Part shown: in pieces, positions 1 through 64,000 of the stretch | How the letters are laid out: each line of letters starts with the position of its first letter | Position numbering within the stretch: position 1 is the first letter of the stretch | DNA from: Candidatus Deferrimicrobiaceae bacterium | Lineage (GTDB): Bacteria; Desulfobacterota; Deferrimicrobia; Deferrimicrobiales; Deferrimicrobiaceae | Assembly: GCA_963792415.1 (NCBI GenBank) | Contig: CAWBVY010000004.1 | Location: 160,001-224,000, forward strand | Direction: 5' to 3' | DNA: 64,000 nt | The notes under the pieces: model-generated | Databases searched by the model: none | Told to the model about the DNA's origin: nothing | Seen by the model: the letters and a program-made list of their open reading frames with translations, nothing else | Made by a program: the position numbers and the translations under genes

Positions 1-2626
1 TCTTCTCCTCCACCCGTTTCCCGAGGTTGCGGTCCCCCGCGACGCACCGGCACTTCAACAGCGCCTGCCGCTCCCACAGGTGCGCCGATTCCTCGTGGTA
101 CCGCTCGAAGGCCTCCAGCGAGGAGACCAGCGGGCCCGCGTTCCCCGAGGGGCGCAGGCGGGTATCGAGTCGGTAGACGAGTCCCTCCCGCGTCGAGGTC
201 GTGAGGATCGAGATCATCCGCTGCGCGACCTTGGCGAAATATTCGTGGTTGGAAATCTTCCGGAAGTCGCCGCCGCTTCGTCCGGGCTCCGGTGCGCTCT
301 CCCCCGGCCCCGAGTAGAGGAAGATGATGTCGAGGTCGCTGTGATAGGACAACTCCTCCGACCCGAGCTTCCCCATCCCCAGGACGCAGAAGGACGCCTC
401 CGCCCCCGTCGCGGTCTCCCTGGCGATGCCGAAGCGTCGGCGCACCTCGCGGATCGCGAGGTGCACCGCGTGGGAGAGAAGAACCTCCGCCAGCGCGGAA
501 AGCTGGAACATCCCCTCCTCCAGCGACAGGCTCCCCGCCATGTCGTGAATGCCGATCCGCAGCGTTTCGAGGTTCTTGAAGCGCCTCAGTTCGTCCAGCT
601 CCTGCTCGAAGTCGTCGCACCCCGTCAGCGCCTCCGCGAGACCGGTGCGCAGGTCCGACTTCGACTTGACCAGCGCGGAGAGATCGGTCCGCAGAAACGT
701 GTCCAGGAGCTCCGGGTGGCGCAGCAGGAAGCCGGAGAGGAAGCGGCTGCTTCCGAACATGCGCACGAGCGCCTCGATGACCTTCGGCTTCTCGTACAGG
801 AGGGCGTAGAACATCGTCCGCGCCCCGATGGCGGAGAGGAACCGCTCCACGTGGGCGAGCGCGAGGTCGGGGTCGGGGCTCTTCGCGACGCGGTGGAGAA
901 TCTCGGGACCGATCTTGTCCAGGTAGTGCCGCGCGCGCTGGGGGATCCGGACGTGGGGGGGACCGTACCGAAGGACTTCCAGGTTCCTCTGCGCCGCCTC
1001 GATGTCCCGGAACCCCAACCGGGCAAGGAGCGAAGGGGTATCCTCCGCGCCCCGCCCATGCAGGAAGAGCGCCTGCACCTCCCCGGGGATCCCCGGGGAC
1101 TCCTCCTCCCGCGCGCCGCCGAAAAGGCGGGCGTAGATCCCGTGAACCGCCGCCGCGTGGCGGTCGAGCGCGGAGAGCAGCGTCGGTGCGTCCCCGAGAC
1201 CCATCGCCCGCGCCAGGCGCGAAAGGTCCTCCTCCCGCTGGGGCAGGACGTGGGTCTGCCGCTCCCGGTGCGCCTGGATGCGGTGCTCGAGACGGCGGAG
1301 GAAATCATACGCGGCCGCAAGCCGATCCCGCTCCTCTTCCGCCACGATCCCCATCCCCGACAAGGCGGAGATCGTCTCCACCGTGCCGCGCAGCCGGAGC
1401 TTCGGCTCCTTCCCGCCGTAGATCAGCTGGTGCGCCTGGGCGAAGAACTCGATCTCCCGGATCCCCCCGAGGCCCAGCTTCACGTCCCTGTCAGACCGAA
1501 GGGACCGCGCGGCCGCGAGGTTGATCCGGTCCTTCATCCCCTTGATCTCCTCGATCGCGGTGAAATCGAGGGATTTGCGGTAGACGAAAGGTACGACGGA
1601 CCGGAGAAACTCCTCCCCGAGGGAGAGGTCCCCCGCCACGGGCCACGCCTTGATGAGCGCCGCGCGTTCCCACGTCTGCCCCCACGACTCGTAGTAGATC
1701 TCGGCGGAGCGCAGCGAATTGGCGAGCTCCCCGCGCGTCCCCTCGGGACGCAGCCGCAGATCCACCCGGAACACGAACCCGTCCTCCGTCGCTTCCGAAA
1801 CGATCCGGGAGACCGCTTCTCCAAGCCGGACGAAATACTCGTGGAGCGAAACGGACCGCACGGCCCCCTCCGTTCCCCCCTGATCCGTCTCGTAGAGATA
1901 GAGGATGTCGATGTCGGAGCTGAAGTTCAGCTCGTGCGCCCCCAGTTTCCCCATCCCCATGACGACGAACCGCGGGGTTCGTCGCGTACCCTCGGGAAGG
2001 ATCGCGACCGGGGCGCCGAGGCGCGCATCGAGCGCCCGGCGGGAGAAGCGGACCGCCCCTTCGAGCGCCGCCGACGCCAGCCGGGAAAGGTCCTCGGTGA
2101 TCTCGGGAAGCGGGGCGCCGCCGGAGAGGTCGCGCGCCGCGATCCGGGCGACCTCCCGGTGCTTCATCCGGCGCAGGTCGCGTTTCAGCTCCTCCTCCGT
2201 CGTGCACCGGTCCGCCGCCGCAATGGCCTCCTGCCCCAGTGCCTCCGGGCCGGGGCGCCGAAGGACCCCATCCTCGAGGAAGAGAAACCGGAAGATCTCC
2301 GGGCGCCTGGCGATCTGCTCCGGGATGAACTCCGAGCCCCCAAGAAGCGCCCCGATCAGGGGAAGAAGGTCCTCGCGGGCGAACGCCCGCTGCAGGAAGT
2401 CGCCGGGAAGGGAATCGACCCACCGCGACAGGTTGAGAAAGAAAAGGTCCGGGTCGGGCGCGGGGGCGGCGGCGCGGCAGATGCGATCCCATCCGGAGTG
2501 CTCCCGCGGAAGGAGGTCCAGGAGATCGGAAAGCAGCGACAGGGCGCGGGACGTGTCCCTGACGCCGATCTCCCGGAGCCGATCGGAGGTGGGACCGTGT
2601 CTCCCGGCAGGGGGGATCGGGCTCAA
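1..2626 (-). CDS. glnE: Bifunctional glutamine synthetase adenylyltransferase/adenylyl-removing enzyme; 3' end runs off the window
   Basis: Not in the ORF track because there is no stop in the window. Manual translation from TTG at 2626 (TTGA overlap with the mtnA stop) gives two nucleotidyltransferase motifs: GMGKLGAHELNFSSDIDI (~1960-1905) and GMGKLGSEELSYHSDLDI (~380-325). Confidence 0.9.
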   Translation of the reverse strand, partial: MSPIPPAGRHGPTSDRLREIGVRDTSRALSLLSDLLDLLPREHSGWDRICRAAAPAPDPDLFFLNLSRWVDSLPGDFLQRAFAREDLLPLIGALLGGSEFIPEQIARRPEIFRFLFLEDGVLRRPGPEALGQEAIAAADRCTTEEELKRDLRRMKHREVARIAARDLSGGAPLPEITEDLSRLASAALEGAVRFSRRALDARLGAPVAILPEGTRRTPRFVVMGMGKLGAHELNFSSDIDILYLYETDQGGTEGAVRSVSLHEYFVRLGEAVSRIVSEATEDGFVFRVDLRLRPEGTRGELANSLRSAEIYYESWGQTWERAALIKAWPVAGDLSLGEEFLRSVVPFVYRKSLDFTAIEEIKGMKDRINLAAARSLRSDRDVKLGLGGIREIEFFAQAHQLIYGGKEPKLRLRGTVETISALSGMGIVAEEERDRLAAAYDFLRRLEHRIQAHRERQTHVLPQREEDLSRLARAMGLGDAPTLLSALDRHAAAVHGIYARLFGGAREEESPGIPGEVQALFLHGRGAEDTPSLLARLGFRDIEAAQRNLEVLRYGPPHVRIPQRARHYLDKIGPEILHRVAKSPDPDLALAHVERFLSAIGARTMFYALLYEKPKVIEALVRMFGSSRFLSGFLLRHPELLDTFLRTDLSALVKSKSDLRTGLAEALTGCDDFEQELDELRRFKNLETLRIGIHDMAGSLSLEEGMFQLSALAEVLLSHAVHLAIREVRRRFGIARETATGAEASFCVLGMGKLGSEELSYHSDLDIIFLYSGPGESAPEPGRSGGDFRKISNHEYFAKVAQRMISILTTSTREGLVYRLDTRLRPSGNAGPLVSSLEAFERYHEESAHLWERQALLKCRCVAGDRNLGKRVEEK

Positions 2627-3660
2627 CGGAAAAGTTTCCGAAGGGCACGCGCCAGGGGCGGCTTGAGAACCCCTTTCTCGGTCACGATGGCGGAAACGAG
2701 GCGGGCCGGCGTCACGTCGAAGGCGGGGTTGTACACCTGGACACCTTCGGGCGCGAGCCGTCTCCCCATCAGGTGCGTCACCTCCGATGGATCGCGCTCC
2801 TCGATCGGAATCCGCTTCCCTGTCGGAATCTTCCGGTCGATCGTCGACACCGGGGCGGCCACGTAGAACGGGACCCTGTGCGCCTTGCACAGGACGGCGA
2901 CGCCGTACGTGCCGATTTTGTTCGCGACGTCCCCGTTCGCGGCGACCCGGTCCGCCCCGACCACGGCGGCGTCGATCCTTCCGGCGGCGAACAGGGAGGC
3001 GGCCATGTTGTCCGTGATCAGGGTGCACGGGATGCCGTCCTTCATCAGTTCCCACGCCGTCAGCCGGGCCCCCTGCAGGAACGGCCGCGTCTCGTCCACG
3101 TACACGTGGATCCGCTTCCCGGCCGCCACGGCGGAACGGATCACTCCCAGCGCCGTCCCGTACCCCGCGGTGGCAAGAGCGCCCGCGTTGCAGTGGGTCA
3201 GGACGCTCCCGAGCGCGGGAAGGAGCTTCGCCCCGTGCGCCCCCATCGCCCGGTTCGCCGCCACGTCCTCCTCGAACAGGGCGACCGCGAGTTTCTCGAG
3301 CCGGGAAAAGGCGGCGGCGGGATCGTCCGGCAGGGCCGCGGCCTCCCGGCGCATCCGGTCGATCGCCCAGAAGAGGTTGACCGCCGTCGGGCGGGTCCCC
3401 GCAAGCCCGGTCGCGGCCTCGTCGAACGCCCTCCGCCAGGGCCTCCCTTTCTTCCACGCCGCCCGGACGGCGAGGACCAGGCCGAACGCCGCGGACACGC
3501 CGATCGCCGGGGCGCCGCGCACCACCATCGTCCGGATCGCATCCGCCACGGAGGAGGAATCGGTGCACCGCCGCATCGACTCGACCATGGGGAGCACGCG
3601 CTGGTCCAGCAGCAGGAGGGCATCCCCCTCCCACGCCATCGTCCGGAACGTCCCGCTCAC
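2623..3660 (-). CDS. mtnA: S-methyl-5-thioribose-1-phosphate isomerase
   Basis: C-terminal part of ORF 2623..5367 with MVVRGAPAIG, RPTAVNL, THCNAGALATAGYGTALG, DETRPFLQGARLT and GDVANKIGTY; GTG start overlaps the pncB stop. Confidence 0.93.
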   Translation of the reverse strand: MSGTFRTMAWEGDALLLLDQRVLPMVESMRRCTDSSSVADAIRTMVVRGAPAIGVSAAFGLVLAVRAAWKKGRPWRRAFDEAATGLAGTRPTAVNLFWAIDRMRREAAALPDDPAAAFSRLEKLAVALFEEDVAANRAMGAHGAKLLPALGSVLTHCNAGALATAGYGTALGVIRSAVAAGKRIHVYVDETRPFLQGARLTAWELMKDGIPCTLITDNMAASLFAAGRIDAAVVGADRVAANGDVANKIGTYGVAVLCKAHRVPFYVAAPVSTIDRKIPTGKRIPIEERDPSEVTHLMGRRLAPEGVQVYNPAFDVTPARLVSAIVTEKGVLKPPLARALRKLFR

Positions 3661-4832
3661 GGGCGCGCCTCCCGCGCGTGGAACCGCTCCACCTGCCGGA
3701 GGACCCGGTCCCGGATCGCCCGGGGAGAAGAAGGAGTCTCCACCGGACGTCCGGCGCGCAGCGCAGGCCGCAACAGGGCCTCCCGGGCACCGCCGCAGGG
3801 GCAGCGCCCCGGCGGGTCCGCGGCGGGGCGGACCGTCCGGGCACCGCACGCCTCGCACGCGTGCACCTGCTTGCGGCCGGACCGCTTCCCCCGCTTCGCG
3901 AAAGGGACGCCCTCCACTTCCACGATGTCGAGCGCGTAGTCGATCGTGGGCGCGTTGCTCAGGGAGGTCCCGACGCCGAAGCCGTCCGCCGCGTCGCGAA
4001 GCGCCCGCACCTCCTCCTCTCCCAGCCCGCCGGAGGCGATCAGGCGCACGTGCCGGAAGCCGCGCAGATCCAGCTCCCACCGCACCTCCTGGAGGATCCG
4101 CCGGAAATCGCCCCGGCGCGACCCCGGCGTGTCGAGCCGGACGGCGGACAACCGTTCCCGCAGCGCCTCGGCCACCCGCACCGCCTCGAACTTCTCGTCC
4201 TGGAGCGTGTCGACGAGGCAGACCCGTGGAACCGCCGGGTCCACCGCCGCGTCGAAGGCCCGCATCGCCGTCACCGTGTCTCCGAGGACCAGGACGAGCG
4301 CGTGCGGCATCGTCCCCTGCGGCGTCTCGCCGAGGAACGCGGCGCTGCGGATCGCCGAGACCCCGTCCGCGCCGCCGATGAAGGCGTTCCGGTCGATCAT
4401 CGTGGAGAGGGCCGGGTGCATCCTGCGGGCCCCGAAGCTCAGGACCGGCTTCTCCCCGGCCGCGTGCTTGACCCGCGACGCCGCCGTGGCGATCCCGGAC
4501 GCCTGGCAGACCGTCCCCAGCATCGCCGTCTCCAGCTCGCAGAAGGCGCCGTACGGCCCCTCGATGGAGAGGACGGTCTCGAAGGGGAAAAAGAGGCTCC
4601 CTTCCCCCATCCCCTCGACGTCGACATCGGCCCCAGCGAGCAGCGACAGCATCTCGTCCATCCCGGAGAGGACGGCATACCCGTAGCCGGTCGGGAACTT
4701 CTTGACGATCGCCTCGGCGGTCACACGCACGCGGTCCTTCCCGGTCGCGCGCAGCACCTCCATCGTCCGGCGGAAGTAGACGTCGGTCGTTTCCCCGCGG
4801 AGGATCTCGTCGCGGGTCGGGATGAGATCCAT
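3657..4832 (-). CDS. pncB: Nicotinate phosphoribosyltransferase
   Basis: TDVYF, SFGARRMHP, GTMPHAL, VRLDTP and FGVGT motifs; adjacent to the nicotinamidase gene. Confidence 0.88.
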   Translation of the reverse strand: MDLIPTRDEILRGETTDVYFRRTMEVLRATGKDRVRVTAEAIVKKFPTGYGYAVLSGMDEMLSLLAGADVDVEGMGEGSLFFPFETVLSIEGPYGAFCELETAMLGTVCQASGIATAASRVKHAAGEKPVLSFGARRMHPALSTMIDRNAFIGGADGVSAIRSAAFLGETPQGTMPHALVLVLGDTVTAMRAFDAAVDPAVPRVCLVDTLQDEKFEAVRVAEALRERLSAVRLDTPGSRRGDFRRILQEVRWELDLRGFRHVRLIASGGLGEEEVRALRDAADGFGVGTSLSNAPTIDYALDIVEVEGVPFAKRGKRSGRKQVHACEACGARTVRPAADPPGRCPCGGAREALLRPALRAGRPVETPSSPRAIRDRVLRQVERFHAREARP

Positions 4833-4855
4833 CGGAGCCTCCTTGATGGGGGGGA

Positions 4856-5425
4856 TCAACGGCGGGGGGCGGACCGAACCGGGCGGCGGACCACCCGGAC
4901 TCCCAGCACGCGCTCCATCTGATCGAGGGCGAACGCGTGCGCGTCGGGCGCAAGCCCCGCCACGAACCGCTCATCCACCGTCGCGTCGTAGCCGCGCATC
5001 GCGGCGTCGGCCGCCGTGTAGAGGATGCAGATGTTGGTGACGCAGCCGGCGAGCGTGAGGCTCCGGATCCCGTTTCGCCGGAGAATGAAGTGAAGCGGCG
5101 TGGCGTGGAACCCGGAATAGGTGCGCTTCTCCACCACCACGTCCCCCGGCTCCGGGGCGAGGGAGGGGACGACCCCCGCGCCGGAAGTACCTTCCACGGC
5201 GTGGGGCGGCCACCCCATCCGCGCGAATTCGGGATCGTTCTTCCTGTGGGAATCGCAGACGTACACGACGAGTTCCCCTTCCCGCCGCGCCTTCGCGATC
5301 CGGCGGCGCAGCGCAGGGAGAATCGCCCGCGTCCCCGGCACCTCCAGGGGGGCCCCGGGACGGACAAAGTCGTTCAGCATGTCGACGACGATCAGCGCCT
5401 TCTTCCCAGACGCCCCGGCCTTCAC
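4856..5425 (-). CDS. pncA: Nicotinamidase / isochorismatase-family cysteine hydrolase
   Basis: ALIVVDMLNDF, DSH, WPPHA, EKRTYSGF and GCVTNICI motifs; GTG start after GGAGG; lies upstream of pncB. Confidence 0.75.
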   Translation of the reverse strand: MKAGASGKKALIVVDMLNDFVRPGAPLEVPGTRAILPALRRRIAKARREGELVVYVCDSHRKNDPEFARMGWPPHAVEGTSGAGVVPSLAPEPGDVVVEKRTYSGFHATPLHFILRRNGIRSLTLAGCVTNICILYTAADAAMRGYDATVDERFVAGLAPDAHAFALDQMERVLGVRVVRRPVRSAPRR

Positions 5426-5474
5426 CGCACCCTCCTCCATTCCCCCCCGTCGGCGAACGCGGACATTTTTCCCA

Positions 5475-6902
5475 TCATACCATCGGGGGGCCGAGCTTCT
5501 TCCTCAACGCCTCCTGGACCATCTTGGGATTGGCCTTCCCCCGGCTTTCCTTCATCACCTGCCCGACGAAGAAGGAGAGGAGCCCCGCCTTCCCGGCCCG
5601 GTAGCCCTCGACCTCCTTCGGGCTCGCCGCGAGGACCTTGTCCACGAGAAGATCCAGCGCGGAGGTGTCGGAGAGCTGGGTCAGCCCCTGCTCGTCCCGA
5701 AGCGTCCGGAACGGCTTCCCGGTCGACAGGACAAGCTCCACGAGCTTCTTGGAGGCGGTGGCGGAGATCATCCCCCGCTCCCGGTCCTCGACCGCCTGGG
5801 CGATCGTCTCCGGGGAGAGCGTCCCCGCGAGGACGGCGTCCTTCCAGTGGACGCACTCGTTCGCCGTCGTCTTCGGGTTCCCGCCGTAGATCGCCGCGGA
5901 CGCCTCGAAGAAATCCGCCAGCGCACGGGTCGAAGCGAGGATCCCCGCGTCGTAGCGTGGAATCCCGTACTGCGCCCCTAGCCGCGCGATCTTCTCGGCC
6001 GGCATCTCCGGGATCGTCGCGCGCAGCTCCTCGATCCATGGATCGTCCACGATCAGCGGGAGCAGGTCCGGGTCGGGAAAGTACCGGTAGTCGTGCGCCT
6101 CCTCCTTCCGGCGCATCGACACGGTGACGCCCGCGTTCGCGTCCCAGAGCCGCGTCTCCTGCACCACCTTCCCCCCGTCCTCGATCAGCTCCACCTGCCG
6201 CCGGATTTCATACTCGAGCGCCTTCTCGACGTTTCGGAAGGAGTTCATGTTCTTCAGCTCGGCCTTCGTGCCGAACGCCGCCTGACCGACCGGACGGACC
6301 GAGACGTTCGCGTCGCACCGGAACGACCCCTCCTCCATGTTCCCGTCGCACACCCCGAGGTAGACGAGGATGTCGTGCAGGCGCCGCAGGTACGCGCCGC
6401 CCTCCTCCGGCGTCCGCATGTCGGGCTCGGAGACGATCTCCATCAGGGGGACGGAGCACCGGTTGAGATCCGCGAGCGACGCCTGCGCTCCTGCGAACTC
6501 CCCTTCGTGGACGAGCTTCCCGGCATCCTCCTCCATGTGGATCCGCGTGATCCCGATCCGCTTCGTCCCGCCGTCGACCTCGATGTCGACGTGGCCGCCG
6601 AGGGCGATCGGCAGCTCGTACTGCGAGATCTGGTACGCCTTGGGGAGGTCCGGGTAGAAGTAGTTCTTGCGGGCGAAGACGCTCCTGCGCTGCACCGCGC
6701 AGGAGGTGGCGAGCGCCGTCCGGATCGCGCACTCCACCGCCTTGCGGTTGAGCACCGGGAGCACGCCCGGCATGCCGGTGCACACGGGGCAGGTGTTCGC
6801 GTTGGGGGCGGCGCCGAACGCCGTGGAGCAGGCGCAGAAGATCTTGCTCCGCGTGGAGAGCTGGGCGTGGACCTCCAGACCGATGACCGTCTCGAACGCC
6901 AT
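5475..6902 (-). CDS. gatB: Asp/Glu-tRNA amidotransferase subunit B
   Basis: IGLEVHAQL, RKNYFYPDLPKAYQISQ, RIHMEEDAGK and DYRYFPDPDL motifs. Confidence 0.97.
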   Translation of the reverse strand: MAFETVIGLEVHAQLSTRSKIFCACSTAFGAAPNANTCPVCTGMPGVLPVLNRKAVECAIRTALATSCAVQRRSVFARKNYFYPDLPKAYQISQYELPIALGGHVDIEVDGGTKRIGITRIHMEEDAGKLVHEGEFAGAQASLADLNRCSVPLMEIVSEPDMRTPEEGGAYLRRLHDILVYLGVCDGNMEEGSFRCDANVSVRPVGQAAFGTKAELKNMNSFRNVEKALEYEIRRQVELIEDGGKVVQETRLWDANAGVTVSMRRKEEAHDYRYFPDPDLLPLIVDDPWIEELRATIPEMPAEKIARLGAQYGIPRYDAGILASTRALADFFEASAAIYGGNPKTTANECVHWKDAVLAGTLSPETIAQAVEDRERGMISATASKKLVELVLSTGKPFRTLRDEQGLTQLSDTSALDLLVDKVLAASPKEVEGYRAGKAGLLSFFVGQVMKESRGKANPKMVQEALRKKLGPPMV

Positions 6903-6908
6903 CGCTTC

Positions 6909-8384
6909 CTATCCGTCCAGCGGCGCCACGCGCCGCAACGGGAGGGCGCGCTCGATCGCACCGGCGGCGGTGAACATCGTCTCCTCCCGGAACGAATTCG
7001 AGAGAAGCTGCGCCCCGATGGGGAGTCCCTCCGCGGAAAAACCGCACGGCACGGAGATCCCCGGGATGCCGGCCAGGTTGCAAGGAATCGTGTAGATGTC
7101 GGACAGGTACATTGTGAGCGGATCGCCCGTCTTCTCCCCGAGCCGGAACGCCGGCGTCGGGGCGGTGGGAGTGAGGAGCACGTCCGCCGCCTCGAACGCC
7201 TTCGCGAAATCGTCCCGGATCAGGGTGCGGACCTTCTGCGCCTTTCCGTAAAAGGCGTCGTAGTAGCCGGCGGAGAGCGCATAGGTGCCGATCATGATGC
7301 GGCGCTTCACTTCGTCGCCGAACCCCTCCGCCCGCGTCCGGGACATCATCTCGATCAGGCCCGAGGCCCCCTCCGCCCTGTGGCCGTACCGGACGCCGTC
7401 GTACCGCGCGAGGTTGGACGACGCCTCCGCGGGGGCGATCAGATAGTACGTGGAGAGGGCGAACGAAGTGTGCGGCAGCGAGACCTCCACCACGACGGCG
7501 CCCTGATCGGTCAACGCCTTCAGCGCCTTTTCCACCGCCGCGCGGACCTCCGGGGAAAGCCCGTCTCCCCCGTAATATTCTTTCGGCAGGCCGACGCGGA
7601 GCCCCTTGACCGGGCGCTCCACCGCGGCGAGGTAGTCCGGCACGGGGGTGTCCACGCAGGTCGAGTCGCGCCGGTCGTACCCCGCGATCACGCCGAGCAG
7701 GGCCGCCGCGTCCGCCACGGTCCGCGCAATCGGGCCGCCCTGGTCGAGCGACGACGCGAAGGCGACCATCCCGTAGCGCGACACCCGGCCGTACGTCGGC
7801 TTGACCCCCACCACGCCGCAAAGGGAGGCCGGCTGGCGGATCGAGCCGCCGGTGTCGGTCCCGACCCCGGCGAAGCACATCGCGGCGGCCACCGCCGCCG
7901 CCGTCCCCCCCGAGGAGCCGCCCGGGATGCGGGAGAGGTCCCACGGATTGCGCGTGGCGCCGAAGAAGGAGGTCTCCGTCGAGGAGCCCATCGCGAATTC
8001 GTCCATGTTGTGCTTCCCCGGAACGACGGCGCCGGCGGCGAGGACCTTCTCCGTCACGCAGGCGTCGTAGGGAGGGAGGAAGTCCCGCAGGATCCGGCTC
8101 CCGCAGGTGGTGCGCACGCCGCGGGTGCAGAAGATGTCCTTGAGCCCGACGGGGACGCCGTGGAACGGCCCGCGAAGGGATCCCTTCGCCTGCTCCTCGT
8201 CGCACGCGGCGGCCTGGGCCGCCGCCGCTTCCGGAAGGACGGTGACGTACGCGTGGACCTTCGGATCGACCGCCTCGATCCGCGCGAGGATCGCCGCGGT
8301 CAGCTCGCGGGAGGAGATCTCCTTCTCCCGCACCCTGCGCGCCGCATCGAGGAGGGTCCACTCGTGGACCGGAACGTTCGTCAT
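6909..8384 (-). CDS. gatA: Asp/Glu-tRNA amidotransferase subunit A
   Basis: Amidase signature [19 protein letters not shown] and [17 protein letters not shown]. Confidence 0.97.
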
Positions 8385-8403
8385 GCGGTTCGCCGGGTCC
8401 TTT

Positions 8404-8694
8404 CTAATCTTCGATGATCCGCGGGACGCGGAAGCAGTCGTTCTGCCGGTCGGGGGCGTTCGCGAGGAGCGCTTCCCTGTCCCCGAACGGTTCCACCACG
8501 TCGTCGCGGAATGGGGTGCCCGTCTCGATGGCGTGGGACGTGGGGACCACGTCCCTGGTGTCGAGCCGGTCGAGCTGCTTCACGTAGTCGAGAATGGAGG
8601 AAAGCTCCCCTCGAAGGCGCTCGGCCTCGGCCTCGGGCAGCGCAAGGCGCGCCAGGCGGGCGACGTGCAGCACCTCATCCCGCGTGATCGCCAT
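8404..8694 (-). CDS. gatC: Asp/Glu-tRNA amidotransferase subunit C
   Basis: [17 protein letters not shown]...FRVPRIIED; upstream of gatA; GGAGG RBS. Confidence 0.95.
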
Positions 8695-8754
8695 CGGACC
8701 TCCCCCCGTGGAGTTAAAACGTAAATCTACCATACCGGCGGGTATGATGTACCC

Positions 8755-9885
8755 ATGACGACGCACCGGTTCTTCGCTACGACGTTCAAGGGGCTGGAAG
8801 ACGCACTGGCGGGGGAGATCGCGGCCCTCGGCGGGGAAGACGTGTCCACGGGCGCCGGATCCGTCGCCTTCTCCGGCGACATGGCGCTCTGCTACCGCGC
8901 CAACCTCTGGCTCCGGTCGGCCAACCGGGTCGTCCTGCTCCTGTCGGAGTTCCACGCGCCGACCCCCGCGGCCCTCTACGAAGGGGCGAGCGGGATCCCC
9001 TGGGCGGAGCTGTTCTCGCCGGACCGGACGATCGCGGTCGACGCCACGGTGCGCGACTCCGGCATCACCCACTCCCACTTCGCGGCGCAGAAGACGAAGG
9101 ACGCGATCGTCGACCGGTTCCGCGAGACGGTCGGGCGGCGGCCGGACGTGGATGCGAAGTCCCCGGAGGTGCGGATCGTCGTCCGGATCGTGCGCGACGC
9201 GTGCGCCGTCTCGCTCGACACCTCGGGCGAGAGCCTGAACCGGCGCGGCTACCGGGCGAGCCCGTCGGAGGCGTCGCTCAAGGAGACGCTGGCCGCGGGA
9301 CTTCTTCTGCTCGCCGGGTGGCAGGGGGACGAGCCGCTGATCGACCCGGCGTGCGGCGCCGGGACGATCCCGATCGAGGCGGCGCTGATCGCGGGGAACA
9401 TTGCGCCGGGGTCCCTCGGGCGCGACTTCGGGTTCCAGCGCCTCCACGGGTTCGACCGGAAGCGGTGGGAGGCGCTCCTGTCGGAGGCGAAGGAAGCGGC
9501 CCGTCACCCGGTACCGGTGCGGATCGAGGGAAGCGACATCGCCCCGGGGGTGGTGGCCGGTGCGATGAAGAACGCTGCATCCGCAAATGTCAATGAACGG
9601 GTGCTGTTTAATGCACGATCGGTCCGCAATTTCGACCCGGGGGAAGGGCCGGGGACGATCCTGTGCAACCCCCCGTACGGCGTCCGCCTCCCCGGCGGCG
9701 GGGAGGTCGAGGCGTTCTACCGGGAGATGGGAGAGGCGCTCAAAAAGCGGTGCCGGGGGTGGACGGCGTACCTGCTCTCCGGCAACTCCGCCGTCACCCG
9801 CTTCCTCGGCCTGAAGGCGTCGCGGAAGTTCCCCGTCATGAACGGCCCGATCGACTGCCGCCTGCTGAAGTACGAACTGTACTAG
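8755..9885 (+). CDS. THUMP-domain class I SAM-dependent RNA methyltransferase (RlmL-like)
   Basis: NLWLRSANRV, SLDTSGESLNRRGYR, LKETLAAG, DPACGAGTIPIEAA and CNPPYG motifs. Confidence 0.88.
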   Translation: MTTHRFFATTFKGLEDALAGEIAALGGEDVSTGAGSVAFSGDMALCYRANLWLRSANRVVLLLSEFHAPTPAALYEGASGIPWAELFSPDRTIAVDATVRDSGITHSHFAAQKTKDAIVDRFRETVGRRPDVDAKSPEVRIVVRIVRDACAVSLDTSGESLNRRGYRASPSEASLKETLAAGLLLLAGWQGDEPLIDPACGAGTIPIEAALIAGNIAPGSLGRDFGFQRLHGFDRKRWEALLSEAKEAARHPVPVRIEGSDIAPGVVAGAMKNAASANVNERVLFNARSVRNFDPGEGPGTILCNPPYGVRLPGGGEVEAFYREMGEALKKRCRGWTAYLLSGNSAVTRFLGLKASRKFPVMNGPIDCRLLKYELY

Positions 9886-9954
9886 GCCGCTTCACTCCCT
9901 CATCGCACCAGGCAGAGGCGGTCGGGGGACGAGGATCCGACATCCCTTCGGGAT

Positions 9955-11304
9955 TCATTCCCCCCGCTGCGGGGGGATGCGCCTGTCCGGGTCCGCCTCG
10001 TCGAATTCGAGCCGCTCGAGCTTCCCCGCGACGAAGACAAAGCTCGATATCGCCAGGAGCGCCGTGACGGCGATGAAGATCAGGGCGCCGTCGTAGGAAC
10101 CGGTGCGCTGGACGATGTATCCGATCGCGATGGGCGTGACGATCCCCGACAGGTTGCTGAATGTATTGAACAGTCCGCCGCTGAGCCCGGCCGCTTCCCT
10201 CGGCGCGACGTCGGCGATCACGGTCCAGCCCATCGTCGCGAACCCCCTCCCGAAGACCGCGAGGGACATCAGCGCGATGACGGGCCAGACCCCGCGGACG
10301 TAGACGCAGCCGACGATGCTCGTCGAAAGAAGCATCCCGAGCACGATCGGCGTCTTCCGGGCCCGGCTCAACGAACACCCCCGCCGGAGAAGATGGTCCG
10401 AGAACGCTCCCCCGCCCATCGCCCCGAAGAAGCCGAAGACCGCAGGGACCGTCGCGACGACTCCCGCCTTGAGGACCGGCATCCCCCTGGCCTCGACCAG
10501 GTAGAGCGGAAACCACGTCAGGAAGAACCAGGTAACCGTGGTGAGGAACGCCTGTCCGACGTAGATCCCCACCATCATCCGGTTCCGGAGCAGTCTCGTC
10601 ACGTACCGCCATCTTGAAGGGGCGGCCGGCTGGTCCGACGCCCGGGGCTGGTCCATCCACACCAGCGCACCCCCGCGTTCGATCCGGTCCCGCTCCGCCG
10701 TCGTGATCCGGGGATGGTCCATCGGGCCGTAGATGATACGCGGCCAGGCAACCGCCAGGCCGATGCCGATGATCCCCGTCAGGAAGAAGACCCATCTCCA
10801 GCCGAAGGAGTGCGTCACCCAGCCGATCAGCGGGTAGAAGAGGACCAGCGAAAAGTATTGCGCCGACGCGAAGACGGCGGTAGCCACGCCGCGCTCCGCG
10901 TTCGGGAACCACGCCGACACGATGCGGGCGTTCCCCGGAAAGACCGGCGATGCCGCCAGTCCCAGCAGGAAGCGCAACGCGAACAGCGCGACCACGCCGA
11001 ATGCGGCCGGCACCGAACCGACGAACCCCTGCAGGAAACTCAAGACTCCCCAGGCGAGAAGCGCGAGTCCGTACACCTTTTTCGAGCCGAATCGATCCAG
11101 CAGGGCGCCGCTCGGGATCTGGGCGGCCACGTAGGCCCAGCCGAACGCCGAGAAGAGGTACCCCAGCATCACGGGGCTCAGGTGGAGGTCCGCCGAAACC
11201 GCCGCGCCGGTGATCGACAGGGAAGTGCGGTCCGCGAAGCTTGCGACGCTCACGGCGAAGAGCATGGCCAGCGTGAGGTAGCGGAGCGGCATCTTGGCCG
11301 CCAT
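9955..11304 (-). CDS. MFS transporter, anion:cation symporter (galactonate/glucarate-like)
   Basis: About 12 hydrophobic segments; DRT, QIPSGALLDRFG, WFPNAERG and GYIVQRTGSY motifs. Confidence 0.85.
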   Translation of the reverse strand: MAAKMPLRYLTLAMLFAVSVASFADRTSLSITGAAVSADLHLSPVMLGYLFSAFGWAYVAAQIPSGALLDRFGSKKVYGLALLAWGVLSFLQGFVGSVPAAFGVVALFALRFLLGLAASPVFPGNARIVSAWFPNAERGVATAVFASAQYFSLVLFYPLIGWVTHSFGWRWVFFLTGIIGIGLAVAWPRIIYGPMDHPRITTAERDRIERGGALVWMDQPRASDQPAAPSRWRYVTRLLRNRMMVGIYVGQAFLTTVTWFFLTWFPLYLVEARGMPVLKAGVVATVPAVFGFFGAMGGGAFSDHLLRRGCSLSRARKTPIVLGMLLSTSIVGCVYVRGVWPVIALMSLAVFGRGFATMGWTVIADVAPREAAGLSGGLFNTFSNLSGIVTPIAIGYIVQRTGSYDGALIFIAVTALLAISSFVFVAGKLERLEFDEADPDRRIPPQRGE

Positions 11305-11406
11305 TTACGGGCCGCCCGTCGACGTTCCCTCGTTTCGCCGCGCAGCCTTGACCGTGACGTAGATCGGAAAGACCAGGGACAGGATGATCAATAACCACAA
11401 GAACAT
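11305..11406 (-). CDS. Possible 33-aa single-pass membrane peptide (MFLWLLIILSLVFPIYVTVKAARRNEGTSTGGP)
   Basis: Hydrophobic stretch followed by basic residues; its TAA abuts the MFS ATG; RBS is weak. Confidence 0.35.
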   Translation of the reverse strand: MFLWLLIILSLVFPIYVTVKAARRNEGTSTGGP

Positions 11407-11477
11407 CGCTTTGGGACTCTTTGTGAAAAAGTCGATCCATCCGCATGGGCCTTCCGATGAGGGAATCCCGGGGGAGG

Positions 11478-12500
11478 TCACGTACCGAACCGCGCCAGCA
11501 CCCCCTCCAGGCGCTTTCGCCCGGAGGCCGTCTCCTCGAACGGGTCCTCCTTCAACCGGTGCGGCAGCGCCAGCCGGAAGGCGTCGGAGAGGCACTCCTG
11601 GTCGGGCGAGGGGATCCCCTTGATCGCCGCCAGCGCCCTGGACGCCTTGAGCACCGTGATGTCCCCGCGATGCCCGGCCACGCCCAGCTCCGCGACCACG
11701 GCGACGATCGACTCGAGGATCTCCCCGGGAACCTCGACGCGGGGGAGGGTTGCCCGGGCCGCCACCAGCCGCGCCCGCAGCTCCTCGTCCTTTCGGTCCC
11801 ACTTCTCCTGGAACCCCGCGTCCTCCCCCTCGAACAGCAACACCCGCTCCACGATCGACCTCCGGAACCCGACGTCCCGCTCCCCGGAGATCTCGACGCA
11901 CAACCCGAAACGGTCCAGCAGCTGCGGCCGAAGCTCCCCCTCCTCCGGGTTCATCGTCCCCACCAGAAGGAAACGCGACGGGTGACGGTAGCTCACGCCC
12001 TCCCGCATCACCGCGTTCACACCCGACACCGCCACGTCCAGAAGGACGTCCACCACGTGGTCGTCCAGGAGGTTCACCTCGTCGATGTACAACACGTTCC
12101 CGTTCGCCTTCCCCAGCACACCCATCTCGAACTTCCGGCTCCCCTCCCGAAGCGCCGCCTCCAGGTCCAGGCTCCCCACCACCCGGTCCTCCGACGCGTT
12201 CAGCGCGAGGTCCACAACCTCCACGGGACGGGACGCGTACCGCAGAACCTCCCCCGACGCCTCCCGGGCACGGCACTCGTCGCACAACAGCGTCCCCCGG
12301 ACGCAGCAGAAACGGCAGTCCGACACCACCTCCTTCGGAGGAAGGACCGCCGCGAACGAGCGCACCGCCGTCGTCTTCCCCGTTCCCTTCTCCCCGCGCA
12401 GAAGCACGCCGCCGATCGACGGGTCCACCGCGTTCACCAGCAGGCCCTTCTTCAACAGCTCCTGGCCCACCAAGGCGCTGAAAGGAAAATGCCGCCTCAT
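11478..12500 (-). CDS. Mg/Co-chelatase subunit I-like AAA+ ATPase (ChlI/BchI family)
   Basis: FPFSALVGQE, Walker A GEKGTGKT, LYIDEVNLL, TMNPEEGELRPQLLDRFG, GHRGD and ALPHR motifs. Confidence 0.88.
   Translation of the reverse strand: MRRHFPFSALVGQELLKKGLLVNAVDPSIGGVLLRGEKGTGKTTAVRSFAAVLPPKEVVSDCRFCCVRGTLLCDECRAREASGEVLRYASRPVEVVDLALNASEDRVVGSLDLEAALREGSRKFEMGVLGKANGNVLYIDEVNLLDDHVVDVLLDVAVSGVNAVMREGVSYRHPSRFLLVGTMNPEEGELRPQLLDRFGLCVEISGERDVGFRRSIVERVLLFEGEDAGFQEKWDRKDEELRARLVAARATLPRVEVPGEILESIVAVVAELGVAGHRGDITVLKASRALAAIKGIPSPDQECLSDAFRLALPHRLKEDPFEETASGRKRLEGVLARFGT
11773..12488. repeat. Direct repeat, copy 1 (~716 bp, ~99% identical to 14354..15069)
   Basis: By-eye alignment at a constant offset of 2581 bp with about 8 mismatches. 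Confidence 0.95.
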
Positions 12501-12889
12501 TTTCCGCCCTTTCCCCGGCTCGCGTCGGCGCCCAGCCACTCCTCGCCGCCCGCCGGGCAGAAGGCGCGCCACCGGATGCGGAAGTAGTCGTCCCCGAGCC
12601 AGTCCATGATGTCCGCCCCGCGCTCCCCGGTGAACCCGAACGAACGGTCGAACTCGACCACCATCACCTTGCGCTGCTCGTTGTCGTAGATCCTGAGCCA
12701 GTAGGTCCCGTCCGCAAGCTCCCCCGCGTCGATGGGGACGAGGTCGGAGTATTGCAGCGCCAGCCGGCGCGACAGCGTCGCCAGTCCCATCGGCACGCCG
12801 TTGACGAAGAGGATCTTCTTCCCGTCCCCGACCTTTCCGTACCGGTCTTCGATCTCCCGCCGGGCGATCGTGACCTTCCGCTCCTCCAC
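12497..12889 (-). CDS. Hypothetical ~130-aa protein between the two chelatase-like genes
   Basis: C-terminal part of ORF 12497..14866 (VEERKVTIARREIEDRYG...YWLRIYDNEQRKVMVVEFD...DWLGDDYFRIRW); globular-protein-like composition, GGAGG before GTG, ATGA overlap with the chlI-like gene. Confidence 0.7.
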   Translation of the reverse strand: MEERKVTIARREIEDRYGKVGDGKKILFVNGVPMGLATLSRRLALQYSDLVPIDAGELADGTYWLRIYDNEQRKVMVVEFDRSFGFTGERGADIMDWLGDDYFRIRWRAFCPAGGEEWLGADASRGKGGK

Positions 12890-12918
12890 GGCACCCACCT
12901 CCCCGCGCCCTTCCCCGG

Positions 12919-15078
12919 TCACAACGCCATCCGGCTGCGGATCGCCTTCAGGATTCCGGCGCGGCTCATCTCGGCCAGAGAGAAGTACTTCGCGCCCATC
13001 GCGTCGGCCACCGTCCGCGCCGGCCCGTCGGAGAAGATCCCGCGCGTCCTGACCGATTTCTGGGTCGCCTCCATGGCGGACCGCAGCGCCGCCGGCCCCG
13101 CCACCATCCGGTCCGCGTCGATCACGAGCGAGGTGACCCCCATCTTCCGGATCGTCCTCGCGATCTTCACCGCCTCCTCCAGCGGCTCGCCGCCGAAGTA
13201 CGCCACGTTCGCACGCCCGTCGGTGATCAGGGCGAGGATGGCTCTCCGGCCCGGTTCGCGCACCTGCTCCATCTCCAGCGTCTTCACCGCCGCGAACAAC
13301 CCGATGGAGAGCGGCGTGGTCCCCCCCGAGGCGAGCCAGGTGAGCTGCATCGCGGCCTGCGACGCGCTCCCGGTCGGCGGCACGACCACCTCCCCCACCG
13401 AGTCGCGGAAGGTGATCAGACCCACCCGGTCGCGCTTCACGTAACTGTCCCGGAGCAGGGAGAGGACCGCGCCCTTGGTCGCCACCATCCGCTGCTGCGT
13501 CTCCATCGAGCCGGAGGCGTCCATCACCACGAGGACGAGGTTCCCCACCTTCCGCTCCCGCTGCTTCCCCCGCAGGTCGGAGAGCCCGATCCGGACCCGA
13601 TGCGTCACCCGGTCCACGTGCCCCCCCGCGGCGGCGGCGAACAGCGTCGCGTCGATGGCGATGTCCCTTCCCTTCTCCCACGGGACGCTGCGGACGTACC
13701 GGCCGCGCGAACTTTTCGTGCGCGACGTGCTCCGCTTTCCGACCGCGTCGGAAAGCTTTCTCCCCTTCGGGGCGACGATTCTGCGCACCTCGTACGGGTC
13801 GGAAGGGGTGATGATGCTCTCCTCGACGTATCCCTGGCAGTAGTCGCATTCCGGATCGCCGCACGTCGGCGGCCCCGGGCGTCCCGAAGACGCCTCCGCC
13901 GCCTCGTACCGGTGGCGCTTCGCCCGCGCATGCTCGATCGCCTGGCGCTCCCGCTCCTGCGTCGTCTCCGCGGGAGCCCGGAAGATCACGCCGCCGCGCT
14001 TCATCCCGTGGGTCGTCCCGGGAAGGGGGACCACGGGCCCGCGATCCTCCTCGTCGGCAAGCTCCCCGGGGAAGGCCCACGACAGGAGACGTTCCACGTG
14101 GTACGCCCGCGCCGCGCTCACCCCCGCCCGGGGGACGCGGTGCGGGAGGGCCAGGCGGATCGCGTCGCGCATGTCGGCCGCCTCCAGCTCCTCGCCCCCG
14201 CGCAGGCACGCCAGCGCACGGGCGGTCTTGAGGATCGCCAGATCCCCCCGGTGCCCCGCGATCCCGAGGGTGTTGTTCACTTCCGCCACGGTGTTCACGA
14301 GATGCTCCCCGACGTACACCCGCCCGAGGCGGGCCCGCGCGTCGCGCACCACGGCCCGCAGCTCCTCGTCCTTTCGGTCCCACTTCTCCTGGAACCCGGC
14401 GTCCTCCCCCTCGAACAGCAACACCCGCTCCACGATCGACCTCCGGAACCCGACGTCCCGCTCCCCGGAGATCTCGACGCACAACCCGAAACGGTCCAGC
14501 AGCTGCGGCCGAAGCTCCCCCTCCTCCGGGTTCATCGTCCCCACCAGAAGGAAACGCGACGGGTGACGGTAGCTCACGCCCTCCCGCATCACCGCGTTCA
14601 CACCCGACACCGCCACGTCCAGAAGGACGTCCACCACGTGGTCGTCCAGGAGGTTCACCTCGTCGATGTACAACACGTTCCCGTTCGCCTTCCCCAGCAC
14701 ACCCATCTCGAACTTCCGGCTCCCCTCCCGAAGCGCCGCCTCCAGGTCCAGGCTCCCCACCACCCGGTCCTCCGACGCGTTCAGCGCGAGGTCCACAACC
14801 TCCACGGGACGGGACGCGTACCGAAGCGTCTCCCCCGACGCCTCCCGGGCACGGCACTCGTCGCACAACAGCGTCCCCCGGACGCAGCAGAAACGGCAGT
14901 CCGACACCACCTCCTTCGGAGGAAGGACCGCCGCGAACGAGCGCACCGCCGTCGTCTTCCCCGTTCCCTTCTCCCCGCGCAGAAGCACGCCGCCGATCGA
15001 CGGGTCCACCGCGTTCACAAGGAGGCCCTTCTTCAGCAGCTCCTGGCCCACCAAGGCGCTGAAAGGAAACGTATTCAT
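12919..15078 (-). CDS. Mg/Co-chelatase subunit D-like protein (AAA+ domain, linker, VWA domain)
   Basis: N-terminal AAA+ module with intact Walker A/B; C-terminal VWA MIDAS motif DASGSM, GGTTPL and LITDGRAN; the linker carries CGDPECDYC. Confidence 0.88.
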   Translation of the reverse strand: MNTFPFSALVGQELLKKGLLVNAVDPSIGGVLLRGEKGTGKTTAVRSFAAVLPPKEVVSDCRFCCVRGTLLCDECRAREASGETLRYASRPVEVVDLALNASEDRVVGSLDLEAALREGSRKFEMGVLGKANGNVLYIDEVNLLDDHVVDVLLDVAVSGVNAVMREGVSYRHPSRFLLVGTMNPEEGELRPQLLDRFGLCVEISGERDVGFRRSIVERVLLFEGEDAGFQEKWDRKDEELRAVVRDARARLGRVYVGEHLVNTVAEVNNTLGIAGHRGDLAILKTARALACLRGGEELEAADMRDAIRLALPHRVPRAGVSAARAYHVERLLSWAFPGELADEEDRGPVVPLPGTTHGMKRGGVIFRAPAETTQERERQAIEHARAKRHRYEAAEASSGRPGPPTCGDPECDYCQGYVEESIITPSDPYEVRRIVAPKGRKLSDAVGKRSTSRTKSSRGRYVRSVPWEKGRDIAIDATLFAAAAGGHVDRVTHRVRIGLSDLRGKQRERKVGNLVLVVMDASGSMETQQRMVATKGAVLSLLRDSYVKRDRVGLITFRDSVGEVVVPPTGSASQAAMQLTWLASGGTTPLSIGLFAAVKTLEMEQVREPGRRAILALITDGRANVAYFGGEPLEEAVKIARTIRKMGVTSLVIDADRMVAGPAALRSAMEATQKSVRTRGIFSDGPARTVADAMGAKYFSLAEMSRAGILKAIRSRMAL
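14354..15069. repeat. Direct repeat, copy 2 (~716 bp)
   Basis: Matches 11773..12488. Confidence 0.95.
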
Positions 15079-15127
15079 CGGATGAGTATATCAGTGGAAA
15101 CGCATGCCACCGGAAAGCGCCCGCACG

Positions 15128-15643
15128 TTACGCCAGGAAGAACTCCTCGCCGGGGGGAAGCGCCTGCATCAGCGCGATCAGGTGGGACCGGATCCCCTCG
15201 GGGGGATCGCCGGCCCGGGGGGTGCCGGTTTTCCGCAACGCGTCGATATACCCGCGGCACTCCGGGCACGCGGCGCAGTGGCTCTCGACGAGGAGCGCCG
15301 TGGCCGAGGAGAGCTCCCCGGCGGCGGCCGCCCCGACGAGATCCGCGACCTTTTCCCGCCGGTCCCGCTCGATCTGATCCCGGTACTCGCGCATCTTTTC
15401 GGGATACTTCAGCGCCGAGGAGCGGACGAAGGCTTCCAGCCGTTCGCGGACCTCGACCGGGATCGCGTACTCGATCGTCTCCCGAAGCTTCCGGGTCCCT
15501 TCACAGGTTGCCCGGAACGTCTTCGTGAACGCCATGCACGGCTCGCACCGCGAGAGATGGCCATCGAGTTCCTCGCGCAGCCGGGGATCCATCGACCCGT
15601 TGCAGTAATCCGCGAGCATGTACGCCAGTTCCTTGCAATTCAC
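15128..15643 (-). CDS. Zinc-binding anti-sigma factor with two zf-HC2-like motifs
   Basis: CKEL...HLSRCEPC and a second HCAACPEC; directly downstream of the ECF sigma gene. Confidence 0.8.
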   Translation of the reverse strand: MNCKELAYMLADYCNGSMDPRLREELDGHLSRCEPCMAFTKTFRATCEGTRKLRETIEYAIPVEVRERLEAFVRSSALKYPEKMREYRDQIERDRREKVADLVGAAAAGELSSATALLVESHCAACPECRGYIDALRKTGTPRAGDPPEGIRSHLIALMQALPPGEEFFLA

Positions 15644-15647
15644 GGCG

Positions 15648-16253
15648 TCACTCCGCCCTCCCCTCCCGCAGGTAGCGGGAGAGCTGCTCGCGCAGGTAAA
15701 GACGGGCCCGGTGCAGGCGGGACTTGATCGCGGGAACGGTGAGACCGAGGACCTTGGCCGCCTCCTCGTTGGACAGCCCCTCCACGTCGCTCAGGACGAA
15801 GACGACACGGTACTTCTCGGAAAGCTCCTCGGTGAATTTGCGGATCATCCGGCCCAGTTCCTCGTTGAGCGCATCCCGCTCGACCTCCTTGCTCCAGTCG
15901 TCCATCGGAGAGGCGTGCATCCCTTCATCGGTGAACATGGGCATGAACTCCTCGATCGAAACGGTTTCGCTCCGCCTCTTCCCGCGGAGGCGCATGAGGC
16001 ACGTGTTCACGCAGATCCGGTATATCCACGAGTAGAAGGCGGAGTTTCCCTGGAACGTCCCCACCTTCCGGATCACGGTCATGAACACGTCCTGCGTCGC
16101 CTCCTCGGCGTCGCTCTCGTTCTTCAGGATCGACATCGCAAGGTTGAAGATCTTCCCCTGGTACAGCCGGAGCAATTCGACGACCGCGCCCGGGTCCCCC
16201 TTGCGAAGGCTCTCCAGAAGAACCTCGTCATCCTTCCACCGCTCGGCGGACAT
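15648..16253 (-). CDS. ECF-family RNA polymerase sigma-70 factor
   Basis: DAEEATQDVF, FYSWIYRICVN and region 4 LSDVEGLSNEEAAKVLGLTVPAIKSRLHRAR. Confidence 0.92.
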   Translation of the reverse strand: MSAERWKDDEVLLESLRKGDPGAVVELLRLYQGKIFNLAMSILKNESDAEEATQDVFMTVIRKVGTFQGNSAFYSWIYRICVNTCLMRLRGKRRSETVSIEEFMPMFTDEGMHASPMDDWSKEVERDALNEELGRMIRKFTEELSEKYRVVFVLSDVEGLSNEEAAKVLGLTVPAIKSRLHRARLYLREQLSRYLREGRAE

Positions 16254-16472
16254 GCACGACTCCTTATTTGATTCCGACACCCCGGGAGAGTTTCCGGCCT
16301 CTCCCCGAAAAAACAAGCAGTACCACGTTTCTTTCCGGGGGCGCAAGCCCGTCGCAGCCTCGCCCCGCCGCCAGGATAAAATAGCGCAATAAACTTTGCG
16401 GATCGGACCGGTTCGCTTAAAATGGGAAGGCATGGGATCCGGCGGAAGAAGGTTCCCGCGGAAAGAGACGAC

Positions 16473-16634
16473 GTGAAGAAACACCACTGGATGCTGATCG
16501 CCATGATGACGGCGGGGACGGCGACCTTTCTCCTGGCCTTCCTCCGTCGGCGGGACGCCGCTTTGGCCCCTCGCTACGACCGCCCCGCAGGGGGCGAGAG
16601 AGAGGGCGGGTTCGAGCTCTTCATCGGTTCCTGA
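16473..16634 (+). CDS. Possible small membrane-anchored hypothetical protein (53 aa)
   Basis: GTG-KKHHWMLIAMMTAGTATFLLAFLRRR..., one hydrophobic segment; fills the gap between the sigma gene and uvrD. Confidence 0.4.
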   Translation: MKKHHWMLIAMMTAGTATFLLAFLRRRDAALAPRYDRPAGGEREGGFELFIGS

Positions 16635-16637
16635 GAT

Positions 16638-18872
16638 TCAGTCGAGGAACTCCATCGCCACCGCGCGCACGAGGATCTTCTTCAGCCCGTAGACCGGGAA
16701 CCGCGCGATGATCTTCCGGTCCTCCCCTTCCCCCTGGACCGACTCGACCTTCCCCTCGCCGAAGACCGGATGCCGGACCTTGCGCGGACGCTCCGGCGCG
16801 GACTCCTCCTCGTACCGAGGCTCCCTGTGGACGGTCACGCGGTACCCCGAACCCGTTCCGCCGAAGGCGCCCCTTCCCGGTTGAGACGACTCCGGCAGCG
16901 CCCCGTCGGTCCGGCGGACGAGGGCCGCCGGAAGGTCGTAGAGGAAACGGGACGGCGCGGCGTCCCGGTACGAGCCGAACATGTTCCTCCGTCGGACGAG
17001 CGACAGGAAGACCCTCTCCCGGGCCCGGGTGATCCCCACGTAGAAGAGGCGCCGCTCCTCTTCGATTTCGTGCGGCGAATCGACCGACCGCGAGTGGGGC
17101 AGCAACCCGTCTTCCAGCCCGACGAGAAACACGACGTCGAACTCCAGCCCCTTGGCGTTGTGCAGCGTCATCAGGCGCACCGCTTCGGACTCTTCGCCGC
17201 CCGCTTCCTCGGCGGCCAGCGTCACCTTTTCGAGGAATTCCAGCACCCCTTCCTCGCCCGCCCCCGTAAACGCCTCCGCCAGCCGGAGCAGTTCGCGGAC
17301 GTGCTCCAGGTCCTCCTCTCTCCCGGCGCCTTCGCGCCCCTCCCCCGGTTCCCGCGCCGACGCCTCCAGGGCGTCGAGGTACCCCGCCCCCGAAAGCAGG
17401 GCGTGCAGCGCCTCCGCGGGGGACATCTGGGGAAGCTCCGCGAGCCACAGGGCGCGGAACGAGAAGAGGGGCGCCAGATTCGGGATCCGCGCGAGCGCGC
17501 CCGAAGGGGGGATTCCCTCGCGCCGCGCCGCGGCGCGCGCCTTTTCGAGCGTCACCTCCCCCACGCCGCGTCGGGGAAACTTGAGGAGACGCTTGAGCGA
17601 GACGGCGTCGTCGGGGTGGAGGAACCATTTCAGGTACGACACCGCGTCGCGCACCGCCGCCCGCTCGTAGAAGGAGAGCGCCCCCCGGAGGACGTACGGG
17701 ATCCGCAACATGCGCAGCGCGTCTTCGATCGCCCGCGACTGGGCGTTCACCCGGTAGAAGACGGCGATCTCCGTGGGAGCGATCCCGGAGCGGATCTCGC
17801 GCGCAACGGCGGCCGCGACCTCCTGCGCCTCGGCCTCCTGGTCGGCGTAGACCGACATCGCGGGCCGCTCCCCCCCTTCCCTCGCCGGGGTGATCTTCTT
17901 CTCCCGCCGGGAGCGGTTTTTCGCGATGAGGGCGCCCGCGACCGAGAGGATCGCGGCGCGGCTGCGGTAATTCGTCGACAGATGGATCACCTTCGCGCCC
18001 GGGTGTCTGCCCTCGAAGGAGAGCATCGGGGCCGCGGAGGCGCCGCGCCATCCGTAGATCGACTGGTCCTCGTCCCCCACGGCGCAGAACGAGTCGGCCC
18101 CCCGGGCGATGAGCTCCGTGAGCTCCGCCTGGGCGCCGTCGACGTCCTGGAACTCGTCGACGAGCAGATGACGAACTTCGGAACGGACCGCGGCGAGCAC
18201 GTCCGGCGCGCCTCGAAGCAGCGTCACGGGGAGCCGGATGAGGTCGGTGAAGTCGACCGCCCCCGCTTCCGCGAGGGCCTCGTCGTACGCCTTCCCCACC
18301 TGCCCGGCCGTCGTGATGACGCGCCAGCCCGCGGAAAGCGCCGCCTGCTCGACGGAGACCCCGTCCCGCTTCGCCCGCTCGATGAGCCACCCGAACTTCG
18401 CCGGGGGAAACTTCTTCTCGTCGACGTTCAGATCCTTCAGGATCCGCTTCAACGCGTCGTGCTGATCCCGGGTGTCGTAGATGACGAAGCGCGGGGAGAG
18501 GCCGATGCGATTTCCGTGGCGCCGCAGGAGGGTCGCGCCGAAGGCGTGGAAGGTTCCCAGCCAGGGGACGTCCGTCCTGCCCGAACCTCCGCGGAACGAC
18601 CGGGCCGCCACGTCCCCAGCGGACGGTCCCCCGCCGGGGGCGAGCGCCTTCGCCACCCGCTCCCGCATCTCCCCCGCCGCCCGGTTCGTGAAGGTGATCC
18701 CGAGGATGCTCCTCGCGGGCACGCCGTCGCGAAGCAGCCGGACGATGCGGGCCACGATCGCCCGCGTCTTGCCCGATCCGGCCCCCGCCACCAGGAGAAG
18801 CGGCCCCCCGTCGTGCAGGACCGCGCGACGCTGGTCGGGATCGAGCGTGGTGAAGATCGGGTCGGAAAGCAT
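16638..18872 (-). CDS. UvrD/PcrA-family superfamily 1 DNA helicase
   Basis: AGAGSGKT, TFTNRAA, LVDEFQD, VGDEDQSIYGWRGA, NYRS, MTLHNAKGLEF, EEERRLFYVGITRA and C-terminal VRHPVFGEG. Confidence 0.93.
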   Translation of the reverse strand: MLSDPIFTTLDPDQRRAVLHDGGPLLLVAGAGSGKTRAIVARIVRLLRDGVPARSILGITFTNRAAGEMRERVAKALAPGGGPSAGDVAARSFRGGSGRTDVPWLGTFHAFGATLLRRHGNRIGLSPRFVIYDTRDQHDALKRILKDLNVDEKKFPPAKFGWLIERAKRDGVSVEQAALSAGWRVITTAGQVGKAYDEALAEAGAVDFTDLIRLPVTLLRGAPDVLAAVRSEVRHLLVDEFQDVDGAQAELTELIARGADSFCAVGDEDQSIYGWRGASAAPMLSFEGRHPGAKVIHLSTNYRSRAAILSVAGALIAKNRSRREKKITPAREGGERPAMSVYADQEAEAQEVAAAVAREIRSGIAPTEIAVFYRVNAQSRAIEDALRMLRIPYVLRGALSFYERAAVRDAVSYLKWFLHPDDAVSLKRLLKFPRRGVGEVTLEKARAAARREGIPPSGALARIPNLAPLFSFRALWLAELPQMSPAEALHALLSGAGYLDALEASAREPGEGREGAGREEDLEHVRELLRLAEAFTGAGEEGVLEFLEKVTLAAEEAGGEESEAVRLMTLHNAKGLEFDVVFLVGLEDGLLPHSRSVDSPHEIEEERRLFYVGITRARERVFLSLVRRRNMFGSYRDAAPSRFLYDLPAALVRRTDGALPESSQPGRGAFGGTGSGYRVTVHREPRYEEESAPERPRKVRHPVFGEGKVESVQGEGEDRKIIARFPVYGLKKILVRAVAMEFLD

Positions 18873-19057
18873 CACGGGAACGGATCGTCTCCTTTTCTTA
18901 CGGAACGGTGCAGGGTACCGCATCGAGGGACGGCGTGGAAGGCCGGTTCCGATCGCCGCCGGAAGCGATGCCCCCTTCCTTGCGGAACGCGGCGACCTGC
19001 ATGACACTATTATAAGGTGTTTCGCACCCGGACGACGGACCGACAGGGAGGCGGAGG

Positions 19058-20473
19058 ATGGGCAATCGACACGCGGATGCGTTCGTCTTCTTCGGGGCGA
19101 CCGGAGACCTCGCGTATAAAAAGATCTTCCCGGCGCTCCACCGCCTGACCCGCGGGGGACAGCTCGACGTCCCGGTGATCGGCGTCGCGAGGGGCGGGTG
19201 GAATCTCGAGCGGCTCAGGGAGCACGCACGGGAGGGCGTGGAGCGCCACGGGAGCGTCGACCGCGACGCCTTCGAAAAATTATCCCGCCTCATCCGCTAC
19301 GTCGGCGGCGACTACGACGATCCGGCCACCTACGTGGCGCTCCGGAAAGAATTGGGCGATGCGAAGCGGCCGGTCTTCTATCTCGCGATCCCTCCCGCGC
19401 TCTTCGGCCCCGTCGTGACGCGGCTCCACGACGCCCACTGCGACAAGGGCGCCAGGGTCGTCGTCGAGAAACCGTTCGGACGCGACCTCGTCTCGGCCCG
19501 GGAGTTGAGCCGGATCCTCCACGGCTCCTTCGACGAAAAGCGGATCTTCCGGATCGACCATTACCTCGGCAAGAACGCCGTGCAGAACCTGGTCTACTTC
19601 CGTTTCGCGAACGCCTTCCTCGAGCCGATATGGAACCGGAACTACGTCCGGTCGGTCCAGATCACGATGGCCGAGCGGTTCGGCGTGGAGGGACGCGGGG
19701 CGTTCTACGAGCAGGCCGGGGCGATCCGCGACGTGGTCCAGAACCACATGCTTCAGGTGCTCGCGAACGTGGCGATGGAGCCGCCGTCGGGAACCGAGGA
19801 CGTGGAGGCCGTCCGGGACGAGAAGGTGAAGGTCCTGAAAGCGATCCCGCCGCTCGTTCCCTCGGATGTGATCCGGGGGCAGTTCCGGGGGTATCGCATG
19901 GAACCGGGGGTCTCCCCCACCTCGACCGTGGAGACCTACGCGGCGTTGCGACTCGAGATCCGCTCGTGGCGATGGCAAGGGGTGCCCTTCTTCATCCGCG
20001 CGGGAAAGCTTCTCCCGCTGAACCGGGTGGAGGTGGTCGTGACGCTGCACCGTCCGCCCCCGATCTTCTCCGGGCCCCTGCCCCCCACCGTGGCGGCGAT
20101 TCCCGGGGCGAACTACATCCGGTTCCGCCTCGGACCGGACCTGACGATCGCCCTCGGCGCGATGGTCAAGCACCCGGGGGAGGAGTTCGCCGGCGACCGG
20201 GTGGAACTGCTGGCGAGCCACCAGCCCGATGCCGATGAGCCGGACGCCTACGAGCAGCTCCTCGGGGACGCCCTGCGCGGCGAGACGTTCCGGTTCGCGA
20301 GGGAAGATTATGTCGAGGAGGCGTGGAGGATCGTCGACCCGGTCCTGAAGGCGGAAACCCCCCTGTTCCCTTACGAACCCGGGACCTGGGGACCGCGCGA
20401 AGCCGAAGCGCTGGTCGCTCCGGAACGGTGGCACGACCCGGCCCCGGCCGCCGGGCCGCCGGAAACCCCTTGA
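19058..20473 (+). CDS. zwf: Glucose-6-phosphate 1-dehydrogenase
   Basis: [27 protein letters not shown] and [13 protein letters not shown] motifs. Confidence 0.95.
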
Positions 20474-21159
20474 GAACCGAGATTCTTCCGGACCCCAAGG
20501 CCGTCGCCGCCCGGGCTGCGGAGCGGATCGCGCAGGTCGTGAGGGCAGCGGTGACGGAGCGGGGCCGGTGCGCGCTGGCGATCAGCGGCGGCACGACGCC
20601 GTGGCTTGCGTTCCGGGCTCTCGCCGGGGAAGACGTCCCCTGGGACCGCGTTCACCTGTTCCAGGTCGACGAACGGGTCGCATTATCCGGAGATCCGGAG
20701 CGCAACTACTTCCACCTGAAGGAAGCCCTGATCGATCGCATCCCCATCCCCGCCGCCAACGTCCATCCGATGCCGGTGGAAGAGGAGGATCTCGACGCGG
20801 GGGCGCGCCGCTACGAAGCGGATCTTCGCGGGATCGCGGGAACCCCGCCGGTTCTCGACCTCGTCCAGCTCGGGTTGGGGGAGGACGGCCACACGGCTTC
20901 CCTTTTCCCGGGAGATGCGGCGCTCCGGATCGTCGCCTCGGACGTAGGCGTCAGTGGATGGTACAAGGGGCGGAAGCGGATGACCCTCGCCTTTCCGGCG
21001 ATCGATCGGGCCCGGTGCATCCTGTGGCTGGTCACCGGCGCCGGGAAGACCGCGGCGCTCGCACGGCTGCTCGCCGGCGATCGATCGATCCCGGCGGGAC
21101 GCGTTCGAAGCGACCGCGCCGTCCTGCTCGCGGACACGGCAGCCGGGGGGGCCGGATGA
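20470..21159 (+). CDS. pgl: 6-phosphogluconolactonase
   Basis: [27 protein letters not shown] and RMTL motifs; TTG start overlaps the zwf stop. Confidence 0.9.
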
Positions 21160-21182
21160 CCGGTACGGTGCCGCGCCTTCCT

Positions 21183-21201
21183 TCGGCCCCTACGGGGCCG
21201 A
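21183..21201 (-). promoter_or_regulatory. SECIS-like hairpin for the arsS UGA
   Basis: TCGGCCCC-GTA-GGGGCCGA, 12 nt 3' of the UGA at 21216..21214. It could also act as a terminator between convergent genes. Confidence 0.7.
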
Positions 21202-22206
21202 TATCGCTCCGCCTCAAGTGAAGCCGGATCCCGCCGTGCAGGCGTAACAGTACTCCCCGATCGCGATCGCGGCGCCGGGCGGAGGAAGTTCGTGCACCTC
21301 CGAGACGTGGACCTTCCGGTCTCCGTGGGGCCGTCCGACGGCCAGGTTGAAATCGCAATCGTACAGGAACCCGTCCCAGGATACGGAGAGGAGCGTTCGG
21401 CACATGAGCCGTTCCACCGCGGAGGGGTTGAAGCCATCCGCGAGCGTTTTCAGATACCGTTCGTGATTTCCCGTCCGCTGCAGCCACGTCCGGAAACGCC
21501 CAAGCGGTACGTTCGCGAACGTGTACAGGCGGTTGAACGCGATCCCCCATTTCCGGAGGAGGTCGGCCCGGAATTTCCGCTCGGCGGTCTCCTGGGAAAC
21601 GGGAAGGAACGCCCCGACAGGGTTGGAGACGAGGTCCAGCTCCAGTCCGGTCCCCTCCATTCCATATCCCGCGGCGTTCAACCTCTTCAGCGCGGCGATC
21701 GCGGCTTCCGTCACCCCCGCGCCACGCTGGGCATCGCCTTGGGACGGATTCGTCGAGGGGAAGGAGGCGACCAGGACGACGCGGTGGGCGGCGCAGAGCG
21801 CGAGAAGAGACTCTCTCCCGGCGCCGTTCAATGCGGAAAGGTTCGTCCGAAGCATCAGGCGGGGCGCAAGCGGGGCGAGTCCTTCGACGAGAAAAGGAAG
21901 GTCGGGCACCAGTTCCGGCGCTCCGCCGGTGATATCGATCGCCTGGAACGGGAACCGCCGGGCGAACGAGACGACCGCCGCCATCGTCTCCCGGGACATG
22001 ACCTCTTCCCTGTCCGGACCGGCCTCGAGGTGGCAATGCCGGCACCGGAGATTGCACAGGTACCCCGTGCTCACCTGGAGGGTATGGACGCGGTCCCGCC
22101 CGAGGGAGACTCCATGACGCGCGAGGGCGTCGGCGAACGGCTCGACCTCGGACGCCTCCCGGACGCCGGTCCCGATCCCCGTCGACATTTCCCCGATCCT
22201 CGCCAC
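21190..22206 (-). CDS. arsS: Arsenosugar-biosynthesis radical SAM selenoprotein ArsS (Sec at TGA 21216..21214)
   Basis: CNLRCRHC radical SAM motif, DITGGAPE, LMCRTLLSVSWDGFLYDCDFN. The C-terminus reads CTAGSGFT-TGA-GGAISAP-TAG, matching the family ending CTAGxGSSCGG with UGA at the Cys position. Confidence 0.88.
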
Positions 22207-22238
22207 GATCCCTTCCTCCAATTCGATTCCTTCCCCGT

Positions 22239-22571
22239 CTACATGGAAAGCTTTTCGGCGATCTTCCGCATCTGCACCCCGTGCACGAGGGATGCGCCGC
22301 CGCGGATCGCCGCCGCCACGTGAACCGCCTCGGTCATCTCGGCCAGGTTCGACCCTTTCTCGAGAGACGCCCGGGTGTACGCGTCGATGCAGTAGGGACA
22401 CTGGACCGCGTGCGCCACCGCGAGGGCGATCAGCGCCTTCTCCCGCTCCGTGAGTTCCCCCTCCTTGAAGACTTCGTCGTAGTAGTCGAAGAACTTCTTC
22501 GCGAGTTCCGGAGCGTCCTTACCGATATCGCCGAACGCGGCGAGACCGGCGGGATCGTAATACGTCTCCAT
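22239..22571 (-). CDS. AhpD/CMD-family peroxidase-like protein associated with ArsS
   Basis: EREKALIALAVAHAVQCPYCIDAY and EAVHVAAAIRGGASLVHG; immediately upstream of arsS. Confidence 0.88.
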   Translation of the reverse strand: METYYDPAGLAAFGDIGKDAPELAKKFFDYYDEVFKEGELTEREKALIALAVAHAVQCPYCIDAYTRASLEKGSNLAEMTEAVHVAAAIRGGASLVHGVQMRKIAEKLSM

Positions 22572-22647
22572 TCCAGACCTCCCGTTCCCCCAGGATGACC
22601 CAATTACGCCGCCGGGCCTCTGACATTATGCCATCCCCGCGGGGGGA

Positions 22648-23643
22648 TCAGCCCGCCGGACAGGCCGCCCCGATGCTTTCCCCTTTCTTTTCCCCGGCCG
22701 TGCACAGGATGTCCTCGAGGCGCTTCCTTCCGGCGGGAGACAACCCCAGTCCGTCGAGCTCCCGCCGAAGGGAGTCGCACGTCCCGTTTCCGGCAACGTA
22801 CCCATTGACGCGGGTGACGGCGGTGGAGGCGAGGAAATCGCGGAACGACGGGTACATCGCCTCGTACTCCTTCATCAGTTCCGACCGGCCCCGGAGCATA
22901 TACTTCTGGTGATACTCCTCGGCCAGGTAGAACCTGGTGGCCGGCCGGATCTCCGTGTAGATCCTTCCCTTCCTCCGGGAGGCCTCGCGGCTCCTGGTCT
23001 CGATCGCCACGGTTTTCTGTTCAACGCCATGGGTAAAGATCGCGGACATGTACTGCCGCCTCCACGGACGTTCCCGCGGGTCATGGCTTGCCCAGAAGAC
23101 GTCGAGCAATGTCCCGTAGGAGATCACGGACGGATCGAAGTCGACCTCGACCGTCTCGATATGGTCCCCGAGGTTCTGATACGTGGGGTTCTCCGTCGAC
23201 CCCCCCGTGTATCCGACGCGGGTGCGGAGAACGCCGGCGAGACTCCCGAACCGGGAGTCGGGACCCCAGAATCAGCCCAGGGCGAAGGTCGCCGTCTCCG
23301 TGACTTTGGGCGGGGATGCATCGATCGGCGGCGTTGCCGTCCCCCGATAGGTTCCCGCCCGTGTCAGCGCTTCCACCATCTTTGCCACCGTGATCTCCGC
23401 GGGGTAGAAGGTAACCGTGTTGATCTCCCTCGGGCCGCGGAAGCCTTTCTCGACTTTTTTCACGCCGTGCAGCCCCTCCAGGGCCGCTTTCCCCACGTCG
23501 TATCAGGCCACGTAGAACGTGACCGTGGAGGTTCCCTTCCCTTGGGATGGCGGGTCGTCGGCCCCCCATGATGCCGATAAGGAGAAAAGGACAAGGAGCA
23601 GGAAGAACGGCAGGATGCGTCGAAATTTCGCTGATGAATCCAT
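22648..23643 (-). CDS. msrA: Exported two-selenocysteine protein: signal peptide, HMA-like Sec domain and Sec methionine sulfoxide reductase A
   Basis: ORF fragments ending at 23503, 23272 and 22648 are in one frame, joined by TGA at 23505..23503 (TFYVA-U-YDVG) and TGA at 23274..23272 (FALG-U-FWG, the MsrA GCFWG motif); GYTGG, PTY, HIETVEV and AEEYHQKY follow; GGAGG RBS before ATG 23643. Confidence 0.85.
23241..23259 (-). promoter_or_regulatory. SECIS-like hairpin for the MsrA catalytic UGA
   Basis: GACTCCCG-GTT-CGGGAGTC, perfect 8-bp stem, 12 nt after the UGA. Confidence 0.8.
23469..23487 (-). promoter_or_regulatory. SECIS-like hairpin for the N-terminal domain UGA
   Basis: GCGGCCCT-GGA-GGGGCTGC, 8 bp with 2 G-U pairs, 15 nt after the UGA. 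Confidence 0.7.
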
Positions 23644-23687
23644 CGGCACTCCCTCCGCGGCACATGGCCGTTTTCTCATGCACATTT

Positions 23688-23713
23688 GTCGCGCCTCGGA
23701 CGGAATCCTTACA
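23688..23713 (-). promoter_or_regulatory. Putative ECF promoter TGTAAG-N16-CGAC upstream of Sec-msrA
   Basis: TGTAAG GATTCCGTCCGAGGCG CGAC; one of four copies with identical spacing. Confidence 0.7.
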
Positions 23714-23743
23714 TTCCGTTCAAAGGGACCCGGACGCTTCCCG

Positions 23744-24388
23744 TCACCCGCCCGCGATTTTCCGGATCGCGGCCACGATCTCCGCCGGCTCCATGCGCAC
23801 GGTGTAGTCCGGGTCCGCCTCCCCCGCCCGGACGATGCCGTCCCTGTCCAGAACGTAGGTCGCCGGAACGGGAAGCTCCCACCGGCCCGCGCCGTTGTAC
23901 TTCTCAAGATTGACCCCGAACTTCTCCAGGTACAACGTCTTGACCTCCCCGGGCACGGCGTACCAGAGGCGATACTTCTTGAGCGTCTCGCTCGTCGCGT
24001 CGCTGAGGATGTCGATGGGGATCGCGTGCTTCTCCGCCATCGTCAGCGTGTTGTCGGGAAGTTCCGGGCTGATACCCACCAGGTCCGCGCCGAGCGACCG
24101 GATCGTCTGCAATTCCTTCGCCAGAGCTGCCAGCTCCAGGTTGCAGTACGGTCACCAGACCCCGCGGTAGAAGTTGAGTACCACCGGGCCCCGGGACAAC
24201 CGTTCCGAAAGCCTCACCGTCTCGCCCCGCTGGTTCGGCAGGGCGAAGTCCGGCGCGCGCTCCCCGATCCGCAGTCCGGCGGCTCCCGATTCCCTCGTGG
24301 AGTCGATCCCCCGGCGGAGGATCGCCACGACCTCCGGCGGCCGGTTCCGGGACGCGTCGAATTCCGCAAGCTCCTTCTTCAGCGACAT
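23744..24388 (-). CDS. Peroxiredoxin-like (AhpC/TSA family) selenoprotein with a UxxC motif
   Basis: GERAPDFALPNQRGE...FYRGVW-TGA-PYCNLEL (family motif FYRGxWCPYCNLEL); TGA 24154..24152 is in frame with ORF 23744..24112 (WELPVPATYV). Confidence 0.9.
24121..24139 (-). promoter_or_regulatory. SECIS-like hairpin for the Prx-like UGA
   Basis: CTGGAGCT-GGC-AGCTCTGG, 12 nt after the UGA. Confidence 0.75.
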
Positions 24389-24408
24389 CTCCATTTCCCC
24401 CTTCCGCT

Positions 24409-24858
24409 CTATTCCAGAGCCTTTCCGGACATGGCGTCGAGCGCCTTTTCCAGCGCCGCGATCGCGTCGTCCTTCCCCCGGATCCCGTGCCGCTCCTTGA
24501 GCCAGGCCGCGGAATTGTAGCTGAGCCAGACCTTGCCCCCTGCGTCCTCCCAGGCCAGCGCCTTGAGCGGCAGGTCGATGGCCACGGTGGGCGCGGCGAC
24601 CATCAGCGGCGTTCCCCCCTTCGGGTTCCCGAAGATCAGGAGCTGGCTCGGCCGCATCTTGAGCCCGACTTTCTCCGCTTCGGCCGCGTGGTCGATCCGG
24701 GCGAAAACGGTCATCCCCTTGGATTGGAGGACGGCGACCAGCCGATCCATCGTCTCGGGAGCGGAATATCGGGAGGACTTCGAGATCAACCCGTTTTCCC
24801 CCGCGAACGCATTGACGGCAACCATGGCCAGCAATACAGCGATCCATGCTTTTCTCAT
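24409..24858 (-). CDS. Exported DUF302-domain protein
   Basis: Signal peptide; FARIDHAAEA, LIFGNPKGGTPLM and IDLPLKALAWED motifs. Confidence 0.85.
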   Translation of the reverse strand: MRKAWIAVLLAMVAVNAFAGENGLISKSSRYSAPETMDRLVAVLQSKGMTVFARIDHAAEAEKVGLKMRPSQLLIFGNPKGGTPLMVAAPTVAIDLPLKALAWEDAGGKVWLSYNSAAWLKERHGIRGKDDAIAALEKALDAMSGKALE

Positions 24859-24903
24859 CGTCCCCTCCTTGTCGTCGAATACCCAGGCTCCTCTATTCCC
24901 GTC

Positions 24904-25614
24904 TCATTCCAGACTCCCGTTGGAAGAGAGGGGTTTCACCTTCCGGCGGTTCTTCACGGCGTTGAGAATCGTGGGCAGGAGGGCGAACAGCCCCAGCAGG
25001 GCGAACGACCCCAGAACCCGCGGGCTTGCCACCTGGCGCACGGTTTCAATGGCCGCGAGGCTCGCCCCCGCGTTCACGAAGACCAGGCTCCCCGGCATGA
25101 TCCCGAACAGCGTCCCCAGGGCGTAGGTCCGAAGCGGCAATCCCGTGACACCGCACGCCAGGTTGACCAGGAAGAACGGGAACGCCGGGACCAGCCGCAG
25201 GAAGAGGAGGTAGGAGAGCCCGTTCTCCCGCAACCCCCGGTCGATCCCCTCCATCCGCCCGCCGAACTTCCTCACCACCCAGTCCCGCAGCAGCGTGCGG
25301 CTGACGAGGAAAGCGAGGATGGCCCCGACGGTGGCGCCCGACACCACGAACAGCGTCCCCTGGAGAACGCCGAAAATCGCTCCGGCGGCGAGAGACAGGA
25401 TGGCCGCCCCCGGGAGGGAGAACGCGGTCTGGACGATGTAGAGCAGAACGAAGACGGCGGCGAACAGAACGGCGTGCGCGGCGCGCAGATCCGAAAGGCG
25501 CGCCTTGTTCGCCTTCAGGCTTTCCAGCGTCAGGTACTTCCCAAGGTCGAGGAAGTAGAACGCGGCCACGACCCCCGCGAATACGAGGAGGATCAGGATC
25601 TTCCGGGTCTTCAT
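24904..25614 (-). CDS. TVP38/TMEM64 (DedA/VTT superfamily) membrane protein
   Basis: SLPGAAILSLAAGAIFG, LRLVPAFPFFLVN and GIMPGSLVFVNAG motifs; ATGA overlap with the upstream oxidoreductase. Confidence 0.88.
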   Translation of the reverse strand: MKTRKILILLVFAGVVAAFYFLDLGKYLTLESLKANKARLSDLRAAHAVLFAAVFVLLYIVQTAFSLPGAAILSLAAGAIFGVLQGTLFVVSGATVGAILAFLVSRTLLRDWVVRKFGGRMEGIDRGLRENGLSYLLFLRLVPAFPFFLVNLACGVTGLPLRTYALGTLFGIMPGSLVFVNAGASLAAIETVRQVASPRVLGSFALLGLFALLPTILNAVKNRRKVKPLSSNGSLE

Positions 25615-27086
25615 CCGGACACCTCTTCCTCCGGCGTGCACGCCCTCCCCTTCAGGTCGAAGAGGAATCGCAGGATCTTCTTCGTCCGGTCGCCGAACAG
25701 CTTCTCGGAGTAGTACGACCCGGCGGCCTTCTTCGAGATCTCCGCGAGCGTCGGGTAGGCGTGGATCGCCCCGGCCATGGTGGAGAGCTTCACCCCGCCG
25801 TTGATCGCGGCGACCCATTCGTGGATCAGTTCGCCGGCATGGGGCCCGGCGATCTGGCAGCCAAGGAGCGCCCCGGACGGGCTGATCAGCACCTTGATCT
25901 TTCCTTCGGTCTCCCCTTCGGCGAGGGCGCGATCCACGTCGCGAAACGCCGCCTCGAGGATCCGGTATTCCACTCCCGCCGCCTTCGCCCGCTTCTCGTT
26001 CAGCCCCACGCTCGCCACCTCGGGATCGGTGTACGTGCACCACGGGACCTTCGCGTAGTCCGCTTTCCTCGGCAACCGGAGCACCGCGTTCGACAGGGCG
26101 ATCCCCGCCTCGTACCCCGCCACGTGGGTGAACGGGAAGACGCCGTTCACGTCGCCGCACGAATAGATGTGCGGAACGTTCGTCCGCATCCGCCGGTCGG
26201 CCGGAACCCCTCGCGGAGAGAACCCGACGCCCGCCGCGGACAACTCCAGCCCCTCGACGTTCGGTTTCCGTCCGGCCGCCACGAGAAGGACATCCCCTTC
26301 GACTGTCCACGCCTCCCCTTCTCCCTTCGCGGGCCCCACCCGCAGTTGCACCGACCCGTTCCCCATGGTCGCCTTGAGGGCTTTCGTGCCGGTGAGGACC
26401 TTCACCCCTTCCGCTTCGAGCCGGTTTCTCAGGATCAAGGCGATGTCCGGGTCCTCGGGACCCAGAACCTGGTCCCCGTATTCGATGAGGGTGACTCCCG
26501 ACCCGAGACGCCGGAACGCCTGCGCCATCTCCACACCGATCGGCCCGCCGCCGAGGATCAGCAGGTGTCCCGGCAGCTCCGTCTGGGAGAAGACCGTCTC
26601 GTTCGTCCAGTACGGGACGTCGGCGATCCCTTCCACGGGCGGCAGGGACGGGCTCGAGCCGGTGGCGATGATCCACGCCCTCGCAGTGAGGCGCGCCCCG
26701 TCGAGGTCGACCGTATGGTCGTCGACGAAGCGCGGGGATCCGAACCGGACTTCCGCGCCGAGCTTGCAGAACCGCTCCGGCGAGTCGTGCTCCTGGATCG
26801 TGTCGATCACCGAGCGGACCCGGCCCATGACGGCGGCGAGGGAGACCGGCGGGAGCGCCACCTCCGGAAGCCCGAACTCCTTCGCGCGGCGGGCGAGGGA
26901 CCAGACCCCGGCCGTCCGGATCAATGTCTTCGATGGGACGCACCCGAAGTGGAGGCAGTCTCCTCCGAGTTTTTTCGCCTTTTCGACGAGGATCGTCTTC
27001 GCGCCGAACTGGGCCGAACCTGCCGCCGCCGTCAACCCTGCCGCTCCCCCTCCAAGGATCCCAAGATCGTAATCAAACGCCGCCAT
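25611..27086 (-). CDS. Class I pyridine nucleotide-disulfide oxidoreductase (MerA/Lpd-like, not true MerA)
   Basis: GGGAAG FAD motif, GGDCLHFGCVPSK redox pair, GGGPIG and HAYPT; no C-terminal CC pair. Confidence 0.88.
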   Translation of the reverse strand: MAAFDYDLGILGGGAAGLTAAAGSAQFGAKTILVEKAKKLGGDCLHFGCVPSKTLIRTAGVWSLARRAKEFGLPEVALPPVSLAAVMGRVRSVIDTIQEHDSPERFCKLGAEVRFGSPRFVDDHTVDLDGARLTARAWIIATGSSPSLPPVEGIADVPYWTNETVFSQTELPGHLLILGGGPIGVEMAQAFRRLGSGVTLIEYGDQVLGPEDPDIALILRNRLEAEGVKVLTGTKALKATMGNGSVQLRVGPAKGEGEAWTVEGDVLLVAAGRKPNVEGLELSAAGVGFSPRGVPADRRMRTNVPHIYSCGDVNGVFPFTHVAGYEAGIALSNAVLRLPRKADYAKVPWCTYTDPEVASVGLNEKRAKAAGVEYRILEAAFRDVDRALAEGETEGKIKVLISPSGALLGCQIAGPHAGELIHEWVAAINGGVKLSTMAGAIHAYPTLAEISKKAAGSYYSEKLFGDRTKKILRFLFDLKGRACTPEEEVSG

Positions 27087-27119
27087 GAAGTCCCCCTTTC
27101 GCTTTCCGTGCTCCGATGA

Positions 27120-27145
27120 GTCGCTGCCGGGGCGAATCCCTTACA
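27120..27145 (-). promoter_or_regulatory. Putative ECF promoter TGTAAG-N16-CGAC upstream of the oxidoreductase operon
   Basis: TGTAAG GGATTCGCCCCGGCAG CGAC. Confidence 0.7.
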
Positions 27146-27242
27146 ACCCTGCCGTTGAGATGACCGGTCGGAGCGAAACGTACCGGGTATAATGTCGGGC
27201 ACGTTACCATCTGGAGCCTCTGGGGACTCCGGAGGAACCGGG

Positions 27243-28130
27243 ATGCGCAAGGAGAGGGAGATGGAACGCGCGGTTCGGGACGAGATCGTTCGCTTCGTGC
27301 TTGAGAGACCGGAGAATCGGCACAGGGAGGGGGAGGGGCGCTATTTCGACGAACCGCTGGTCGGGTTTGCGTCCGCCGCGGACCCGCTCTTCACGGAGTA
27401 CAAGAGGATCATCGGCCCCTTCCACCGGACGCCCGCGCAGTGGATGGCGACGGAACCGGACGCGCAGGTTCTGCTCCAGGGAACGGTCATCTGCTGGATC
27501 CTCCCCGTCACCCGCGCCACGCGCGAGACCAACCGCAGGGAGCGGATGTGTCCTTCCCGGGAGTGGGCGCACACGCGGAATTACGGAGAGAACTTCAACG
27601 TTCTGCTGCGCCAGCACGTGGTCGCGTTTCTCCTCGGGCACGGCCATCGGGCGATCGCCCCGCAGCTTTCCCCGGACTGGAAGCGGGTCGACGGCACCCC
27701 CGCGGGGATCGCCTCCACCTGGTCGGAGCGTCACGCCGCCTATGCCGCCGGCCTGGGGACCTTCAGCCTCAACGACGGCCTGATCACCGAGCGGGGGATC
27801 GCGCACCGTTGCGGGAGCGTGATCACCGACCTGGTCCTCCCGCCCACCAGAAGGTCCGGCACCGACCATCGGAGGAATTGCCTGTACTTCCGGGAGGGGG
27901 GTTGCGGAGTCTGCATCGACCGGTGCCCGGCGGGAGCGCTCTCCCGGGAAGGGCACGACAAACCGAAGTGCCGTGAGTATTGCCACGTGGAGATTCCTCG
28001 CGCCGTGGGGGAGCGGTTCCAGGTGTCCGAACTCGGCTGCGGCCTCTGCCAGACGATGGTCCCCTGCGAGGGGTCGATCCCGCGCGGGAAGGGACGACCG
28101 GAACCCGGCGAGGAGGCGCGCAGGGATTGA
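27243..28130 (+). CDS. Epoxyqueuosine reductase (QueG)-like Fe-S protein
   Basis: PLVGFASAADPLF, WSERHAAYAAGLGTF, GSVITDL, CGVCIDRCPAGA and CGLCQTMVPC motifs. Confidence 0.75.
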   Translation: MRKEREMERAVRDEIVRFVLERPENRHREGEGRYFDEPLVGFASAADPLFTEYKRIIGPFHRTPAQWMATEPDAQVLLQGTVICWILPVTRATRETNRRERMCPSREWAHTRNYGENFNVLLRQHVVAFLLGHGHRAIAPQLSPDWKRVDGTPAGIASTWSERHAAYAAGLGTFSLNDGLITERGIAHRCGSVITDLVLPPTRRSGTDHRRNCLYFREGGCGVCIDRCPAGALSREGHDKPKCREYCHVEIPRAVGERFQVSELGCGLCQTMVPCEGSIPRGKGRPEPGEEARRD

Positions 28131-28134
28131 TGCA

Positions 28135-28815
28135 TCACCGCTCCGGCGGCAGGAACCGGATCGCGCCGTACCACGCGACCGCCTGCTCCCCCGTATTGTC
28201 GGTGTCCGTCATGATCGCAACCGCGCCGATCGCGGGAGGATCTTCCCCGAAGGCGCGGCGGTAATCCTCCACGAGATCGCGCTCCTCGTCGATCCACCTC
28301 CCCGCGTTCCCGTCGCCGCTCTCCACGGCCACCATGACGGCGTTTCCCGTGAAGGCGTTGGGAAGAAAGGCCCCGGGGGGCAGGCGGTTCGCCCAGATGT
28401 AGTTGACGGCCCGCGTCCTCCAGAAGAGGGCGGAGGGGAAGACGACGTACACCCGCGCCGCGTAATCGTCCCCCGCTTTCGTCCGCTCGTCCCCCTTGCC
28501 GATCGTGTGGACGATCTTCCAGGACCACGACAGCCGCGGGTGCGTCTTCGGATCGAGGGAGACCTTGTAGATCAGGGCCGATGCGGCCGCCCGGCTCTCC
28601 GCCTTCACCGCGGGCCGGCCCTCCTCGACGACCGGCCGGTAGGCCGTCTCCCCCTTGAAGACCTTCTTCTCCCACCCGGTGGAGATCCCCTTGGCGAAAT
28701 CGTCGATGAGCAGCGGGTCGGCCGCGATCCCCGCCGTCCCCGCCAGGATCATCGACAATACGAGCGCCGGGACAACCGCATGCCGGAAGATCCACCGGAA
28801 ACCGGGACATTTCAT
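28135..28815 (-). CDS. Exported DUF3047-domain protein
   Basis: Signal peptide; LSWSWK, GDDYAARVYVVF, NYIWAN and AIMTDTDNTG motifs. Confidence 0.85.
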   Translation of the reverse strand: MKCPGFRWIFRHAVVPALVLSMILAGTAGIAADPLLIDDFAKGISTGWEKKVFKGETAYRPVVEEGRPAVKAESRAAASALIYKVSLDPKTHPRLSWSWKIVHTIGKGDERTKAGDDYAARVYVVFPSALFWRTRAVNYIWANRLPPGAFLPNAFTGNAVMVAVESGDGNAGRWIDEERDLVEDYRRAFGEDPPAIGAVAIMTDTDNTGEQAVAWYGAIRFLPPER

Positions 28816-28955
28816 TCCTTGGCGACCTCCCTCTTCGTCCTCTCCTCCCGAACATTGTGGCCGAAGGGCGCCGCGCGGTCCATGCCCTGATTCACGCTCC
28901 CACCCGATCCGGAAGCGGGGATTGCCACGTTCGCGGGAAAATGAGATAAAAAAGC

Positions 28956-29540
28956 GTGGCGAAGCCCGCGAATACGGACCCGGCGGAGTGGGTCGACCGG
29001 TACGGGGACTACCTGTTCCGGTACGCGATGGTCCGGCTGCGGGACCGCCCTTCGGCAGAGGACCTGGTCCAGGAGACATTCCTCGCCGCGCTCAAGGACT
29101 ACGGCTCCTTTTCCGGAAAGTCTTCCGAGTCGACCTGGTTGGTCGGCATCCTGAAACACAAGATCCTCGACCACTTCCGGCGCCAGGCCCGGGAGGCTCC
29201 CGTCGCGGACAGCGATCTCCGGGAGCATCCCGATCCCTCCTCCTTCGACGGGTCGGGACATTGGGCGAAAGGACCGACCGACTGGGGCGGCAACCCGGCG
29301 GACCTCTACCGGGAGAAGAAATTCCTCGATCAGCTCACGAAATGCCTCTCCGGTCTTTCCCCGAACCATGCGAACGCCTTCACCCTCCGGGAGATCGAGG
29401 GGGCGGACACCGGCGAGATCTGTAAGGTTTTGAACGTCACCGAGACCAACCTCTGGGTGATTCTCCACCGCTCGCGGATGCTCCTGCGGCGGTGCCTGGA
29501 GGCCAACTGGTTCGAAAAGAGAGCGGAGAAGGGATCCTGA
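28956..29540 (+). CDS. ECF sigma-70 factor (resembles the Neisseria SigE/TIGR02943 type)
   Basis: YLFRYAMVRLRD, AEDLVQETFLAA, TWLVGILKHKILD and EICKVLNVTETNLWVILHRSR motifs. Confidence 0.9.
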   Translation: MAKPANTDPAEWVDRYGDYLFRYAMVRLRDRPSAEDLVQETFLAALKDYGSFSGKSSESTWLVGILKHKILDHFRRQAREAPVADSDLREHPDPSSFDGSGHWAKGPTDWGGNPADLYREKKFLDQLTKCLSGLSPNHANAFTLREIEGADTGEICKVLNVTETNLWVILHRSRMLLRRCLEANWFEKRAEKGS

Positions 29541-29782
29541 TGCTTTCCTGTAAGGATGTGACAAAGCTCCTCTCCGAGTCGATGGACACCTCTCTGCCCA
29601 TCGGCAAGCGGATCGGCGTGCGCTTCCATCTCCTCATCTGCAAGTTCTGCTTGAGGTACGAACGGCAGCTCCTCCTGATACGCGAAACCGTGCGACGCCT
29701 CGCGGCGACGGAAGGGATTCCAGGAGAAACCCTTTCGGCGGAGACGAGGGAGCGGATCCGGAAATCCCTCGCAACGCCGTAA
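29540..29782 (+). CDS. Small zinc-finger (zf-HC2) anti-sigma factor
   Basis: MLSCKDVTKLLSES...HLLICKFC; TGATG coupling to the sigma gene. Confidence 0.88.
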   Translation: MLSCKDVTKLLSESMDTSLPIGKRIGVRFHLLICKFCLRYERQLLLIRETVRRLAATEGIPGETLSAETRERIRKSLATP

Positions 29783-29882
29783 TCCCCTTCGAACGGGCCC
29801 TCTGCCCGGACCCCTCAACCGCCGTGCGACATTCGGAACCACGGGTGCGTGGCGGGGAAGCAACGCTCGGGATTCCGCACCG

Positions 29883-30614
29883 TTATGCCCCGCGCAGCAG
29901 GAAAAGGATCGGCACGGGAGCGATCGCCAGGCATACGGCGAACAGGTACTTCGGGTAGGGGAAGAGACGGCTCATCCCGGCGACGAGCCCGATCCCCCCG
30001 CCGCCTCCGATGAGGGCGTTGCCGGGAAGGTTGAACAGAACGGCGATGACGAGGTATCGGTGCCGGAGCAGGAAGGGGACGATCCGCGAAGGGACGCTCT
30101 GAAGAAGGAAACGGAGCCGCTCCTCCGGATCGAGGGGCACGAGAACCGCGACCAGGTCCCGGGCCCGGTCGAGGTGGAACCAGTCCAGGGCGCGCACGAG
30201 AATCCGGGGGGGGAGAAGCCGGCCGAGCAGGAAGCTCAGGGTAAGGGCCAGGACCGTCGCAAGATACACGAGGGCGATCCCCGGGCGACCGAACAGAACC
30301 ATGACCATGAGGCCGATTTCGACCCCCGGAAGGAACGGGATCGCAAGGAGAAGCACGTACGCGGCGACGGAGGCGGTCAGCACCGTGAGCGCCATGTTGA
30401 TGTGGCGAGGCCACAACTGAAACGCGATCTGTTTCGCGATCCACCCCATGCCGTAATTCAGGAAGACGAGGACGAGGAGGAAGAGCGCGACCTTGCCCGC
30501 AACCCGCACGCCCCCCCGAGCGCTCTTCCCGACGGATTCCCCCGCAACGCGCGCCTGCTCGCCGGAACGCGTCCCGACGTCGCAGGGGGGAATCCTATCC
30601 GTGCCGGAGGTCAT
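29883..30614 (-). CDS. Membrane protein, distant TVP38/DedA-like
   Basis: LLAIPFLPGVEIG, LSFLLGR and NLPGNALIGGGGGI; several transmembrane segments; ATGA overlap with the upstream gene. Confidence 0.7.
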   Translation of the reverse strand: MTSGTDRIPPCDVGTRSGEQARVAGESVGKSARGGVRVAGKVALFLLVLVFLNYGMGWIAKQIAFQLWPRHINMALTVLTASVAAYVLLLAIPFLPGVEIGLMVMVLFGRPGIALVYLATVLALTLSFLLGRLLPPRILVRALDWFHLDRARDLVAVLVPLDPEERLRFLLQSVPSRIVPFLLRHRYLVIAVLFNLPGNALIGGGGGIGLVAGMSRLFPYPKYLFAVCLAIAPVPILFLLRGA

Positions 30615-31414
30615 TCGGCCGGACCGCCCCGGTACCAGTAGTGCCGATCGACCTTCCAGTACCACCGATCGTGGACCCAATGGGCCGTGGCCTCCATGAC
30701 ATCCCCCCGCACGGTTCCCTCCCAATACATGGCGCCGTGCGTCGGGCTCGTCGTTTCCGCCCGGAAACGGATCCCGTTCCCTTCCACGGCAGCCGAATAG
30801 GACGATTTCCCGAAGTTCTGCTCCACACAACCGCTCGAGACGAACATCCCGTCCCGGAAGATCATGTAATCGTCGTGGTCGGCCGATTTCCCATTTTCCC
30901 CCGTCCGGACGAAGAACGTCCGCCCATCCAGTAGGGTCGAGGTCCCCGTGCCGCGTGCAGACGCACCGGCGGGATTCTTTACCTCCTCCCCCCTGGCCCA
31001 ATACTCCCGCTTCGGATGCGGATCGTACCACTTGGGGGCGTCCGCCCAGGTGTAGCCGACATCGATCTCCCCTCCCCGCACCGTGCCCTCCCAGTGGATC
31101 GTCCCCCGCGATCCGCTCTTCGTGTCGGCCACGAACATGATGCCGTCTTCGCTTTTCGTGGAGACGTAGCCCCCCTCGCGAAATCCGTCCCACTTGTCGC
31201 GGATGGTCGAGCGGAATGTCCCGTTCCGGAAGAGATACACGTCTCTACCGTCAGCCTTTTCTCCCTTCGACCCGTTTTCGACGAGGAATACCATCCCGTC
31301 CAGGGATCCCTGGCCGGCGGATACGTCCCGGGGGATAAAGAACAGGCCGACACACAGGACGATTGCCAGAACCAACCGGTTGCGATTGGCACCCGATAGA
31401 AGTTTCATTTCCAT
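30611..31414 (-). CDS. Exported hypothetical protein with two tandem homologous domains
   Basis: Signal peptide; LDG..F.V..G..G..AD..D...FR.G.F.S ... GI.F.A.T.S...G...WEGTVRG occurs twice. Confidence 0.75.
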   Translation of the reverse strand: MEMKLLSGANRNRLVLAIVLCVGLFFIPRDVSAGQGSLDGMVFLVENGSKGEKADGRDVYLFRNGTFRSTIRDKWDGFREGGYVSTKSEDGIMFVADTKSGSRGTIHWEGTVRGGEIDVGYTWADAPKWYDPHPKREYWARGEEVKNPAGASARGTGTSTLLDGRTFFVRTGENGKSADHDDYMIFRDGMFVSSGCVEQNFGKSSYSAAVEGNGIRFRAETTSPTHGAMYWEGTVRGDVMEATAHWVHDRWYWKVDRHYWYRGGPAE

Positions 31415-31708
31415 ATCGTTTCCCTCTCTGCAACTTCCAACGAAATCGCCGTTCCGGATTTACGGATGCCGCTGGTGCCACCCTGTGGTCACTTATAAAA
31501 CAGGACTTCCCGGAGCCTGATCGAAGTTTCCTGAAGGTAGGATGTCCCGTCAGCTCCTTCCGTTCTCCCCTTGGCGCACAAATCCGCCAAGAGATCGTTT
31601 CCGAGGGTAGCACCCGAAACGACAATGGTCCTGTTTGGTGTGCGACCCTCCAGGGCCGGGGGCGTTCCCCGCCGGAACACATTCCTCGTCGGGATTCCTA
31701 CGTCCCGG

Positions 31709-31734
31709 TGTAAGGATCCCGGGGGGCGATCGAC
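31709..31734 (+). promoter_or_regulatory. Putative ECF promoter TGTAAG-N16-CGAC
   Basis: TGTAAG GATCCCGGGGGGCGAT CGAC, upstream of the short ORF at 31782. Confidence 0.65.
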
Positions 31735-31781
31735 TCATCAACAGGCATCGGATGGTGCCAATCCGGTATTGGAGGTTCTAC

Positions 31782-31928
31782 ATGCAAGGGAAACATAAAA
31801 TTGTACGTTCGCTGTTGGTGGTCGTCATTTCCCTCGTTGCCGGACTCGCCTTGGCGGCAGGGGAACAGCAGGTCTCCCTGAAACCCGACACGGCGGGGGA
31901 AGGAGCATCGTCGCGATCCTCACGATGA
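31782..31928 (+). pseudogene. Signal-peptide-only ORF (48 aa), probable remnant of a truncated exported protein
   Basis: GGAGG RBS, MQGKHKIVRSLLVVVISLVAGLALA-AGEQ signal peptide, stop soon after. Confidence 0.45.
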
Positions 31929-31940
31929 AATGTTTCCCCG

Positions 31941-31966
31941 TGTAAGGAATCTCCCCGGGTCACGAC
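31941..31966 (+). promoter_or_regulatory. Putative ECF promoter TGTAAG-N16-CGAC upstream of msrB-msrA
   Basis: TGTAAG GAATCTCCCCGGGTCA CGAC. Confidence 0.7.
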
Positions 31967-32022
31967 CAACCGGCATCGAGGGGGCAAACAATGCATCTAA
32001 TACGAAACAGGAGGGACGCAGC

Positions 32023-32622
32023 ATGCGATCCAGGACGAACCGCAGGGATTTTCTTCGGCTGATGGGTGCGGCGGCCGGTGTCGCGGTGGGCGCGACGCTA
32101 CCCGCGATCCTCGGCGGCCGGCTCACCGGATCGGGCGGTTTCACCGATACGGCGCGAGCTGCCGAGCGATCCGCGCCGCGTTCGATCCGGGTGTATTCCG
32201 TCGAAAAGGGGAGCTACGTCATGACCCAGACCGTTGTGAAAACGAACGAAGAGTGGAAAAAAATCCTGACGCCCGAGCAGTACCACATCCTGCGGGAGAA
32301 GGGGACGGAGCGGGCTTTCACCGGCAAGTACGACAAGAATCATGAGCACGGAATCTACCGCTGCGCCGGCTGCGAGCTCGAGCTGTACCGTTCGGAAGAG
32401 AAGTACGACTCCAGGACCGGCTGGCCGAGCTTCACGGCGCCGATCGCGCCGGAGAACGTAAGCACCCGGCCCGACAACAGCCTCTTTTCCCGGCGCACCG
32501 AAGTGGTTTGCCCCCGGTGCGACGGACACCTCGGCCACGTGTTCGACGACGGGCCGAAGCCGACCGGAAAGCGATACTGCATGAACTCGGCGGCCCTGCA
32601 GTTCGTCGCCACCGCAAAATAG
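32023..32622 (+). CDS. msrB: Peptide methionine (R)-S-oxide reductase with Tat signal
   Basis: NRRDFLR twin-arginine motif; GTERAFTG, CAGC, GWPSF, CPRC, GHLGHVFDDGP and RYCMNS. Confidence 0.95.
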   Translation: MRSRTNRRDFLRLMGAAAGVAVGATLPAILGGRLTGSGGFTDTARAAERSAPRSIRVYSVEKGSYVMTQTVVKTNEEWKKILTPEQYHILREKGTERAFTGKYDKNHEHGIYRCAGCELELYRSEEKYDSRTGWPSFTAPIAPENVSTRPDNSLFSRRTEVVCPRCDGHLGHVFDDGPKPTGKRYCMNSAALQFVATAK

Positions 32623-32647
32623 ACCGGTCCTCGGGGAGGGGGCTCTT

Positions 32648-33262
32648 ATGAAAACGTTGCTCTTCGGATTGTTTGCGCTTCCCTTGATGCTCGTCGCCGC
32701 CGGTACGGTCAACGCCGCCGCCACCCTCGAAAAAGCGACCTTCGCCGGGGGCTGTTTCTGGTGCATGGAGCACCCGTTCGACGCGTTGCCGGGAGTGGTG
32801 TCGGTCACGTCCGGCTACACGGGAGGGCAGAAGGTGAATCCCACCTATAAAGAGGTCTCGGCCGGCGGGACCGGCCACGCGGAGGCGGTGCAGATCGTCT
32901 ACGACCCTTCGAAGATCCATTACGGGAAGCTTCTCGACGTCTTCTGGCACAACATCGATCCGACCACGGTGGACCGCCAGTTCTGCGATTCCGGCAACCA
33001 GTACCGGTCGGCGATTTTCTACCACACGGAGGAACAGCACAAGGAGGCGTTGCAGTCGAAGGCGGCGCTGGAGAAGTCGAAGCCCTTCAGGGAGCCGGTG
33101 GTCACCGAAATCGTCCCCGCCGGCGAATACTATGCGGCGGAGGAGTACCACCAGCAATACTACAAGAAGAACCCGATCCGGTACCGGTATTACAGGAGCG
33201 GATGCGGCCGGGACCGGAGGCTCAAGGAACTGTGGGGGAGCGCGACCGGAGGGGAAAAGTAG
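32648..33262 (+). CDS. msrA: Peptide methionine (S)-S-oxide reductase, Cys form, with signal peptide
   Basis: FAGGCFWCME, SGYTGG, GHAEAVQ, QFCD and AEEYHQQYY motifs. Confidence 0.95.
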   Translation: MKTLLFGLFALPLMLVAAGTVNAAATLEKATFAGGCFWCMEHPFDALPGVVSVTSGYTGGQKVNPTYKEVSAGGTGHAEAVQIVYDPSKIHYGKLLDVFWHNIDPTTVDRQFCDSGNQYRSAIFYHTEEQHKEALQSKAALEKSKPFREPVVTEIVPAGEYYAAEEYHQQYYKKNPIRYRYYRSGCGRDRRLKELWGSATGGEK

Positions 33263-33296
33263 CAGGGAGACGGCGGGAGGCCCTGCGCGGAGGGCC

Positions 33297-33581
33297 TTAC
33301 CCGCCGCAGCCGCAGGAAGGCTTCGAACCGGTAAGCCACCCGTTCAGGATCGCGGCGGCGCACCCCACGCCCGGATTCACCGAGATCGCCTGCGTCGGGC
33401 AATTCCTCGCGCACGCCCCGCACTCCATGCAGGCGTCGCGGTCGAGGATCCGGGCCTTGCCGTCCGCCACGGCGTAGACCCCGTGAGGACACACCTCCTC
33501 GCACATCCCGCACCCGATGCATGCGGCATCGGCGAGACGCACGGTGGCAACGCCTTCGATATATCGAAACCCGTCCATCAC
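33297..33581 (-). CDS. hgcB: Mercury methylation ferredoxin HgcB
   Basis: Two CX2CX2CX3C motifs including the diagnostic CMECGAC; GVGCAAA; C-terminal CGC; directly downstream of hgcA. Confidence 0.95.
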   Translation of the reverse strand: MMDGFRYIEGVATVRLADAACIGCGMCEEVCPHGVYAVADGKARILDRDACMECGACARNCPTQAISVNPGVGCAAAILNGWLTGSKPSCGCGG

Positions 33582-33600
33582 GATCCCCCCTCGACCGATA

Positions 33601-34731
33601 TCAACGGAGAAACGCCCCCCCGACCCAGAGGAGGCCGGCCACTGCCGTCAGGCCCGCCTGGACGGGAAGGGCCCTGCGCATCTCCTTCTCCACGCCCGAC
33701 GGGGACGTGAACGGCGTCGCACCGGTGAAATTCATTGCGGTGAACGACGAGACCGTCGTCATCGCAAGCAGCAGCGCCAGCGCCGTGGGCGTCTCCAACG
33801 TTCCGCGGTACCACATCACCGCGCAAGCCCCGAGGACGGCTCCCGCCAGACCCCCCTTGACCGAAAACGCCCGCCCGGGAAGCCAGGGGAGAAGCACCGG
33901 GGTCACCACGGCACCCGCCAGGATCCCGGCCGCGAGGACTTCCACCGCGCTGAACCCACGCTCCCAAGCCGCACCGAGGGAGAAGATCCCCGGCCCGACG
34001 CCCGCGAGCAGGAACAGGACGGCCGCCGCCCACCCCGCGGTACGCAATAGACCCGTGATTTCGACCGGCGTCAGGACGAGGCGGTCCATCGTGGGGAAAT
34101 CGACCCTTCGCATCTCCGGAGACGCCTTCAACCCGGCCTCGAGGAACGCACGGATGTCGCAGGCGCGCACCGGACCGTACGCCACCGTGAAGCCGCACCC
34201 TTTCCGGACCTCGTGGGCGGCGACCCCGGGCGCGCCGAGCTGCGGAAGGATCAGCATGCGGTGGCGCACCACCTCCGATAACCGCGCCTCCGTCACCCTG
34301 CGGATCACTTCTCCGGTTCCGAAGGTCCCCTCCCCGGCGGCGCACCAGACGTTGACTCCCGAGGTGTCGAGGACCAGGATCCATGCGTCCAGCCCCGCCG
34401 CGTCGCGGCGCACGACGTCGAAGGTCAATTTATAGTTGGCGGTAACCAGGACGGGCGCGTCCGCCCCCGGTGCCCCCAGCGCGTACAGGCCCGGGACGAC
34501 GCGGTAGCGGTCCCTGCCGATCCCCCACCGAATTTTCCACCGGCCCACGAGGTCGCGCCCCCCGATCCGCGAATGTACGCGGGGAACCGGCCCGGCCGGC
34601 GTCTCCACCTGCCCGGCCACAAACGTATCCTCGTAGCGGGGTACGGCCGTCGACGGCGAACCCCCGCCGCAACAGGGTGATCCCTTCCCGCTCGGGGGCG
34701 CGCAGCACTCCCCGCTCTTCGCTTCGCTCAT
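33601..34731 (-). CDS. hgcA: Mercury methylation corrinoid protein HgcA
   Basis: PVLVTANYKLTFD, cap helix GVNVWCAAGEGTFGT, LILPQLGAPGV, YGPVRA, C-terminal transmembrane helices and NFTGATPFTSPSGVEKEM. Confidence 0.95.
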   Translation of the reverse strand: MSEAKSGECCAPPSGKGSPCCGGGSPSTAVPRYEDTFVAGQVETPAGPVPRVHSRIGGRDLVGRWKIRWGIGRDRYRVVPGLYALGAPGADAPVLVTANYKLTFDVVRRDAAGLDAWILVLDTSGVNVWCAAGEGTFGTGEVIRRVTEARLSEVVRHRMLILPQLGAPGVAAHEVRKGCGFTVAYGPVRACDIRAFLEAGLKASPEMRRVDFPTMDRLVLTPVEITGLLRTAGWAAAVLFLLAGVGPGIFSLGAAWERGFSAVEVLAAGILAGAVVTPVLLPWLPGRAFSVKGGLAGAVLGACAVMWYRGTLETPTALALLLAMTTVSSFTAMNFTGATPFTSPSGVEKEMRRALPVQAGLTAVAGLLWVGGAFLR

Positions 34732-34747
34732 CCCCTCTTCCCCCCCG

Positions 34748-35026
34748 TCATCCTTTCGGGAGCAGGTCCGCCATCAGGGGGCCGAGCACTCCCTTGAGCA
34801 TCGTGCTGAGTTCCTCGACCTTGATCAGCGAGAGGCAGCACACCTTCCCCTCTTTCTCCCAGCCGATCAGCGCCAGCTTGTCGCCCCCCCTGATCCCCGC
34901 CCTGTCCCGGAGATCCTTGGGGAGGACCATCTGCCCCCGCTCGTCCACCGTCACCAGCGACTCGACCTTGCACCCCCCGAACGACGGCGTCGTGCAGCAC
35001 GACCCGCTCTTTCCCTGCTTCCTCAT
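34748..35026 (-). CDS. hgcC: HgcAB-associated AbrB/MazE-like protein (HgcC-type)
   Basis: CC...CKVESLVTVDERGQMVLPKDLRDRAGIRGGDKL (AbrB-type) and VCCL; immediately upstream of hgcA. Confidence 0.8.
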   Translation of the reverse strand: MRKQGKSGSCCTTPSFGGCKVESLVTVDERGQMVLPKDLRDRAGIRGGDKLALIGWEKEGKVCCLSLIKVEELSTMLKGVLGPLMADLLPKG

Positions 35027-35065
35027 GTCCGGGCCTCCCGTGAAGCAACCCCATGAAACCAAAAT

Positions 35066-35120
35066 ATCTGACAAATCAGATTATACTGATAATACTGCCC
35101 GCGGGACGCACCGGTGTCAA
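35066..35120 (-). promoter_or_regulatory. Promoter/operator region of hgcC-hgcA-hgcB
   Basis: TTGACA (35120..35115), tandem CAGTATTAT-CAGTATAAT and palindrome ATCTGA-N4-TCAGAT (35066..35081). TTGACA-to-TATTAT spacing is 20 nt, which is non-canonical. Confidence 0.5.
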
Positions 35121-35247
35121 GTGGGCATTTCACGCCCGGCTTTCCATGCGCCACCGCCCGCGCTTCGTGGTTGACCCCGGTCAAGGACGGGGCGGGGGGG
35201 AAGAGGGAGAGTGAAGCCGTGGAAATCAGGTCCCCGGAGGTACGACG

Positions 35248-35628
35248 ATGAGCGACCCCGTGTTCGCGCGGCCCAGGAACGATCCCGAGTTCGACCCGAA
35301 ACGGTTCCTCCCCCGGCCCCTGTTCGAAAGCCCGGAGATGAAGGTGGTCCGCGCCACGTTCCGCGCGGGGCAATTCATCCCCGTCCACGCCCCGGACGTG
35401 CACGTCGCCCTTTATATCCTTTCCGGGGAAGGGGAAGTGGTCGCCGGGACGGAGCGCCGAAGCGTCACGGAAGGGGATCTCGTCGTTGTCCCGAGGAAGG
35501 TCCGGCGGGGCGTCAAGGCGAAGACCGACATGATCGTGCTGCACGTCGTCTCGCCGTCCCCGACGCAGGCCGACCACGGCGACATGGGGGAGCGGATCGC
35601 CCGCGGGGAGTTCGAACTCCCGGCCTGA
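35248..35628 (+). CDS. Cupin-domain protein
   Basis: GQFIPVHAP, YILSGEG and EGDLVVVP motifs. Confidence 0.8.
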   Translation: MSDPVFARPRNDPEFDPKRFLPRPLFESPEMKVVRATFRAGQFIPVHAPDVHVALYILSGEGEVVAGTERRSVTEGDLVVVPRKVRRGVKAKTDMIVLHVVSPSPTQADHGDMGERIARGEFELPA

Positions 35629-35643
35629 CCCGATCCCCGTCCT

Positions 35644-36186
35644 TCATTTCCCGGCGTTTTTCGGGATCGGCGGAATGAAGGGTTCCCCGGGGCGCCAGCC
35701 GACGGGGGTCAACTCCCCGGTTTTGAGCGCGGACAGGAGCCGCAGAATCTCGTCGACGCTCCTTCCCACGGTCAGGTCCTGCACGCCGTACGCCCGGACG
35801 AGCCCGTCCGGATCGATGAGGAACGTCCCCCGAAGCGCGGCCCCGAGCCTCTCCAGCAGGACCCCGTACTCCCTCGAGACCTGCTTGGTGAAATCGGCGA
35901 GCAGGGGGAAGCGCAACTCCCCCAGCTCCTGGTTGACCCAGGCCAGGTGGGAAAACTTGCTGTCCGTGCTGATCCCAAGGATCTGCGCGCCTGCCGAGGC
36001 GAATTCGTTCTCCCGCCGGGAGAACTCAAGGATCTCCGAGTTTCATATGGGGGTGAAGTCGAACGGGTAGAAGAACAGGACGACCCACTTCCTTTTGTAG
36101 TCCGACAGTCTGATCTCCCGGAACTGCTTCCCCACGACTCCGGACAGCTCGAACGTCGGCGCCGGGCCATTCACCTGGACCGCCAT
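35644..36186 (-). CDS. AhpC/Prx1-type peroxiredoxin selenoprotein (Sec at TGA 36045..36043), no cysteine
   Basis: [22 protein letters not shown] (family motif FYPxDFTFVCPTE) is in frame with [29 protein letters not shown] and [10 protein letters not shown]. Confidence 0.9.
36007..36025 (-). promoter_or_regulatory. SECIS-like hairpin for the AhpC UGA
   Basis: GTTCTCCC-GGC-GGGAGAAC, perfect 8-bp stem, 17 nt after the UGA. Confidence 0.78.
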
Positions 36187-36254
36187 GTGCGTCCCCCTTT
36201 CATGGAACTCGTGTCCACGATCCGATGAAACCGGCATTCATCCGCTGGCACGGA

Positions 36255-37373
36255 TCACCGGGTCGATGCGATCTTCAGCATCTTTTCGTTGGCCTTGAGG
36301 CCATGGCCCGTGAGCGGAGCCACCATGACTCCGCCCCGGAGCGCGGGAACCTTCAGATACGCCGCTACCGGAAGGGCGGATGTCGGCTCCACGTAAAGCC
36401 CCTTGCGGCCCAGCAGGAGCAGCGCGTTCTCGACCTCCGCATCGTCCACGGCGACCACCTGGCCTCCGGTCCGCCGGACGATGTCGACGATCTCCTTTCC
36501 CCGCACCGGAGCGGCGATCGCCACACCCTCGGCGATCGTCTCGCGGCTCTCCACCGGGGGGACGGCGTCGAGGCCGTCCCGGAACATCCGCAGGAGTGGG
36601 GCGCAATTCGCCGCCTGCACGGCGATGTGCCTCGGGATGCGGTCGATCCGACCCGCTTCCTTCAAGTCGCGGAACCCGAGGAAGGAACCGATCAGCAGCG
36701 TCCCGTTCCCGACCGGAAGCAGGATCGCGTCCGGGGCCCGGAACCCCATCTGCTCCCACACCTCGTAGGCGAAGGTCTTCGTCCCCTGGAAGAAAAAGGG
36801 GTTCCAGGAGTGGCTGGCGTAGTAGGTCGTTTCCGCGGCCGCCAGGGCGGCTTTCGCGGTTTCCTCCCGACTTCCCGGGATCCGTTGCAGCGTCGCACCG
36901 TAGAAAAGGATCTGGGCCAGCTTCCCCGGGGAGGTGCTTTCGGGCACGAGAATCTCGCAACGGATCCCCGCCTTCGCCGCGTAGGCGGCGATCGCGCAAC
37001 CGGCGTTCCCCGAGGAGTCTTCCACGACACGCTCGACGCCCAGTTCCTTCGCCTTGCTCACCAGCACGGCGGCCCCGCGGTCCTTGTACGACCCCGTCGT
37101 GAAGAGCTGTTCGAGCTTCAGGTGCAGCACTCCCGGCCCCAACTCGACGGGGAGGATCGGCGTCATCCCCTCATCGAACGACACGACCGCCGCATCCTCC
37201 CCGATGGGCAAAGCCTCCCGGTACCGCCACATCGTCGGCTTCCGCCGGGCGATCTTTTCCGGGTCGAGCCGGGCCTCGAAGCGGACGTCGAGGAGGCCGC
37301 CGCAGCCGCACCTCCACCTCGGGTCGTTCATCGGATACGCAGTAGCGCACGACTGGCATACAAGCCCGGTCAA
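36255..37373 (-). CDS. Threonine synthase-like PLP enzyme
   Basis: N-terminal zinc ribbon, TGSYKDRG PLP lysine, DSSGNAG, GTKTFAYE, PVGNG and VEPTSA motifs. Confidence 0.85.
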   Translation of the reverse strand: MTGLVCQSCATAYPMNDPRWRCGCGGLLDVRFEARLDPEKIARRKPTMWRYREALPIGEDAAVVSFDEGMTPILPVELGPGVLHLKLEQLFTTGSYKDRGAAVLVSKAKELGVERVVEDSSGNAGCAIAAYAAKAGIRCEILVPESTSPGKLAQILFYGATLQRIPGSREETAKAALAAAETTYYASHSWNPFFFQGTKTFAYEVWEQMGFRAPDAILLPVGNGTLLIGSFLGFRDLKEAGRIDRIPRHIAVQAANCAPLLRMFRDGLDAVPPVESRETIAEGVAIAAPVRGKEIVDIVRRTGGQVVAVDDAEVENALLLLGRKGLYVEPTSALPVAAYLKVPALRGGVMVAPLTGHGLKANEKMLKIASTR

Positions 37374-37478
37374 GGGGTTCCCCTCCTTCCCGTCAGCCAG
37401 ATCTCCCGGAACGATTTCCCCACGACTCCAGGCATTCCGCTGGAGGCCACGTGCGTCCCCCCTTTCACGTCATGGAAT

Positions 37479-37817
37479 TCACGGGAGCGGCGAGGTGAAT
37501 TCGACATCGATACTTATCCCGCAAAATGGACAGAATTTCACAGCCTTCGACATGGTCAGTATGCTAGTACGCATGAACGGCACCTTGTACATTACGATAT
37601 ACCCGATGACGGCTCTGCAGTTGGGGCAGTACATGAAAAAATACGCGTAGAACAACGCAAAAATAACGATCGCAAATCCAATGATAAATACGATCGATGC
37701 CATCTTCACATCGGTTACAACGTTGATTGCTATCCCGGAAATGGAAATCAAGATTCCTGACAGTATGACGATCATGATCTTCCGTAGTTTTTCATTGATC
37801 ATTTGCCTTATGGTCAT
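37479..37817 (-). CDS. Low-GC hypothetical membrane protein (2 TM helices, CPNC and CPFC motifs)
   Basis: AT-rich segment; two hydrophobic helices followed by two CxxC motifs; start uncertain (37835 possible). Confidence 0.6.
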   Translation of the reverse strand: MTIRQMINEKLRKIMIVILSGILISISGIAINVVTDVKMASIVFIIGFAIVIFALFYAYFFMYCPNCRAVIGYIVMYKVPFMRTSILTMSKAVKFCPFCGISIDVEFTSPLP

Positions 37818-38108
37818 GACCTGTGTCCCTTTCAACGCAAATGCGTACCTGGTTCCTCGCCCATCGAGTATGGCATAAAAATTATGACTCTAAACGGCAG
37901 CCATTCCCCCAGGCCGGATGACTCCATGGAGCAGGAGGAGGAGGATCTCCGGGGTATCTATCCACAGGCACCACTCCTGCGTTCTTCCCTGTGGCAAACT
38001 CCGCGTTGCATTTATCAAAAATAATCTATAATCCGGTAACATCCGCAAGCACAACGCTCCGGACGCGGAGATATACGGCCCATACCCCCTGACCGTGAGG
38101 AGGGTTCG

Positions 38109-39404
38109 ATGAGAAGGCTGGCCTGGGTGTTCGTCGCGATGCTGTTCGCGGGCTGCGGTGGCGGAGGCGGTGGTGGCGGCGGTGGCGGCGGTCATACCCC
38201 GGAGATCTCGAACCTCCAGTTTTCTCCGACATCCGCCATGGTGAACGATGGGGGGGGAACCGTCAACATCTCGGGGAGTTTCGATTTCACCGACAGCGGA
38301 GGCGATCTCGCCCGGATGGTTCTCACCACGTACGACGATAATCATAACCAGGTCGAATCAATTACCATTCCTGTCTCTTCTCCGGGAGTTACCGCGGGGA
38401 CGCTATTCGGAACCGTAATAATTGACACATCCGCACCCGGGGTCTTCACGTTTACCGTTCTTCTTTACGATTCTGCCGGCAATGCATCCAATTCCCTCGG
38501 GGGAACATTCTCCGTTACTCCCGACCCCTGGCAACCCCGGAGCAACCCCCTGTCGCCGGGAACCCAGATCACATCCGTGGCGTACGGCGGGGGACTCTTC
38601 CTCGCCGGGGCGGACGACAACAGCATCCTGGGATCGGCCGACGGGGCTACATGGTTCATCGCAAACTCCGGGATCGGGAAAATGATCCGGAGAATCAGTT
38701 ACGGAAATGGGCATTTCGTGGCGATCGCCGAGGACCAGGTTAACGACTTCCTCATCGCATCGGCGGACAACGGAGCCACCTGGACGACAGCTTCGCTGAC
38801 CCTCGGAAGGAATACCTGGCGGGACGTCTCTTTTGGAAACGGGATCTTCTTCGTGACACAGGACTACTCGGACTCTCTGTATGCCTCCCTGGACAACGGG
38901 GCTACGTGGACCCGCGTGTCGTCGGGACTGACCAGTCTCGGCATGAATGCGCCCGCGTACGGAAACGGGAAATTCGTTGCGGCGGCCGATGGAGGAGACC
39001 TGTTGGTTTCCGGCGACGGAATCGACTGGTCCCTCGGCACCCCTTACGGCGGTACTTCCCGCCCTGTGATCGCTTTCGACAACGGGGTGTTCGCGATCGT
39101 CCCGCTGCTTCTCGAGGATATCTACGTTTCGCACGACGGTGCCATCACATGGCAAAACCGGTTCACGATCCCCACTTACTGGCGGATGTGGGACCTCGCC
39201 GCGGGTGACGGCATGTTCGTCGGCGTGGGGAGGATCGACTCGCAACAGGGTGGCGCTCTCTGCGCATCCTACGGAGGGGACGCGTGGGTGACGCGTACGC
39301 TCGGAAACAGCGATTTGTGGGGGATCGCTTACGGGAACGGGACGTTCGTGGCCGTTGGAGACAACGCGACGATCTACCAGTCCGCCCCGGGGTGGAAACC
39401 GTAG
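38109..39404 (+). CDS. Lipoprotein with poly-Gly linker, Ig-like domain and Asp-box/BNR beta-propeller
   Basis: Lipobox LFAG-C followed by a Gly run; repeated S.DG.TW and YGNG.FVA units. Confidence 0.8.
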   Translation: MRRLAWVFVAMLFAGCGGGGGGGGGGGGHTPEISNLQFSPTSAMVNDGGGTVNISGSFDFTDSGGDLARMVLTTYDDNHNQVESITIPVSSPGVTAGTLFGTVIIDTSAPGVFTFTVLLYDSAGNASNSLGGTFSVTPDPWQPRSNPLSPGTQITSVAYGGGLFLAGADDNSILGSADGATWFIANSGIGKMIRRISYGNGHFVAIAEDQVNDFLIASADNGATWTTASLTLGRNTWRDVSFGNGIFFVTQDYSDSLYASLDNGATWTRVSSGLTSLGMNAPAYGNGKFVAAADGGDLLVSGDGIDWSLGTPYGGTSRPVIAFDNGVFAIVPLLLEDIYVSHDGAITWQNRFTIPTYWRMWDLAAGDGMFVGVGRIDSQQGGALCASYGGDAWVTRTLGNSDLWGIAYGNGTFVAVGDNATIYQSAPGWKP

Positions 39405-39429
39405 AGGGCAGCGGGAAGGGAACGCCCGC

Positions 39430-41259
39430 CTACTCCACCGTCACCGACTTGGCGAGGTTCCGCGGCTGGTCGACGTCGGTCCCTTTCAGAACCGCCATGT
39501 GGTACGCGAGCAACTGGAGCGGCACCACCTCGAGAATCGGCCGTGCGAATCGTCCGCAGGAGGGAAGGCAGATCACGTCGTCCGACTTCCCTTTCAGGAT
39601 GTCGTCCCCCTCGGTCCCCACGGCGATCACCTGCCCGCCGCGGGCGTGCGCCTCTTCCAGGTTGGAGAGCGTCTTTTCATAGCTCTCTCCCTTCGCGCAC
39701 AGCACCAGGACCGGCATCTGCTCGTCGATCAGCGCGATCGGGCCGTGCTTCATCTCCCCGGCGGGATACCCTTCCGCGTGGATGTAGGAGATCTCCTTCA
39801 GCTTCAGCGCCCCTTCGAGGGCGATGGGATAGGAGACGCCGCGGCCCAGGTACAGGAAGTCGCGCGCGTCCTTGTACTTCCTCGCGATGTCGGCGACCTC
39901 CGGTTCGCGCTTCAGGAACTCCTCGATCTTGCGCGGCAGCTCGGTCAGTTCGATGAGGTGCAGGGACATCGCGCTCCGGGAGAGGAGCCTCCGCGCCCGC
40001 GCCAGGTGGATCCCCATGAGGTAGAGCGCCACCAGCTGGGTGGTGAACGCCTTCGTGGAGGCAACGCCGATCTCCGGGCCGGCGTGGGTGTAGATCACGC
40101 CGTCCGACTCCCGTGCGATGGTGGACGCGACGACGTTGCAGATCGAGACCGTTGTCGCCCCCTTCGCCTTCGCTTCCCGCATCCCCGCGAGGGTGTCCGC
40201 CGTCTCGCCGGACTGGGAGATGGCGACGCACAGGGTCCCCTCCTCCACGACCGGATCCCGGTACCGGTACTCCGACCCGAGGTCCACCTCTACGGGAATC
40301 CGTGCCAGCCCCTCGATCATGAACTTGCCGACGAGGGCCGCATGCCAGGAAGTGCCGCAGGCGATGAGGGTCACCTTCTTCAGGGAAGCGAGCTGTTCCA
40401 CCGGAAGCGGCAACGTTTCGAAGAAGACCTCGCCCGACTCCGGCCGCATCCGCCCCGCGAGGGTGTCGAGGATCGCGCGCGGCTGCTCGTGGATCTCCTT
40501 CAGCATGAAGTGGCGGTAGCCGCCTTTCTCCGCCATCGAGGAGGACCAGTCGATCCGCTGCGAAGGGTGTTCCCGCCGCTTGCCCCAGAAGTCGGTGATC
40601 CGCACCCCCGTTGGTGTTGCGATCACCATCTCCCCGTCCTCGAGGAAGATCACGTCCCGCGTGCGGGATAAGAACGCCGTCAGGTCGGAGGCGAGGAAGA
40701 ACTCCCCCTCTCCCAGCCCTACGACCAGCGGGCAGTTCAGTCGCGCGCCCACCACCGTCCCCGGCTCCCGGTCGGTCACCGCGAGGAAGGCGTACGACCC
40801 GCGAAGCTCCGCGACGGTCCTGCGCGCCGCCTCCTCGAGCGGCATCCCCGCCGACACATGTTCGTCCAGAAGATGGGCGATCACCTCGGAGTCCGTCTGG
40901 GAACAGAAGGTGCGCCCCCTTGCGATCATCTTCTCCTTGAGCGTCCGGTGATTCTCAACGATCCCGTTGTGGATGACGGCGACGCCCCCCGCCAGGTGCG
41001 GGTGCGCGTTCTCGTCGGAGGGGCGTCCGTGGGTGGCCCACCGCGTGTGCCCGACCCCGCACGTCCCGGAAACCGGCTCCTTCTCGATCCGCTCCGTCAG
41101 GCGTGCGATCTTCCCCTGGGACTTGCGGATGACGATCGTGCCGCCGGCCTGGACCGCGACGCCCGCCGAATCGTACCCGCGGTACTCCAGTCGCCGCAGG
41201 CCGTCCACAAGGATCTCCACGCAGGAACTGGAACCGGTGTAGCCGACGATTCCGCACAT
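39430..41259 (-). CDS. glmS: Glutamine-fructose-6-phosphate aminotransferase
   Basis: MCGIVG, LEYRGYDSAG, GHTRWATHG and PRNLAKSVTVE motifs. Confidence 0.98.
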   Translation of the reverse strand: MCGIVGYTGSSSCVEILVDGLRRLEYRGYDSAGVAVQAGGTIVIRKSQGKIARLTERIEKEPVSGTCGVGHTRWATHGRPSDENAHPHLAGGVAVIHNGIVENHRTLKEKMIARGRTFCSQTDSEVIAHLLDEHVSAGMPLEEAARRTVAELRGSYAFLAVTDREPGTVVGARLNCPLVVGLGEGEFFLASDLTAFLSRTRDVIFLEDGEMVIATPTGVRITDFWGKRREHPSQRIDWSSSMAEKGGYRHFMLKEIHEQPRAILDTLAGRMRPESGEVFFETLPLPVEQLASLKKVTLIACGTSWHAALVGKFMIEGLARIPVEVDLGSEYRYRDPVVEEGTLCVAISQSGETADTLAGMREAKAKGATTVSICNVVASTIARESDGVIYTHAGPEIGVASTKAFTTQLVALYLMGIHLARARRLLSRSAMSLHLIELTELPRKIEEFLKREPEVADIARKYKDARDFLYLGRGVSYPIALEGALKLKEISYIHAEGYPAGEMKHGPIALIDEQMPVLVLCAKGESYEKTLSNLEEAHARGGQVIAVGTEGDDILKGKSDDVICLPSCGRFARPILEVVPLQLLAYHMAVLKGTDVDQPRNLAKSVTVE

Positions 41260-41260
41260 G

Positions 41261-42688
41261 TCACTTCTTCCCCTTCTTCGACGCGGGGACGGAAAGCCCC
41301 GCCTTCTTGAGAAGCTCCGGCATCTTGCGGGCGACCCACCCCTCGATCACCTTCTGTTCGGCGCGGCACAGGGCCAACGCGTACGCGGGGACGTTCTTCG
41401 TGATCGTCGACCCGGCGCCGATCAGGGCCCCCTTGCCCACCGTGACGGGCGCGACCAGCATCGTGTCGCTTCCGACGAAGACCCCGTCCCCGAGCACCGT
41501 GGGGTGCTTGTGGATCCCGTCGTAGTTGCAGGTGATCGTCCCCGCGCCCACGTTGACCTTCTTCCCGATCGTGGCATCCCCGAGATAGGACAGGTGGTTC
41601 GCCTTGGACCCCTTGCCGATCCGGCTCTTCTTCACCTCGACGAAGTTCCCGATGTGCGCTCCCTCGCCGATGTCGGCCTCCGGCCGCAAGTGCGAGAACG
41701 GGCCAAGAATGGCCCCTTTTCTCACCGTGGATCTGGAGATCACCGTATACGGCTTCAACTCCACCCCGTCCGAGAGAACGCTGTCGTCCACCACGCACCC
41801 GGCCTGGATCCGCACTCCCCGGCCGACCCGCGTCGCGCCGAGCAGGGCCACCCCCGGATCGATGACCGTGTCCTGCCCCACGGACACCTCCGTCTCAACG
41901 TACGTCCGCCGCGGGTCCACCAGGGTGACGCCGGACGCCATCAGGTCGCCGAGCTTCCTCTCCTGGAGGATTCGCGTCGCCTCGGCCAGCTCCTGGCGGG
42001 AGTTGATCCCCCGCACTTCGTCCGCCTCGGCCGCCGCCACCCGGACGACGCGCTTCCCCTGGGCCAGCGCCTCGAAGACGAGGTCCGTCAGGTAATACTC
42101 CCGCTGGGCGTTCACGTCGGAGAGTCGCGGCAATCCCCGCTCGAGGAAGACCCGGTCGAAGGCGTACGTCCCCGAGTTGACCTCACGAAGCTTCCGGAGG
42201 GCGGGTTTGGCGTCCTTCTCCTCAACGATCCTGGCGACCGATCCGTCTTTGCCGCGAACGATCCGGCCGTAACCGGTCGGGTCGTCGAGAACGCCCGTCA
42301 GCACCGATGCCGGGGCGCCCTGCCGGCGCCGGGCCGCAAGGAGCCCGCGGATCGTCGCGGGCCGGAGGAGCGGGGCGTCCCCGCAAAGCACCACGACTTC
42401 CTTCGCCCCCGCGGAAAGTTCGGCCAGGCCGCACCGGGCCGCGTCCCCCGTCCCGAACTGGGTTTCCTGGATCGCCACCTTCCCGCCGAACGCCCCCACG
42501 ACCGGGAGGACCTTGTCCCGGCCGTACCCGAGGACGAAGACCATCTCGCGGATCCCGGCGGCGCGCGCCGCCTGCGCGACGTGCCACACCACCGGTTTCC
42601 CGAGGATGAGGTGGGCCACTTTGGGGAGGGAGGACTTCATCCGTCTGCCTTGCCCCGCGGCCAGGATGATCGCCGAAATTCCTTTCAT
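41261..42688 (-). CDS. glmU: Bifunctional UDP-GlcNAc pyrophosphorylase/acetyltransferase
   Basis: ILAAGQGRRMKS.LPKV, GYGRI, GNFVEVK, HLSYLGD and TCNYDG motifs. Confidence 0.97.
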   Translation of the reverse strand: MKGISAIILAAGQGRRMKSSLPKVAHLILGKPVVWHVAQAARAAGIREMVFVLGYGRDKVLPVVGAFGGKVAIQETQFGTGDAARCGLAELSAGAKEVVVLCGDAPLLRPATIRGLLAARRRQGAPASVLTGVLDDPTGYGRIVRGKDGSVARIVEEKDAKPALRKLREVNSGTYAFDRVFLERGLPRLSDVNAQREYYLTDLVFEALAQGKRVVRVAAAEADEVRGINSRQELAEATRILQERKLGDLMASGVTLVDPRRTYVETEVSVGQDTVIDPGVALLGATRVGRGVRIQAGCVVDDSVLSDGVELKPYTVISRSTVRKGAILGPFSHLRPEADIGEGAHIGNFVEVKKSRIGKGSKANHLSYLGDATIGKKVNVGAGTITCNYDGIHKHPTVLGDGVFVGSDTMLVAPVTVGKGALIGAGSTITKNVPAYALALCRAEQKVIEGWVARKMPELLKKAGLSVPASKKGKK

Positions 42689-42784
42689 GAACGCCCCCTA
42701 CTCTCCGATGCTACAATTTAACGCGAAAACGGCCGATAATGCTTCAGTCTACAAGGTTTCATTCCTGGGGGAAAGGGAACGCCC

Positions 42785-43318
42785 ATGGCGGAAAACCCGA
42801 AGGAGATGCTGGACCGTCTGGACGCGAACCTCGCCGCGCTCAAGCACGAGTACGACCTCTTCTTCAACGGGAAGCGGCGCGGCGAACCGACGAAGGAACG
42901 CAAGGAGCTGGAGACGAAGCTTCAGGTCGAGAGCCGCCGGACGATCGTCGGCAACGCGGACAAACTGCGGTTCAACAACCTGTCCGGCCGGTATTGGGCA
43001 CTCGCCAATCTCTGGACGCGGATGGTGCGTGACCTCGAGGAAGGACGGATGCACCGCGATGCCGGGGGGAGAACCCGGCGGACGTCGGGGGAACGGAAGG
43101 ACCCGGTGGAACGGGAGCACGTCGACCGGGCGGCGGAAGCGTTGCTGGAAGCCCGGCGTTCGTGCGGCCTTGGCGGCGATCCGTCGGACATCCCGTTGCT
43201 TCGGAATACGCTCCACGCGCGGGCGCTCGAGATCTCGGCGGCCGGCGGAGGAAAGAAGGTGGAGTTCGTCGTGAGCATCGAGGGGGGGAAACCGAAGGTG
43301 AAGGCGGTGCTGCGCTAG
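42785..43318 (+). CDS. Hypothetical protein (resembles the MXAN_5187 C-terminal domain)
   Basis: LKHEYDLFFNG.RR.EP, LRFNNL..RY and C-terminal VEFVVSIEGGKPKVKA; family assignment from memory. Confidence 0.65.
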   Translation: MAENPKEMLDRLDANLAALKHEYDLFFNGKRRGEPTKERKELETKLQVESRRTIVGNADKLRFNNLSGRYWALANLWTRMVRDLEEGRMHRDAGGRTRRTSGERKDPVEREHVDRAAEALLEARRSCGLGGDPSDIPLLRNTLHARALEISAAGGGKKVEFVVSIEGGKPKVKAVLR

Positions 43319-43324
43319 CAGCGA

Positions 43325-43732
43325 CTACTCGCCGCCGCCCGCCGCCATCCGCACAATTGCGCGCTGCAGCGCCGCAAGGGCCTTTGCGTGCGTGTCGTCG
43401 TCCATCGTCAGCTCTTTCAGGCGGCCCTCCGCACGTTCCCTGGCGCGCCGCGCGCGCTCCAGGTCGATCTCGTCGGAACGCTCCGCCGTGTCGGCCATCA
43501 CCACGATCCGTTCGTGAGTCACCTCGGCGAACCCGCCGCCCAGCGCGATCTTCTTCACCGCGCCTTCCTTCCGATACCACAGGATCCCGATGTTCAGGAT
43601 CGCCAGGAACTGGGTGTGGCCCGGGAGCACCCCGAACTCGCCCTCGTAGCCGGGGGCGACGACCTCGTCGACCTCCTCCGAGAGGAGGAGGCGTTCGGGG
43701 GTGACCAGTTCCAGCCGGATCGTCGATGCCAT
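43325..43732 (-). CDS. atpC: ATP synthase F1 epsilon subunit
   Basis: LELVTPER, GEFGVLPGH and GGFAEV motifs. Confidence 0.96.
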   Translation of the reverse strand: MASTIRLELVTPERLLLSEEVDEVVAPGYEGEFGVLPGHTQFLAILNIGILWYRKEGAVKKIALGGGFAEVTHERIVVMADTAERSDEIDLERARRARERAEGRLKELTMDDDTHAKALAALQRAIVRMAAGGGE

Positions 43733-43747
43733 AGCAAAGCTCTCCCG

Positions 43748-45193
<1,446 letters not shown>

Positions 45194-45213
45194 TTACACC
45201 GGACCCCTGGCGC

Positions 45214-46083
45214 CTACCCTTTCAACGCCTCGGCGCCGCTGACGATCTCGGTGAGCTCCGTGGTGATCGTCGCCTGCCGCGCGCGGTTCATCTGCAGCGT
45301 GAGCCGGGCGATCATGTCGACCGCGTTGTTCGTCGCCGAATCCATCGCCGTCATCCGGGCGCCGTGCTCCCCCGCCACCGATTCGAGGAGGACGCGCAGG
45401 AGCATCGTCTGCACGTACTTCGGGAGCAGCGTTGCCAGGATCTCCTCCCGGGACGGCTCGTACAGGTAGTCGACCTCGTCCCCGGCGGTCTTTTCCGAAG
45501 ACTCCAGCGCGATGGGGAACATCTTCTCGAACCGGACGACCTGGGAGATCGCGGACCGGAATTCGTTGAAGGCGATCTGCACCTCGTCGAACTCCCCGTC
45601 GAGGAACCCCCCGACCAGGTCGCCCGCGATCGTCTCCGCGTGCTGGCGCGAAACGGACCCGAGGACCCCGAGGTACTCCTTGCGGATCGGGATCTCGCGG
45701 CGCCGGAAGAAGTCGCGCCCCTTCCGGCCGACCACGAACAGGGTGATCTCCTCAAATTCGTCGCGGTGCTCGTTGATGTACCGGTGCACCGCGCGGGTGA
45801 GCCCCGAGTTGAAGCTTCCGCACAGCCCGCGGTCGGAGGTGACCACCAGCAGGGCGAGCTTTTTCGCCTCCCGCGCCGTCAGCAGGGGGTGCGCGTCGGC
45901 CCCCGCGCGGCCGGCGACCGCCGTGACGACCTCGCGCATCTTGCGGGCGTAAGGCCGCGCGGCGTTGATCGCGTCCTGGGCGCGACGCAGCTTCGCTGCC
46001 GAGACCATCTTCATCGCCCGGGTGATCTGCTGCGTGCTTTTTACGCTGCTGACCCGCTTCCGGATCGCGCGGAGGTTCGCCAT
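45214..46083 (-). CDS. atpG: ATP synthase F1 gamma subunit
   Basis: ITRAMKMVSAAK, SDRGLCG, ARMTAM and RQATITTEL motifs. Confidence 0.97.
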   Translation of the reverse strand: MANLRAIRKRVSSVKSTQQITRAMKMVSAAKLRRAQDAINAARPYARKMREVVTAVAGRAGADAHPLLTAREAKKLALLVVTSDRGLCGSFNSGLTRAVHRYINEHRDEFEEITLFVVGRKGRDFFRRREIPIRKEYLGVLGSVSRQHAETIAGDLVGGFLDGEFDEVQIAFNEFRSAISQVVRFEKMFPIALESSEKTAGDEVDYLYEPSREEILATLLPKYVQTMLLRVLLESVAGEHGARMTAMDSATNNAVDMIARLTLQMNRARQATITTELTEIVSGAEALKG

Positions 46084-46086
46084 GGG

Positions 46087-47598
<1,512 letters not shown>

Positions 47599-47608
47599 GG
47601 CGACTGCC

Positions 47609-48151
47609 TCACCCCTTTTGTAAATTTTCCCGGATCTGCCGGATCTGCGTGCGCACGCTGCCGTCGTACACGGTCGAACCCACCCGGACGACGAGCCCCC
47701 CGAGCACCGCGGGATCCACGGTCTCTTCCAGAGCAACCTTCTTCCCCGTCCGGCGCTCCAGCATCTCCTTCAACATCTCCTTCTGCGGGGGAGACATCGG
47801 CATGGGGACCGAAACCTCGACCCGCTCGATCCCCTCGAGCTCCTCCACCATGCGCCGCAATTCGCCGAGGATCGGAAGGAGGACGTTCATCCGCCCCTTG
47901 TCGACCAGAAGGGAAAGGAACGATTTCGTCGAAGGGAGGAACCCCCCCCTGGAGAGGACCTGGTCGAGGGCGCTTTGCTTGTCCCGGCGGTTGATGTGCC
48001 CGGCCTCGAGCACCTCGCGCAACCCGGGGCTCAAGTCGAGAAGACCTGCGAACTCCTCGACCTCCGAGAGCACCTGGCGGAGCTGCCGGTCCTCCTGGCC
48101 GATGTCCCGGAGCGCGCGGGCGTACCGCCTTGCGAGGCTTCCGCCGATCAA
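47609..48151 (-). CDS. atpH: ATP synthase F1 delta subunit
   Basis: ARRYARAL and [22 protein letters not shown]; TTG start overlaps the atpF stop. Confidence 0.93.
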
Positions 48152-48759
48152 TGGACGATCCCCTCGATCTTTTCGATGTTCTCGCGGACCAGGCGCTCCT
48201 GGTCCTCGGGCGACAACGTCTTGCGGACGAGCTCCTCGGCGGCGCGGGCCGTAAGGACGGACGCCTCGCGGCGCAGCTCCTCGCGGGCCTTCTTCACTTC
48301 CTGTTCGCCGGTGAACTCCGACTGGGTGCGGATCCGGGAGATCTCGGCGGCGACGGTCTCCTGCAGGCGCCGCGCCTCGGCGGCGGCATCGTCGTCCATC
48401 TTCGCGTTCAATCCCGCGATCTCGTCGCCCAGTTTCGCGGTGCGGGCCTCGATGGCGGCCAGCTTCTCCGCCGCGTCCGCGCGGGCCCTCGCGGCATCGT
48501 CGATCGCCTTGCGCATCAGTTCGCTTCGCTCCTTGAGGAAGGAGGAAAGCGGCTTGCGCAGGAAGTAGACGAGCACGCCGGCGAGGATGAGGAAGTTGAT
48601 CGCCTGCTTGAGGATCTCCCCCCAGGGGACGTGGACGCCGGCCCCCGGGTGCGCCCCGCTCTCCTCGGCGGCGAACGCGACGGCGGCGGCGCACAGGGAC
48701 GCCGCAAGGGGCGCGACGACGCGCAGCGCGCGGAAGGCGCGGATCCGCGGGCGGTTCAC
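48148..48759 (-). CDS. atpF: ATP synthase F0 subunit b
   Basis: INFLILAGVLVYFLRKPL transmembrane helix followed by a coiled coil; operon position. Confidence 0.9.
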   Translation of the reverse strand: MNRPRIRAFRALRVVAPLAASLCAAAVAFAAEESGAHPGAGVHVPWGEILKQAINFLILAGVLVYFLRKPLSSFLKERSELMRKAIDDAARARADAAEKLAAIEARTAKLGDEIAGLNAKMDDDAAAEARRLQETVAAEISRIRTQSEFTGEQEVKKAREELRREASVLTARAAEELVRKTLSPEDQERLVRENIEKIEGIVH

Positions 48760-49211
48760 GCGACCGGCCTCCCGAGGACTTTCCGGGCGATCTCCGTGGA
48801 GAGCTGCGCCACCTGGTCGCGCAGGAACGCGGCGGCCGATTCCTTCTCGGCGGAGATCCGCCCCTTCAGTTCCTCGACCTTCAGGTTCGTTTCCTCTACC
48901 ACGGCTTCGACCTGTTTGCGGCCGTCACGGGCAGTCTCTTCCATGACCCGGCGCTTCCGGGCGAGCGCCTCGGCCGCGCCCTTGCGGAGCGCCTCGTCGT
49001 ACCCGCGGGCCTTCTCGTCGGCCTCGACCAGGATCCGGCGGGATTCCTCGACCGGCTTCACCGAGAGGTTCTCCCGCTCCTCGAAGGTACGGAGGATCGG
49101 ACGGATGAGGAGGGAAGAGAGGAGGAACGCGAGGACGACCACCAGGCCCAGCTGGAGCAGGACGAGCCGGGAGATCTCCAACGTCTCGAAAATCTTGCTC
49201 ACAAGTTCCAT
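48756..49211 (-). CDS. ATP synthase F0 subunit b' (second b paralog)
   Basis: N-terminal TM helix, LLIRPILRTFEERE, coiled coil and IARKVLGR. Confidence 0.85.
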   Translation of the reverse strand: MELVSKIFETLEISRLVLLQLGLVVVLAFLLSSLLIRPILRTFEERENLSVKPVEESRRILVEADEKARGYDEALRKGAAEALARKRRVMEETARDGRKQVEAVVEETNLKVEELKGRISAEKESAAAFLRDQVAQLSTEIARKVLGRPVA

Positions 49212-49338
49212 GAAACCGGCACTCCCCCGGGGGCGGACTGGTCTACGGAAGGACAACTACAAGAGAAACGGAAGATTGGTACCACGCCCGCCGCGGAACT
49301 GTCAAGGGCTTCTTGGCGATCGGCGGGGTACAAATTGA

Positions 49339-49369
49339 GAAGGGCGCCGGGGAAACCCCGGCGCCCTTC
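49339..49369 (-). terminator. Strong hairpin, probable terminator of the small lipoprotein gene
   Basis: GAAGGGCGCCGGGG-AAA-CCCCGGCGCCCTTC, perfect 14-bp stem just past the TAG at 49393. Confidence 0.75.
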
Positions 49370-49392
49370 CTCTTGCCTTGCTGCCCGTGGAG

Positions 49393-49586
49393 CTACTTCT
49401 TGGGCTCTTCAGCCGGAGCTGCAGGTGCTGCGCGGTGCGCGCCGGAGCCATGTTGTCGGCAGGCGCGGCAGGCGCGGCGGCCGGCGGCGGAGGCGGCGGC
49501 GGCGGCTCTTCCTTCTTCGCACAAGCGGAGAGGCCGATCGTCGCGGCCAGCATCAGCGCGAACAGCATTGACAGATACTTGCGCAT
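49393..49586 (-). CDS. Small Pro/Ala-rich lipoprotein, frameshifted in this sequence
   Basis: AGGAG RBS, lipobox LSA-C, KKEEPPPP...; the natural ending AAPAAPAEEPKK-TAG lies in a shifted frame after ~49440. Confidence 0.7.
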
Positions 49587-49657
49587 GTGGTTCTCACTCC
49601 TTTCCCTCGGAATTTATCCGTATTCGCGGATAAGATATTATTAGATTATATGGGGGT

Positions 49658-49685
49658 AATATAGCATAGGCAAATCGGGTTGCAA
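49658..49685 (-). promoter_or_regulatory. Putative sigma-70 promoter of the lipoprotein gene
   Basis: TTGCAA-16 nt-TATATT with a TGn extension in an AT-rich gap; inverted repeat TTATCCG-N6-CGGATAA at 49614..49633. Confidence 0.45.
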
Positions 49686-49753
49686 TACTTTTTTAAAATG
49701 GGAATTCTTTTATCCCTGACGTACCGCCGTCGGCAATCCCTCGTCGATGAACG

Positions 49754-50635
49754 TCATCGCCCGCGGAACAGAACCTCGCAGAGTCGATCGAGCTCCTCCG
49801 ACGAGAAGTAGAAGATCTCGACGCATCCCTTCTTCAACGTACCGCGCAGCCGCACCCGCGTGCCCCCGCGGCGGGAGAGCTCCTCCTCGAGACTTTTCCG
49901 GTGGACATCCGGCGGGGCCGCGCCCCGCGCGGCTTTCCGTTTTCCGGCGGGGCCGCACAGCCGCTCCGTCTCCCGGACCGACAGGCCACGCCGCAGCACC
50001 GTCTCGCAGATCGACGACGCGTGCTCCGGCGGCGCGGAGAGGAGCGCGCGGGCGTGTCCGGCGGAGAGGCGTCCGTCCGCCACCGCCTGGCGGACCGGGG
50101 GGGGCAGCTTGAGAAGCCGCACGGTGTTGGCCACCGTCGCGCGGTCCTTCCCAACCCGCTCGGCCACCTGCTCCTGGGAGAGGGAGAAGTCGTGCACCAG
50201 CCGCTGGTACCCCTCGGCAAGCTCGATCGCGTTCAGATCCGTCCGCTGGATGTTTTCCACGAGCGCGGCTTCGAGCGCCTCCCGGTCGGAGAGCCTGCGC
50301 ACCACCGCAGGGATGGTGGAAAGCCCCGCGGCCTCGGCGGCGCGGAACCGCCGTTCCCCGGCGACCAGCTCATACCCGTCCGGGGTCGGCCGGACCAGCA
50401 CCGGCTGCAGAACCCCTTTTTCACGGATCGAGGCGACGAGTTCCTCGAGCGCCATCGGGGGGAAGGTCCTCCGGGGCTGCAGGCTTCCCGCGCGGATTTT
50501 TTCCACGGGGATCTGGAGGAACCCGGGGTCGCGTCCGGCGCCGGGGGCTCCCGCGGACGGCGTGGTGCCCGTCAACAGGGCGGAGAGACCCCGCCCCAGT
50601 GCTTTCTTCTTTACGGGATCGTTCTTCCGTTCCAT
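49754..50635 (-). CDS. parB: Chromosome partitioning protein ParB
   Basis: ALGRGL, QPR, GVLQPVLVR, AGERRFRA and ENIQR motifs. Confidence 0.95.
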   Translation of the reverse strand: MERKNDPVKKKALGRGLSALLTGTTPSAGAPGAGRDPGFLQIPVEKIRAGSLQPRRTFPPMALEELVASIREKGVLQPVLVRPTPDGYELVAGERRFRAAEAAGLSTIPAVVRRLSDREALEAALVENIQRTDLNAIELAEGYQRLVHDFSLSQEQVAERVGKDRATVANTVRLLKLPPPVRQAVADGRLSAGHARALLSAPPEHASSICETVLRRGLSVRETERLCGPAGKRKAARGAAPPDVHRKSLEEELSRRGGTRVRLRGTLKKGCVEIFYFSSEELDRLCEVLFRGR

Positions 50636-51393
50636 CGATGCACCATCTCCCGGGCCAGTTCGAGGTAACTTTGCGCTCCGCGGGAGGAAACGGCGTACAG
50701 AAGCGCCGGCTTTCCATGGGAGGGCGACTCGGACAGGCGGACGTTTCTTGGTATAACTGTTTGAAATACTTGATCTTTCAGGATTTCACGGGCCTCGTCC
50801 GCGACCTGGTGGGCCAGGTTGTTCCGCGCGTCGAACATGGTGAGCGCCACCCCCTCGATCCGCAGTCCCGGGTTCATCTCCTCCCGGATCCGGTCGATGG
50901 TACGGAACAGGCTGGAAAGCCCTTCCAATGCATAATATTCACACTGAAGAGGAATCACTACCGAATCCGCCGCACAGAGGGCGTTTACCGTCAACAGGCC
51001 CAGGGAGGGGGGACAATCGATCACGATGACATCGTACTCTTCCGCAACAGGAGCCAGCGCCTCGGCCAGACGCCGCTCCCTCCGCTCCATCGGCACCAGT
51101 TCGATCTCGGCCCCGATCAGGTCCGCGGAAGCGGGCAACAAGAACAGGAAGGGAAGACCGGTCTCCCGGATCGCCTGTGCCACGGGAATCTCCCCCATGA
51201 GGACGCGGTAGACGTTCCGCTCCTCGTCCCCCCCGGGGGTCCCCCCCACGCCGGAGGAGGCGTTCGCCTGCGGGTCGAGGTCGACGAGCAGCGTCTTCTT
51301 CTCCATCACGGAGAGGGAGGCCGCCAGGTTGACCGCGGTGGTGGTCTTCCCGACGCCACCCTTCTGGTTGGCGACGGTGAGGATACGGGCCAA
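50611..51393 (-). CDS. parA: Chromosome partitioning ATPase ParA/Soj
   Basis: NQKGGVGKTT, DLDPQAN, DCPPSLG and IPRNVRLSESPSHG motifs; TTG start after AGGAGG. Confidence 0.95.
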   Translation of the reverse strand: MARILTVANQKGGVGKTTTAVNLAASLSVMEKKTLLVDLDPQANASSGVGGTPGGDEERNVYRVLMGEIPVAQAIRETGLPFLFLLPASADLIGAEIELVPMERRERRLAEALAPVAEEYDVIVIDCPPSLGLLTVNALCAADSVVIPLQCEYYALEGLSSLFRTIDRIREEMNPGLRIEGVALTMFDARNNLAHQVADEAREILKDQVFQTVIPRNVRLSESPSHGKPALLYAVSSRGAQSYLELAREMVHRWNGRTIP

Positions 51394-51480
51394 TACGGGC
51401 CCTCCTTTTTCCGGAGACACAACGGTATCTTGTACCACGGGGAGGCGGTTGGCGAAAGGGGGAAATCCCGCGCGCGGGCG

Positions 51481-52140
51481 TTACGGGCCCGCCGGCTCGA
51501 TCTCGACGATCTCCCGCTCCCCCATCCCACGGGGGAGATGGAACCGCTCCCGGCGGGTCACCGTGCCCGGGAGGTCTCCCGGAGCGCTCTCCCGCGCCCC
51601 CGGCCCCATCATGAAGAGGAACCGTCCGCCGTCCGCCAGGTACGGGGACAGGAGCGGAACGATCTTGCCCGGCGATGCCGTCGCTCGGGTGACGATGTGG
51701 TCGTGCGGGGGAAGGGGGAGCCTCTTCCGCTCCTCCGCCCTCGCCTGGACGACGGCGACGTTCGAAAGTCGCAGCATCCCCCGGGTCCGGGAAAGGAACG
51801 CGCACTTTTTCACGGAGGCCTCCAGAACGGTTACGCGGGCTCCCGGAAGATACAGGGCCAACGGGATGCCGGGGTACCCGGCGCCCGAGCCGAAATCGAG
51901 GATGCGACCGGGGAATGGCGCGAACCGCAGGAGCAGGAGAGAATCCGCCACGTGCTTCACCGCCACCTCGACCGGGTCGGTGATGGCGGTCAGGCGGATC
52001 GACCGGTTCCACCGGAGCATCTCGTTGGCGTGGAGCACGAGCTGCTCCACCGCCTCGGGGAAGTCCGGGATCCCCGCCTCGGAGAGGACCTCCCGCAACA
52101 GGCCGGCGGAGACTTCCCCCCCTCCCCCTCCCCTCACCAT
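51481..52140 (-). CDS. rsmG: 16S rRNA m7G527 methyltransferase
   Basis: LTAI, KHVADSL, DFGSGAGYPGIPL and KKCAFL motifs; between mnmG and parA. Confidence 0.92.
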   Translation of the reverse strand: MVRGGGGGEVSAGLLREVLSEAGIPDFPEAVEQLVLHANEMLRWNRSIRLTAITDPVEVAVKHVADSLLLLRFAPFPGRILDFGSGAGYPGIPLALYLPGARVTVLEASVKKCAFLSRTRGMLRLSNVAVVQARAEERKRLPLPPHDHIVTRATASPGKIVPLLSPYLADGGRFLFMMGPGARESAPGDLPGTVTRRERFHLPRGMGEREIVEIEPAGP

Positions 52141-52156
52141 GGCCGCCCCCCCGGAA

Positions 52157-52172
52157 TGTTCCACGTGGAACA
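52157..52172. promoter_or_regulatory. parS site
   Basis: TGTTCCACGTGGAACA, matching the parS consensus, inside a 26-bp palindrome at 52152..52177. Confidence 0.93.
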
Positions 52173-52210
52173 TTCCGAAAAACTCCCTCTGCAGAAAGGA
52201 GTTACCGGGC

Positions 52211-54121
52211 TCATCCCGTCGTTTCCCCGAGCAGTGCGGGAAGTACCCCCCGTCGCAGCACGACCAGCAGGAGGGCGACGGCCGCCGGGGTCACCCCGGG
52301 GATCCGCTGCGCCTGTCCGATGGAGTCGGGCCGGACCCGGACGAGCTTGTCCCGGACTTCGGCGGAAAGGCCCGGGACGGTTTCGAACGGGAACGTGGAC
52401 GGGAACCGCATCTCTTCGTATTTCTTCATGTTTCTAGCCTCATCTTCCTGCCGTCGGATATACCCTTCATACTTGATGGAAAGTTCCGCCTGCTCCACCG
52501 CCTCCCGGGTCGCCCCCCGCAGCTCCGGGTCGCAGGCAAGGAGCATCGCGCCCGTAACCCCGGGACGGCGCAACGCCTCCGCGTAGGTGATGCCGGGCCG
52601 CAGGAGCGCATCCCCCGCCTGCTCTACCGCGCCGCACAGCGGGTGGCCGGCCCCCACGCGGCCTTCCTCGAGCCGCTTTCGGAACGCATCGATCCCCTCC
52701 CGCTTCGCGAGGAACCGACGGTACCGTTCCTCCGGGAGCAGTCCGACCCGCCGCCCCGTATCGGACAGGCGCAAGTCCGCGTTGTCCTCCCGCAGCAGCA
52801 GCCGGTACTCCGCCCGGGAGGTGAACATCCGGTACGGCTCCAGCGCCCCCTTCGTCGTCAGGTCGTCGATCAGGACCCCGATGTAGGCGTCGGCCCGCGA
52901 GAGCACCATCGGCGGCCTCCCGCTCACCCGAAGCGCCGCGTTGATCCCCGCCACGATCCCTTGCGCCCCCGCCTCTTCGTATCCGCTCGTCCCGTTGATC
53001 TGCCCGGCATGGAACAGGTTTTTCACCAGTTTCGTTTCCAGGGAGGAGTGCAGCTGCACGGGATCGACGAAGTCGTACTCGATCGCGTACCCGGGTCGAA
53101 CGATCTCCACGGATTCCAGCCCCGGGATGGACCGCAGCATCTTCCGCTGAATGTCGTAGGGCAGGCTCGTGGAGACCCCGTTCGGGTAATACTCCGCGGT
53201 CTTCAACCCTTCGGGCTCGAGGAAGACCTGGTGCCGCTCCTTCCCGGAGAACCGGACGACCTTGTCCTCGATGGAGGGGCAGTACCGGGGGCCGATTCCC
53301 TTGATGATCCCTGAATAGAGCGGTGACCGGGAAAGGCCGGACCGGATCGCCTCGTGGGTCGCGGCGTTCGTGTACGTCAGGAAGCACGGAAGCTGCGGCC
53401 GACGGATCGCCTCCGTACCGAAGGAAAAAGGGACGGGCCGATCGTCCCCCTCCTGACGGACGGTCTTCGAGAAGTCGATCGTCTTGGCGTCGAGCCGGGG
53501 GGTGGTGCCGGTTTTCAGGCGCCCGACGGAGAACCCGAGCCGACGGAGGGAATCCGACAGGTGCATGGAGGGGAAATCCCCCGCCCTTCCGGCCGGGTAG
53601 CTCACCATCCCGACATGGACCAATCCTTTCAGGAAGGTCCCGGGGCAAAGGACCACGGTCTTTCCGCGGTACCGGACCTCGAGGTTCGTGTCCACCCCCA
53701 CCGCCGCGTCCCCTTCCACCACGACCGCGTCGACGATCGCCTGCTTCACGTCCAGCCCGTACGTGGCCTCCAGCGCCTTCTTCATCCGGAGACGGTAGAG
53801 CTGCTTGTCCGCCTGGGCGCGCGAGGAGCGCACCGCAGGCCCCTTGCTCGTGTTCAACTGGCGAAATTGAATACCGGTGGCGTCGATGTTCCGCCCCATC
53901 TCCCCGCCCAGCGCGTCGATCTCCCGCACCAGGTGCCCCTTCGCCAATCCCCCGATCGCCGGATTGCACGACATGAGGGCGATGGCGTCCGCGTTGATCG
54001 TCAACAGGAGGGTGGAGCACCCCATCCGCGCCGCCGCCAGCGACGCCTCGCAGCCGGCGTGCCCGCCCCCGACGACGATGACGTCGTACTCTTTCGGATA
54101 TTCGTACGGAGACCCGCTCAT
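52211..54121 (-). CDS. mnmG: tRNA U34 carboxymethylaminomethyl modification enzyme GidA
   Basis: GGGHAGCEA, MSCNPAIGG, GPRYCPSIEDK, AGQINGTSGYEEA and EPYRMFTSRAEYRL motifs. Confidence 0.98.
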   Translation of the reverse strand: MSGSPYEYPKEYDVIVVGGGHAGCEASLAAARMGCSTLLLTINADAIALMSCNPAIGGLAKGHLVREIDALGGEMGRNIDATGIQFRQLNTSKGPAVRSSRAQADKQLYRLRMKKALEATYGLDVKQAIVDAVVVEGDAAVGVDTNLEVRYRGKTVVLCPGTFLKGLVHVGMVSYPAGRAGDFPSMHLSDSLRRLGFSVGRLKTGTTPRLDAKTIDFSKTVRQEGDDRPVPFSFGTEAIRRPQLPCFLTYTNAATHEAIRSGLSRSPLYSGIIKGIGPRYCPSIEDKVVRFSGKERHQVFLEPEGLKTAEYYPNGVSTSLPYDIQRKMLRSIPGLESVEIVRPGYAIEYDFVDPVQLHSSLETKLVKNLFHAGQINGTSGYEEAGAQGIVAGINAALRVSGRPPMVLSRADAYIGVLIDDLTTKGALEPYRMFTSRAEYRLLLREDNADLRLSDTGRRVGLLPEERYRRFLAKREGIDAFRKRLEEGRVGAGHPLCGAVEQAGDALLRPGITYAEALRRPGVTGAMLLACDPELRGATREAVEQAELSIKYEGYIRRQEDEARNMKKYEEMRFPSTFPFETVPGLSAEVRDKLVRVRPDSIGQAQRIPGVTPAAVALLLVVLRRGVLPALLGETTG

Positions 54122-54135
54122 CGCGTCCCGCTCAA

Positions 54136-54151
54136 TGTTCCACGTGGAACA
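54136..54151. promoter_or_regulatory. parS site
   Basis: TGTTCCACGTGGAACA between mnmE and mnmG. Confidence 0.93.
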
Positions 54152-54176
54152 CTTTTGATATTCTTTTTATTATCAA

Positions 54177-55550
54177 CTACTTACCTATACAGAATGCGTC
54201 GAAGATCGCGTCGAGGACCTCTTCCGGGGCAACTTCCCCCAGCAGTTCCGCGAGAGCCCCGGCCGCCTCCCGGACATCCGTCGCCGGGAATTCGAGCGGG
54301 AGGCCTTCCGCCGCCGCCACCGACGCGCGGGACAAGGCCGACAGCGCCCGCTCGACCGCCATTCGTTGCCGCGCGCGGGTCAGCGGCGCCTGCGCCCGGA
54401 TCGCGCCCTCGGCCGGCGACACTTCCCTGGCGATCTCCACCAAGAGATCCCGGATCCCCTCCCCTGTTTTCGCGGAGAGGCGCAAGACCCCCCTCTTCCC
54501 CGCCCCGGCGAATCCACCCCCCTCCTCCTCCACCGCCAGGTCCGACTTGTTCAACAGGACCAGATGCGGCAGGGAAGCGACCTCTTCGTACGCGGAACGG
54601 TCCGCCGCCGCCGCCGGCCGGCTGCCGTCCAGAACGAAGAGGACGAGGTCCGCCGTCGCGACGATCTCCCGGCTGCGCCGCACCCCCTCCCGCTCCACCG
54701 GGTCCGCGGTCTCCCGAAGTCCGGCCGTGTCGATCAAGGTCACCGGGACCCCGGCGATGGGGATGTCGGCGTGAAGATAATCCCGCGTGGTCCCGGGGGT
54801 CTCCGTCACGATCGCGCGCTCCTCCCCCGCCAGTCGGTTCAGCAGTCGCGATTTCCCGACGTTCGCGACACCGGCGATCACGATCGTCGCGCCGTCCCGG
54901 TACCGGTGCCCCGCCTCGTACGACCGCAGGAGCCCTTCCAGCCTTGCCATTATTTCCGACACCCGTTCTAATAGTTGCATACTTGTGATCGCCGGGACAT
55001 CGTCCTCTTCCGCGAAATCGATCGCCGCCTCCTGGAGCGTGAGGAGGGAGAGAAGCCGCTCCCGCAGCGGGACGATCTCTTCCCGGATGCCGCCCCGCAT
55101 CTGTCGCAGCGCCGCCCGCGCCGCCTCCTCCGTCCGGGCCGCGATGAGGTCGCAGAGGCCCTCCGCCTGCGTCAGGTCCATCTTCCCCCGGTGAAACGCC
55201 CGTCGGGAGAACTCTCCCGGTTCCGCCGGTACGGCCCCCGCCGCGCACGCCGCCCGGACGACGGTCTCCACCACCACGGGATTGCCGTGAAGGTGGATCT
55301 CCACGACATCCTCTCCGGTGAAGCTGTCCGGTTCGGGGAAGAAGACGGCAAGCGCGACGTCGAGGATCTCCCCGGACGCGTTGCGGACGGAACACCGTCG
55401 CAACATCCTCGGGGGAGCATCGGCAGGGGAGAGACCGGTGAGACGGCCGGCGAGCGGAAAAGCGTCCGGCCCGGAGAGGCGCACGACGGAGATGGCGCCC
55501 GTCCCGCCCGGCGTGGCGGGTGCGACGATCGTCGTGTCTTCGCGGGTCAT
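54177..55550 (-). CDS. mnmE: tRNA modification GTPase TrmE
   Basis: SFTGEDVVE, GVANVGKS, GTTRD, DTAG, NKSD and C-terminal FCIGK. Confidence 0.97.
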   Translation of the reverse strand: MTREDTTIVAPATPGGTGAISVVRLSGPDAFPLAGRLTGLSPADAPPRMLRRCSVRNASGEILDVALAVFFPEPDSFTGEDVVEIHLHGNPVVVETVVRAACAAGAVPAEPGEFSRRAFHRGKMDLTQAEGLCDLIAARTEEAARAALRQMRGGIREEIVPLRERLLSLLTLQEAAIDFAEEDDVPAITSMQLLERVSEIMARLEGLLRSYEAGHRYRDGATIVIAGVANVGKSRLLNRLAGEERAIVTETPGTTRDYLHADIPIAGVPVTLIDTAGLRETADPVEREGVRRSREIVATADLVLFVLDGSRPAAAADRSAYEEVASLPHLVLLNKSDLAVEEEGGGFAGAGKRGVLRLSAKTGEGIRDLLVEIAREVSPAEGAIRAQAPLTRARQRMAVERALSALSRASVAAAEGLPLEFPATDVREAAGALAELLGEVAPEEVLDAIFDAFCIGK

Positions 55551-55557
55551 CCGGGCG

Positions 55558-57240
55558 TTACGCCGTTGCGGTTTTTGCCGCCTCCGCCTTGCGGTTGTAG
55601 ATCATCTGCTGCCCGATGGCGAGGATGTTGTTCACCAGCCAGTAGATGACGAGCCCGGTCGGGAAGCTCCAGAACATGAAGGTGAAGATGAGGGGCATGA
55701 ACAGCATCATCTTCTGCTGCATCGGCTCCATCCCCGCCGACGGCGTCATCTTCTGCTGGACGAACATGGAGACCCCCATCAGGAGCGGCAGCAGGCGGAT
55801 CGGCAAATCGTACCCCGCGACGGCGATGTTCCAGAGGTGCTCGGGGGCGGACAGGTCGTTTATCCAGAGGAAGAACGGCGCGTGCCGCAGCTCGATCGTG
55901 ACCAGCAGCCCCTTGTAGAGGGCGATGAACACCGGGATCTGGGCAACCATCGGCAGGCATCCGGAGAGGGGATTGATCTTGTACGTCTTGTACAGGTTCA
56001 TCGTCTCCTGGTTGAGGCGCTGCGTGTCCCCCTTGTACTTCTCCTTCAGCGTCTTGATGATCGGCCCCAGTTCCTGCATCTTCCGCATGGAGACGATCGA
56101 CTTCTGCGTGAGGGGGTAGAAGAGGATCTTGATCAGGATGGTGAGCAGGATGATGTCGATTCCGTAGTTCCCCGTCACCCTGTTGCTCGCCTTCATCAGG
56201 AAAACGAGAGGTTTCGCGACGACGGCGAACCATCCGAAGTCGATCAGATCGGGAAGATCCTTCCCCGTGGCCTCGAGCAGCGCGGACCGCTTCGGTCCCG
56301 CGAAGACGCGGGCTCCTGCGCGAACCGTGTCGCCCGGCTGCAGCGTCGCCGCCGTGTCGGCCGCCGCCACCCGGGCGCCGGTCTCCCCGACCAGCGCCGC
56401 CCGTGTAACCGACCACTCCCGCTCGGGCAGGAGGATCCAGGTGAAATATTTCGCGTCTGCCGCGATCCACCGCGCAGGACCCTTTTCGATTTTCCCCTTG
56501 GAGATGTCCTTCAGGTCGTACCGCTTCAGGCCCGATTTGCCGGAACCGACGACGATGCCGTGGAAGGAGTAGGAGTCTCCGGCGAGCTCTCCCTCGTAGA
56601 TCTGTTCGAGCTCGAGCCCGGGGCGGATCGCGACCGGCTCCCTCGACCCGTTGGTCGTCTGGACACGGGCCTCGAACTCGTACTTGTCCCCATGGAACTC
56701 GTACTCCCGCGACACCCGGACCCCGGTGGTCGATTCCCACGTGAGCAGGACGCTCCGGGTCTCTCCCGCCTTCACCACGATCTCGGCCGGGGCGTCGGAA
56801 GAGAAGGCCAGGGGGGAGGGCAGGGGAGGGCGGTCCTCGTCGAGGTAGAGCGACAGCGTCGGATGGAGCGGCGCCTTTCCACCGAGGATGTCAAGCGGCC
56901 GCCCGGTGGGACCGGGAGCGTCCTTGTACCCGGACAGAAGGAAGGAGGAAACGCCGCCGCCCTCGGTGGCGAGGGACACGGAGTACAGGGGGGTCTTCAC
57001 CGTGATCGTCCGGCCCGACACGGCGGCCTTGGCCGCGAGTCCTCCGGCGACGGACGCCGGGCCGGGGGCCGGCGCTTCCTTCGCCGCCGGGGCGGGAACG
57101 GGGGCAACCGCCGCCCCGTTGTCCTTCCCCGCCGCCGCACCCGGAGGAGCCGGAGGAGGAGGGGCAGGGGAGTAGAAGTGCTGATATCCGATCAGGACGG
57201 CGATCGACAAAGCGATCGCCAGCATCATCCGTTTTTCCAT
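55558..57240 (-). CDS. yidC: Membrane protein insertase
   Basis: GPK, IDFGWF, GNYG, NPLSGCLP, ELRHAPF..WI.DLS and GLVIYW motifs. Confidence 0.96.
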   Translation of the reverse strand: MEKRMMLAIALSIAVLIGYQHFYSPAPPPPAPPGAAAGKDNGAAVAPVPAPAAKEAPAPGPASVAGGLAAKAAVSGRTITVKTPLYSVSLATEGGGVSSFLLSGYKDAPGPTGRPLDILGGKAPLHPTLSLYLDEDRPPLPSPLAFSSDAPAEIVVKAGETRSVLLTWESTTGVRVSREYEFHGDKYEFEARVQTTNGSREPVAIRPGLELEQIYEGELAGDSYSFHGIVVGSGKSGLKRYDLKDISKGKIEKGPARWIAADAKYFTWILLPEREWSVTRAALVGETGARVAAADTAATLQPGDTVRAGARVFAGPKRSALLEATGKDLPDLIDFGWFAVVAKPLVFLMKASNRVTGNYGIDIILLTILIKILFYPLTQKSIVSMRKMQELGPIIKTLKEKYKGDTQRLNQETMNLYKTYKINPLSGCLPMVAQIPVFIALYKGLLVTIELRHAPFFLWINDLSAPEHLWNIAVAGYDLPIRLLPLLMGVSMFVQQKMTPSAGMEPMQQKMMLFMPLIFTFMFWSFPTGLVIYWLVNNILAIGQQMIYNRKAEAAKTATA

Positions 57241-57482
57241 GGTGCCCTCGTTCCGAAAAGTTGAATCCGACGGGGCAGGTCGACGCCTCCCTTATTGAAG
57301 GGATGGCACCTGACGATCCGCCGGATTCCGTCCAGCGCCCCGAGGATCGTCCCGTTCAGTCGGATCGACCCGATCATGTACTCGGAGCAGTTGGGATGGA
57401 ACCTGCAGCAGTTGCCTATGTAAGGGGAAACCGCTGTCTGGTACAGCCTCAGGAGGCCGATGAGGAGCTGTCGGGGCCGCAC
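57225..57482 (-). CDS. yidD: Membrane protein insertion efficiency factor
   Basis: YQTAVSP...CRFHPNCSEY...RIVRCHPF..GG.D. Confidence 0.9.
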   Translation of the reverse strand: MRPRQLLIGLLRLYQTAVSPYIGNCCRFHPNCSEYMIGSIRLNGTILGALDGIRRIVRCHPFNKGGVDLPRRIQLFGTRAPWKNG

Positions 57483-57859
57483 GGGGAGTCTCCCTCGCCT
57501 CCCCAGCGCCGTTGAAGCGCGGGGAGCAGTTCGGCGCACACTGAGTCAAGAACCGCCCCCTCGGGGGGCTTCCGGACCACGATCGCGGTCCGGGTCCCCA
57601 CCGGGAAGACGCTTTTGTGCATCCGGTAGAATTCCCGCAACAGCCGCTTGGCGCGGTTACGGGCAACGGCGTCCCCCGCGCGTTTCCCGGCGGAGATGCC
57701 CACCTGGCGTTTTCCCCCGCCCAGGGAGTCGCGGTAGACCGTATAATGCGTCGTATGCAGGCGTGCGCCCTTGCGCACCACCTCCCGGAACTCCCGGTCG
57801 GTGCGCAGGCGCTCGCTCGCGGGGAAGTCCCGCGGCCGTTCCCCAGGGGGAACGGTCAC
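57449..57859 (-). CDS. rnpA: Ribonuclease P protein component
   Basis: ERLR...[26 protein letters not shown]; downstream of rpmH. Confidence 0.92.
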
Positions 57860-58008
57860 TTCTTGCCGCTGACCGTTACGGAGAGACGCTTCCGCCCCTT
57901 GGCGCGGCGCCGTGAAATGACTTTCCTGCCGCCGGGGGTCGACATCCGCTCCCGGAACCCGTGGGTTCTTTTCCGCCGCAGGTTGTGCGGCTGGTACGTG
58001 CGCTTCAT
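57856..58008 (-). CDS. rpmH: 50S ribosomal protein L34
   Basis: Manual translation: [50 protein letters not shown]. Confidence 0.97.
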
Positions 58009-58061
58009 GGGAATTTCGCTCCTTCCATCAACACGACTCGCTCAAATGACGGGAATTGTAT

Positions 58062-58091
58062 AATCTATTGCCTTATGGACCACCGTGTCAA
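58062..58091 (-). promoter_or_regulatory. Putative sigma-70 promoter of the rpmH operon
   Basis: TTGACA-18 nt-TAGATT. Confidence 0.5.
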
Positions 58092-58124
58092 CCGGTTTTC
58101 CGGCAGGACACGTCCGGGGAGCCC

Positions 58125-59027
58125 ATGCCTACGAAGAACATTCCGCGGTTCGATCTGCGCAGGCTGTTCGGTCTTCCCCTCCTCTCGGCGGGAAAGGGGC
58201 CGGGTGCGCCCGCGCCCCTCGACAGCGAGCTCCTCTTCGACCTGACCGGGGAGAATCCGGAGAACCGGCTCTTCGGCCGTTACGGTCCCGAGGAGCTCCG
58301 GGACCGCCTCGTCGCATCGGGACTGCTGGCCGGCCTCTCGGAGCGGGGGTATACGGACCCGCTCCTTCGCCTCTCGTGCGCCGATCCCTCCGACCAGCGG
58401 ATCTGCCTGTACGCCGGGGAGGAGGCCCGTGAGCGGCTCCTCCTCGAAACGCGCCTGCAACTGGCCCCCTTCCACCCGCGCCGACCCATCGGACCCTTCA
58501 CGGAGGAGTCCTCCTTCCGGATGCTCGTGATCCACTGGCTCGTCCTCTCTTCCCCCGACGGGACGTTCACCGTCGACCGGCCGCGCCTTCCGGGGCAGGA
58601 GAAGCCCGGGCTGGGACTGCTGAACCCGACGATCGCGCTGCTCAAAGCCCTCTCCCGGGAACTGTCCGTCGACGGCGTGCTCGATGTCCCGGACCATTTC
58701 CACACGGCACTTTTCTACTCCCGCGCATTCCGCTATCTCGACCCGGAGGCGGAGGGGCGGTTCCTGGCGATCGCACGCGACCTTTCCGGCATCCCGCTGA
58801 CGCTGGCCTCCGACGCGATCCGGGAAGGGTGCCTCGTCGAACGGACGACCGGGGCCTCGATCTCCTGGCCCGCCGCGGAGCAGGTGCTGGCGCTGCGCGG
58901 ACCGCTGGCCCGTTTCCTTCGGTCCCCTTCGTATCGCGAGGCCAGAAACCGGGCGTTGGCAGATCATCGGTTCGTTGTCAACTGGGATCTTTACCGGGAG
59001 AACCTCGCCCACCGGGACCGCCCGTAA
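58125..59027 (+). CDS. Conserved-looking hypothetical protein between rpmH and dnaA
   Basis: 300-aa ORF with host-like codon usage; IHWLVL, FTVDRPRLPGQEKPGLGLL and DGVLDVPDHFHTALFY motifs. Confidence 0.75.
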   Translation: MPTKNIPRFDLRRLFGLPLLSAGKGPGAPAPLDSELLFDLTGENPENRLFGRYGPEELRDRLVASGLLAGLSERGYTDPLLRLSCADPSDQRICLYAGEEARERLLLETRLQLAPFHPRRPIGPFTEESSFRMLVIHWLVLSSPDGTFTVDRPRLPGQEKPGLGLLNPTIALLKALSRELSVDGVLDVPDHFHTALFYSRAFRYLDPEAEGRFLAIARDLSGIPLTLASDAIREGCLVERTTGASISWPAAEQVLALRGPLARFLRSPSYREARNRALADHRFVVNWDLYRENLAHRDRP

Positions 59028-59191
59028 AAATATCCTTGCGTCCCGTTTTTCGCGTGTGGTACCCTCCATCCCTCATCTGCTTCCTTCCTGTCGTACGGAG
59101 GCGGAAACGGATCCGGCCCTCTCGCGGGAATACCGGTGAGAAAACCAAAGAAATCGTCACCTAAGGTGCTGAAATTCAAGGGAAATAAAGG

Positions 59192-59211
59192 TTATCCACA
59201 CCTGTGGAAAA
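59192..59211. promoter_or_regulatory. DnaA boxes upstream of dnaA
   Basis: Perfect TTATCCACA (59192..59200) and inverted TGTGGAAAA (59203..59211). Confidence 0.8.
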
Positions 59212-59316
59212 ACATGTTGGCAACTATTTCGCCTTCTCCCCCGCATTCCGGCCGGAAAATGAACGTATTTTCGATACTTTCCCCATCATGACCCGCATGC
59301 GCCCGGAGCCTGCCGC

Positions 59317-60663
59317 GTGACCGCGAAGGCATGGGAAAGGGTTCTCGCCCAGCTGCGCGGCGAGGTGAGCGAGCAGGTGTTCGAGACGTGGCTGCGCCCC
59401 CTGCGCTTCGTCGCGCGTGAAGGCCCGATTCTCTTCGTCGCCACCCCTCACAAGTTCTTCAAGGAGTGGATCGAGGAGAACCATCTCGCCCGGATCGAGG
59501 AAATCTCCAGGAAGGAGCTTGCGGAGGAGGTCACCGTCGAGATCCTGGTCGGGAACGAGGAGGAGGACCCTCTTTCCCCGGCGGTCGTGTCGTCCAGACT
59601 GCTGCAACTCCCCGAGGAAACCGTCACGCGCGCCCGCTCGGTGTTCGGTCCCCTGAACAACCGGTACACGTTCGACCGGTTCGTCGTCGGTACCGGAAAC
59701 CAGTTCGCGCACGCGGCCTCCGTCGCGGTGGCCAACGACCCGGGAAACAGCTACAACCCCCTCTTCGTCTATGGGGGCGTCGGTCTGGGGAAGACGCACC
59801 TTCTGCACGCCATCGGAAACGCGGCGCTGGAAAAGTCCCCTCGACTCAAGGTGTGCTACATCCCCGCCGAGAAGTTCACCAACGACCTCATCGCCTCCCT
59901 GCGCTCCGGCAAGATGTCCGACTTCAAGGAGCGATACCGGAACGTCGACCTGCTGCTGATGGATGACGTGCAGTTCATCGCGGGGAAGCGAAGCACCCAG
60001 GAGGAGTTCTTCCACACCTTCAACGAGCTGTACTCCTCCCGCCGTCAGGTCGTGGTGTCCAGCGACAAGTTTCCGAAGGAGATCCCCGACCTCGAGGAGA
60101 GGATCCAGTCGCGCTTCGAGTGGGGTCTTGTCGCCGACATCCAGGCGCCCGACATCGAGACGCGTGTGGCGATCCTCAACCGGAAGGCGGAGGCGGAACA
60201 GATTCTTCTTCCGGAAGACGTGGCGCTGTATCTGGCGACCATGGTGAAAAACAACATCCGCGAGCTCGAAGGGTGTCTCATCCGGATCGGGGCCCACGCA
60301 TCGCTTACCCGCAGGGAGATCAACCTCGAACTGGCGAAAACGATCCTCGCACCGATCCTTGGCAACAGCGGCCGGGAGGTTTCCCCCGATCACATCCAGA
60401 AATCGGTCGCGGAGCATTACGGCGTGAAGGTCTCCGAGCTTCGGTCCGACCGGAAGCACAAGGTGATCGCGATGCCGCGCCAGGTGGCGATGTTCCTGAT
60501 GCGCGAGATGACGCGCTGCTCTTTTCCCGACATCGGGAAGCAGTTCGGGGGACGGGATCACACCACGGCGATGTACGCCGTAAAAAAAATTGAGAAGAAA
60601 CTCGCAGACGATGTATCTTTAAGGAACACGCTGGACATCCTCCGGAAGAAAATCGAGGGATAA
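59317..60663 (+). CDS. dnaA: Chromosomal replication initiator
   Basis: YNPLFVYGGVGLGKTHL, DDVQF, QEEFFHTFN, SRFEWGL and GGRDHTT motifs. Confidence 0.98.
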   Translation: MTAKAWERVLAQLRGEVSEQVFETWLRPLRFVAREGPILFVATPHKFFKEWIEENHLARIEEISRKELAEEVTVEILVGNEEEDPLSPAVVSSRLLQLPEETVTRARSVFGPLNNRYTFDRFVVGTGNQFAHAASVAVANDPGNSYNPLFVYGGVGLGKTHLLHAIGNAALEKSPRLKVCYIPAEKFTNDLIASLRSGKMSDFKERYRNVDLLLMDDVQFIAGKRSTQEEFFHTFNELYSSRRQVVVSSDKFPKEIPDLEERIQSRFEWGLVADIQAPDIETRVAILNRKAEAEQILLPEDVALYLATMVKNNIRELEGCLIRIGAHASLTRREINLELAKTILAPILGNSGREVSPDHIQKSVAEHYGVKVSELRSDRKHKVIAMPRQVAMFLMREMTRCSFPDIGKQFGGRDHTTAMYAVKKIEKKLADDVSLRNTLDILRKKIEG

Positions 60664-60848
60664 CCTGTGGAGAAAAAGAATGGTGCCCCGCTGTCCACAG
60701 ACCGTGTCTTCCCGGGGCGATGTTGCGCACAGATTCCCACACAGCCCCGTCCCGGGATGCGCGGCGTCCCCGCCGGCTTCTCCACAGAGTGCACACTCCC
60801 TGCTACGACTGCGGTCTTTTCAATTCTTACTACAGGAAGAGGCAGACG
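60664..60848. other. Probable oriC segment (dnaA-dnaN intergenic DnaA-box cluster)
   Basis: Degenerate boxes TGTGGAGAA, CTGTCCACA, TTGCGCACA, ATTCCCACA and TTCTCCACA, followed by an AT-richer stretch with TAC repeats. Confidence 0.7.
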
Positions 60849-61973
60849 ATGAACTTTACTGTGGACAGAGATCTGCTCATCGACGTGCTCACCGGAATCC
60901 AGGGTGTCGCGGAGCGACGACACACGATGCCCGTACTCTCCCACGCGTTGCTGACCATCGGCGGCGGAAACCTGACGGTGGTGTCGTCGGACCTTGAGAT
61001 CGTGGTCCGCTGTCTGCAGCCGATCGCCGCGGGCGAACCCGGGTCGATCGCCCTCCCGGCCCGCAAACTGCTCGACATCGCCAAGGTGCTTCCGAAGGAA
61101 TCCACGGTGAGCGTCGCCGGGAAAGAGGGGAACTACGTCGAGATCTCCTCGGGCCGGTCCCATTTCCGCCTTGCGGGATTGCCTTCACAGGAATTCCCCG
61201 AGATGCCGGAAAAGCCGTCGGGGAAAACGGTATCGATCGACGGAGACACCTTCCGGAGGCTTTCCGAGCGCGTGGTGCCGTTCGCCTCCTCCGACGAAAC
61301 GCGGTACAACCTCGCCGGGATCCTGCTCGAGCGGGCCGAAACGGAGTCGGGGTCGATGCTGCGGATGGTTGCCACGGACGGTCACCGGCTGGCGATGGCC
61401 GACGGCGAGGTCGGAAACGTCGGGGAACTTCTCGCGTCGCGAAAGATCCTCGTTCCCAAGAAGGGGATACAGGAGATCCGCAAGCTCGCGGAGAGCGGGC
61501 CCGGCTCCATCGAACTGTCCGCGTCGGAGAAGTTCCTGTTCGCCGCGAAGGGGGATACGGAGGTCTGGGTACGGCTGCTCGACGCCGATTTCCCGGACTA
61601 CCGGCAGGTCGTGCCGAAGGAGAACCAGCTGACGGCCACGGTGGCCCGCGATGCCTTCGCCGAAGTGCTGCGCCGCGTCGCCGTCATGGCGCCCGACAAG
61701 GTGCACAGCGTGAGGCTCTCCTTTTCGGGGAAGCAACTGGAAGTCTCGTCGACCAGCCCGGATCAGGGGGAAGCCAGGGACCTTCTGGAATCGGAGTACG
61801 AAGGTCCCGCGATGAAGATCGGGTTCAACGGAAGGTATCTGCAGGATGCGGTCTCGGGGGTTTCGGAGGAGAAGATGGTTCTGCAACTGAAGGACGAGGT
61901 CTCGCAGGTGATCCTTCGTCCGGAGAAAGAGAGCAACTACCTGGCGATCGTGATGCCGATGAGGATCTATTAA
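60849..61973 (+). CDS. dnaN: DNA polymerase III beta sliding clamp
   Basis: MPVLS, SDLE, VATDGHRLA, FPDY, IGFNGRYL and VMPMR motifs. Confidence 0.97.
   Translation: MNFTVDRDLLIDVLTGIQGVAERRHTMPVLSHALLTIGGGNLTVVSSDLEIVVRCLQPIAAGEPGSIALPARKLLDIAKVLPKESTVSVAGKEGNYVEISSGRSHFRLAGLPSQEFPEMPEKPSGKTVSIDGDTFRRLSERVVPFASSDETRYNLAGILLERAETESGSMLRMVATDGHRLAMADGEVGNVGELLASRKILVPKKGIQEIRKLAESGPGSIELSASEKFLFAAKGDTEVWVRLLDADFPDYRQVVPKENQLTATVARDAFAEVLRRVAVMAPDKVHSVRLSFSGKQLEVSSTSPDQGEARDLLESEYEGPAMKIGFNGRYLQDAVSGVSEEKMVLQLKDEVSQVILRPEKESNYLAIVMPMRIY

Positions 61974-64000
<2,027 letters not shown>

Follow-up and report, generated by a model that had tools for sequence, protein, structure and literature searches.

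Five in-frame UGA codons, very probably read as selenocysteine, in four redox genes neighbouring hgcCAB in Candidatus Deferrimicrobiaceae

The window, that is, the whole 64-kb stretch of DNA analysed here, carries on its minus strand four redox genes with five in-frame TGA codons, and the mercury-methylation genes hgcC, hgcA and hgcB lie among their neighbours. The features on which the analysis turns are as follows.

19058..21159, plus strand: zwf and pgl (Pfam G6PD_N/G6PD_C and Glucosamine_iso), convergent with the ArsS gene
21190..22188, minus strand: ArsS-type radical SAM selenoprotein, Sec codon 21214-21216, TAG stop 21190-21192, start probably near 22188
22239..22571, minus strand: AhpD/CMD-like protein with a CPYC motif (TIGR04169, 196.6 bits against 120)
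22648..23643, minus strand: exported two-Sec protein consisting of signal peptide, MerP/HMA-fold domain (N-domain) and MsrA; U of the N-domain at 23503-23505, U of MsrA (GUFWG) at 23272-23274, TGA stop 22648-22650
23744..24394, minus strand: Prx-like selenoprotein of the AhpC/TSA fold, motif WUPYC (UxxC), U at 24152-24154
24409-24858, minus strand: DUF302 protein with signal peptide, co-directional with and upstream of the Prx-like gene
24904 to about 25608, minus strand: DedA/VTT membrane protein, co-directional upstream gene
25611-27086, minus strand: class-I pyridine nucleotide-disulfide oxidoreductase with a CLHFGC site, co-directional upstream gene
28956..29782, plus strand: ECF sigma factor and zf-HC2 anti-sigma factor (TIGR02943, 164.8 against 162.2; NF052368, 65.1 against 50)
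31930..33262, plus strand: MsrB (twin-arginine signal) and Cys-type MsrA (signal peptide), converging on hgcB
33297..35074, minus strand: hgcC (34748-35074), hgcA (33601-34731) and hgcB (33297-33581), above cut-off for NF040962, NF040863 and NF040864
35644..36186, minus strand: AhpC/Prx1-type selenoprotein, motif TPIU (TxxU), U at 36043-36045

The five in-frame UGAs in four genes reported by the first-pass annotation were all read from the sequence at the coordinates above, and the gene content that it described (hgcC-hgcA-hgcB, MsrB, Cys-MsrA, the disulfide oxidoreductase, the AhpD-like protein, the ECF pair and zwf-pgl) is present by profile matches. HgcA scores 443.6 bits against 275, HgcB 127 against 99 and HgcC 117.4 against 70. 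The disulfide oxidoreductase was considered as MerA and rejected, since its 343.5 bits fall short of the 454.45 cut-off and it has no C-terminal Cys pair.

The TGA of the ArsS frame lies 8 codons ahead of its TAG stop. The frame matches the NCBIfam model TIGR04167 from end to end (362.6 bits, cut-off 300; profile positions 2-303 of 303), as well as Pfam DUF3641 and Radical_SAM, and the end-to-end match to a model named as a '(seleno)protein' suggests that U occupies a Cys position. The adjacent AhpD-like gene goes with ArsS, a known pair by NCBIfam names (TIGR04169 is the 'arsenosugar biosynthesis-associated peroxidase-like protein'), and it adjoins ArsS in the related loci L008, L012 and L024 as well; zwf-pgl does so in L012. 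The pair resembles the ArsS/TIGR04169 system in that both models exceed their cut-offs, the genes are adjacent and the Sec is close to the C-terminus, in keeping with the '(seleno)protein' name, but it differs in having no arsM or other arsenic gene nearby among the ORFs scanned: arsR, arsC, acr3 and arsM were all lacking there, leaving ArsS as the sole arsenic-related gene. Its putative role would be arsenosugar synthesis by this anaerobe.

The MsrA part of the exported protein scores 128.2 bits against 108.1 for TIGR00401 and aligns with structures 4lwj/4u66 over residues 117-302 (199 bits), with U on the Cys of GCFWG and the same C-terminal extension. We take these structures to be the Sec-MsrA of Clostridium/Alkaliphilus oremlandii, crystallised as the Cys form; the window protein differs from that type in being exported and in carrying a second Sec-bearing domain ahead of MsrA. 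In homolog alignments that were picked by hand (26 of 120 and 37 of 104 public matches taken), Cys stands at the U column in 16 of the 21 full-length MsrA rows and in 25 of the 36 N-domain rows selected.

Both peroxiredoxin-type proteins belong to PF00578 (Prx-like, 105.9 bits against 26; AhpC, 133.2 against 26). In an alignment with BCP 2cx3 the Prx-like U falls on the peroxidatic Cys; the protein is under every NCBIfam cut-off. The AhpC U lies on the peroxidatic Cys of human Prx2 (alignment of 180 bits), and the resolving Cys is replaced by Thr, a difference from PrxU (NF040737), whose model it matches at 157.3 bits, under the cut-off of 270. Table 2 of PMC2398784 gives TxxU as the motif of the Prx and UxxC as that of the Prx-like 1 selenoprotein family, and the two window proteins share with these the Pfam family, the Sec motif and the placement of U on the peroxidatic Cys. 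Judged by motif and model, then, four of the five sites fall in selenoprotein families already described: ArsS, MsrA (GUFWG), Prx-like (UxxC) and AhpC/Prx (TxxU). The earlier claim that these four UGAs fall at family Cys positions holds by solved-structure alignment for MsrA, Prx-like and AhpC (three of the five sites) and is suggested by the TIGR04167 match for ArsS; the correspondence at the N-domain comes from the homolog alignment.

Relatives carrying TAA or TAG at these codons would speak against selenocysteine; instead, the 13 ortholog copies found, in four independent related MAGs, all have TGA (ArsS 3/3, N-domain 3/3, MsrA 2/2, Prx-like 2/2 and AhpC 3/3). Purifying selection continues downstream of the UGAs, with pN/pS of 0.09-0.32 after U against 0.10-0.43 before it, and coding-type constraint runs on past the TGA in the MsrA/N-domain gene (0.14-0.32 past its first U), the Prx-like gene (0.09-0.14) and the AhpC gene (0.16-0.20); ArsS, in which 7 codons remain after the UGA, is uninformative in this respect.

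The SECIS-like hairpins noted at first pass were recovered at all five sites, each with a contiguous 8-bp stem and a 3-nt loop with G first, at +20 to +25 after the UGA.

21183..21201, minus strand: ArsS hairpin, 8-bp stem, loop GUA at +20
23241..23259, minus strand: MsrA hairpin, 8-bp stem, loop GUU at +20
23469..23487, minus strand: N-domain hairpin, 8-bp stem, loop GGA at +23
24121..24139, minus strand: Prx-like hairpin, 8 pairs (two G-U), loop GGC at +20
36007..36025, minus strand: AhpC hairpin, 8-bp stem, loop GGC at +25

Loops are 3 nt as drawn, and the G-first loop is the sole criterion of SelB binding used. The background of this hairpin criterion is 4.2% of all window positions and 38 of 1126 TGA triplets. 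Of the TGAs whose stem has at least 7 bp, these are the only five that lie in a long open frame and have coding-type GC3/GC2 both before and after the codon (in ArsS, before it only). Two look-alike TGA/hairpin candidates in the window were read and rejected, and no Rfam family matched. The ArsS hairpin spans the TAG stop, which sits in its loop; relatives retain 7-8 of its 8 pairs, including one G-C to G-U change, with one mismatched pair in L008 and one in L012. The N-domain hairpin is identical in L003, L008 and L024, and the MsrA stem is identical in L008 and L024, where (L024) the Prx-like loop reads GUC. In the AhpC hairpin one pair has changed in a compensatory manner: U-A has become C-G in L003, and L024 shows the intermediate U-G. 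Each UGA would be decoded as Sec because the downstream hairpin, beginning 12-17 nt after it, places a G-first apical loop at 20-25 nt, the spacing expected of bacterial SelB-dependent recoding.

The fifth UGA lies in the small MerP/HMA-fold domain fused to the exported Sec-MsrA. Its model is a confident beta-alpha-beta-beta-alpha-beta fold (pLDDT 97-98 over residues 40-102) whose top PDB match is MerP 1osd (E 7.9e-5, TM 0.81 by target, rmsd 1.8 A), with U placed where helix 1 begins, the position of the CxxC in MerP. Like MerP/HMA metal-binding domains it is exported and has the same fold, and the family yields weak model matches (5 of 38 members to MerP, 9 of 38 to CopZ); it differs from them in having a single Sec/Cys, within a conserved F-x-V-x-[U/C]-Y-D-V-G, with no second Cys and no match to Pfam HMA at E up to 1. 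PMC2398784 also lists 'MerP' selenoproteins. The domain is distinct from NF041115 (UxxU metal-binding (seleno)protein), scoring 32.4 bits against a cut-off of 95, and that profile additionally aligns the N-domain motif with GCFWG of MsrA itself.

As predicted at first pass, public calls are cut at U: 97 of 98 close public relatives of the N-domain begin directly after it, and the MsrA relatives of at least 66% identity, among the matches listed, all lack the U-bearing part. Of the 98 N-domain fragments, 33 stop exactly at the MsrA UGA and are therefore of the fused form. The window and L024 have N-domain and MsrA as one fused gene, L008 as two separate, adjacent genes. We prefer to see the N-domain as a redox partner built into the exported MsrA, whose selenenic acid its recycling selenol would resolve; the basis is this fusion, split and adjacency within one lineage. 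A metal role, suggested by the modelled fold whose closest match is a mercury-binding protein, would fit equally well.

The first-pass annotation read the selenoproteins, ArsS and hgcCAB as one Se/As/Hg defence or handling module in which selenols bind or buffer Hg(II) and methylmercury and zwf-pgl supplies NADPH. Physical closeness speaks for it, as do the MerP-like fold and weak MerP and CopZ matches of the extra Sec domain and the recurrence of parts of the arrangement in L003, L008, L012 and L024. A connection between selenium and methylation already exists in the work of Haft and Gwadz (bioRxiv 10.1101/2022.07.06.499078): a PCUGP Sec motif is present in many HgcA proteins, and the selenoproteins described there are, like those here, hidden by truncated annotation; in that system, however, Sec lies inside HgcA or HgcB, whereas here it is in neighbouring genes. 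HgcA and HgcB of the window are Cys forms, the HgcA N-terminus reading GECC and SPCC with no TGA, and this CC-type N-terminus is shared by every one of the 12 close relatives whose sequence covers it. The asserted link of hgcAB with arsenic genes in other methylators is in print, and here too an arsenic-related gene is a few genes away from hgcAB; the cases in PMC7438021 nevertheless involve acr3, arsC, arsM and arsR, and here the only such gene among the ORFs scanned is ArsS, about 11 kb from hgcAB.

Gene order argues further against a module. hgcCAB does not share a transcription unit with the selenoprotein genes: an opposite-strand cupin gene lies between it and the AhpC selenoprotein gene, and about 9 kb with genes on either strand lie between it and the ArsS/MsrA/Prx-like cluster. 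Among 14 close hgc loci (Ca. Deferrimicrobiaceae/MBNT15) the selenoprotein genes come and go in presence and position. L005 has none of the four within 10 kb, and three (Prx-like, Sec-MsrA and AhpC) are missing from L012. No AhpC gene adjoins the hgc block in L001, L002, L005, L008, L009 and L012, and in L003 that gene tracks thrC, lying beside it 7.7 kb from the block (measured from the cupin gene next to hgcC). Cys-MsrA, by comparison, adjoins hgcB in 11 of the 14, and at least one of the ECF sigma/anti-sigma genes is beside msrB in L001, L003, L004, L010, L012 and L024 (in L024 only the anti-sigma gene cleared the 60% filter). None of 66 more distant hgcA loci has a homolog of any of the four genes (tblastn, E 1e-8; 895 kb of flank, 36 loci with at least 5 kb on both sides). 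With one Sec and no second Cys in its metal loop, the N-domain also sits poorly with mercury handling. The Sec codons, gene content and fragmentary annotation of the first-pass interpretation therefore stand; its module is not supported, and we regard it as improbable. Still, 4 of the 5 close relatives with enough sequence keep some selenoprotein genes within 10 kb of hgcB, which leaves room for a lineage-specific functional tie to hgcAB.

Two other readings concern the codon itself. UGA might encode Trp or Gly through a code change, or Cys by near-cognate read-through, and W does occupy the U column in 11 of 36 N-domain and 4 of 21 MsrA selected public rows; the simplest explanation of such rows is gene prediction with a TGA=Trp table. 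TGA closes many family-confirmed window genes (among them gatB, uvrD, zwf, hgcA, thrC and mnmG) at the profile end and is therefore not a general sense codon, Trp or Gly at a catalytic Cys would kill activity, and site-specific hairpins argue for SelB-type recoding, so that this reading has very little chance of being right. Least probable of all, and already contradicted by the 13 of 13 ortholog copies with the same TGA at the same codon, by equal pN/pS before and after it, by a hairpin at every site and by TGAs on the catalytic Cys column, are ordinary stops in pseudogenes, split genes or assembly errors, despite the fragments given by standard gene calling and the lack of selA, selB, selD and tRNA-Sec within the window.

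The five UGAs are thus very probably real selenocysteine codons, and we infer both Sec insertion at them and the presence of selA, selB, selC and selD. The likeliest account, which we hold with good though not full confidence, is of four genuine selenoprotein genes, carrying five Sec codons between them, in a redox neighbourhood of one family that happens to adjoin hgcCAB. Their products would be redox-repair and redox-chemistry proteins with Sec in place of the catalytic Cys: an exported methionine-S-sulfoxide reductase that carries, fused ahead of the part with its catalytic Sec, a MerP/HMA-fold domain with a second, single Sec; a cytoplasmic peroxidase of the AhpC/Prx1 type (TxxU), which lacks a resolving Cys and would be a 1-Sec enzyme; a cytoplasmic UxxC oxidoreductase of the Prx-like type; and the radical SAM enzyme ArsS, which would act with its AhpD-like partner. 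Together with the exported MsrA and MsrB, the disulfide oxidoreductase with DedA and the ECF sigma/anti-sigma pair, they would make up an oxidative-damage and thiol-redox neighbourhood of Ca. Deferrimicrobiaceae (MBNT15), and its link to mercury looks like that of a neighbourhood inherited within one bacterial family rather than of a shared machine.

With a G+C content of ~67%, the window yields ORF lists that are crowded by spurious frames, and genes were chosen by GC3/GC2 composition together with Pfam and NCBIfam matches. On these matches the gene list of the first-pass annotation is correct, with HgcA (443.6 bits vs. a cut-off of 275), HgcB (127 vs. 99), and HgcC (117.4 vs. 70) all above their NCBIfam cut-offs. 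The layout is as follows:

Convergent with ArsS: zwf and pgl
27086 down to 21190, minus strand: co-directional run of disulfide oxidoreductase, DedA/VTT, DUF302, Prx-like, MsrA with an extra N-terminal domain, AhpD-like, and ArsS
27192-28130, plus strand: 312-aa ORF with a weak 4Fe-4S signal
Between the 312-aa ORF and MsrB: DUF3047, an ECF sigma/anti-sigma pair, and a membrane ORF without a family
31930-33262, plus strand: MsrB (twin-arginine signal) and Cys-MsrA (signal peptide)
Next, minus strand: hgcB, hgcA, and hgcC
Beyond hgcC, plus strand: cupin gene
Beyond the cupin gene, minus strand: AhpC-type gene and thrC

The co-directional run, whose DUF302 protein is exported, opens with a class-I pyridine nucleotide-disulfide oxidoreductase carrying a CLHFGC site. 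Its nearest models are "FAD-containing oxidoreductase"; it is MerA-like but below cut-off, and MerA itself was ruled out (343.5 bits vs. 454.45, with no C-terminal Cys pair). The gene lies directly upstream of DedA/VTT (24904-27086, minus strand), a pair retained in the close-relative loci L003, L012, and L024. Elsewhere, positions 43325-62000 hold the origin region (rnpA, yidC, mnmE, mnmG, rsmG, parB, dnaA, and dnaN) and the F1Fo ATP synthase operon, with the selenoprotein genes ~23-38 kb from dnaA. The G+C content falls to 0.61-0.62 at 36000-40000, and two ORFs, 37890-38345 (minus strand) and 38109-39404 (plus strand), match no Pfam or NCBIfam family.

Translation with TGA read as selenocysteine (Sec, U) bears out the first-pass annotation in placing five in-frame UGA codons, all on the minus strand:

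21214: ArsS, SGFT-U-GGAISAP followed by the stop
23272: MsrA, FALG-U-FWGPD
23503: N-terminal domain fused to this MsrA, TFYVA-U-YDVGK
24152: Prx-like, RGVW-U-PYCN
36043: AhpC-type, DFTPI-U-NSEI

Conserved Cys positions had been claimed for four of these codons. The claim holds by alignment with solved structures for AhpC (the peroxidatic Cys of human peroxiredoxin 2), Prx-like (the peroxidatic Cys of archaeal BCP), and MsrA (the Cys of GCFWG). For ArsS, where no solved structure covering the C-terminus was found, it comes only through the (seleno)protein model: the NCBIfam equivalog "arsenosugar biosynthesis radical SAM (seleno)protein ArsS" is matched from one end to the other (362.6 bits vs. 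300). ArsS also has the radical SAM motif CNLRCRHC and matches DUF3641 over 1-134 of 134, and its neighbor matches [quoted passage not shown] The MsrA, with the active site GUFWG, scores 128.2 bits against a TIGR00401/PF01625 threshold of 108.1; its best structures are 4lwj/4u66 (199 bits), which we take to be the Cys version of a clostridial selenoprotein MsrA.

The AhpC-type protein is not a typical 2-Cys peroxiredoxin (AhpC/Prx1), since in the human Prx2 alignment the resolving Cys of the VCPxxW motif is replaced by Thr (LTPVGW); any activity would therefore be that of a 1-Sec enzyme. Neither is it PrxU (NF040737), scoring 157.3 bits against a curated cut-off of 270. Peroxiredoxin with TxxU, Prx-like 1 with UxxC, and Sec-MsrA appear in Table 2 among the known prokaryotic selenoprotein families in the portion of PMC2398784 available to us, and the AhpC-type and Prx-like proteins share those TxxU and UxxC motifs. 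The selenoprotein families of the cluster are already known, with one architectural variant, the exported two-Sec MerP-fold/MsrA fusion.

One might expect fortuitous hairpins in G+C-rich DNA; even so, the five sites go far beyond expectation. A SECIS-like hairpin had been proposed after every UGA, and all five have a contiguous 8-bp stem and a 3-nt loop beginning with G (GUA, GUU, GGA, GGC, and GGC), with the loop starting 20-25 nt after the UGA and the extended hairpins folding at -13.7 to -20.9 kcal/mol. The distance range of the bSECIS model is 16-37 nt. A rule demanding a stem of at least 8 bp and a 3-8 nt loop that starts at +14 to +37 and has G among its first two bases is satisfied at 4.2% of positions on both strands and at 38 of the 1126 TGA triplets in the window. 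Among TGAs with a stem of at least 7 bp, a long open frame combined with two-sided coding composition occurs only at these five (for ArsS, on the upstream side only).

Three further TGAs were rejected as Sec codons. Those at 546 (plus strand, 10-bp hairpin) and 63167 (minus strand) give Ser/Arg/Pro-rich translations, neither of them resembling any family, and were judged by eye to lie in antisense frames, and the TGA at 12497 (minus strand) simply terminates a small gene flanked by two chelatase paralogs. This gene (~130 aa, about 12497-12900, no family) is in a different frame from the flanking cobaltochelatase-like genes (11478-15078, minus strand), whose nearly identical N-terminal ~240 residues suggest a recent duplication. 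No Rfam family was matched at gathering thresholds over the whole window, and none of selA, selB, selD, or tRNA-Sec is present within these 64 kb (NCBIfam; ARAGORN, which returned no tRNA at all).

An HgcA scan with one genome per species gave 80 loci. In 14 of them (L001-L013 and L024, the close relatives) HgcA is 76-88% identical, and where named these belong to Candidatus Deferrimicrobium or Deferrimicrobiaceae (MBNT15). The MBNT15 phylum is described in PMC9386147, the available portion of which mentions neither selenoproteins nor hgc. One of the 14, L009 (HgcA 82% identical, same cupin-hgcCAB order), is labelled Actinomycetota, likely a binning or labelling issue. In the close relatives, TGA stands at the same codon in 13 of the 13 ortholog copies found:

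ArsS: L008, L012, and L024
N-terminal extra domain: L003, L008, and L024
MsrA: L008 and L024
Prx-like: L003 and L024
AhpC: L003 once and L024 twice

The hairpins are almost unchanged across these relatives. Because MAFFT did not keep the 18 hairpins in structural register, pairs were counted by script on ungapped 25-nt segments. One U-A pair of the AhpC stem is replaced by C-G, and a U-G intermediate is also seen; the ArsS stem differs by a G-U pair in L024 and by a single mismatch each in L008 and L012. By a crude count, the ratio of non-synonymous to synonymous differences (pN/pS) is 0.09-0.32 after the first U vs. 0.10-0.43 before it; ArsS alone, with just 7 codons after U, is too short there to be informative. 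Many family-confirmed genes in the window end in TGA, so TGA is not a general sense codon there. Because TGA is kept, the sequence downstream is under selection, and TGA is otherwise a normal stop, pseudogenes, assembly errors, and a changed code are poor explanations for these frames. In L024 there are two tandem Sec-AhpC copies (6884-7425 and 9314-9850), one of them split across two frames, and hgcA, ArsS, and the oxidoreductase are also in frame-shifted pieces, which looks more like faulty assembly of this MAG than real biology. Codons at catalytic positions, hairpins of constant geometry, conservation, and selection together argue strongly for reading the five UGAs as Sec.

Only the two-Sec fusion of a MerP-fold domain with MsrA (22648-23643, minus strand) goes further than the known families. 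Its N-terminal 105 residues have no Pfam match even at E = 1. Searching 1.84 billion representatives in full with HMMER gave 104 relatives of 36-143 aa, many of which start directly after U, and 37 of these, picked down the list, were aligned (A1). Most aligned members are ~100 aa long, carry a signal peptide, and share the conserved motif F-x-V-x-[C/W]-Y-D-V-G, and the U column holds Cys in 25 of 36 rows and Trp in 11. A separate alignment of MsrA homologs (A3) has Trp in 4 of 21 rows at the Sec/Cys column and Ser in one; the Trp rows in both cases probably come from gene callers that applied table 4 and translated TGA as Trp. The expectation that standard annotation would report fragments is well illustrated by 98 close relatives from a 5.8-billion set: 97 start just after U, the site itself being absent, and the remaining one shows W. 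As many as 33 of the 98 end exactly at the MsrA UGA, the mark of the fused form. No fused protein of 182-581 aa was found among predicted proteins, as expected if gene callers cut at UGA. JGI labels for the close relatives are "copper chaperone CopZ" or hypothetical, and a Cys homolog looked up in the Atlas matches only "hypothetical protein" clusters (scores 0.82-0.88).

The AlphaFold model is beta-alpha-beta-beta-alpha-beta (pLDDT 97-98 over residues 40-102), with Sec starting helix 1. The PDB entry that matches it best is 1osd, the mercury-binding protein MerP of the periplasm (E 7.9e-5, TM 0.81 by target, rmsd 1.8 A, 32% identity); other HMA domains come next, and MsrA structures lower. 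The domain therefore shares the MerP/HMA fold, but it lacks the GMxCxxC metal motif, having a single U/C and no second Cys. The family profile matches MerP (E 2.8e-4), CopA, and MsrA weakly, with the Cys motif aligned to the GCFWG of MsrA. Weak NCBIfam matches of individual members include MerP (5 of 38) and CopZ (9 of 38), and the selenoprotein models NF041383 and NF041115 occur below cut-off in 36 and 30 of 38.

The domain and MsrA form a single fused ORF in the window and in L024. In L008 (17389-18788) the domain has a gene to itself (17630-18022), which stops at TGA and is followed in another frame by a Sec-MsrA with its own hydrophobic N-terminus. Just upstream of this stand-alone gene is a 75-aa ORF joining the N- and C-terminal ends of Prx-like, apparently the remnant of an internal deletion. 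From the fusion/split pattern and the shared export, our preferred reading, held tentatively, is that the domain may be a recycling partner of the exported MsrA. A metal-binding role is the main alternative, to which the MerP-like fold points and against which the missing metal motif counts. We consider it quite improbable that the domain would be an exported Hg(II)/methylmercury-binding selenol working with hgcCAB in Deferrimicrobiaceae, for example by passing Hg to the methylation system, by accepting methylmercury from it, or by shielding exported repair enzymes. If that were true, the island would be a real selenium-mercury module, and the domain family (~100 clusters at 50% identity, mostly called fragments or "CopZ") would be unrecognized periplasmic selenoprotein metal carriers.

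A broader claim of the first-pass annotation was that these genes form a co-located Se/As/Hg redox-defence module. AhpC lies upstream of hgcC and shares its strand, but the opposite-strand cupin gene stands between them, and the ArsS/MsrA/Prx-like run is ~9 kb from hgcB, with intervening genes on both strands. The core common to the close relatives is cupin, hgcC, hgcA, hgcB, Cys-MsrA, and MsrB, and the selenoprotein genes vary around it:

L024: all four selenoprotein genes, with AhpC duplicated
L003: Prx-like, the start of Sec-MsrA, and AhpC beside thrC, 7.7 kb from the cupin-hgcCAB block
L008: Sec-MsrA (split), AhpD-like, ArsS, and the deleted Prx-like remnant
L012: AhpD-like and ArsS only; thrC adjoins the cupin gene without AhpC
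L005: none of the selenoprotein genes within 10 kb on either side

Of the 14 close loci, 11 carry Cys-MsrA, and the other three extend no more than 1.8 kb past hgcB. The exported MsrB (twin-arginine RRDFLR) and exported Cys-MsrA stand tail to tail with hgcB, and this pair is the most conserved neighbor of hgcCAB (11/14 close loci), ahead of every selenoprotein gene. In the 66 distant hgcA loci (895 kb of flank, with at least 5 kb on both sides in 36) no homolog of any of the four selenoprotein genes was found (tblastn, E 1e-8); MsrB occurs in three of the 66, one of which also has a Cys-MsrA fragment. Given the variable close loci and the 0/66 distant ones, the arrangement is best read as descent within one family with frequent gain and loss, and not as a signature of hgcAB. 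Synteny with the selenoprotein genes is not kept beyond the family, and the module is not supported beyond family-level synteny.

The HgcA of the window is also not of the selenoprotein form. In the available portion of Haft and Gwadz (bioRxiv 10.1101/2022.07.06.499078), most HgcA are selenoproteins, with PCUGP in an N-terminal extension, as are 17 of 266 HgcB. In those cases Sec lies inside HgcA or HgcB, whereas both are Cys forms here: the HgcA N-terminus (34650-34731, minus strand) is Cys-rich (GECC...SPCC) with no TGA, and HgcB has Cys throughout. Among the close relatives, the CC-type N-terminus occurs in each of the 12 whose loci include this part. By a crude regular expression, C-U-G occurs in 2 of the 80 loci (L023 and L065) and U nearby in L029 and L039, in a sample biased to the CC type by the search patterns and hence silent on the frequency of Sec-HgcA. 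A limited literature search linking hgcAB to selenocysteine gave that preprint alone, and no paper on selenoprotein genes flanking hgcAB; the available portion of PMC7438021 places hgcAB beside acr3, arsC, arsM, or arsR and makes no mention of ArsS.

Sec would be inserted at the five UGAs in a SelB-dependent manner. The AhpC-type protein would then use a peroxidatic selenol without a resolving Cys, Prx-like would act through UxxC as a selenol-thiol oxidoreductase, and the exported MsrA would have a catalytic selenol, possibly recycled by the single-Sec extra domain; ArsS and AhpD-like are the known pair. The exported MsrA/MsrB pair and the adjoining zinc-finger anti-sigma/ECF sigma pair suggest a neighborhood of oxidative-damage and thiol-redox repair.

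A Se/As/Hg module, if true, would matter for mercury biogeochemistry, and the comparative data lend it no support beyond one family. What the window provides is a set of Sec codons, clean and well controlled, from the uncultured mercury-methylating lineage MBNT15/Deferrimicrobiaceae. In public gene calls these proteins are systematically truncated at UGA, which distorts the functional profiles of methylators. The two-Sec fusion also offers a testable hypothesis, namely, recycling of a 1-Sec MsrA outside the cytoplasm or, less likely, a selenol metal carrier near hgcAB.

Follow-up and report, generated by a model that had tools for sequence, protein, structure and literature searches.

The window, the whole stretch of 64,000 nucleotides that was analysed, contains on its minus strand a frame that runs from 23643 to 22651 and translates into 331 codons with zero TAA or TAG. 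In-frame TGAs lie at codon 47 (23503-23505) and codon 124 (23272-23274), and the terminal TGA at 22648-22650. In translation the frame contains MDSSAKFRRILPFFLLLVLFSLSASWG, VTFYVA-U-YDVGK..., a Pro-rich linker and GUFWG, and its features are these:

23649..23656, minus strand: Shine-Dalgarno-like GGAGGGAG, 5 nt 5' of the ATG at 23641-23643, read from the sequence
22648..23643, minus strand: whole CDS, 331 codons plus TGA stop; signal peptide, Sec domain, linker, Sec-MsrA
23563..23643, minus strand: putative signal peptide, codons 1-27; basic n-region, hydrophobic core, SAS/WG-A
23338..23529, minus strand: N-domain, codons 39-102; beta-alpha-beta-beta-alpha-beta, exported C/U-YDVGK family
23503..23505, minus strand: UGA1, Sec47; TGA at this column in 16/16 phylum loci examined
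23469..23487, minus strand: SECIS-like hairpin 1, +19..+37 from UGA1, overlapping the codons for A-A-L-E-G-L
23296..23337, minus strand: Pro-rich linker GTATPPIDASPPKV, codons 103-116, from translation
22888..23295, minus strand: MsrA catalytic domain, codons 117-252; PF01625, TIGR00401 and 4lwj matches
23272..23274, minus strand: UGA2, Sec124, catalytic residue of GUFWG; TGA kept in 12/12 relatives' loci
23241..23259, minus strand: SECIS-like hairpin 2, GACUCCCG-GUU-CGGGAGUC, +16..+34 from UGA2
22651..22887, minus strand: putative C-terminal helical domain and tail with three Cys (C288, C313, C327)

Translation table 11 splits this frame into ORF fragments, for example 23272..23496 and 22648..23127, and public gene calls hold mere fragments of 55, 74 and 182-194 amino acids. 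A first-pass annotation had read the fragments as one 331-codon frame with two TGAs and with no stop-RBS-start break between the domains; translation bears out the single frame, and the absence of a break holds for the present genome. Both TGAs and both hairpins are retained in three sister species, in full-length orthologues in two of them (G012, G011) and in a contig-cut copy in the other (G018). In six pairwise comparisons with small site counts, dN/dS was 0.21-0.66 before UGA1, 0.18-0.83 between the UGAs and 0.18-0.30 after UGA2. The region 5' of UGA1, which the same annotation expected to be conserved, is conserved, with dN/dS below 1 and an orthologue alignment that agrees. Its proposal that each UGA has its own hairpin also stood, as each hairpin is local and is kept in all three sister species. 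Hairpin 1 has the stem GCGGCCC(U)/(G)GGGCUGC at +19..+37 after UGA1. Among 78 distinct Sec-type relatives, a set in which the inner pairs of the helix are fixed by the search pattern, this helix is paired in 91.5% of cells, whereas sliding lowers the share to 36-57%, and at pair 19-37 G-C (27) alternates with U-A (20). The 8-bp stem of hairpin 2 is conserved, and in locus L028 one of its pairs has changed in a compensatory way from U-A to G-C. Folding energies of the whole 66 nt relative to shuffles (z -2.3 for UGA1, +0.2 for UGA2) are unexceptional in GC-rich DNA, and the support for the hairpins is therefore comparative.

Features by which bacterial selenoproteins are recognised are present at both positions: UGA kept in orthologues, Cys in homologues at both UGA columns, and downstream of UGA1 and of UGA2 a stem-loop with covariation. 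The genome encodes Sec machinery with every component above its cut-off (selA 555 bits, selB 324, selD 317, tRNA-Sec 74). The alternative that UGA1 or UGA2 terminates translation, and that the gene is decayed or mis-assembled, would accommodate the frame broken under table 11, the fragments in the public calls and the unremarkable hairpin z-scores. It is hardly credible when set against the same two-TGA frame in G012, G011 and G018, purifying selection on all segments, homologues carrying Cys at both columns, conserved hairpins, a full Sec machinery, and the finding that no other ORF is able to supply the catalytic residue. We are nearly certain that this is a genuine read-through gene, encoding an exported two-Sec protein composed of a signal peptide, a 65-aa ferredoxin-like domain, a Pro-rich tether and a CoMsrA-type Sec-MsrA with a probable helical domain. 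The single exported two-Sec protein originally proposed is the predicted product, its frame and both TGAs being kept in orthologues. We note that metatranscriptome contigs from four libraries (four studies), 90-99% alike, cover most of the gene; two of these span UGA2, none bridges UGA1 by 31 nt, and one skips 23335-23541, which is a form without the N-domain. RNA-library contigs cannot prove transcription, and they were therefore given no weight.

The signal peptide is probably of the Sec type, since G012 and G011 both lack its RR, and a hydrophobic N-terminal segment is found in 77/80 loci of the N-domain family. PPIDA also stands before MsrA in relatives without the N-domain. The Sec-MsrA with GUFWG described in the first-pass annotation is confirmed by MsrA models scoring above their curated cut-offs (PF01625, 144.7 bits against 23.7; TIGR00401, 128.2 bits against 108.1) and by a phmmer match to PDB 4lwj over residues 117-302 (E 7e-58). 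The putative helical domain scores slightly below the cut-off of PF20939 (21.4 bits against 23.7), and phmmer aligns it through CoMsrA residues 144-194. According to PMC4479559, CoMsrA of Clostridium (Alkaliphilus) oremlandii has Sec in the native enzyme and Glu55 as proton donor; in the course of turnover it dimerises through the catalytic residue (Cys16-Cys16'), and Grx regenerates it. In the present protein GUFWG occupies residues 123-127 and Glu163 is aligned with Glu55; FALG-U/C-FWGPD, the catalytic Glu and probably the C-terminal helical domain are common to this protein and to CoMsrA (4lwj and related structures). CoMsrA, however, is cytoplasmic, has a single Cys/Sec and relies on a separate (seleno)glutaredoxin for regeneration, whereas the present protein is predicted to be exported and has a Cys-bearing C-terminal tail, with its three Cys conserved in close relatives, as well as a second Sec on an N-terminal domain.

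This N-domain belongs to an unannotated family of exported proteins of ~100 amino acids with one conserved Cys/Sec. Three features define the family, and all are found here: the motif F.V.[C/U]YDVGK..L...GV...G....E.N.V.YDP, a domain of ~70 amino acids and a signal peptide. Residues 28-109 match 105 representative clusters at E<=1e-3, 41 of them at E<=1e-10. The Cys or UGA expected at the Sec47 column is seen in 63/66 database homologues as C or W, the W being taken as TGA read as Trp; 38 of the 66 have Cys, and ALEG occurs in 13/25 W (Sec) forms as opposed to 1/38 Cys forms. TGA is present in 11/13 strong phylum matches. Eighty Sec-type loci were collected from public species genomes with a TGA-containing DNA pattern; a conserved-stretch search from a 10-row family alignment matched four stretches, none of which was confirmed. 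C/U-YDVGK proteins are found in many anaerobic bacteria and seem not to be listed as a selenoprotein family. None was seen in the accessible parts of PMC13188914, PMC12013277, PMC1976440 and the Haft preprint, and a literature search found no publication combining selenoprotein, MsrA and heavy metal-associated domain. Family fragments are named 'hypothetical' or 'CopZ' in databases, some with the JGI auto-name 'copper chaperone CopZ', and the family is at present invisible there, gene callers cutting at TGA.

The N-domain had been described as HMA-like, and this holds for the fold, which is HMA/MerP-like and ferredoxin-like, with metal-binding MerP and HMA as the closest structural neighbours and the lone Sec in the loop before helix 1. 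It does not hold for sequence membership: CxxC is absent, and a Pfam search with residues 28-109 returned no family, PF00403 (HMA) included, at E<=10. The score against MerP (TIGR02052) is 14.6 bits for a cut-off of 92.55. The domain lies below every sequence cut-off of MerP/HMA; where these proteins have a metal loop it has polar residues that are conserved, and its gene context is Msr rather than mer/cop. In place of CxxC or UxxU it has U-Y-D-V, with one Cys/Sec column conserved family-wide. The best library matches are NF041115 (3.7e-8) and NF041383 (2.1e-7), which are listed in PMC13188914 as the selenoprotein families UxxU metal-binding and VPGUxxT thioredoxin-like type 2. The motif here is U-Y-D-V with a single Sec and not UxxU, and the scores are far below both cut-offs (33.4 bits against 95 for NF041115 UxxU_metal_bind; 31 against 275 for NF041383). 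Among family members, 43/67 match NF041115 and 64/67 match NF041383 at E<=1e-3, and MsrA N-termini match this same region of NF041383. A search for NF041383 in 301 phylum genomes gave no match, with a control that likewise matched nowhere. Seleno_TsoY (NF047643, 'UxxV' motif, a 366-position model), also considered, matched nothing in this genome at E<=1. In hhalign, the family profile scored 95.1% with the MsrA catalytic N-terminal half and 85.8% with HMA, the MsrA alignment (E 3e-8) placing the Cys/Sec columns together. By sequence profile, then, the family aligns with the N-terminal half of MsrA at least as well as with HMA. Glu46 of the N-domain is nearly invariant in the family, and its spacing to a D/Y-P motif appears to be the same as that of the catalytic Glu163.

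As a rule the family is encoded by a small gene of its own, with exported MsrA/MsrB or a molybdoenzyme as neighbour. Of the 80 Sec-type loci, 65 have exported MsrA/MsrB or a molybdoenzyme of the sulfite-oxidase family within 1.2 kb. MsrA and/or MsrB lies within that distance in 57/80, all but one of these neighbour calls being on the same strand, and the molybdoenzyme takes the place of MsrA/B in 9/80. The typical operon comprises MsrA, MsrB and the family gene. Neighbouring MsrA N-termini are of the GCFWC type in 35/35 examined and have a hydrophobic leader in 34/35; the neighbouring molybdoenzymes reach a weak 40-51 bits with MsrP, whose cut-off is 207, and match SorA/SoxC with higher scores. 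A two-component system is part of many clusters (kinase in 43/80 loci, regulator in 25/80) and is generic OmpR/BaeS-like; a heavy-metal two-component system was considered, and typing gave no heavy-metal specificity. Clustering of the +/-3 kb regions returned as recurrent Msr, histidine kinase, response regulator, Mo enzyme, malate dehydrogenase and FAD oxidoreductase and nothing else, with no recurring thioredoxin-fold or DsbD/CcdA gene. Recurrent unnamed ORF clusters had no Pfam families and look like antisense shadows. Both Cys-type loci examined (G121, G043) are without an Msr neighbour, and one P-type ATPase was seen beside a family gene. Upstream in the window are a MerA-like FAD oxidoreductase and a VTT/DedA membrane protein, which occur within 5 kb in 9/80 and 5/80 loci, respectively. 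This oxidoreductase scores 343 bits with the MerA model, below the cut-off of 454, and no MerT was seen near it that would give a mer operon context. The cluster in the window also has a Prx-like selenoprotein beside the RclA/MerA-like FAD oxidoreductase.

The genome has a single copy of the N-domain, on the Sec-MsrA, and its MsrB-MsrA pair at 31930-33262 is without one; family relatives place the N-domain gene after an MsrB-MsrA pair. Fusion of N-domain to MsrA is found in G000, G012, G011 and G018, while G020 and G021 carry the two as split adjacent genes. Inside the genus the gene occurs in fused, split and N-domain-less forms. The fusion is a local event within one genus, from an adjacent gene pair, through which MsrA captured a copy of the small exported protein; in most genomes this protein, of ~100 amino acids and usually Sec-containing, has a separate gene. 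The same exported Sec-MsrA occurs without N-domain in the sister species G005, G014 and G002, and the N-domain is thus dispensable. An unrelated locus, L139, encodes a Tat-MsrB::N-domain fusion, so that there are two independent Msr fusions, N-domain::MsrA and MsrB::N-domain.

Our leading interpretation, which we hold tentatively and with rather less than even confidence, is that the N-domain may serve Msr as a selenol redox partner, in direct exchange with its catalytic Cys/Sec. Sec124 would reduce Met-S-sulfoxide and become a selenenic acid, which would be attacked by the tethered Sec47, carried on a module that looks like a second MsrA catalytic half. The resulting inter-domain diselenide would shield the selenenic acid and pass oxidising equivalents to an external periplasmic reductant. 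CoMsrA is reported both to be regenerated by a selenoprotein glutaredoxin and to dimerise via the catalytic residue; the fusion could in this way unite these two behaviours in one polypeptide, and the catalytic-Cys dimer and Grx regeneration given in PMC4479559 provide a precedent. Consistent with such a partner are the 57/80 loci near Msr, the two independent fusions, the split pairs of G020 and G021, the placing of the genome's only N-domain copy on Sec-MsrA, and an active-site likeness to MsrA (hhalign 95.1%, the MsrA-like part of NF041383 matched by 64/67 members, Glu46 spacing). The first-pass annotation had offered two functional hypotheses, a built-in selenol reductant and an Hg/Cu scavenger; the neighbouring genes speak for a connection with Msr chemistry, without indicating which way electrons would run. 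The nine loci with a molybdoenzyme in place of MsrA/B fit a selenol partner poorly; no enzyme of the sulfite-oxidase family is known to take electrons from thiols or selenols. Further points against it are the single redox residue of the N-domain, the lack of a recurring thioredoxin-fold or DsbD/CcdA gene within +/-3 kb, the resolving Cys owned by the usual GCFWC partner MsrA, the three conserved C-terminal Cys of the fused MsrA, the sister species that do without an N-domain, a fold nearest to metal-binding MerP and HMA, and the two Cys-type loci lacking an Msr neighbour.

Electrons could instead flow in reverse, with the N-domain as client: its exposed selenolate or Cys would be a rapid, sacrificial trap for periplasmic HOCl, H2O2 or chloramines, and would be re-reduced by the neighbouring S-oxide reductase, of whichever type a given organism possesses. 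Periplasmic scavenger peptides or metallochaperones kept reduced by MsrP follow the same logic, as exemplified by MrpX-YedY1 of Azospira and CusF-MsrP of E. coli. One shared substrate would account for the interchange of mechanistically unrelated partners (MsrA/MsrB in 57 and molybdoenzyme in 9 of 80 loci), the OmpR-type two-component system would fit a stress-induced unit, and the high usage of Sec and the window's Prx-like selenoprotein and FAD oxidoreductase point the same way. However, Sec oxidises to selenenic or seleninic acid and not to a sulfoxide, and no Msr is known to act on these acids. In addition, the N-domain is not Met-rich, redox partners are more usually found in 1:1 covalent fusions than scavengers are, and the molybdoenzymes are weak as MsrP and closer to SorA/SoxC; we consider a client role possible, though doubtful. 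A MerP/CopZ-like periplasmic binder of the thiophilic metals Hg, Cu or Ag, with the selenolate as ligand (perhaps in a dimer or jointly with Sec124) and protecting exported Sec/Cys enzymes or feeding a membrane transporter and a cytoplasmic MerA-like reductase, is suggested by weak sequence matches to MerP, CopZ and UxxU_metal_bind, by the JGI auto-name, and by the upstream MerA-like and VTT/DedA genes with their counterparts in 9/80 and 5/80 loci. This seems unlikely with CxxC/UxxU absent and Val at the second position, no HMA Pfam hit, neighbours dominated by Msr genes and not metal pumps (a single P-type ATPase), and a MerA score below cut-off; moreover, the consensus Tyr, Asp, Lys, Glu, Asn and Thr, whose placement round the Sec is predicted from fold topology, are not soft-metal ligands. 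Less probable still is that the domain is a cut-down MsrA-half paralogue, keeping nucleophile and Glu, that would add a third activity to those of MsrA and MsrB by reducing some other S-oxide or Se-oxide of small size. The hhalign result with its aligned nucleophile columns, the Glu46 that seems in register with the catalytic Glu, and the usual MsrA, MsrB and family gene operon would agree with such a reductase, but it would lack the Tyr-bearing loop and whole second half of the MsrA domain and any resolving residue, and the structural neighbours are non-enzymatic HMA domains.

A broader form of the selenol-partner reading, which we regard as speculative and rather improbable, is that C/U-YDVGK proteins would be a widespread class of periplasmic selenoproteins derived from the catalytic half of MsrA and serving as redox mediators of extracytoplasmic Met-sulfoxide repair in anaerobes. 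They would be selenol catalysts that dock pseudo-dimerically on MsrA/MsrB and are re-reduced from low-potential donors, with no thioredoxin/DsbD relay. If this were true, re-reduction of MsrA/MsrB would be coupled to donors of low potential in the periplasm or the environment, sulfide for example, and the two-Sec fusion would be the one-chain form of a selenol relay. The family in any case provides a testable candidate for a protein that works with Met-sulfoxide repair in the periplasm, be it as partner, reductant or client, and bears on how exported MsrA/MsrB without a thioredoxin domain stay reduced in many bacteria.

In the PilB-like Trx-MsrA-MsrB fusions of Neisseria, exported Msr is covalently joined to a small redox-type domain. 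The partner domain of these fusions is also found as a separate gene beside msrAB in other species, which is the case here as well. In contrast to PilB, the partner here does not have the thioredoxin fold and has one Sec instead of CxxC, and no DsbD/CcdA link was seen within +/-3 kb. A 'tandem use of selenocysteine', in which a Sec-glutaredoxin serves Sec-MsrA, was reportedly described by Kim et al. in 2011. The two members of that pair are separate proteins of the cytoplasm, with a Grx fold in the partner, whereas the protein described here would be one exported polypeptide with an HMA/MsrA-half fold, adding a natural two-Sec protein and a seemingly unlisted selenoprotein family.

The first-pass annotation had proposed that the two-Sec MsrA gene is a single frame, and the frame is indeed open through 331 codons, interrupted only by TGA:

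22648-23643, minus strand: two-Sec MsrA gene, 331 codons from 23643 down to 22651, zero TAA or TAG
5 nt upstream of its ATG, minus strand: GGAGGGAG box, read from the sequence
23503-23505, minus strand: in-frame TGA at codon 47 (UGA1, N-domain)
23272-23274, minus strand: in-frame TGA at codon 124 (UGA2, MsrA nucleophile)
22648-22650, minus strand: terminal TGA stop

Translation table 11 splits this frame into fragments, none of which has a start and the MsrA nucleophile together. Residues 117-252 are PMSR in Pfam (144.7 bits), with the selenoprotein-MsrA helical domain matched below threshold; the msrA model of NCBIfam matches above its cut-off, and among solved structures the Clostridium oremlandii selenoprotein MsrA (CoMsrA; 4lwj, E 7e-58, residues 117-302) is nearest. 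The genome itself (G000; 2.84 Mb, 11 contigs) carries selA, selB, selD and tRNA-Sec, all above curated cut-offs, and its selD (C4:526405-527208) has an in-frame TGA and is therefore itself a selenoprotein gene. In a search of 41 genomes (G000 and 40 relatives), the full-length frame with both TGAs was also found in G012 and G011, with a contig-cut copy in G018. dN/dS is below 1 in each mature segment, including, on small counts, the 19 codons ahead of UGA1, where the first-pass annotation had required conservation. Its claim that each UGA has its own hairpin also held, as a hairpin lies downstream of both and both are kept in relatives, with energy z-scores that are unremarkable in such GC-rich DNA.

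Searching the species-representative collection with a TGA-containing DNA pattern for U-Y-D-V-G-K-x-A-L-E-G gave 101 stretches, and 80 of these were taken as loci (L090-L169); they are Sec forms chosen by motif and include kin that share synteny. In 78 distinct Sec-type relatives, 91.5% of cells in the UGA1 helix are paired vs 36-57% in slid controls, only the outer five pairs being informative since the search pattern sets the inner three. Pair 19-37 switches between G-C (27) and U-A (20). The amino acids at alignment columns 19-21 and 37-39 covary across the 80 loci, Ser (UCN) at K-x-A going with a next codon that begins with A (K/T/N) and Ala (GCN) with one that begins with C (H/P/Q); base pairing in the RNA, at 19-37, seems to be what drives this. 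The hairpin core A-L-E-G is encoded in 13/25 database homologues whose Sec column holds W, taken as TGA read as Trp, vs 1/38 Cys forms, kinship being uncontrolled in this comparison.

The N-domain (residues 28-109) matches zero Pfam families at E<=10 and has only weak matches in NCBIfam: UxxU_metal_bind (33 bits, cut-off 95), VPGUxxT type 2 (31 bits, cut-off 275) and MerP (14.6 bits, cut-off 92.55). A full HMMER search of 1.84 billion representatives returned 105 clusters at E<=1e-3, of which 41 reach E<=1e-10, nearly all of them proteins of ~100 aa consisting of a signal peptide and the N-domain, with the consensus F.V.[C/U]YDVGK.AL.GL.GV..V..G....E.N.V.YDP..I....ME.ALK.AGTY. The Cys homologues sought by the first-pass annotation exist: the Sec column holds C in 38 of 66 aligned homologues, W in 25 and another residue in three. 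About twenty further homologues begin directly past this column, as is expected of gene calls truncated at TGA. The identities of the parts, their export signal sequences and the conservation of the single Cys/Sec are established. Public gene calls are 55- or 74-aa fragments without a Pfam domain, named 'hypothetical protein' or, from JGI, 'copper chaperone CopZ', and ESM Atlas neighbours are unnamed clusters. In one 575-aa database protein (P0197), with no meaningful Pfam family, eight stretches match query residues 48-78, the second half of the N-domain, and it may be a repeat protein made from this module.

The label 'HMA-like' was borne out for the fold and not for family membership, Pfam giving no match. 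AlphaFold2 on a 67-row alignment gave beta-alpha-beta-beta-alpha-beta (pLDDT 88) with Sec immediately ahead of helix 1, and the top Foldseek match was MerP (E 3e-4, 32-33% identity). When profiles are compared, the catalytic N-terminal half of MsrA is a better match to the family (hhalign 95.1%, E 3e-8, 63 columns, nucleophile columns superposed) than are the HMA domains of G000 (85.8%, E 5e-6, 44 columns, without the Cys loop). A PDB profile search returned both MerP (8.9e-5) and MsrA (1e-3), 64/67 family members match the portion of NF041383 that MsrA N-termini also match, and Glu46 appears to be spaced from the D/Y-P motif as catalytic Glu163 is. The N-domain seems to bridge HMA and the core of MsrA.

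Hand counts of record labels place ~55 of the 80 loci in Deltaproteobacteria/Desulfobacterota types, 11 in Nitrospirota types and four in Deferrimicrobium/Deferrimicrobiaceae, the remainder having other labels. MsrA and/or MsrB lies within 1.2 kb at 57/80 loci, on the same strand in all neighbour calls except one, and a sulfite-oxidase-family molybdoenzyme at 9/80, one of them with Msr too; 65/80 thus have either neighbour. Fifteen loci have neither; Msr lies 1.6-2.1 kb away in one of these, and in four the available room is <400 nt upstream or <120 nt downstream. Gene order varies, with MsrB upstream at 38 loci and downstream at 11, and MsrA upstream at 30 and downstream at 12. A leader is present on 77/80 N-domain genes and a hydrophobic one on 34/35 neighbouring MsrA N-termini, all 35 being Cys-type (GCFWC); judged by these leaders, both the N-domain proteins and their MsrA partners are exported. 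In an independent phylum sample, 7/14 stand-alone loci had Msr or molybdoenzyme neighbours; neither of the two Cys-form loci examined had any. Two loci from beyond the genus, L102 and L126, have the small Sec gene adjoining a CoMsrA-type MsrA that is 55-56% identical to that of the window; in L102 the small gene is flanked on its opposite side by a Cys-type MsrA. A second fusion places the N-domain in frame behind a Tat-signal MsrB:

~4100-4950 of L139, plus strand: twin-arginine signal, MsrB, short linker, Sec domain, TGA end

Repeated genomic coupling to Msr enzymes and two independent fusions are established. All-ORF clustering within 3 kb of the 80 loci found histidine kinases (43 loci; one also precedes the L139 fusion), OmpR-type regulators (25), the molybdoenzyme (10), malate dehydrogenase (7) and FAD oxidoreductase (7), and no recurrent thioredoxin-fold or DsbD-like gene. 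Scores of the molybdoenzymes are low for SorA/SoxC and lower still for MsrP.

Within the genus the N-domain, single copy in G000, occurs in several arrangements:

G000, G012, G011, G018: N-domain::MsrA fusion
G005, G014: N-domain absent, the same signal peptide running straight onto PPIDA-MsrA
G021, G020: two adjacent genes, the small protein stopping at TGA after GTAN/GTAD and MsrA having its own membrane anchor
G002: anchored MsrA alone, N-domain not found

The likely order, from this unrooted comparison, is split, then fusion, then loss. The absence in G005 (L022) and G014 (L023) is 69 codons, in frame, corresponding to window 23335-23541, and the same 207-nt skip is seen in one RNA-library contig. 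In G023 (L029, C103) the Sec-MsrA orthologue is split between two frames, with matches at 33-166 and 206-332, the cause being a frameshift in the gene or a misassembly. The window also has a second Msr pair:

31930-33262, plus strand: exported Cys-type pair, Tat-MsrB followed by MsrA; MsrB with twin-arginine leader RRDFLRLMGAAAG, MsrA with Sec-type leader and GCFWC

No N-domain gene follows this pair in the window; family relatives have MsrB-MsrA-N-domain at the corresponding position.

We tentatively favour the N-domain as a resolving or recycling selenol of Sec-MsrA, in which Sec47 would exchange chalcogen directly with the Msr catalytic residue. PilB-type proteins have a Trx domain fused 1:1 to Msr enzymes, and the N-domain resembles it in being fused 1:1 to MsrA and to MsrB, which argues for this role, as does its mimicry of the MsrA catalytic half. 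CoMsrA offers a further parallel, its oxidised catalytic residue being resolved by a second catalytic residue or by glutaredoxin, as described in PMC4479559. Against a recycling role, the N-domain has one redox residue and no local re-reductant, the partner MsrA owns a resolving Cys, sister species manage without the N-domain, and some N-domain genes neighbour molybdoenzymes. Such interchangeable partners are better accounted for if the flow is reversed and the N-domain is a scavenger that Msr recycles, which we consider rather unlikely. That it binds metal is improbable: the fold and nearby MerA-like and DedA genes would suit this, but the domain has no metal motif. Sec-MsrA is already known, and HMA-type selenoproteins (NF041115 and others) are described in PMC13188914. 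We found no library model for the N-domain family in Pfam or NCBIfam, and the literature passages searched contain nothing on the family, its Msr linkage or a two-Sec MsrA.

Genes on the same strand flank the two-Sec MsrA gene:

23744-24394, minus strand: peroxiredoxin/redoxin-like gene, directly upstream, in-frame TGA at codon 81 (24152-24154)
21190-22571, minus strand: AhpD-like and radical SAM genes, directly downstream
24409-27086, minus strand: FAD oxidoreductase, VTT/DedA membrane protein and exported DUF302 protein, upstream

The TGA of the peroxiredoxin-like gene falls in the motif W-U-P-Y-C, and its product has no obvious signal peptide and only weak NCBIfam matches (thiol peroxidase 50 bits, PrxU 32 bits). 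The AhpD-like protein matches TIGR04169, arsenosugar-associated peroxidase-like (196 bits, cut-off 120), and the radical SAM protein matches ArsS TIGR04167 (362 bits, cut-off 300), with a TGA in frame at codon 396 (21214-21216), giving three selenoprotein genes (ArsS-like, two-Sec MsrA, peroxiredoxin-like) in 3.2 kb. The FAD oxidoreductase is akin to lipoamide dehydrogenase, MerA and RclA, under every cut-off. Such an oxidoreductase lies no more than 5 kb from the small Sec gene at 9/80 loci, and DedA does so at 5/80; both are also present in the genomes G257 and G249, and the oxidoreductase only in G089.
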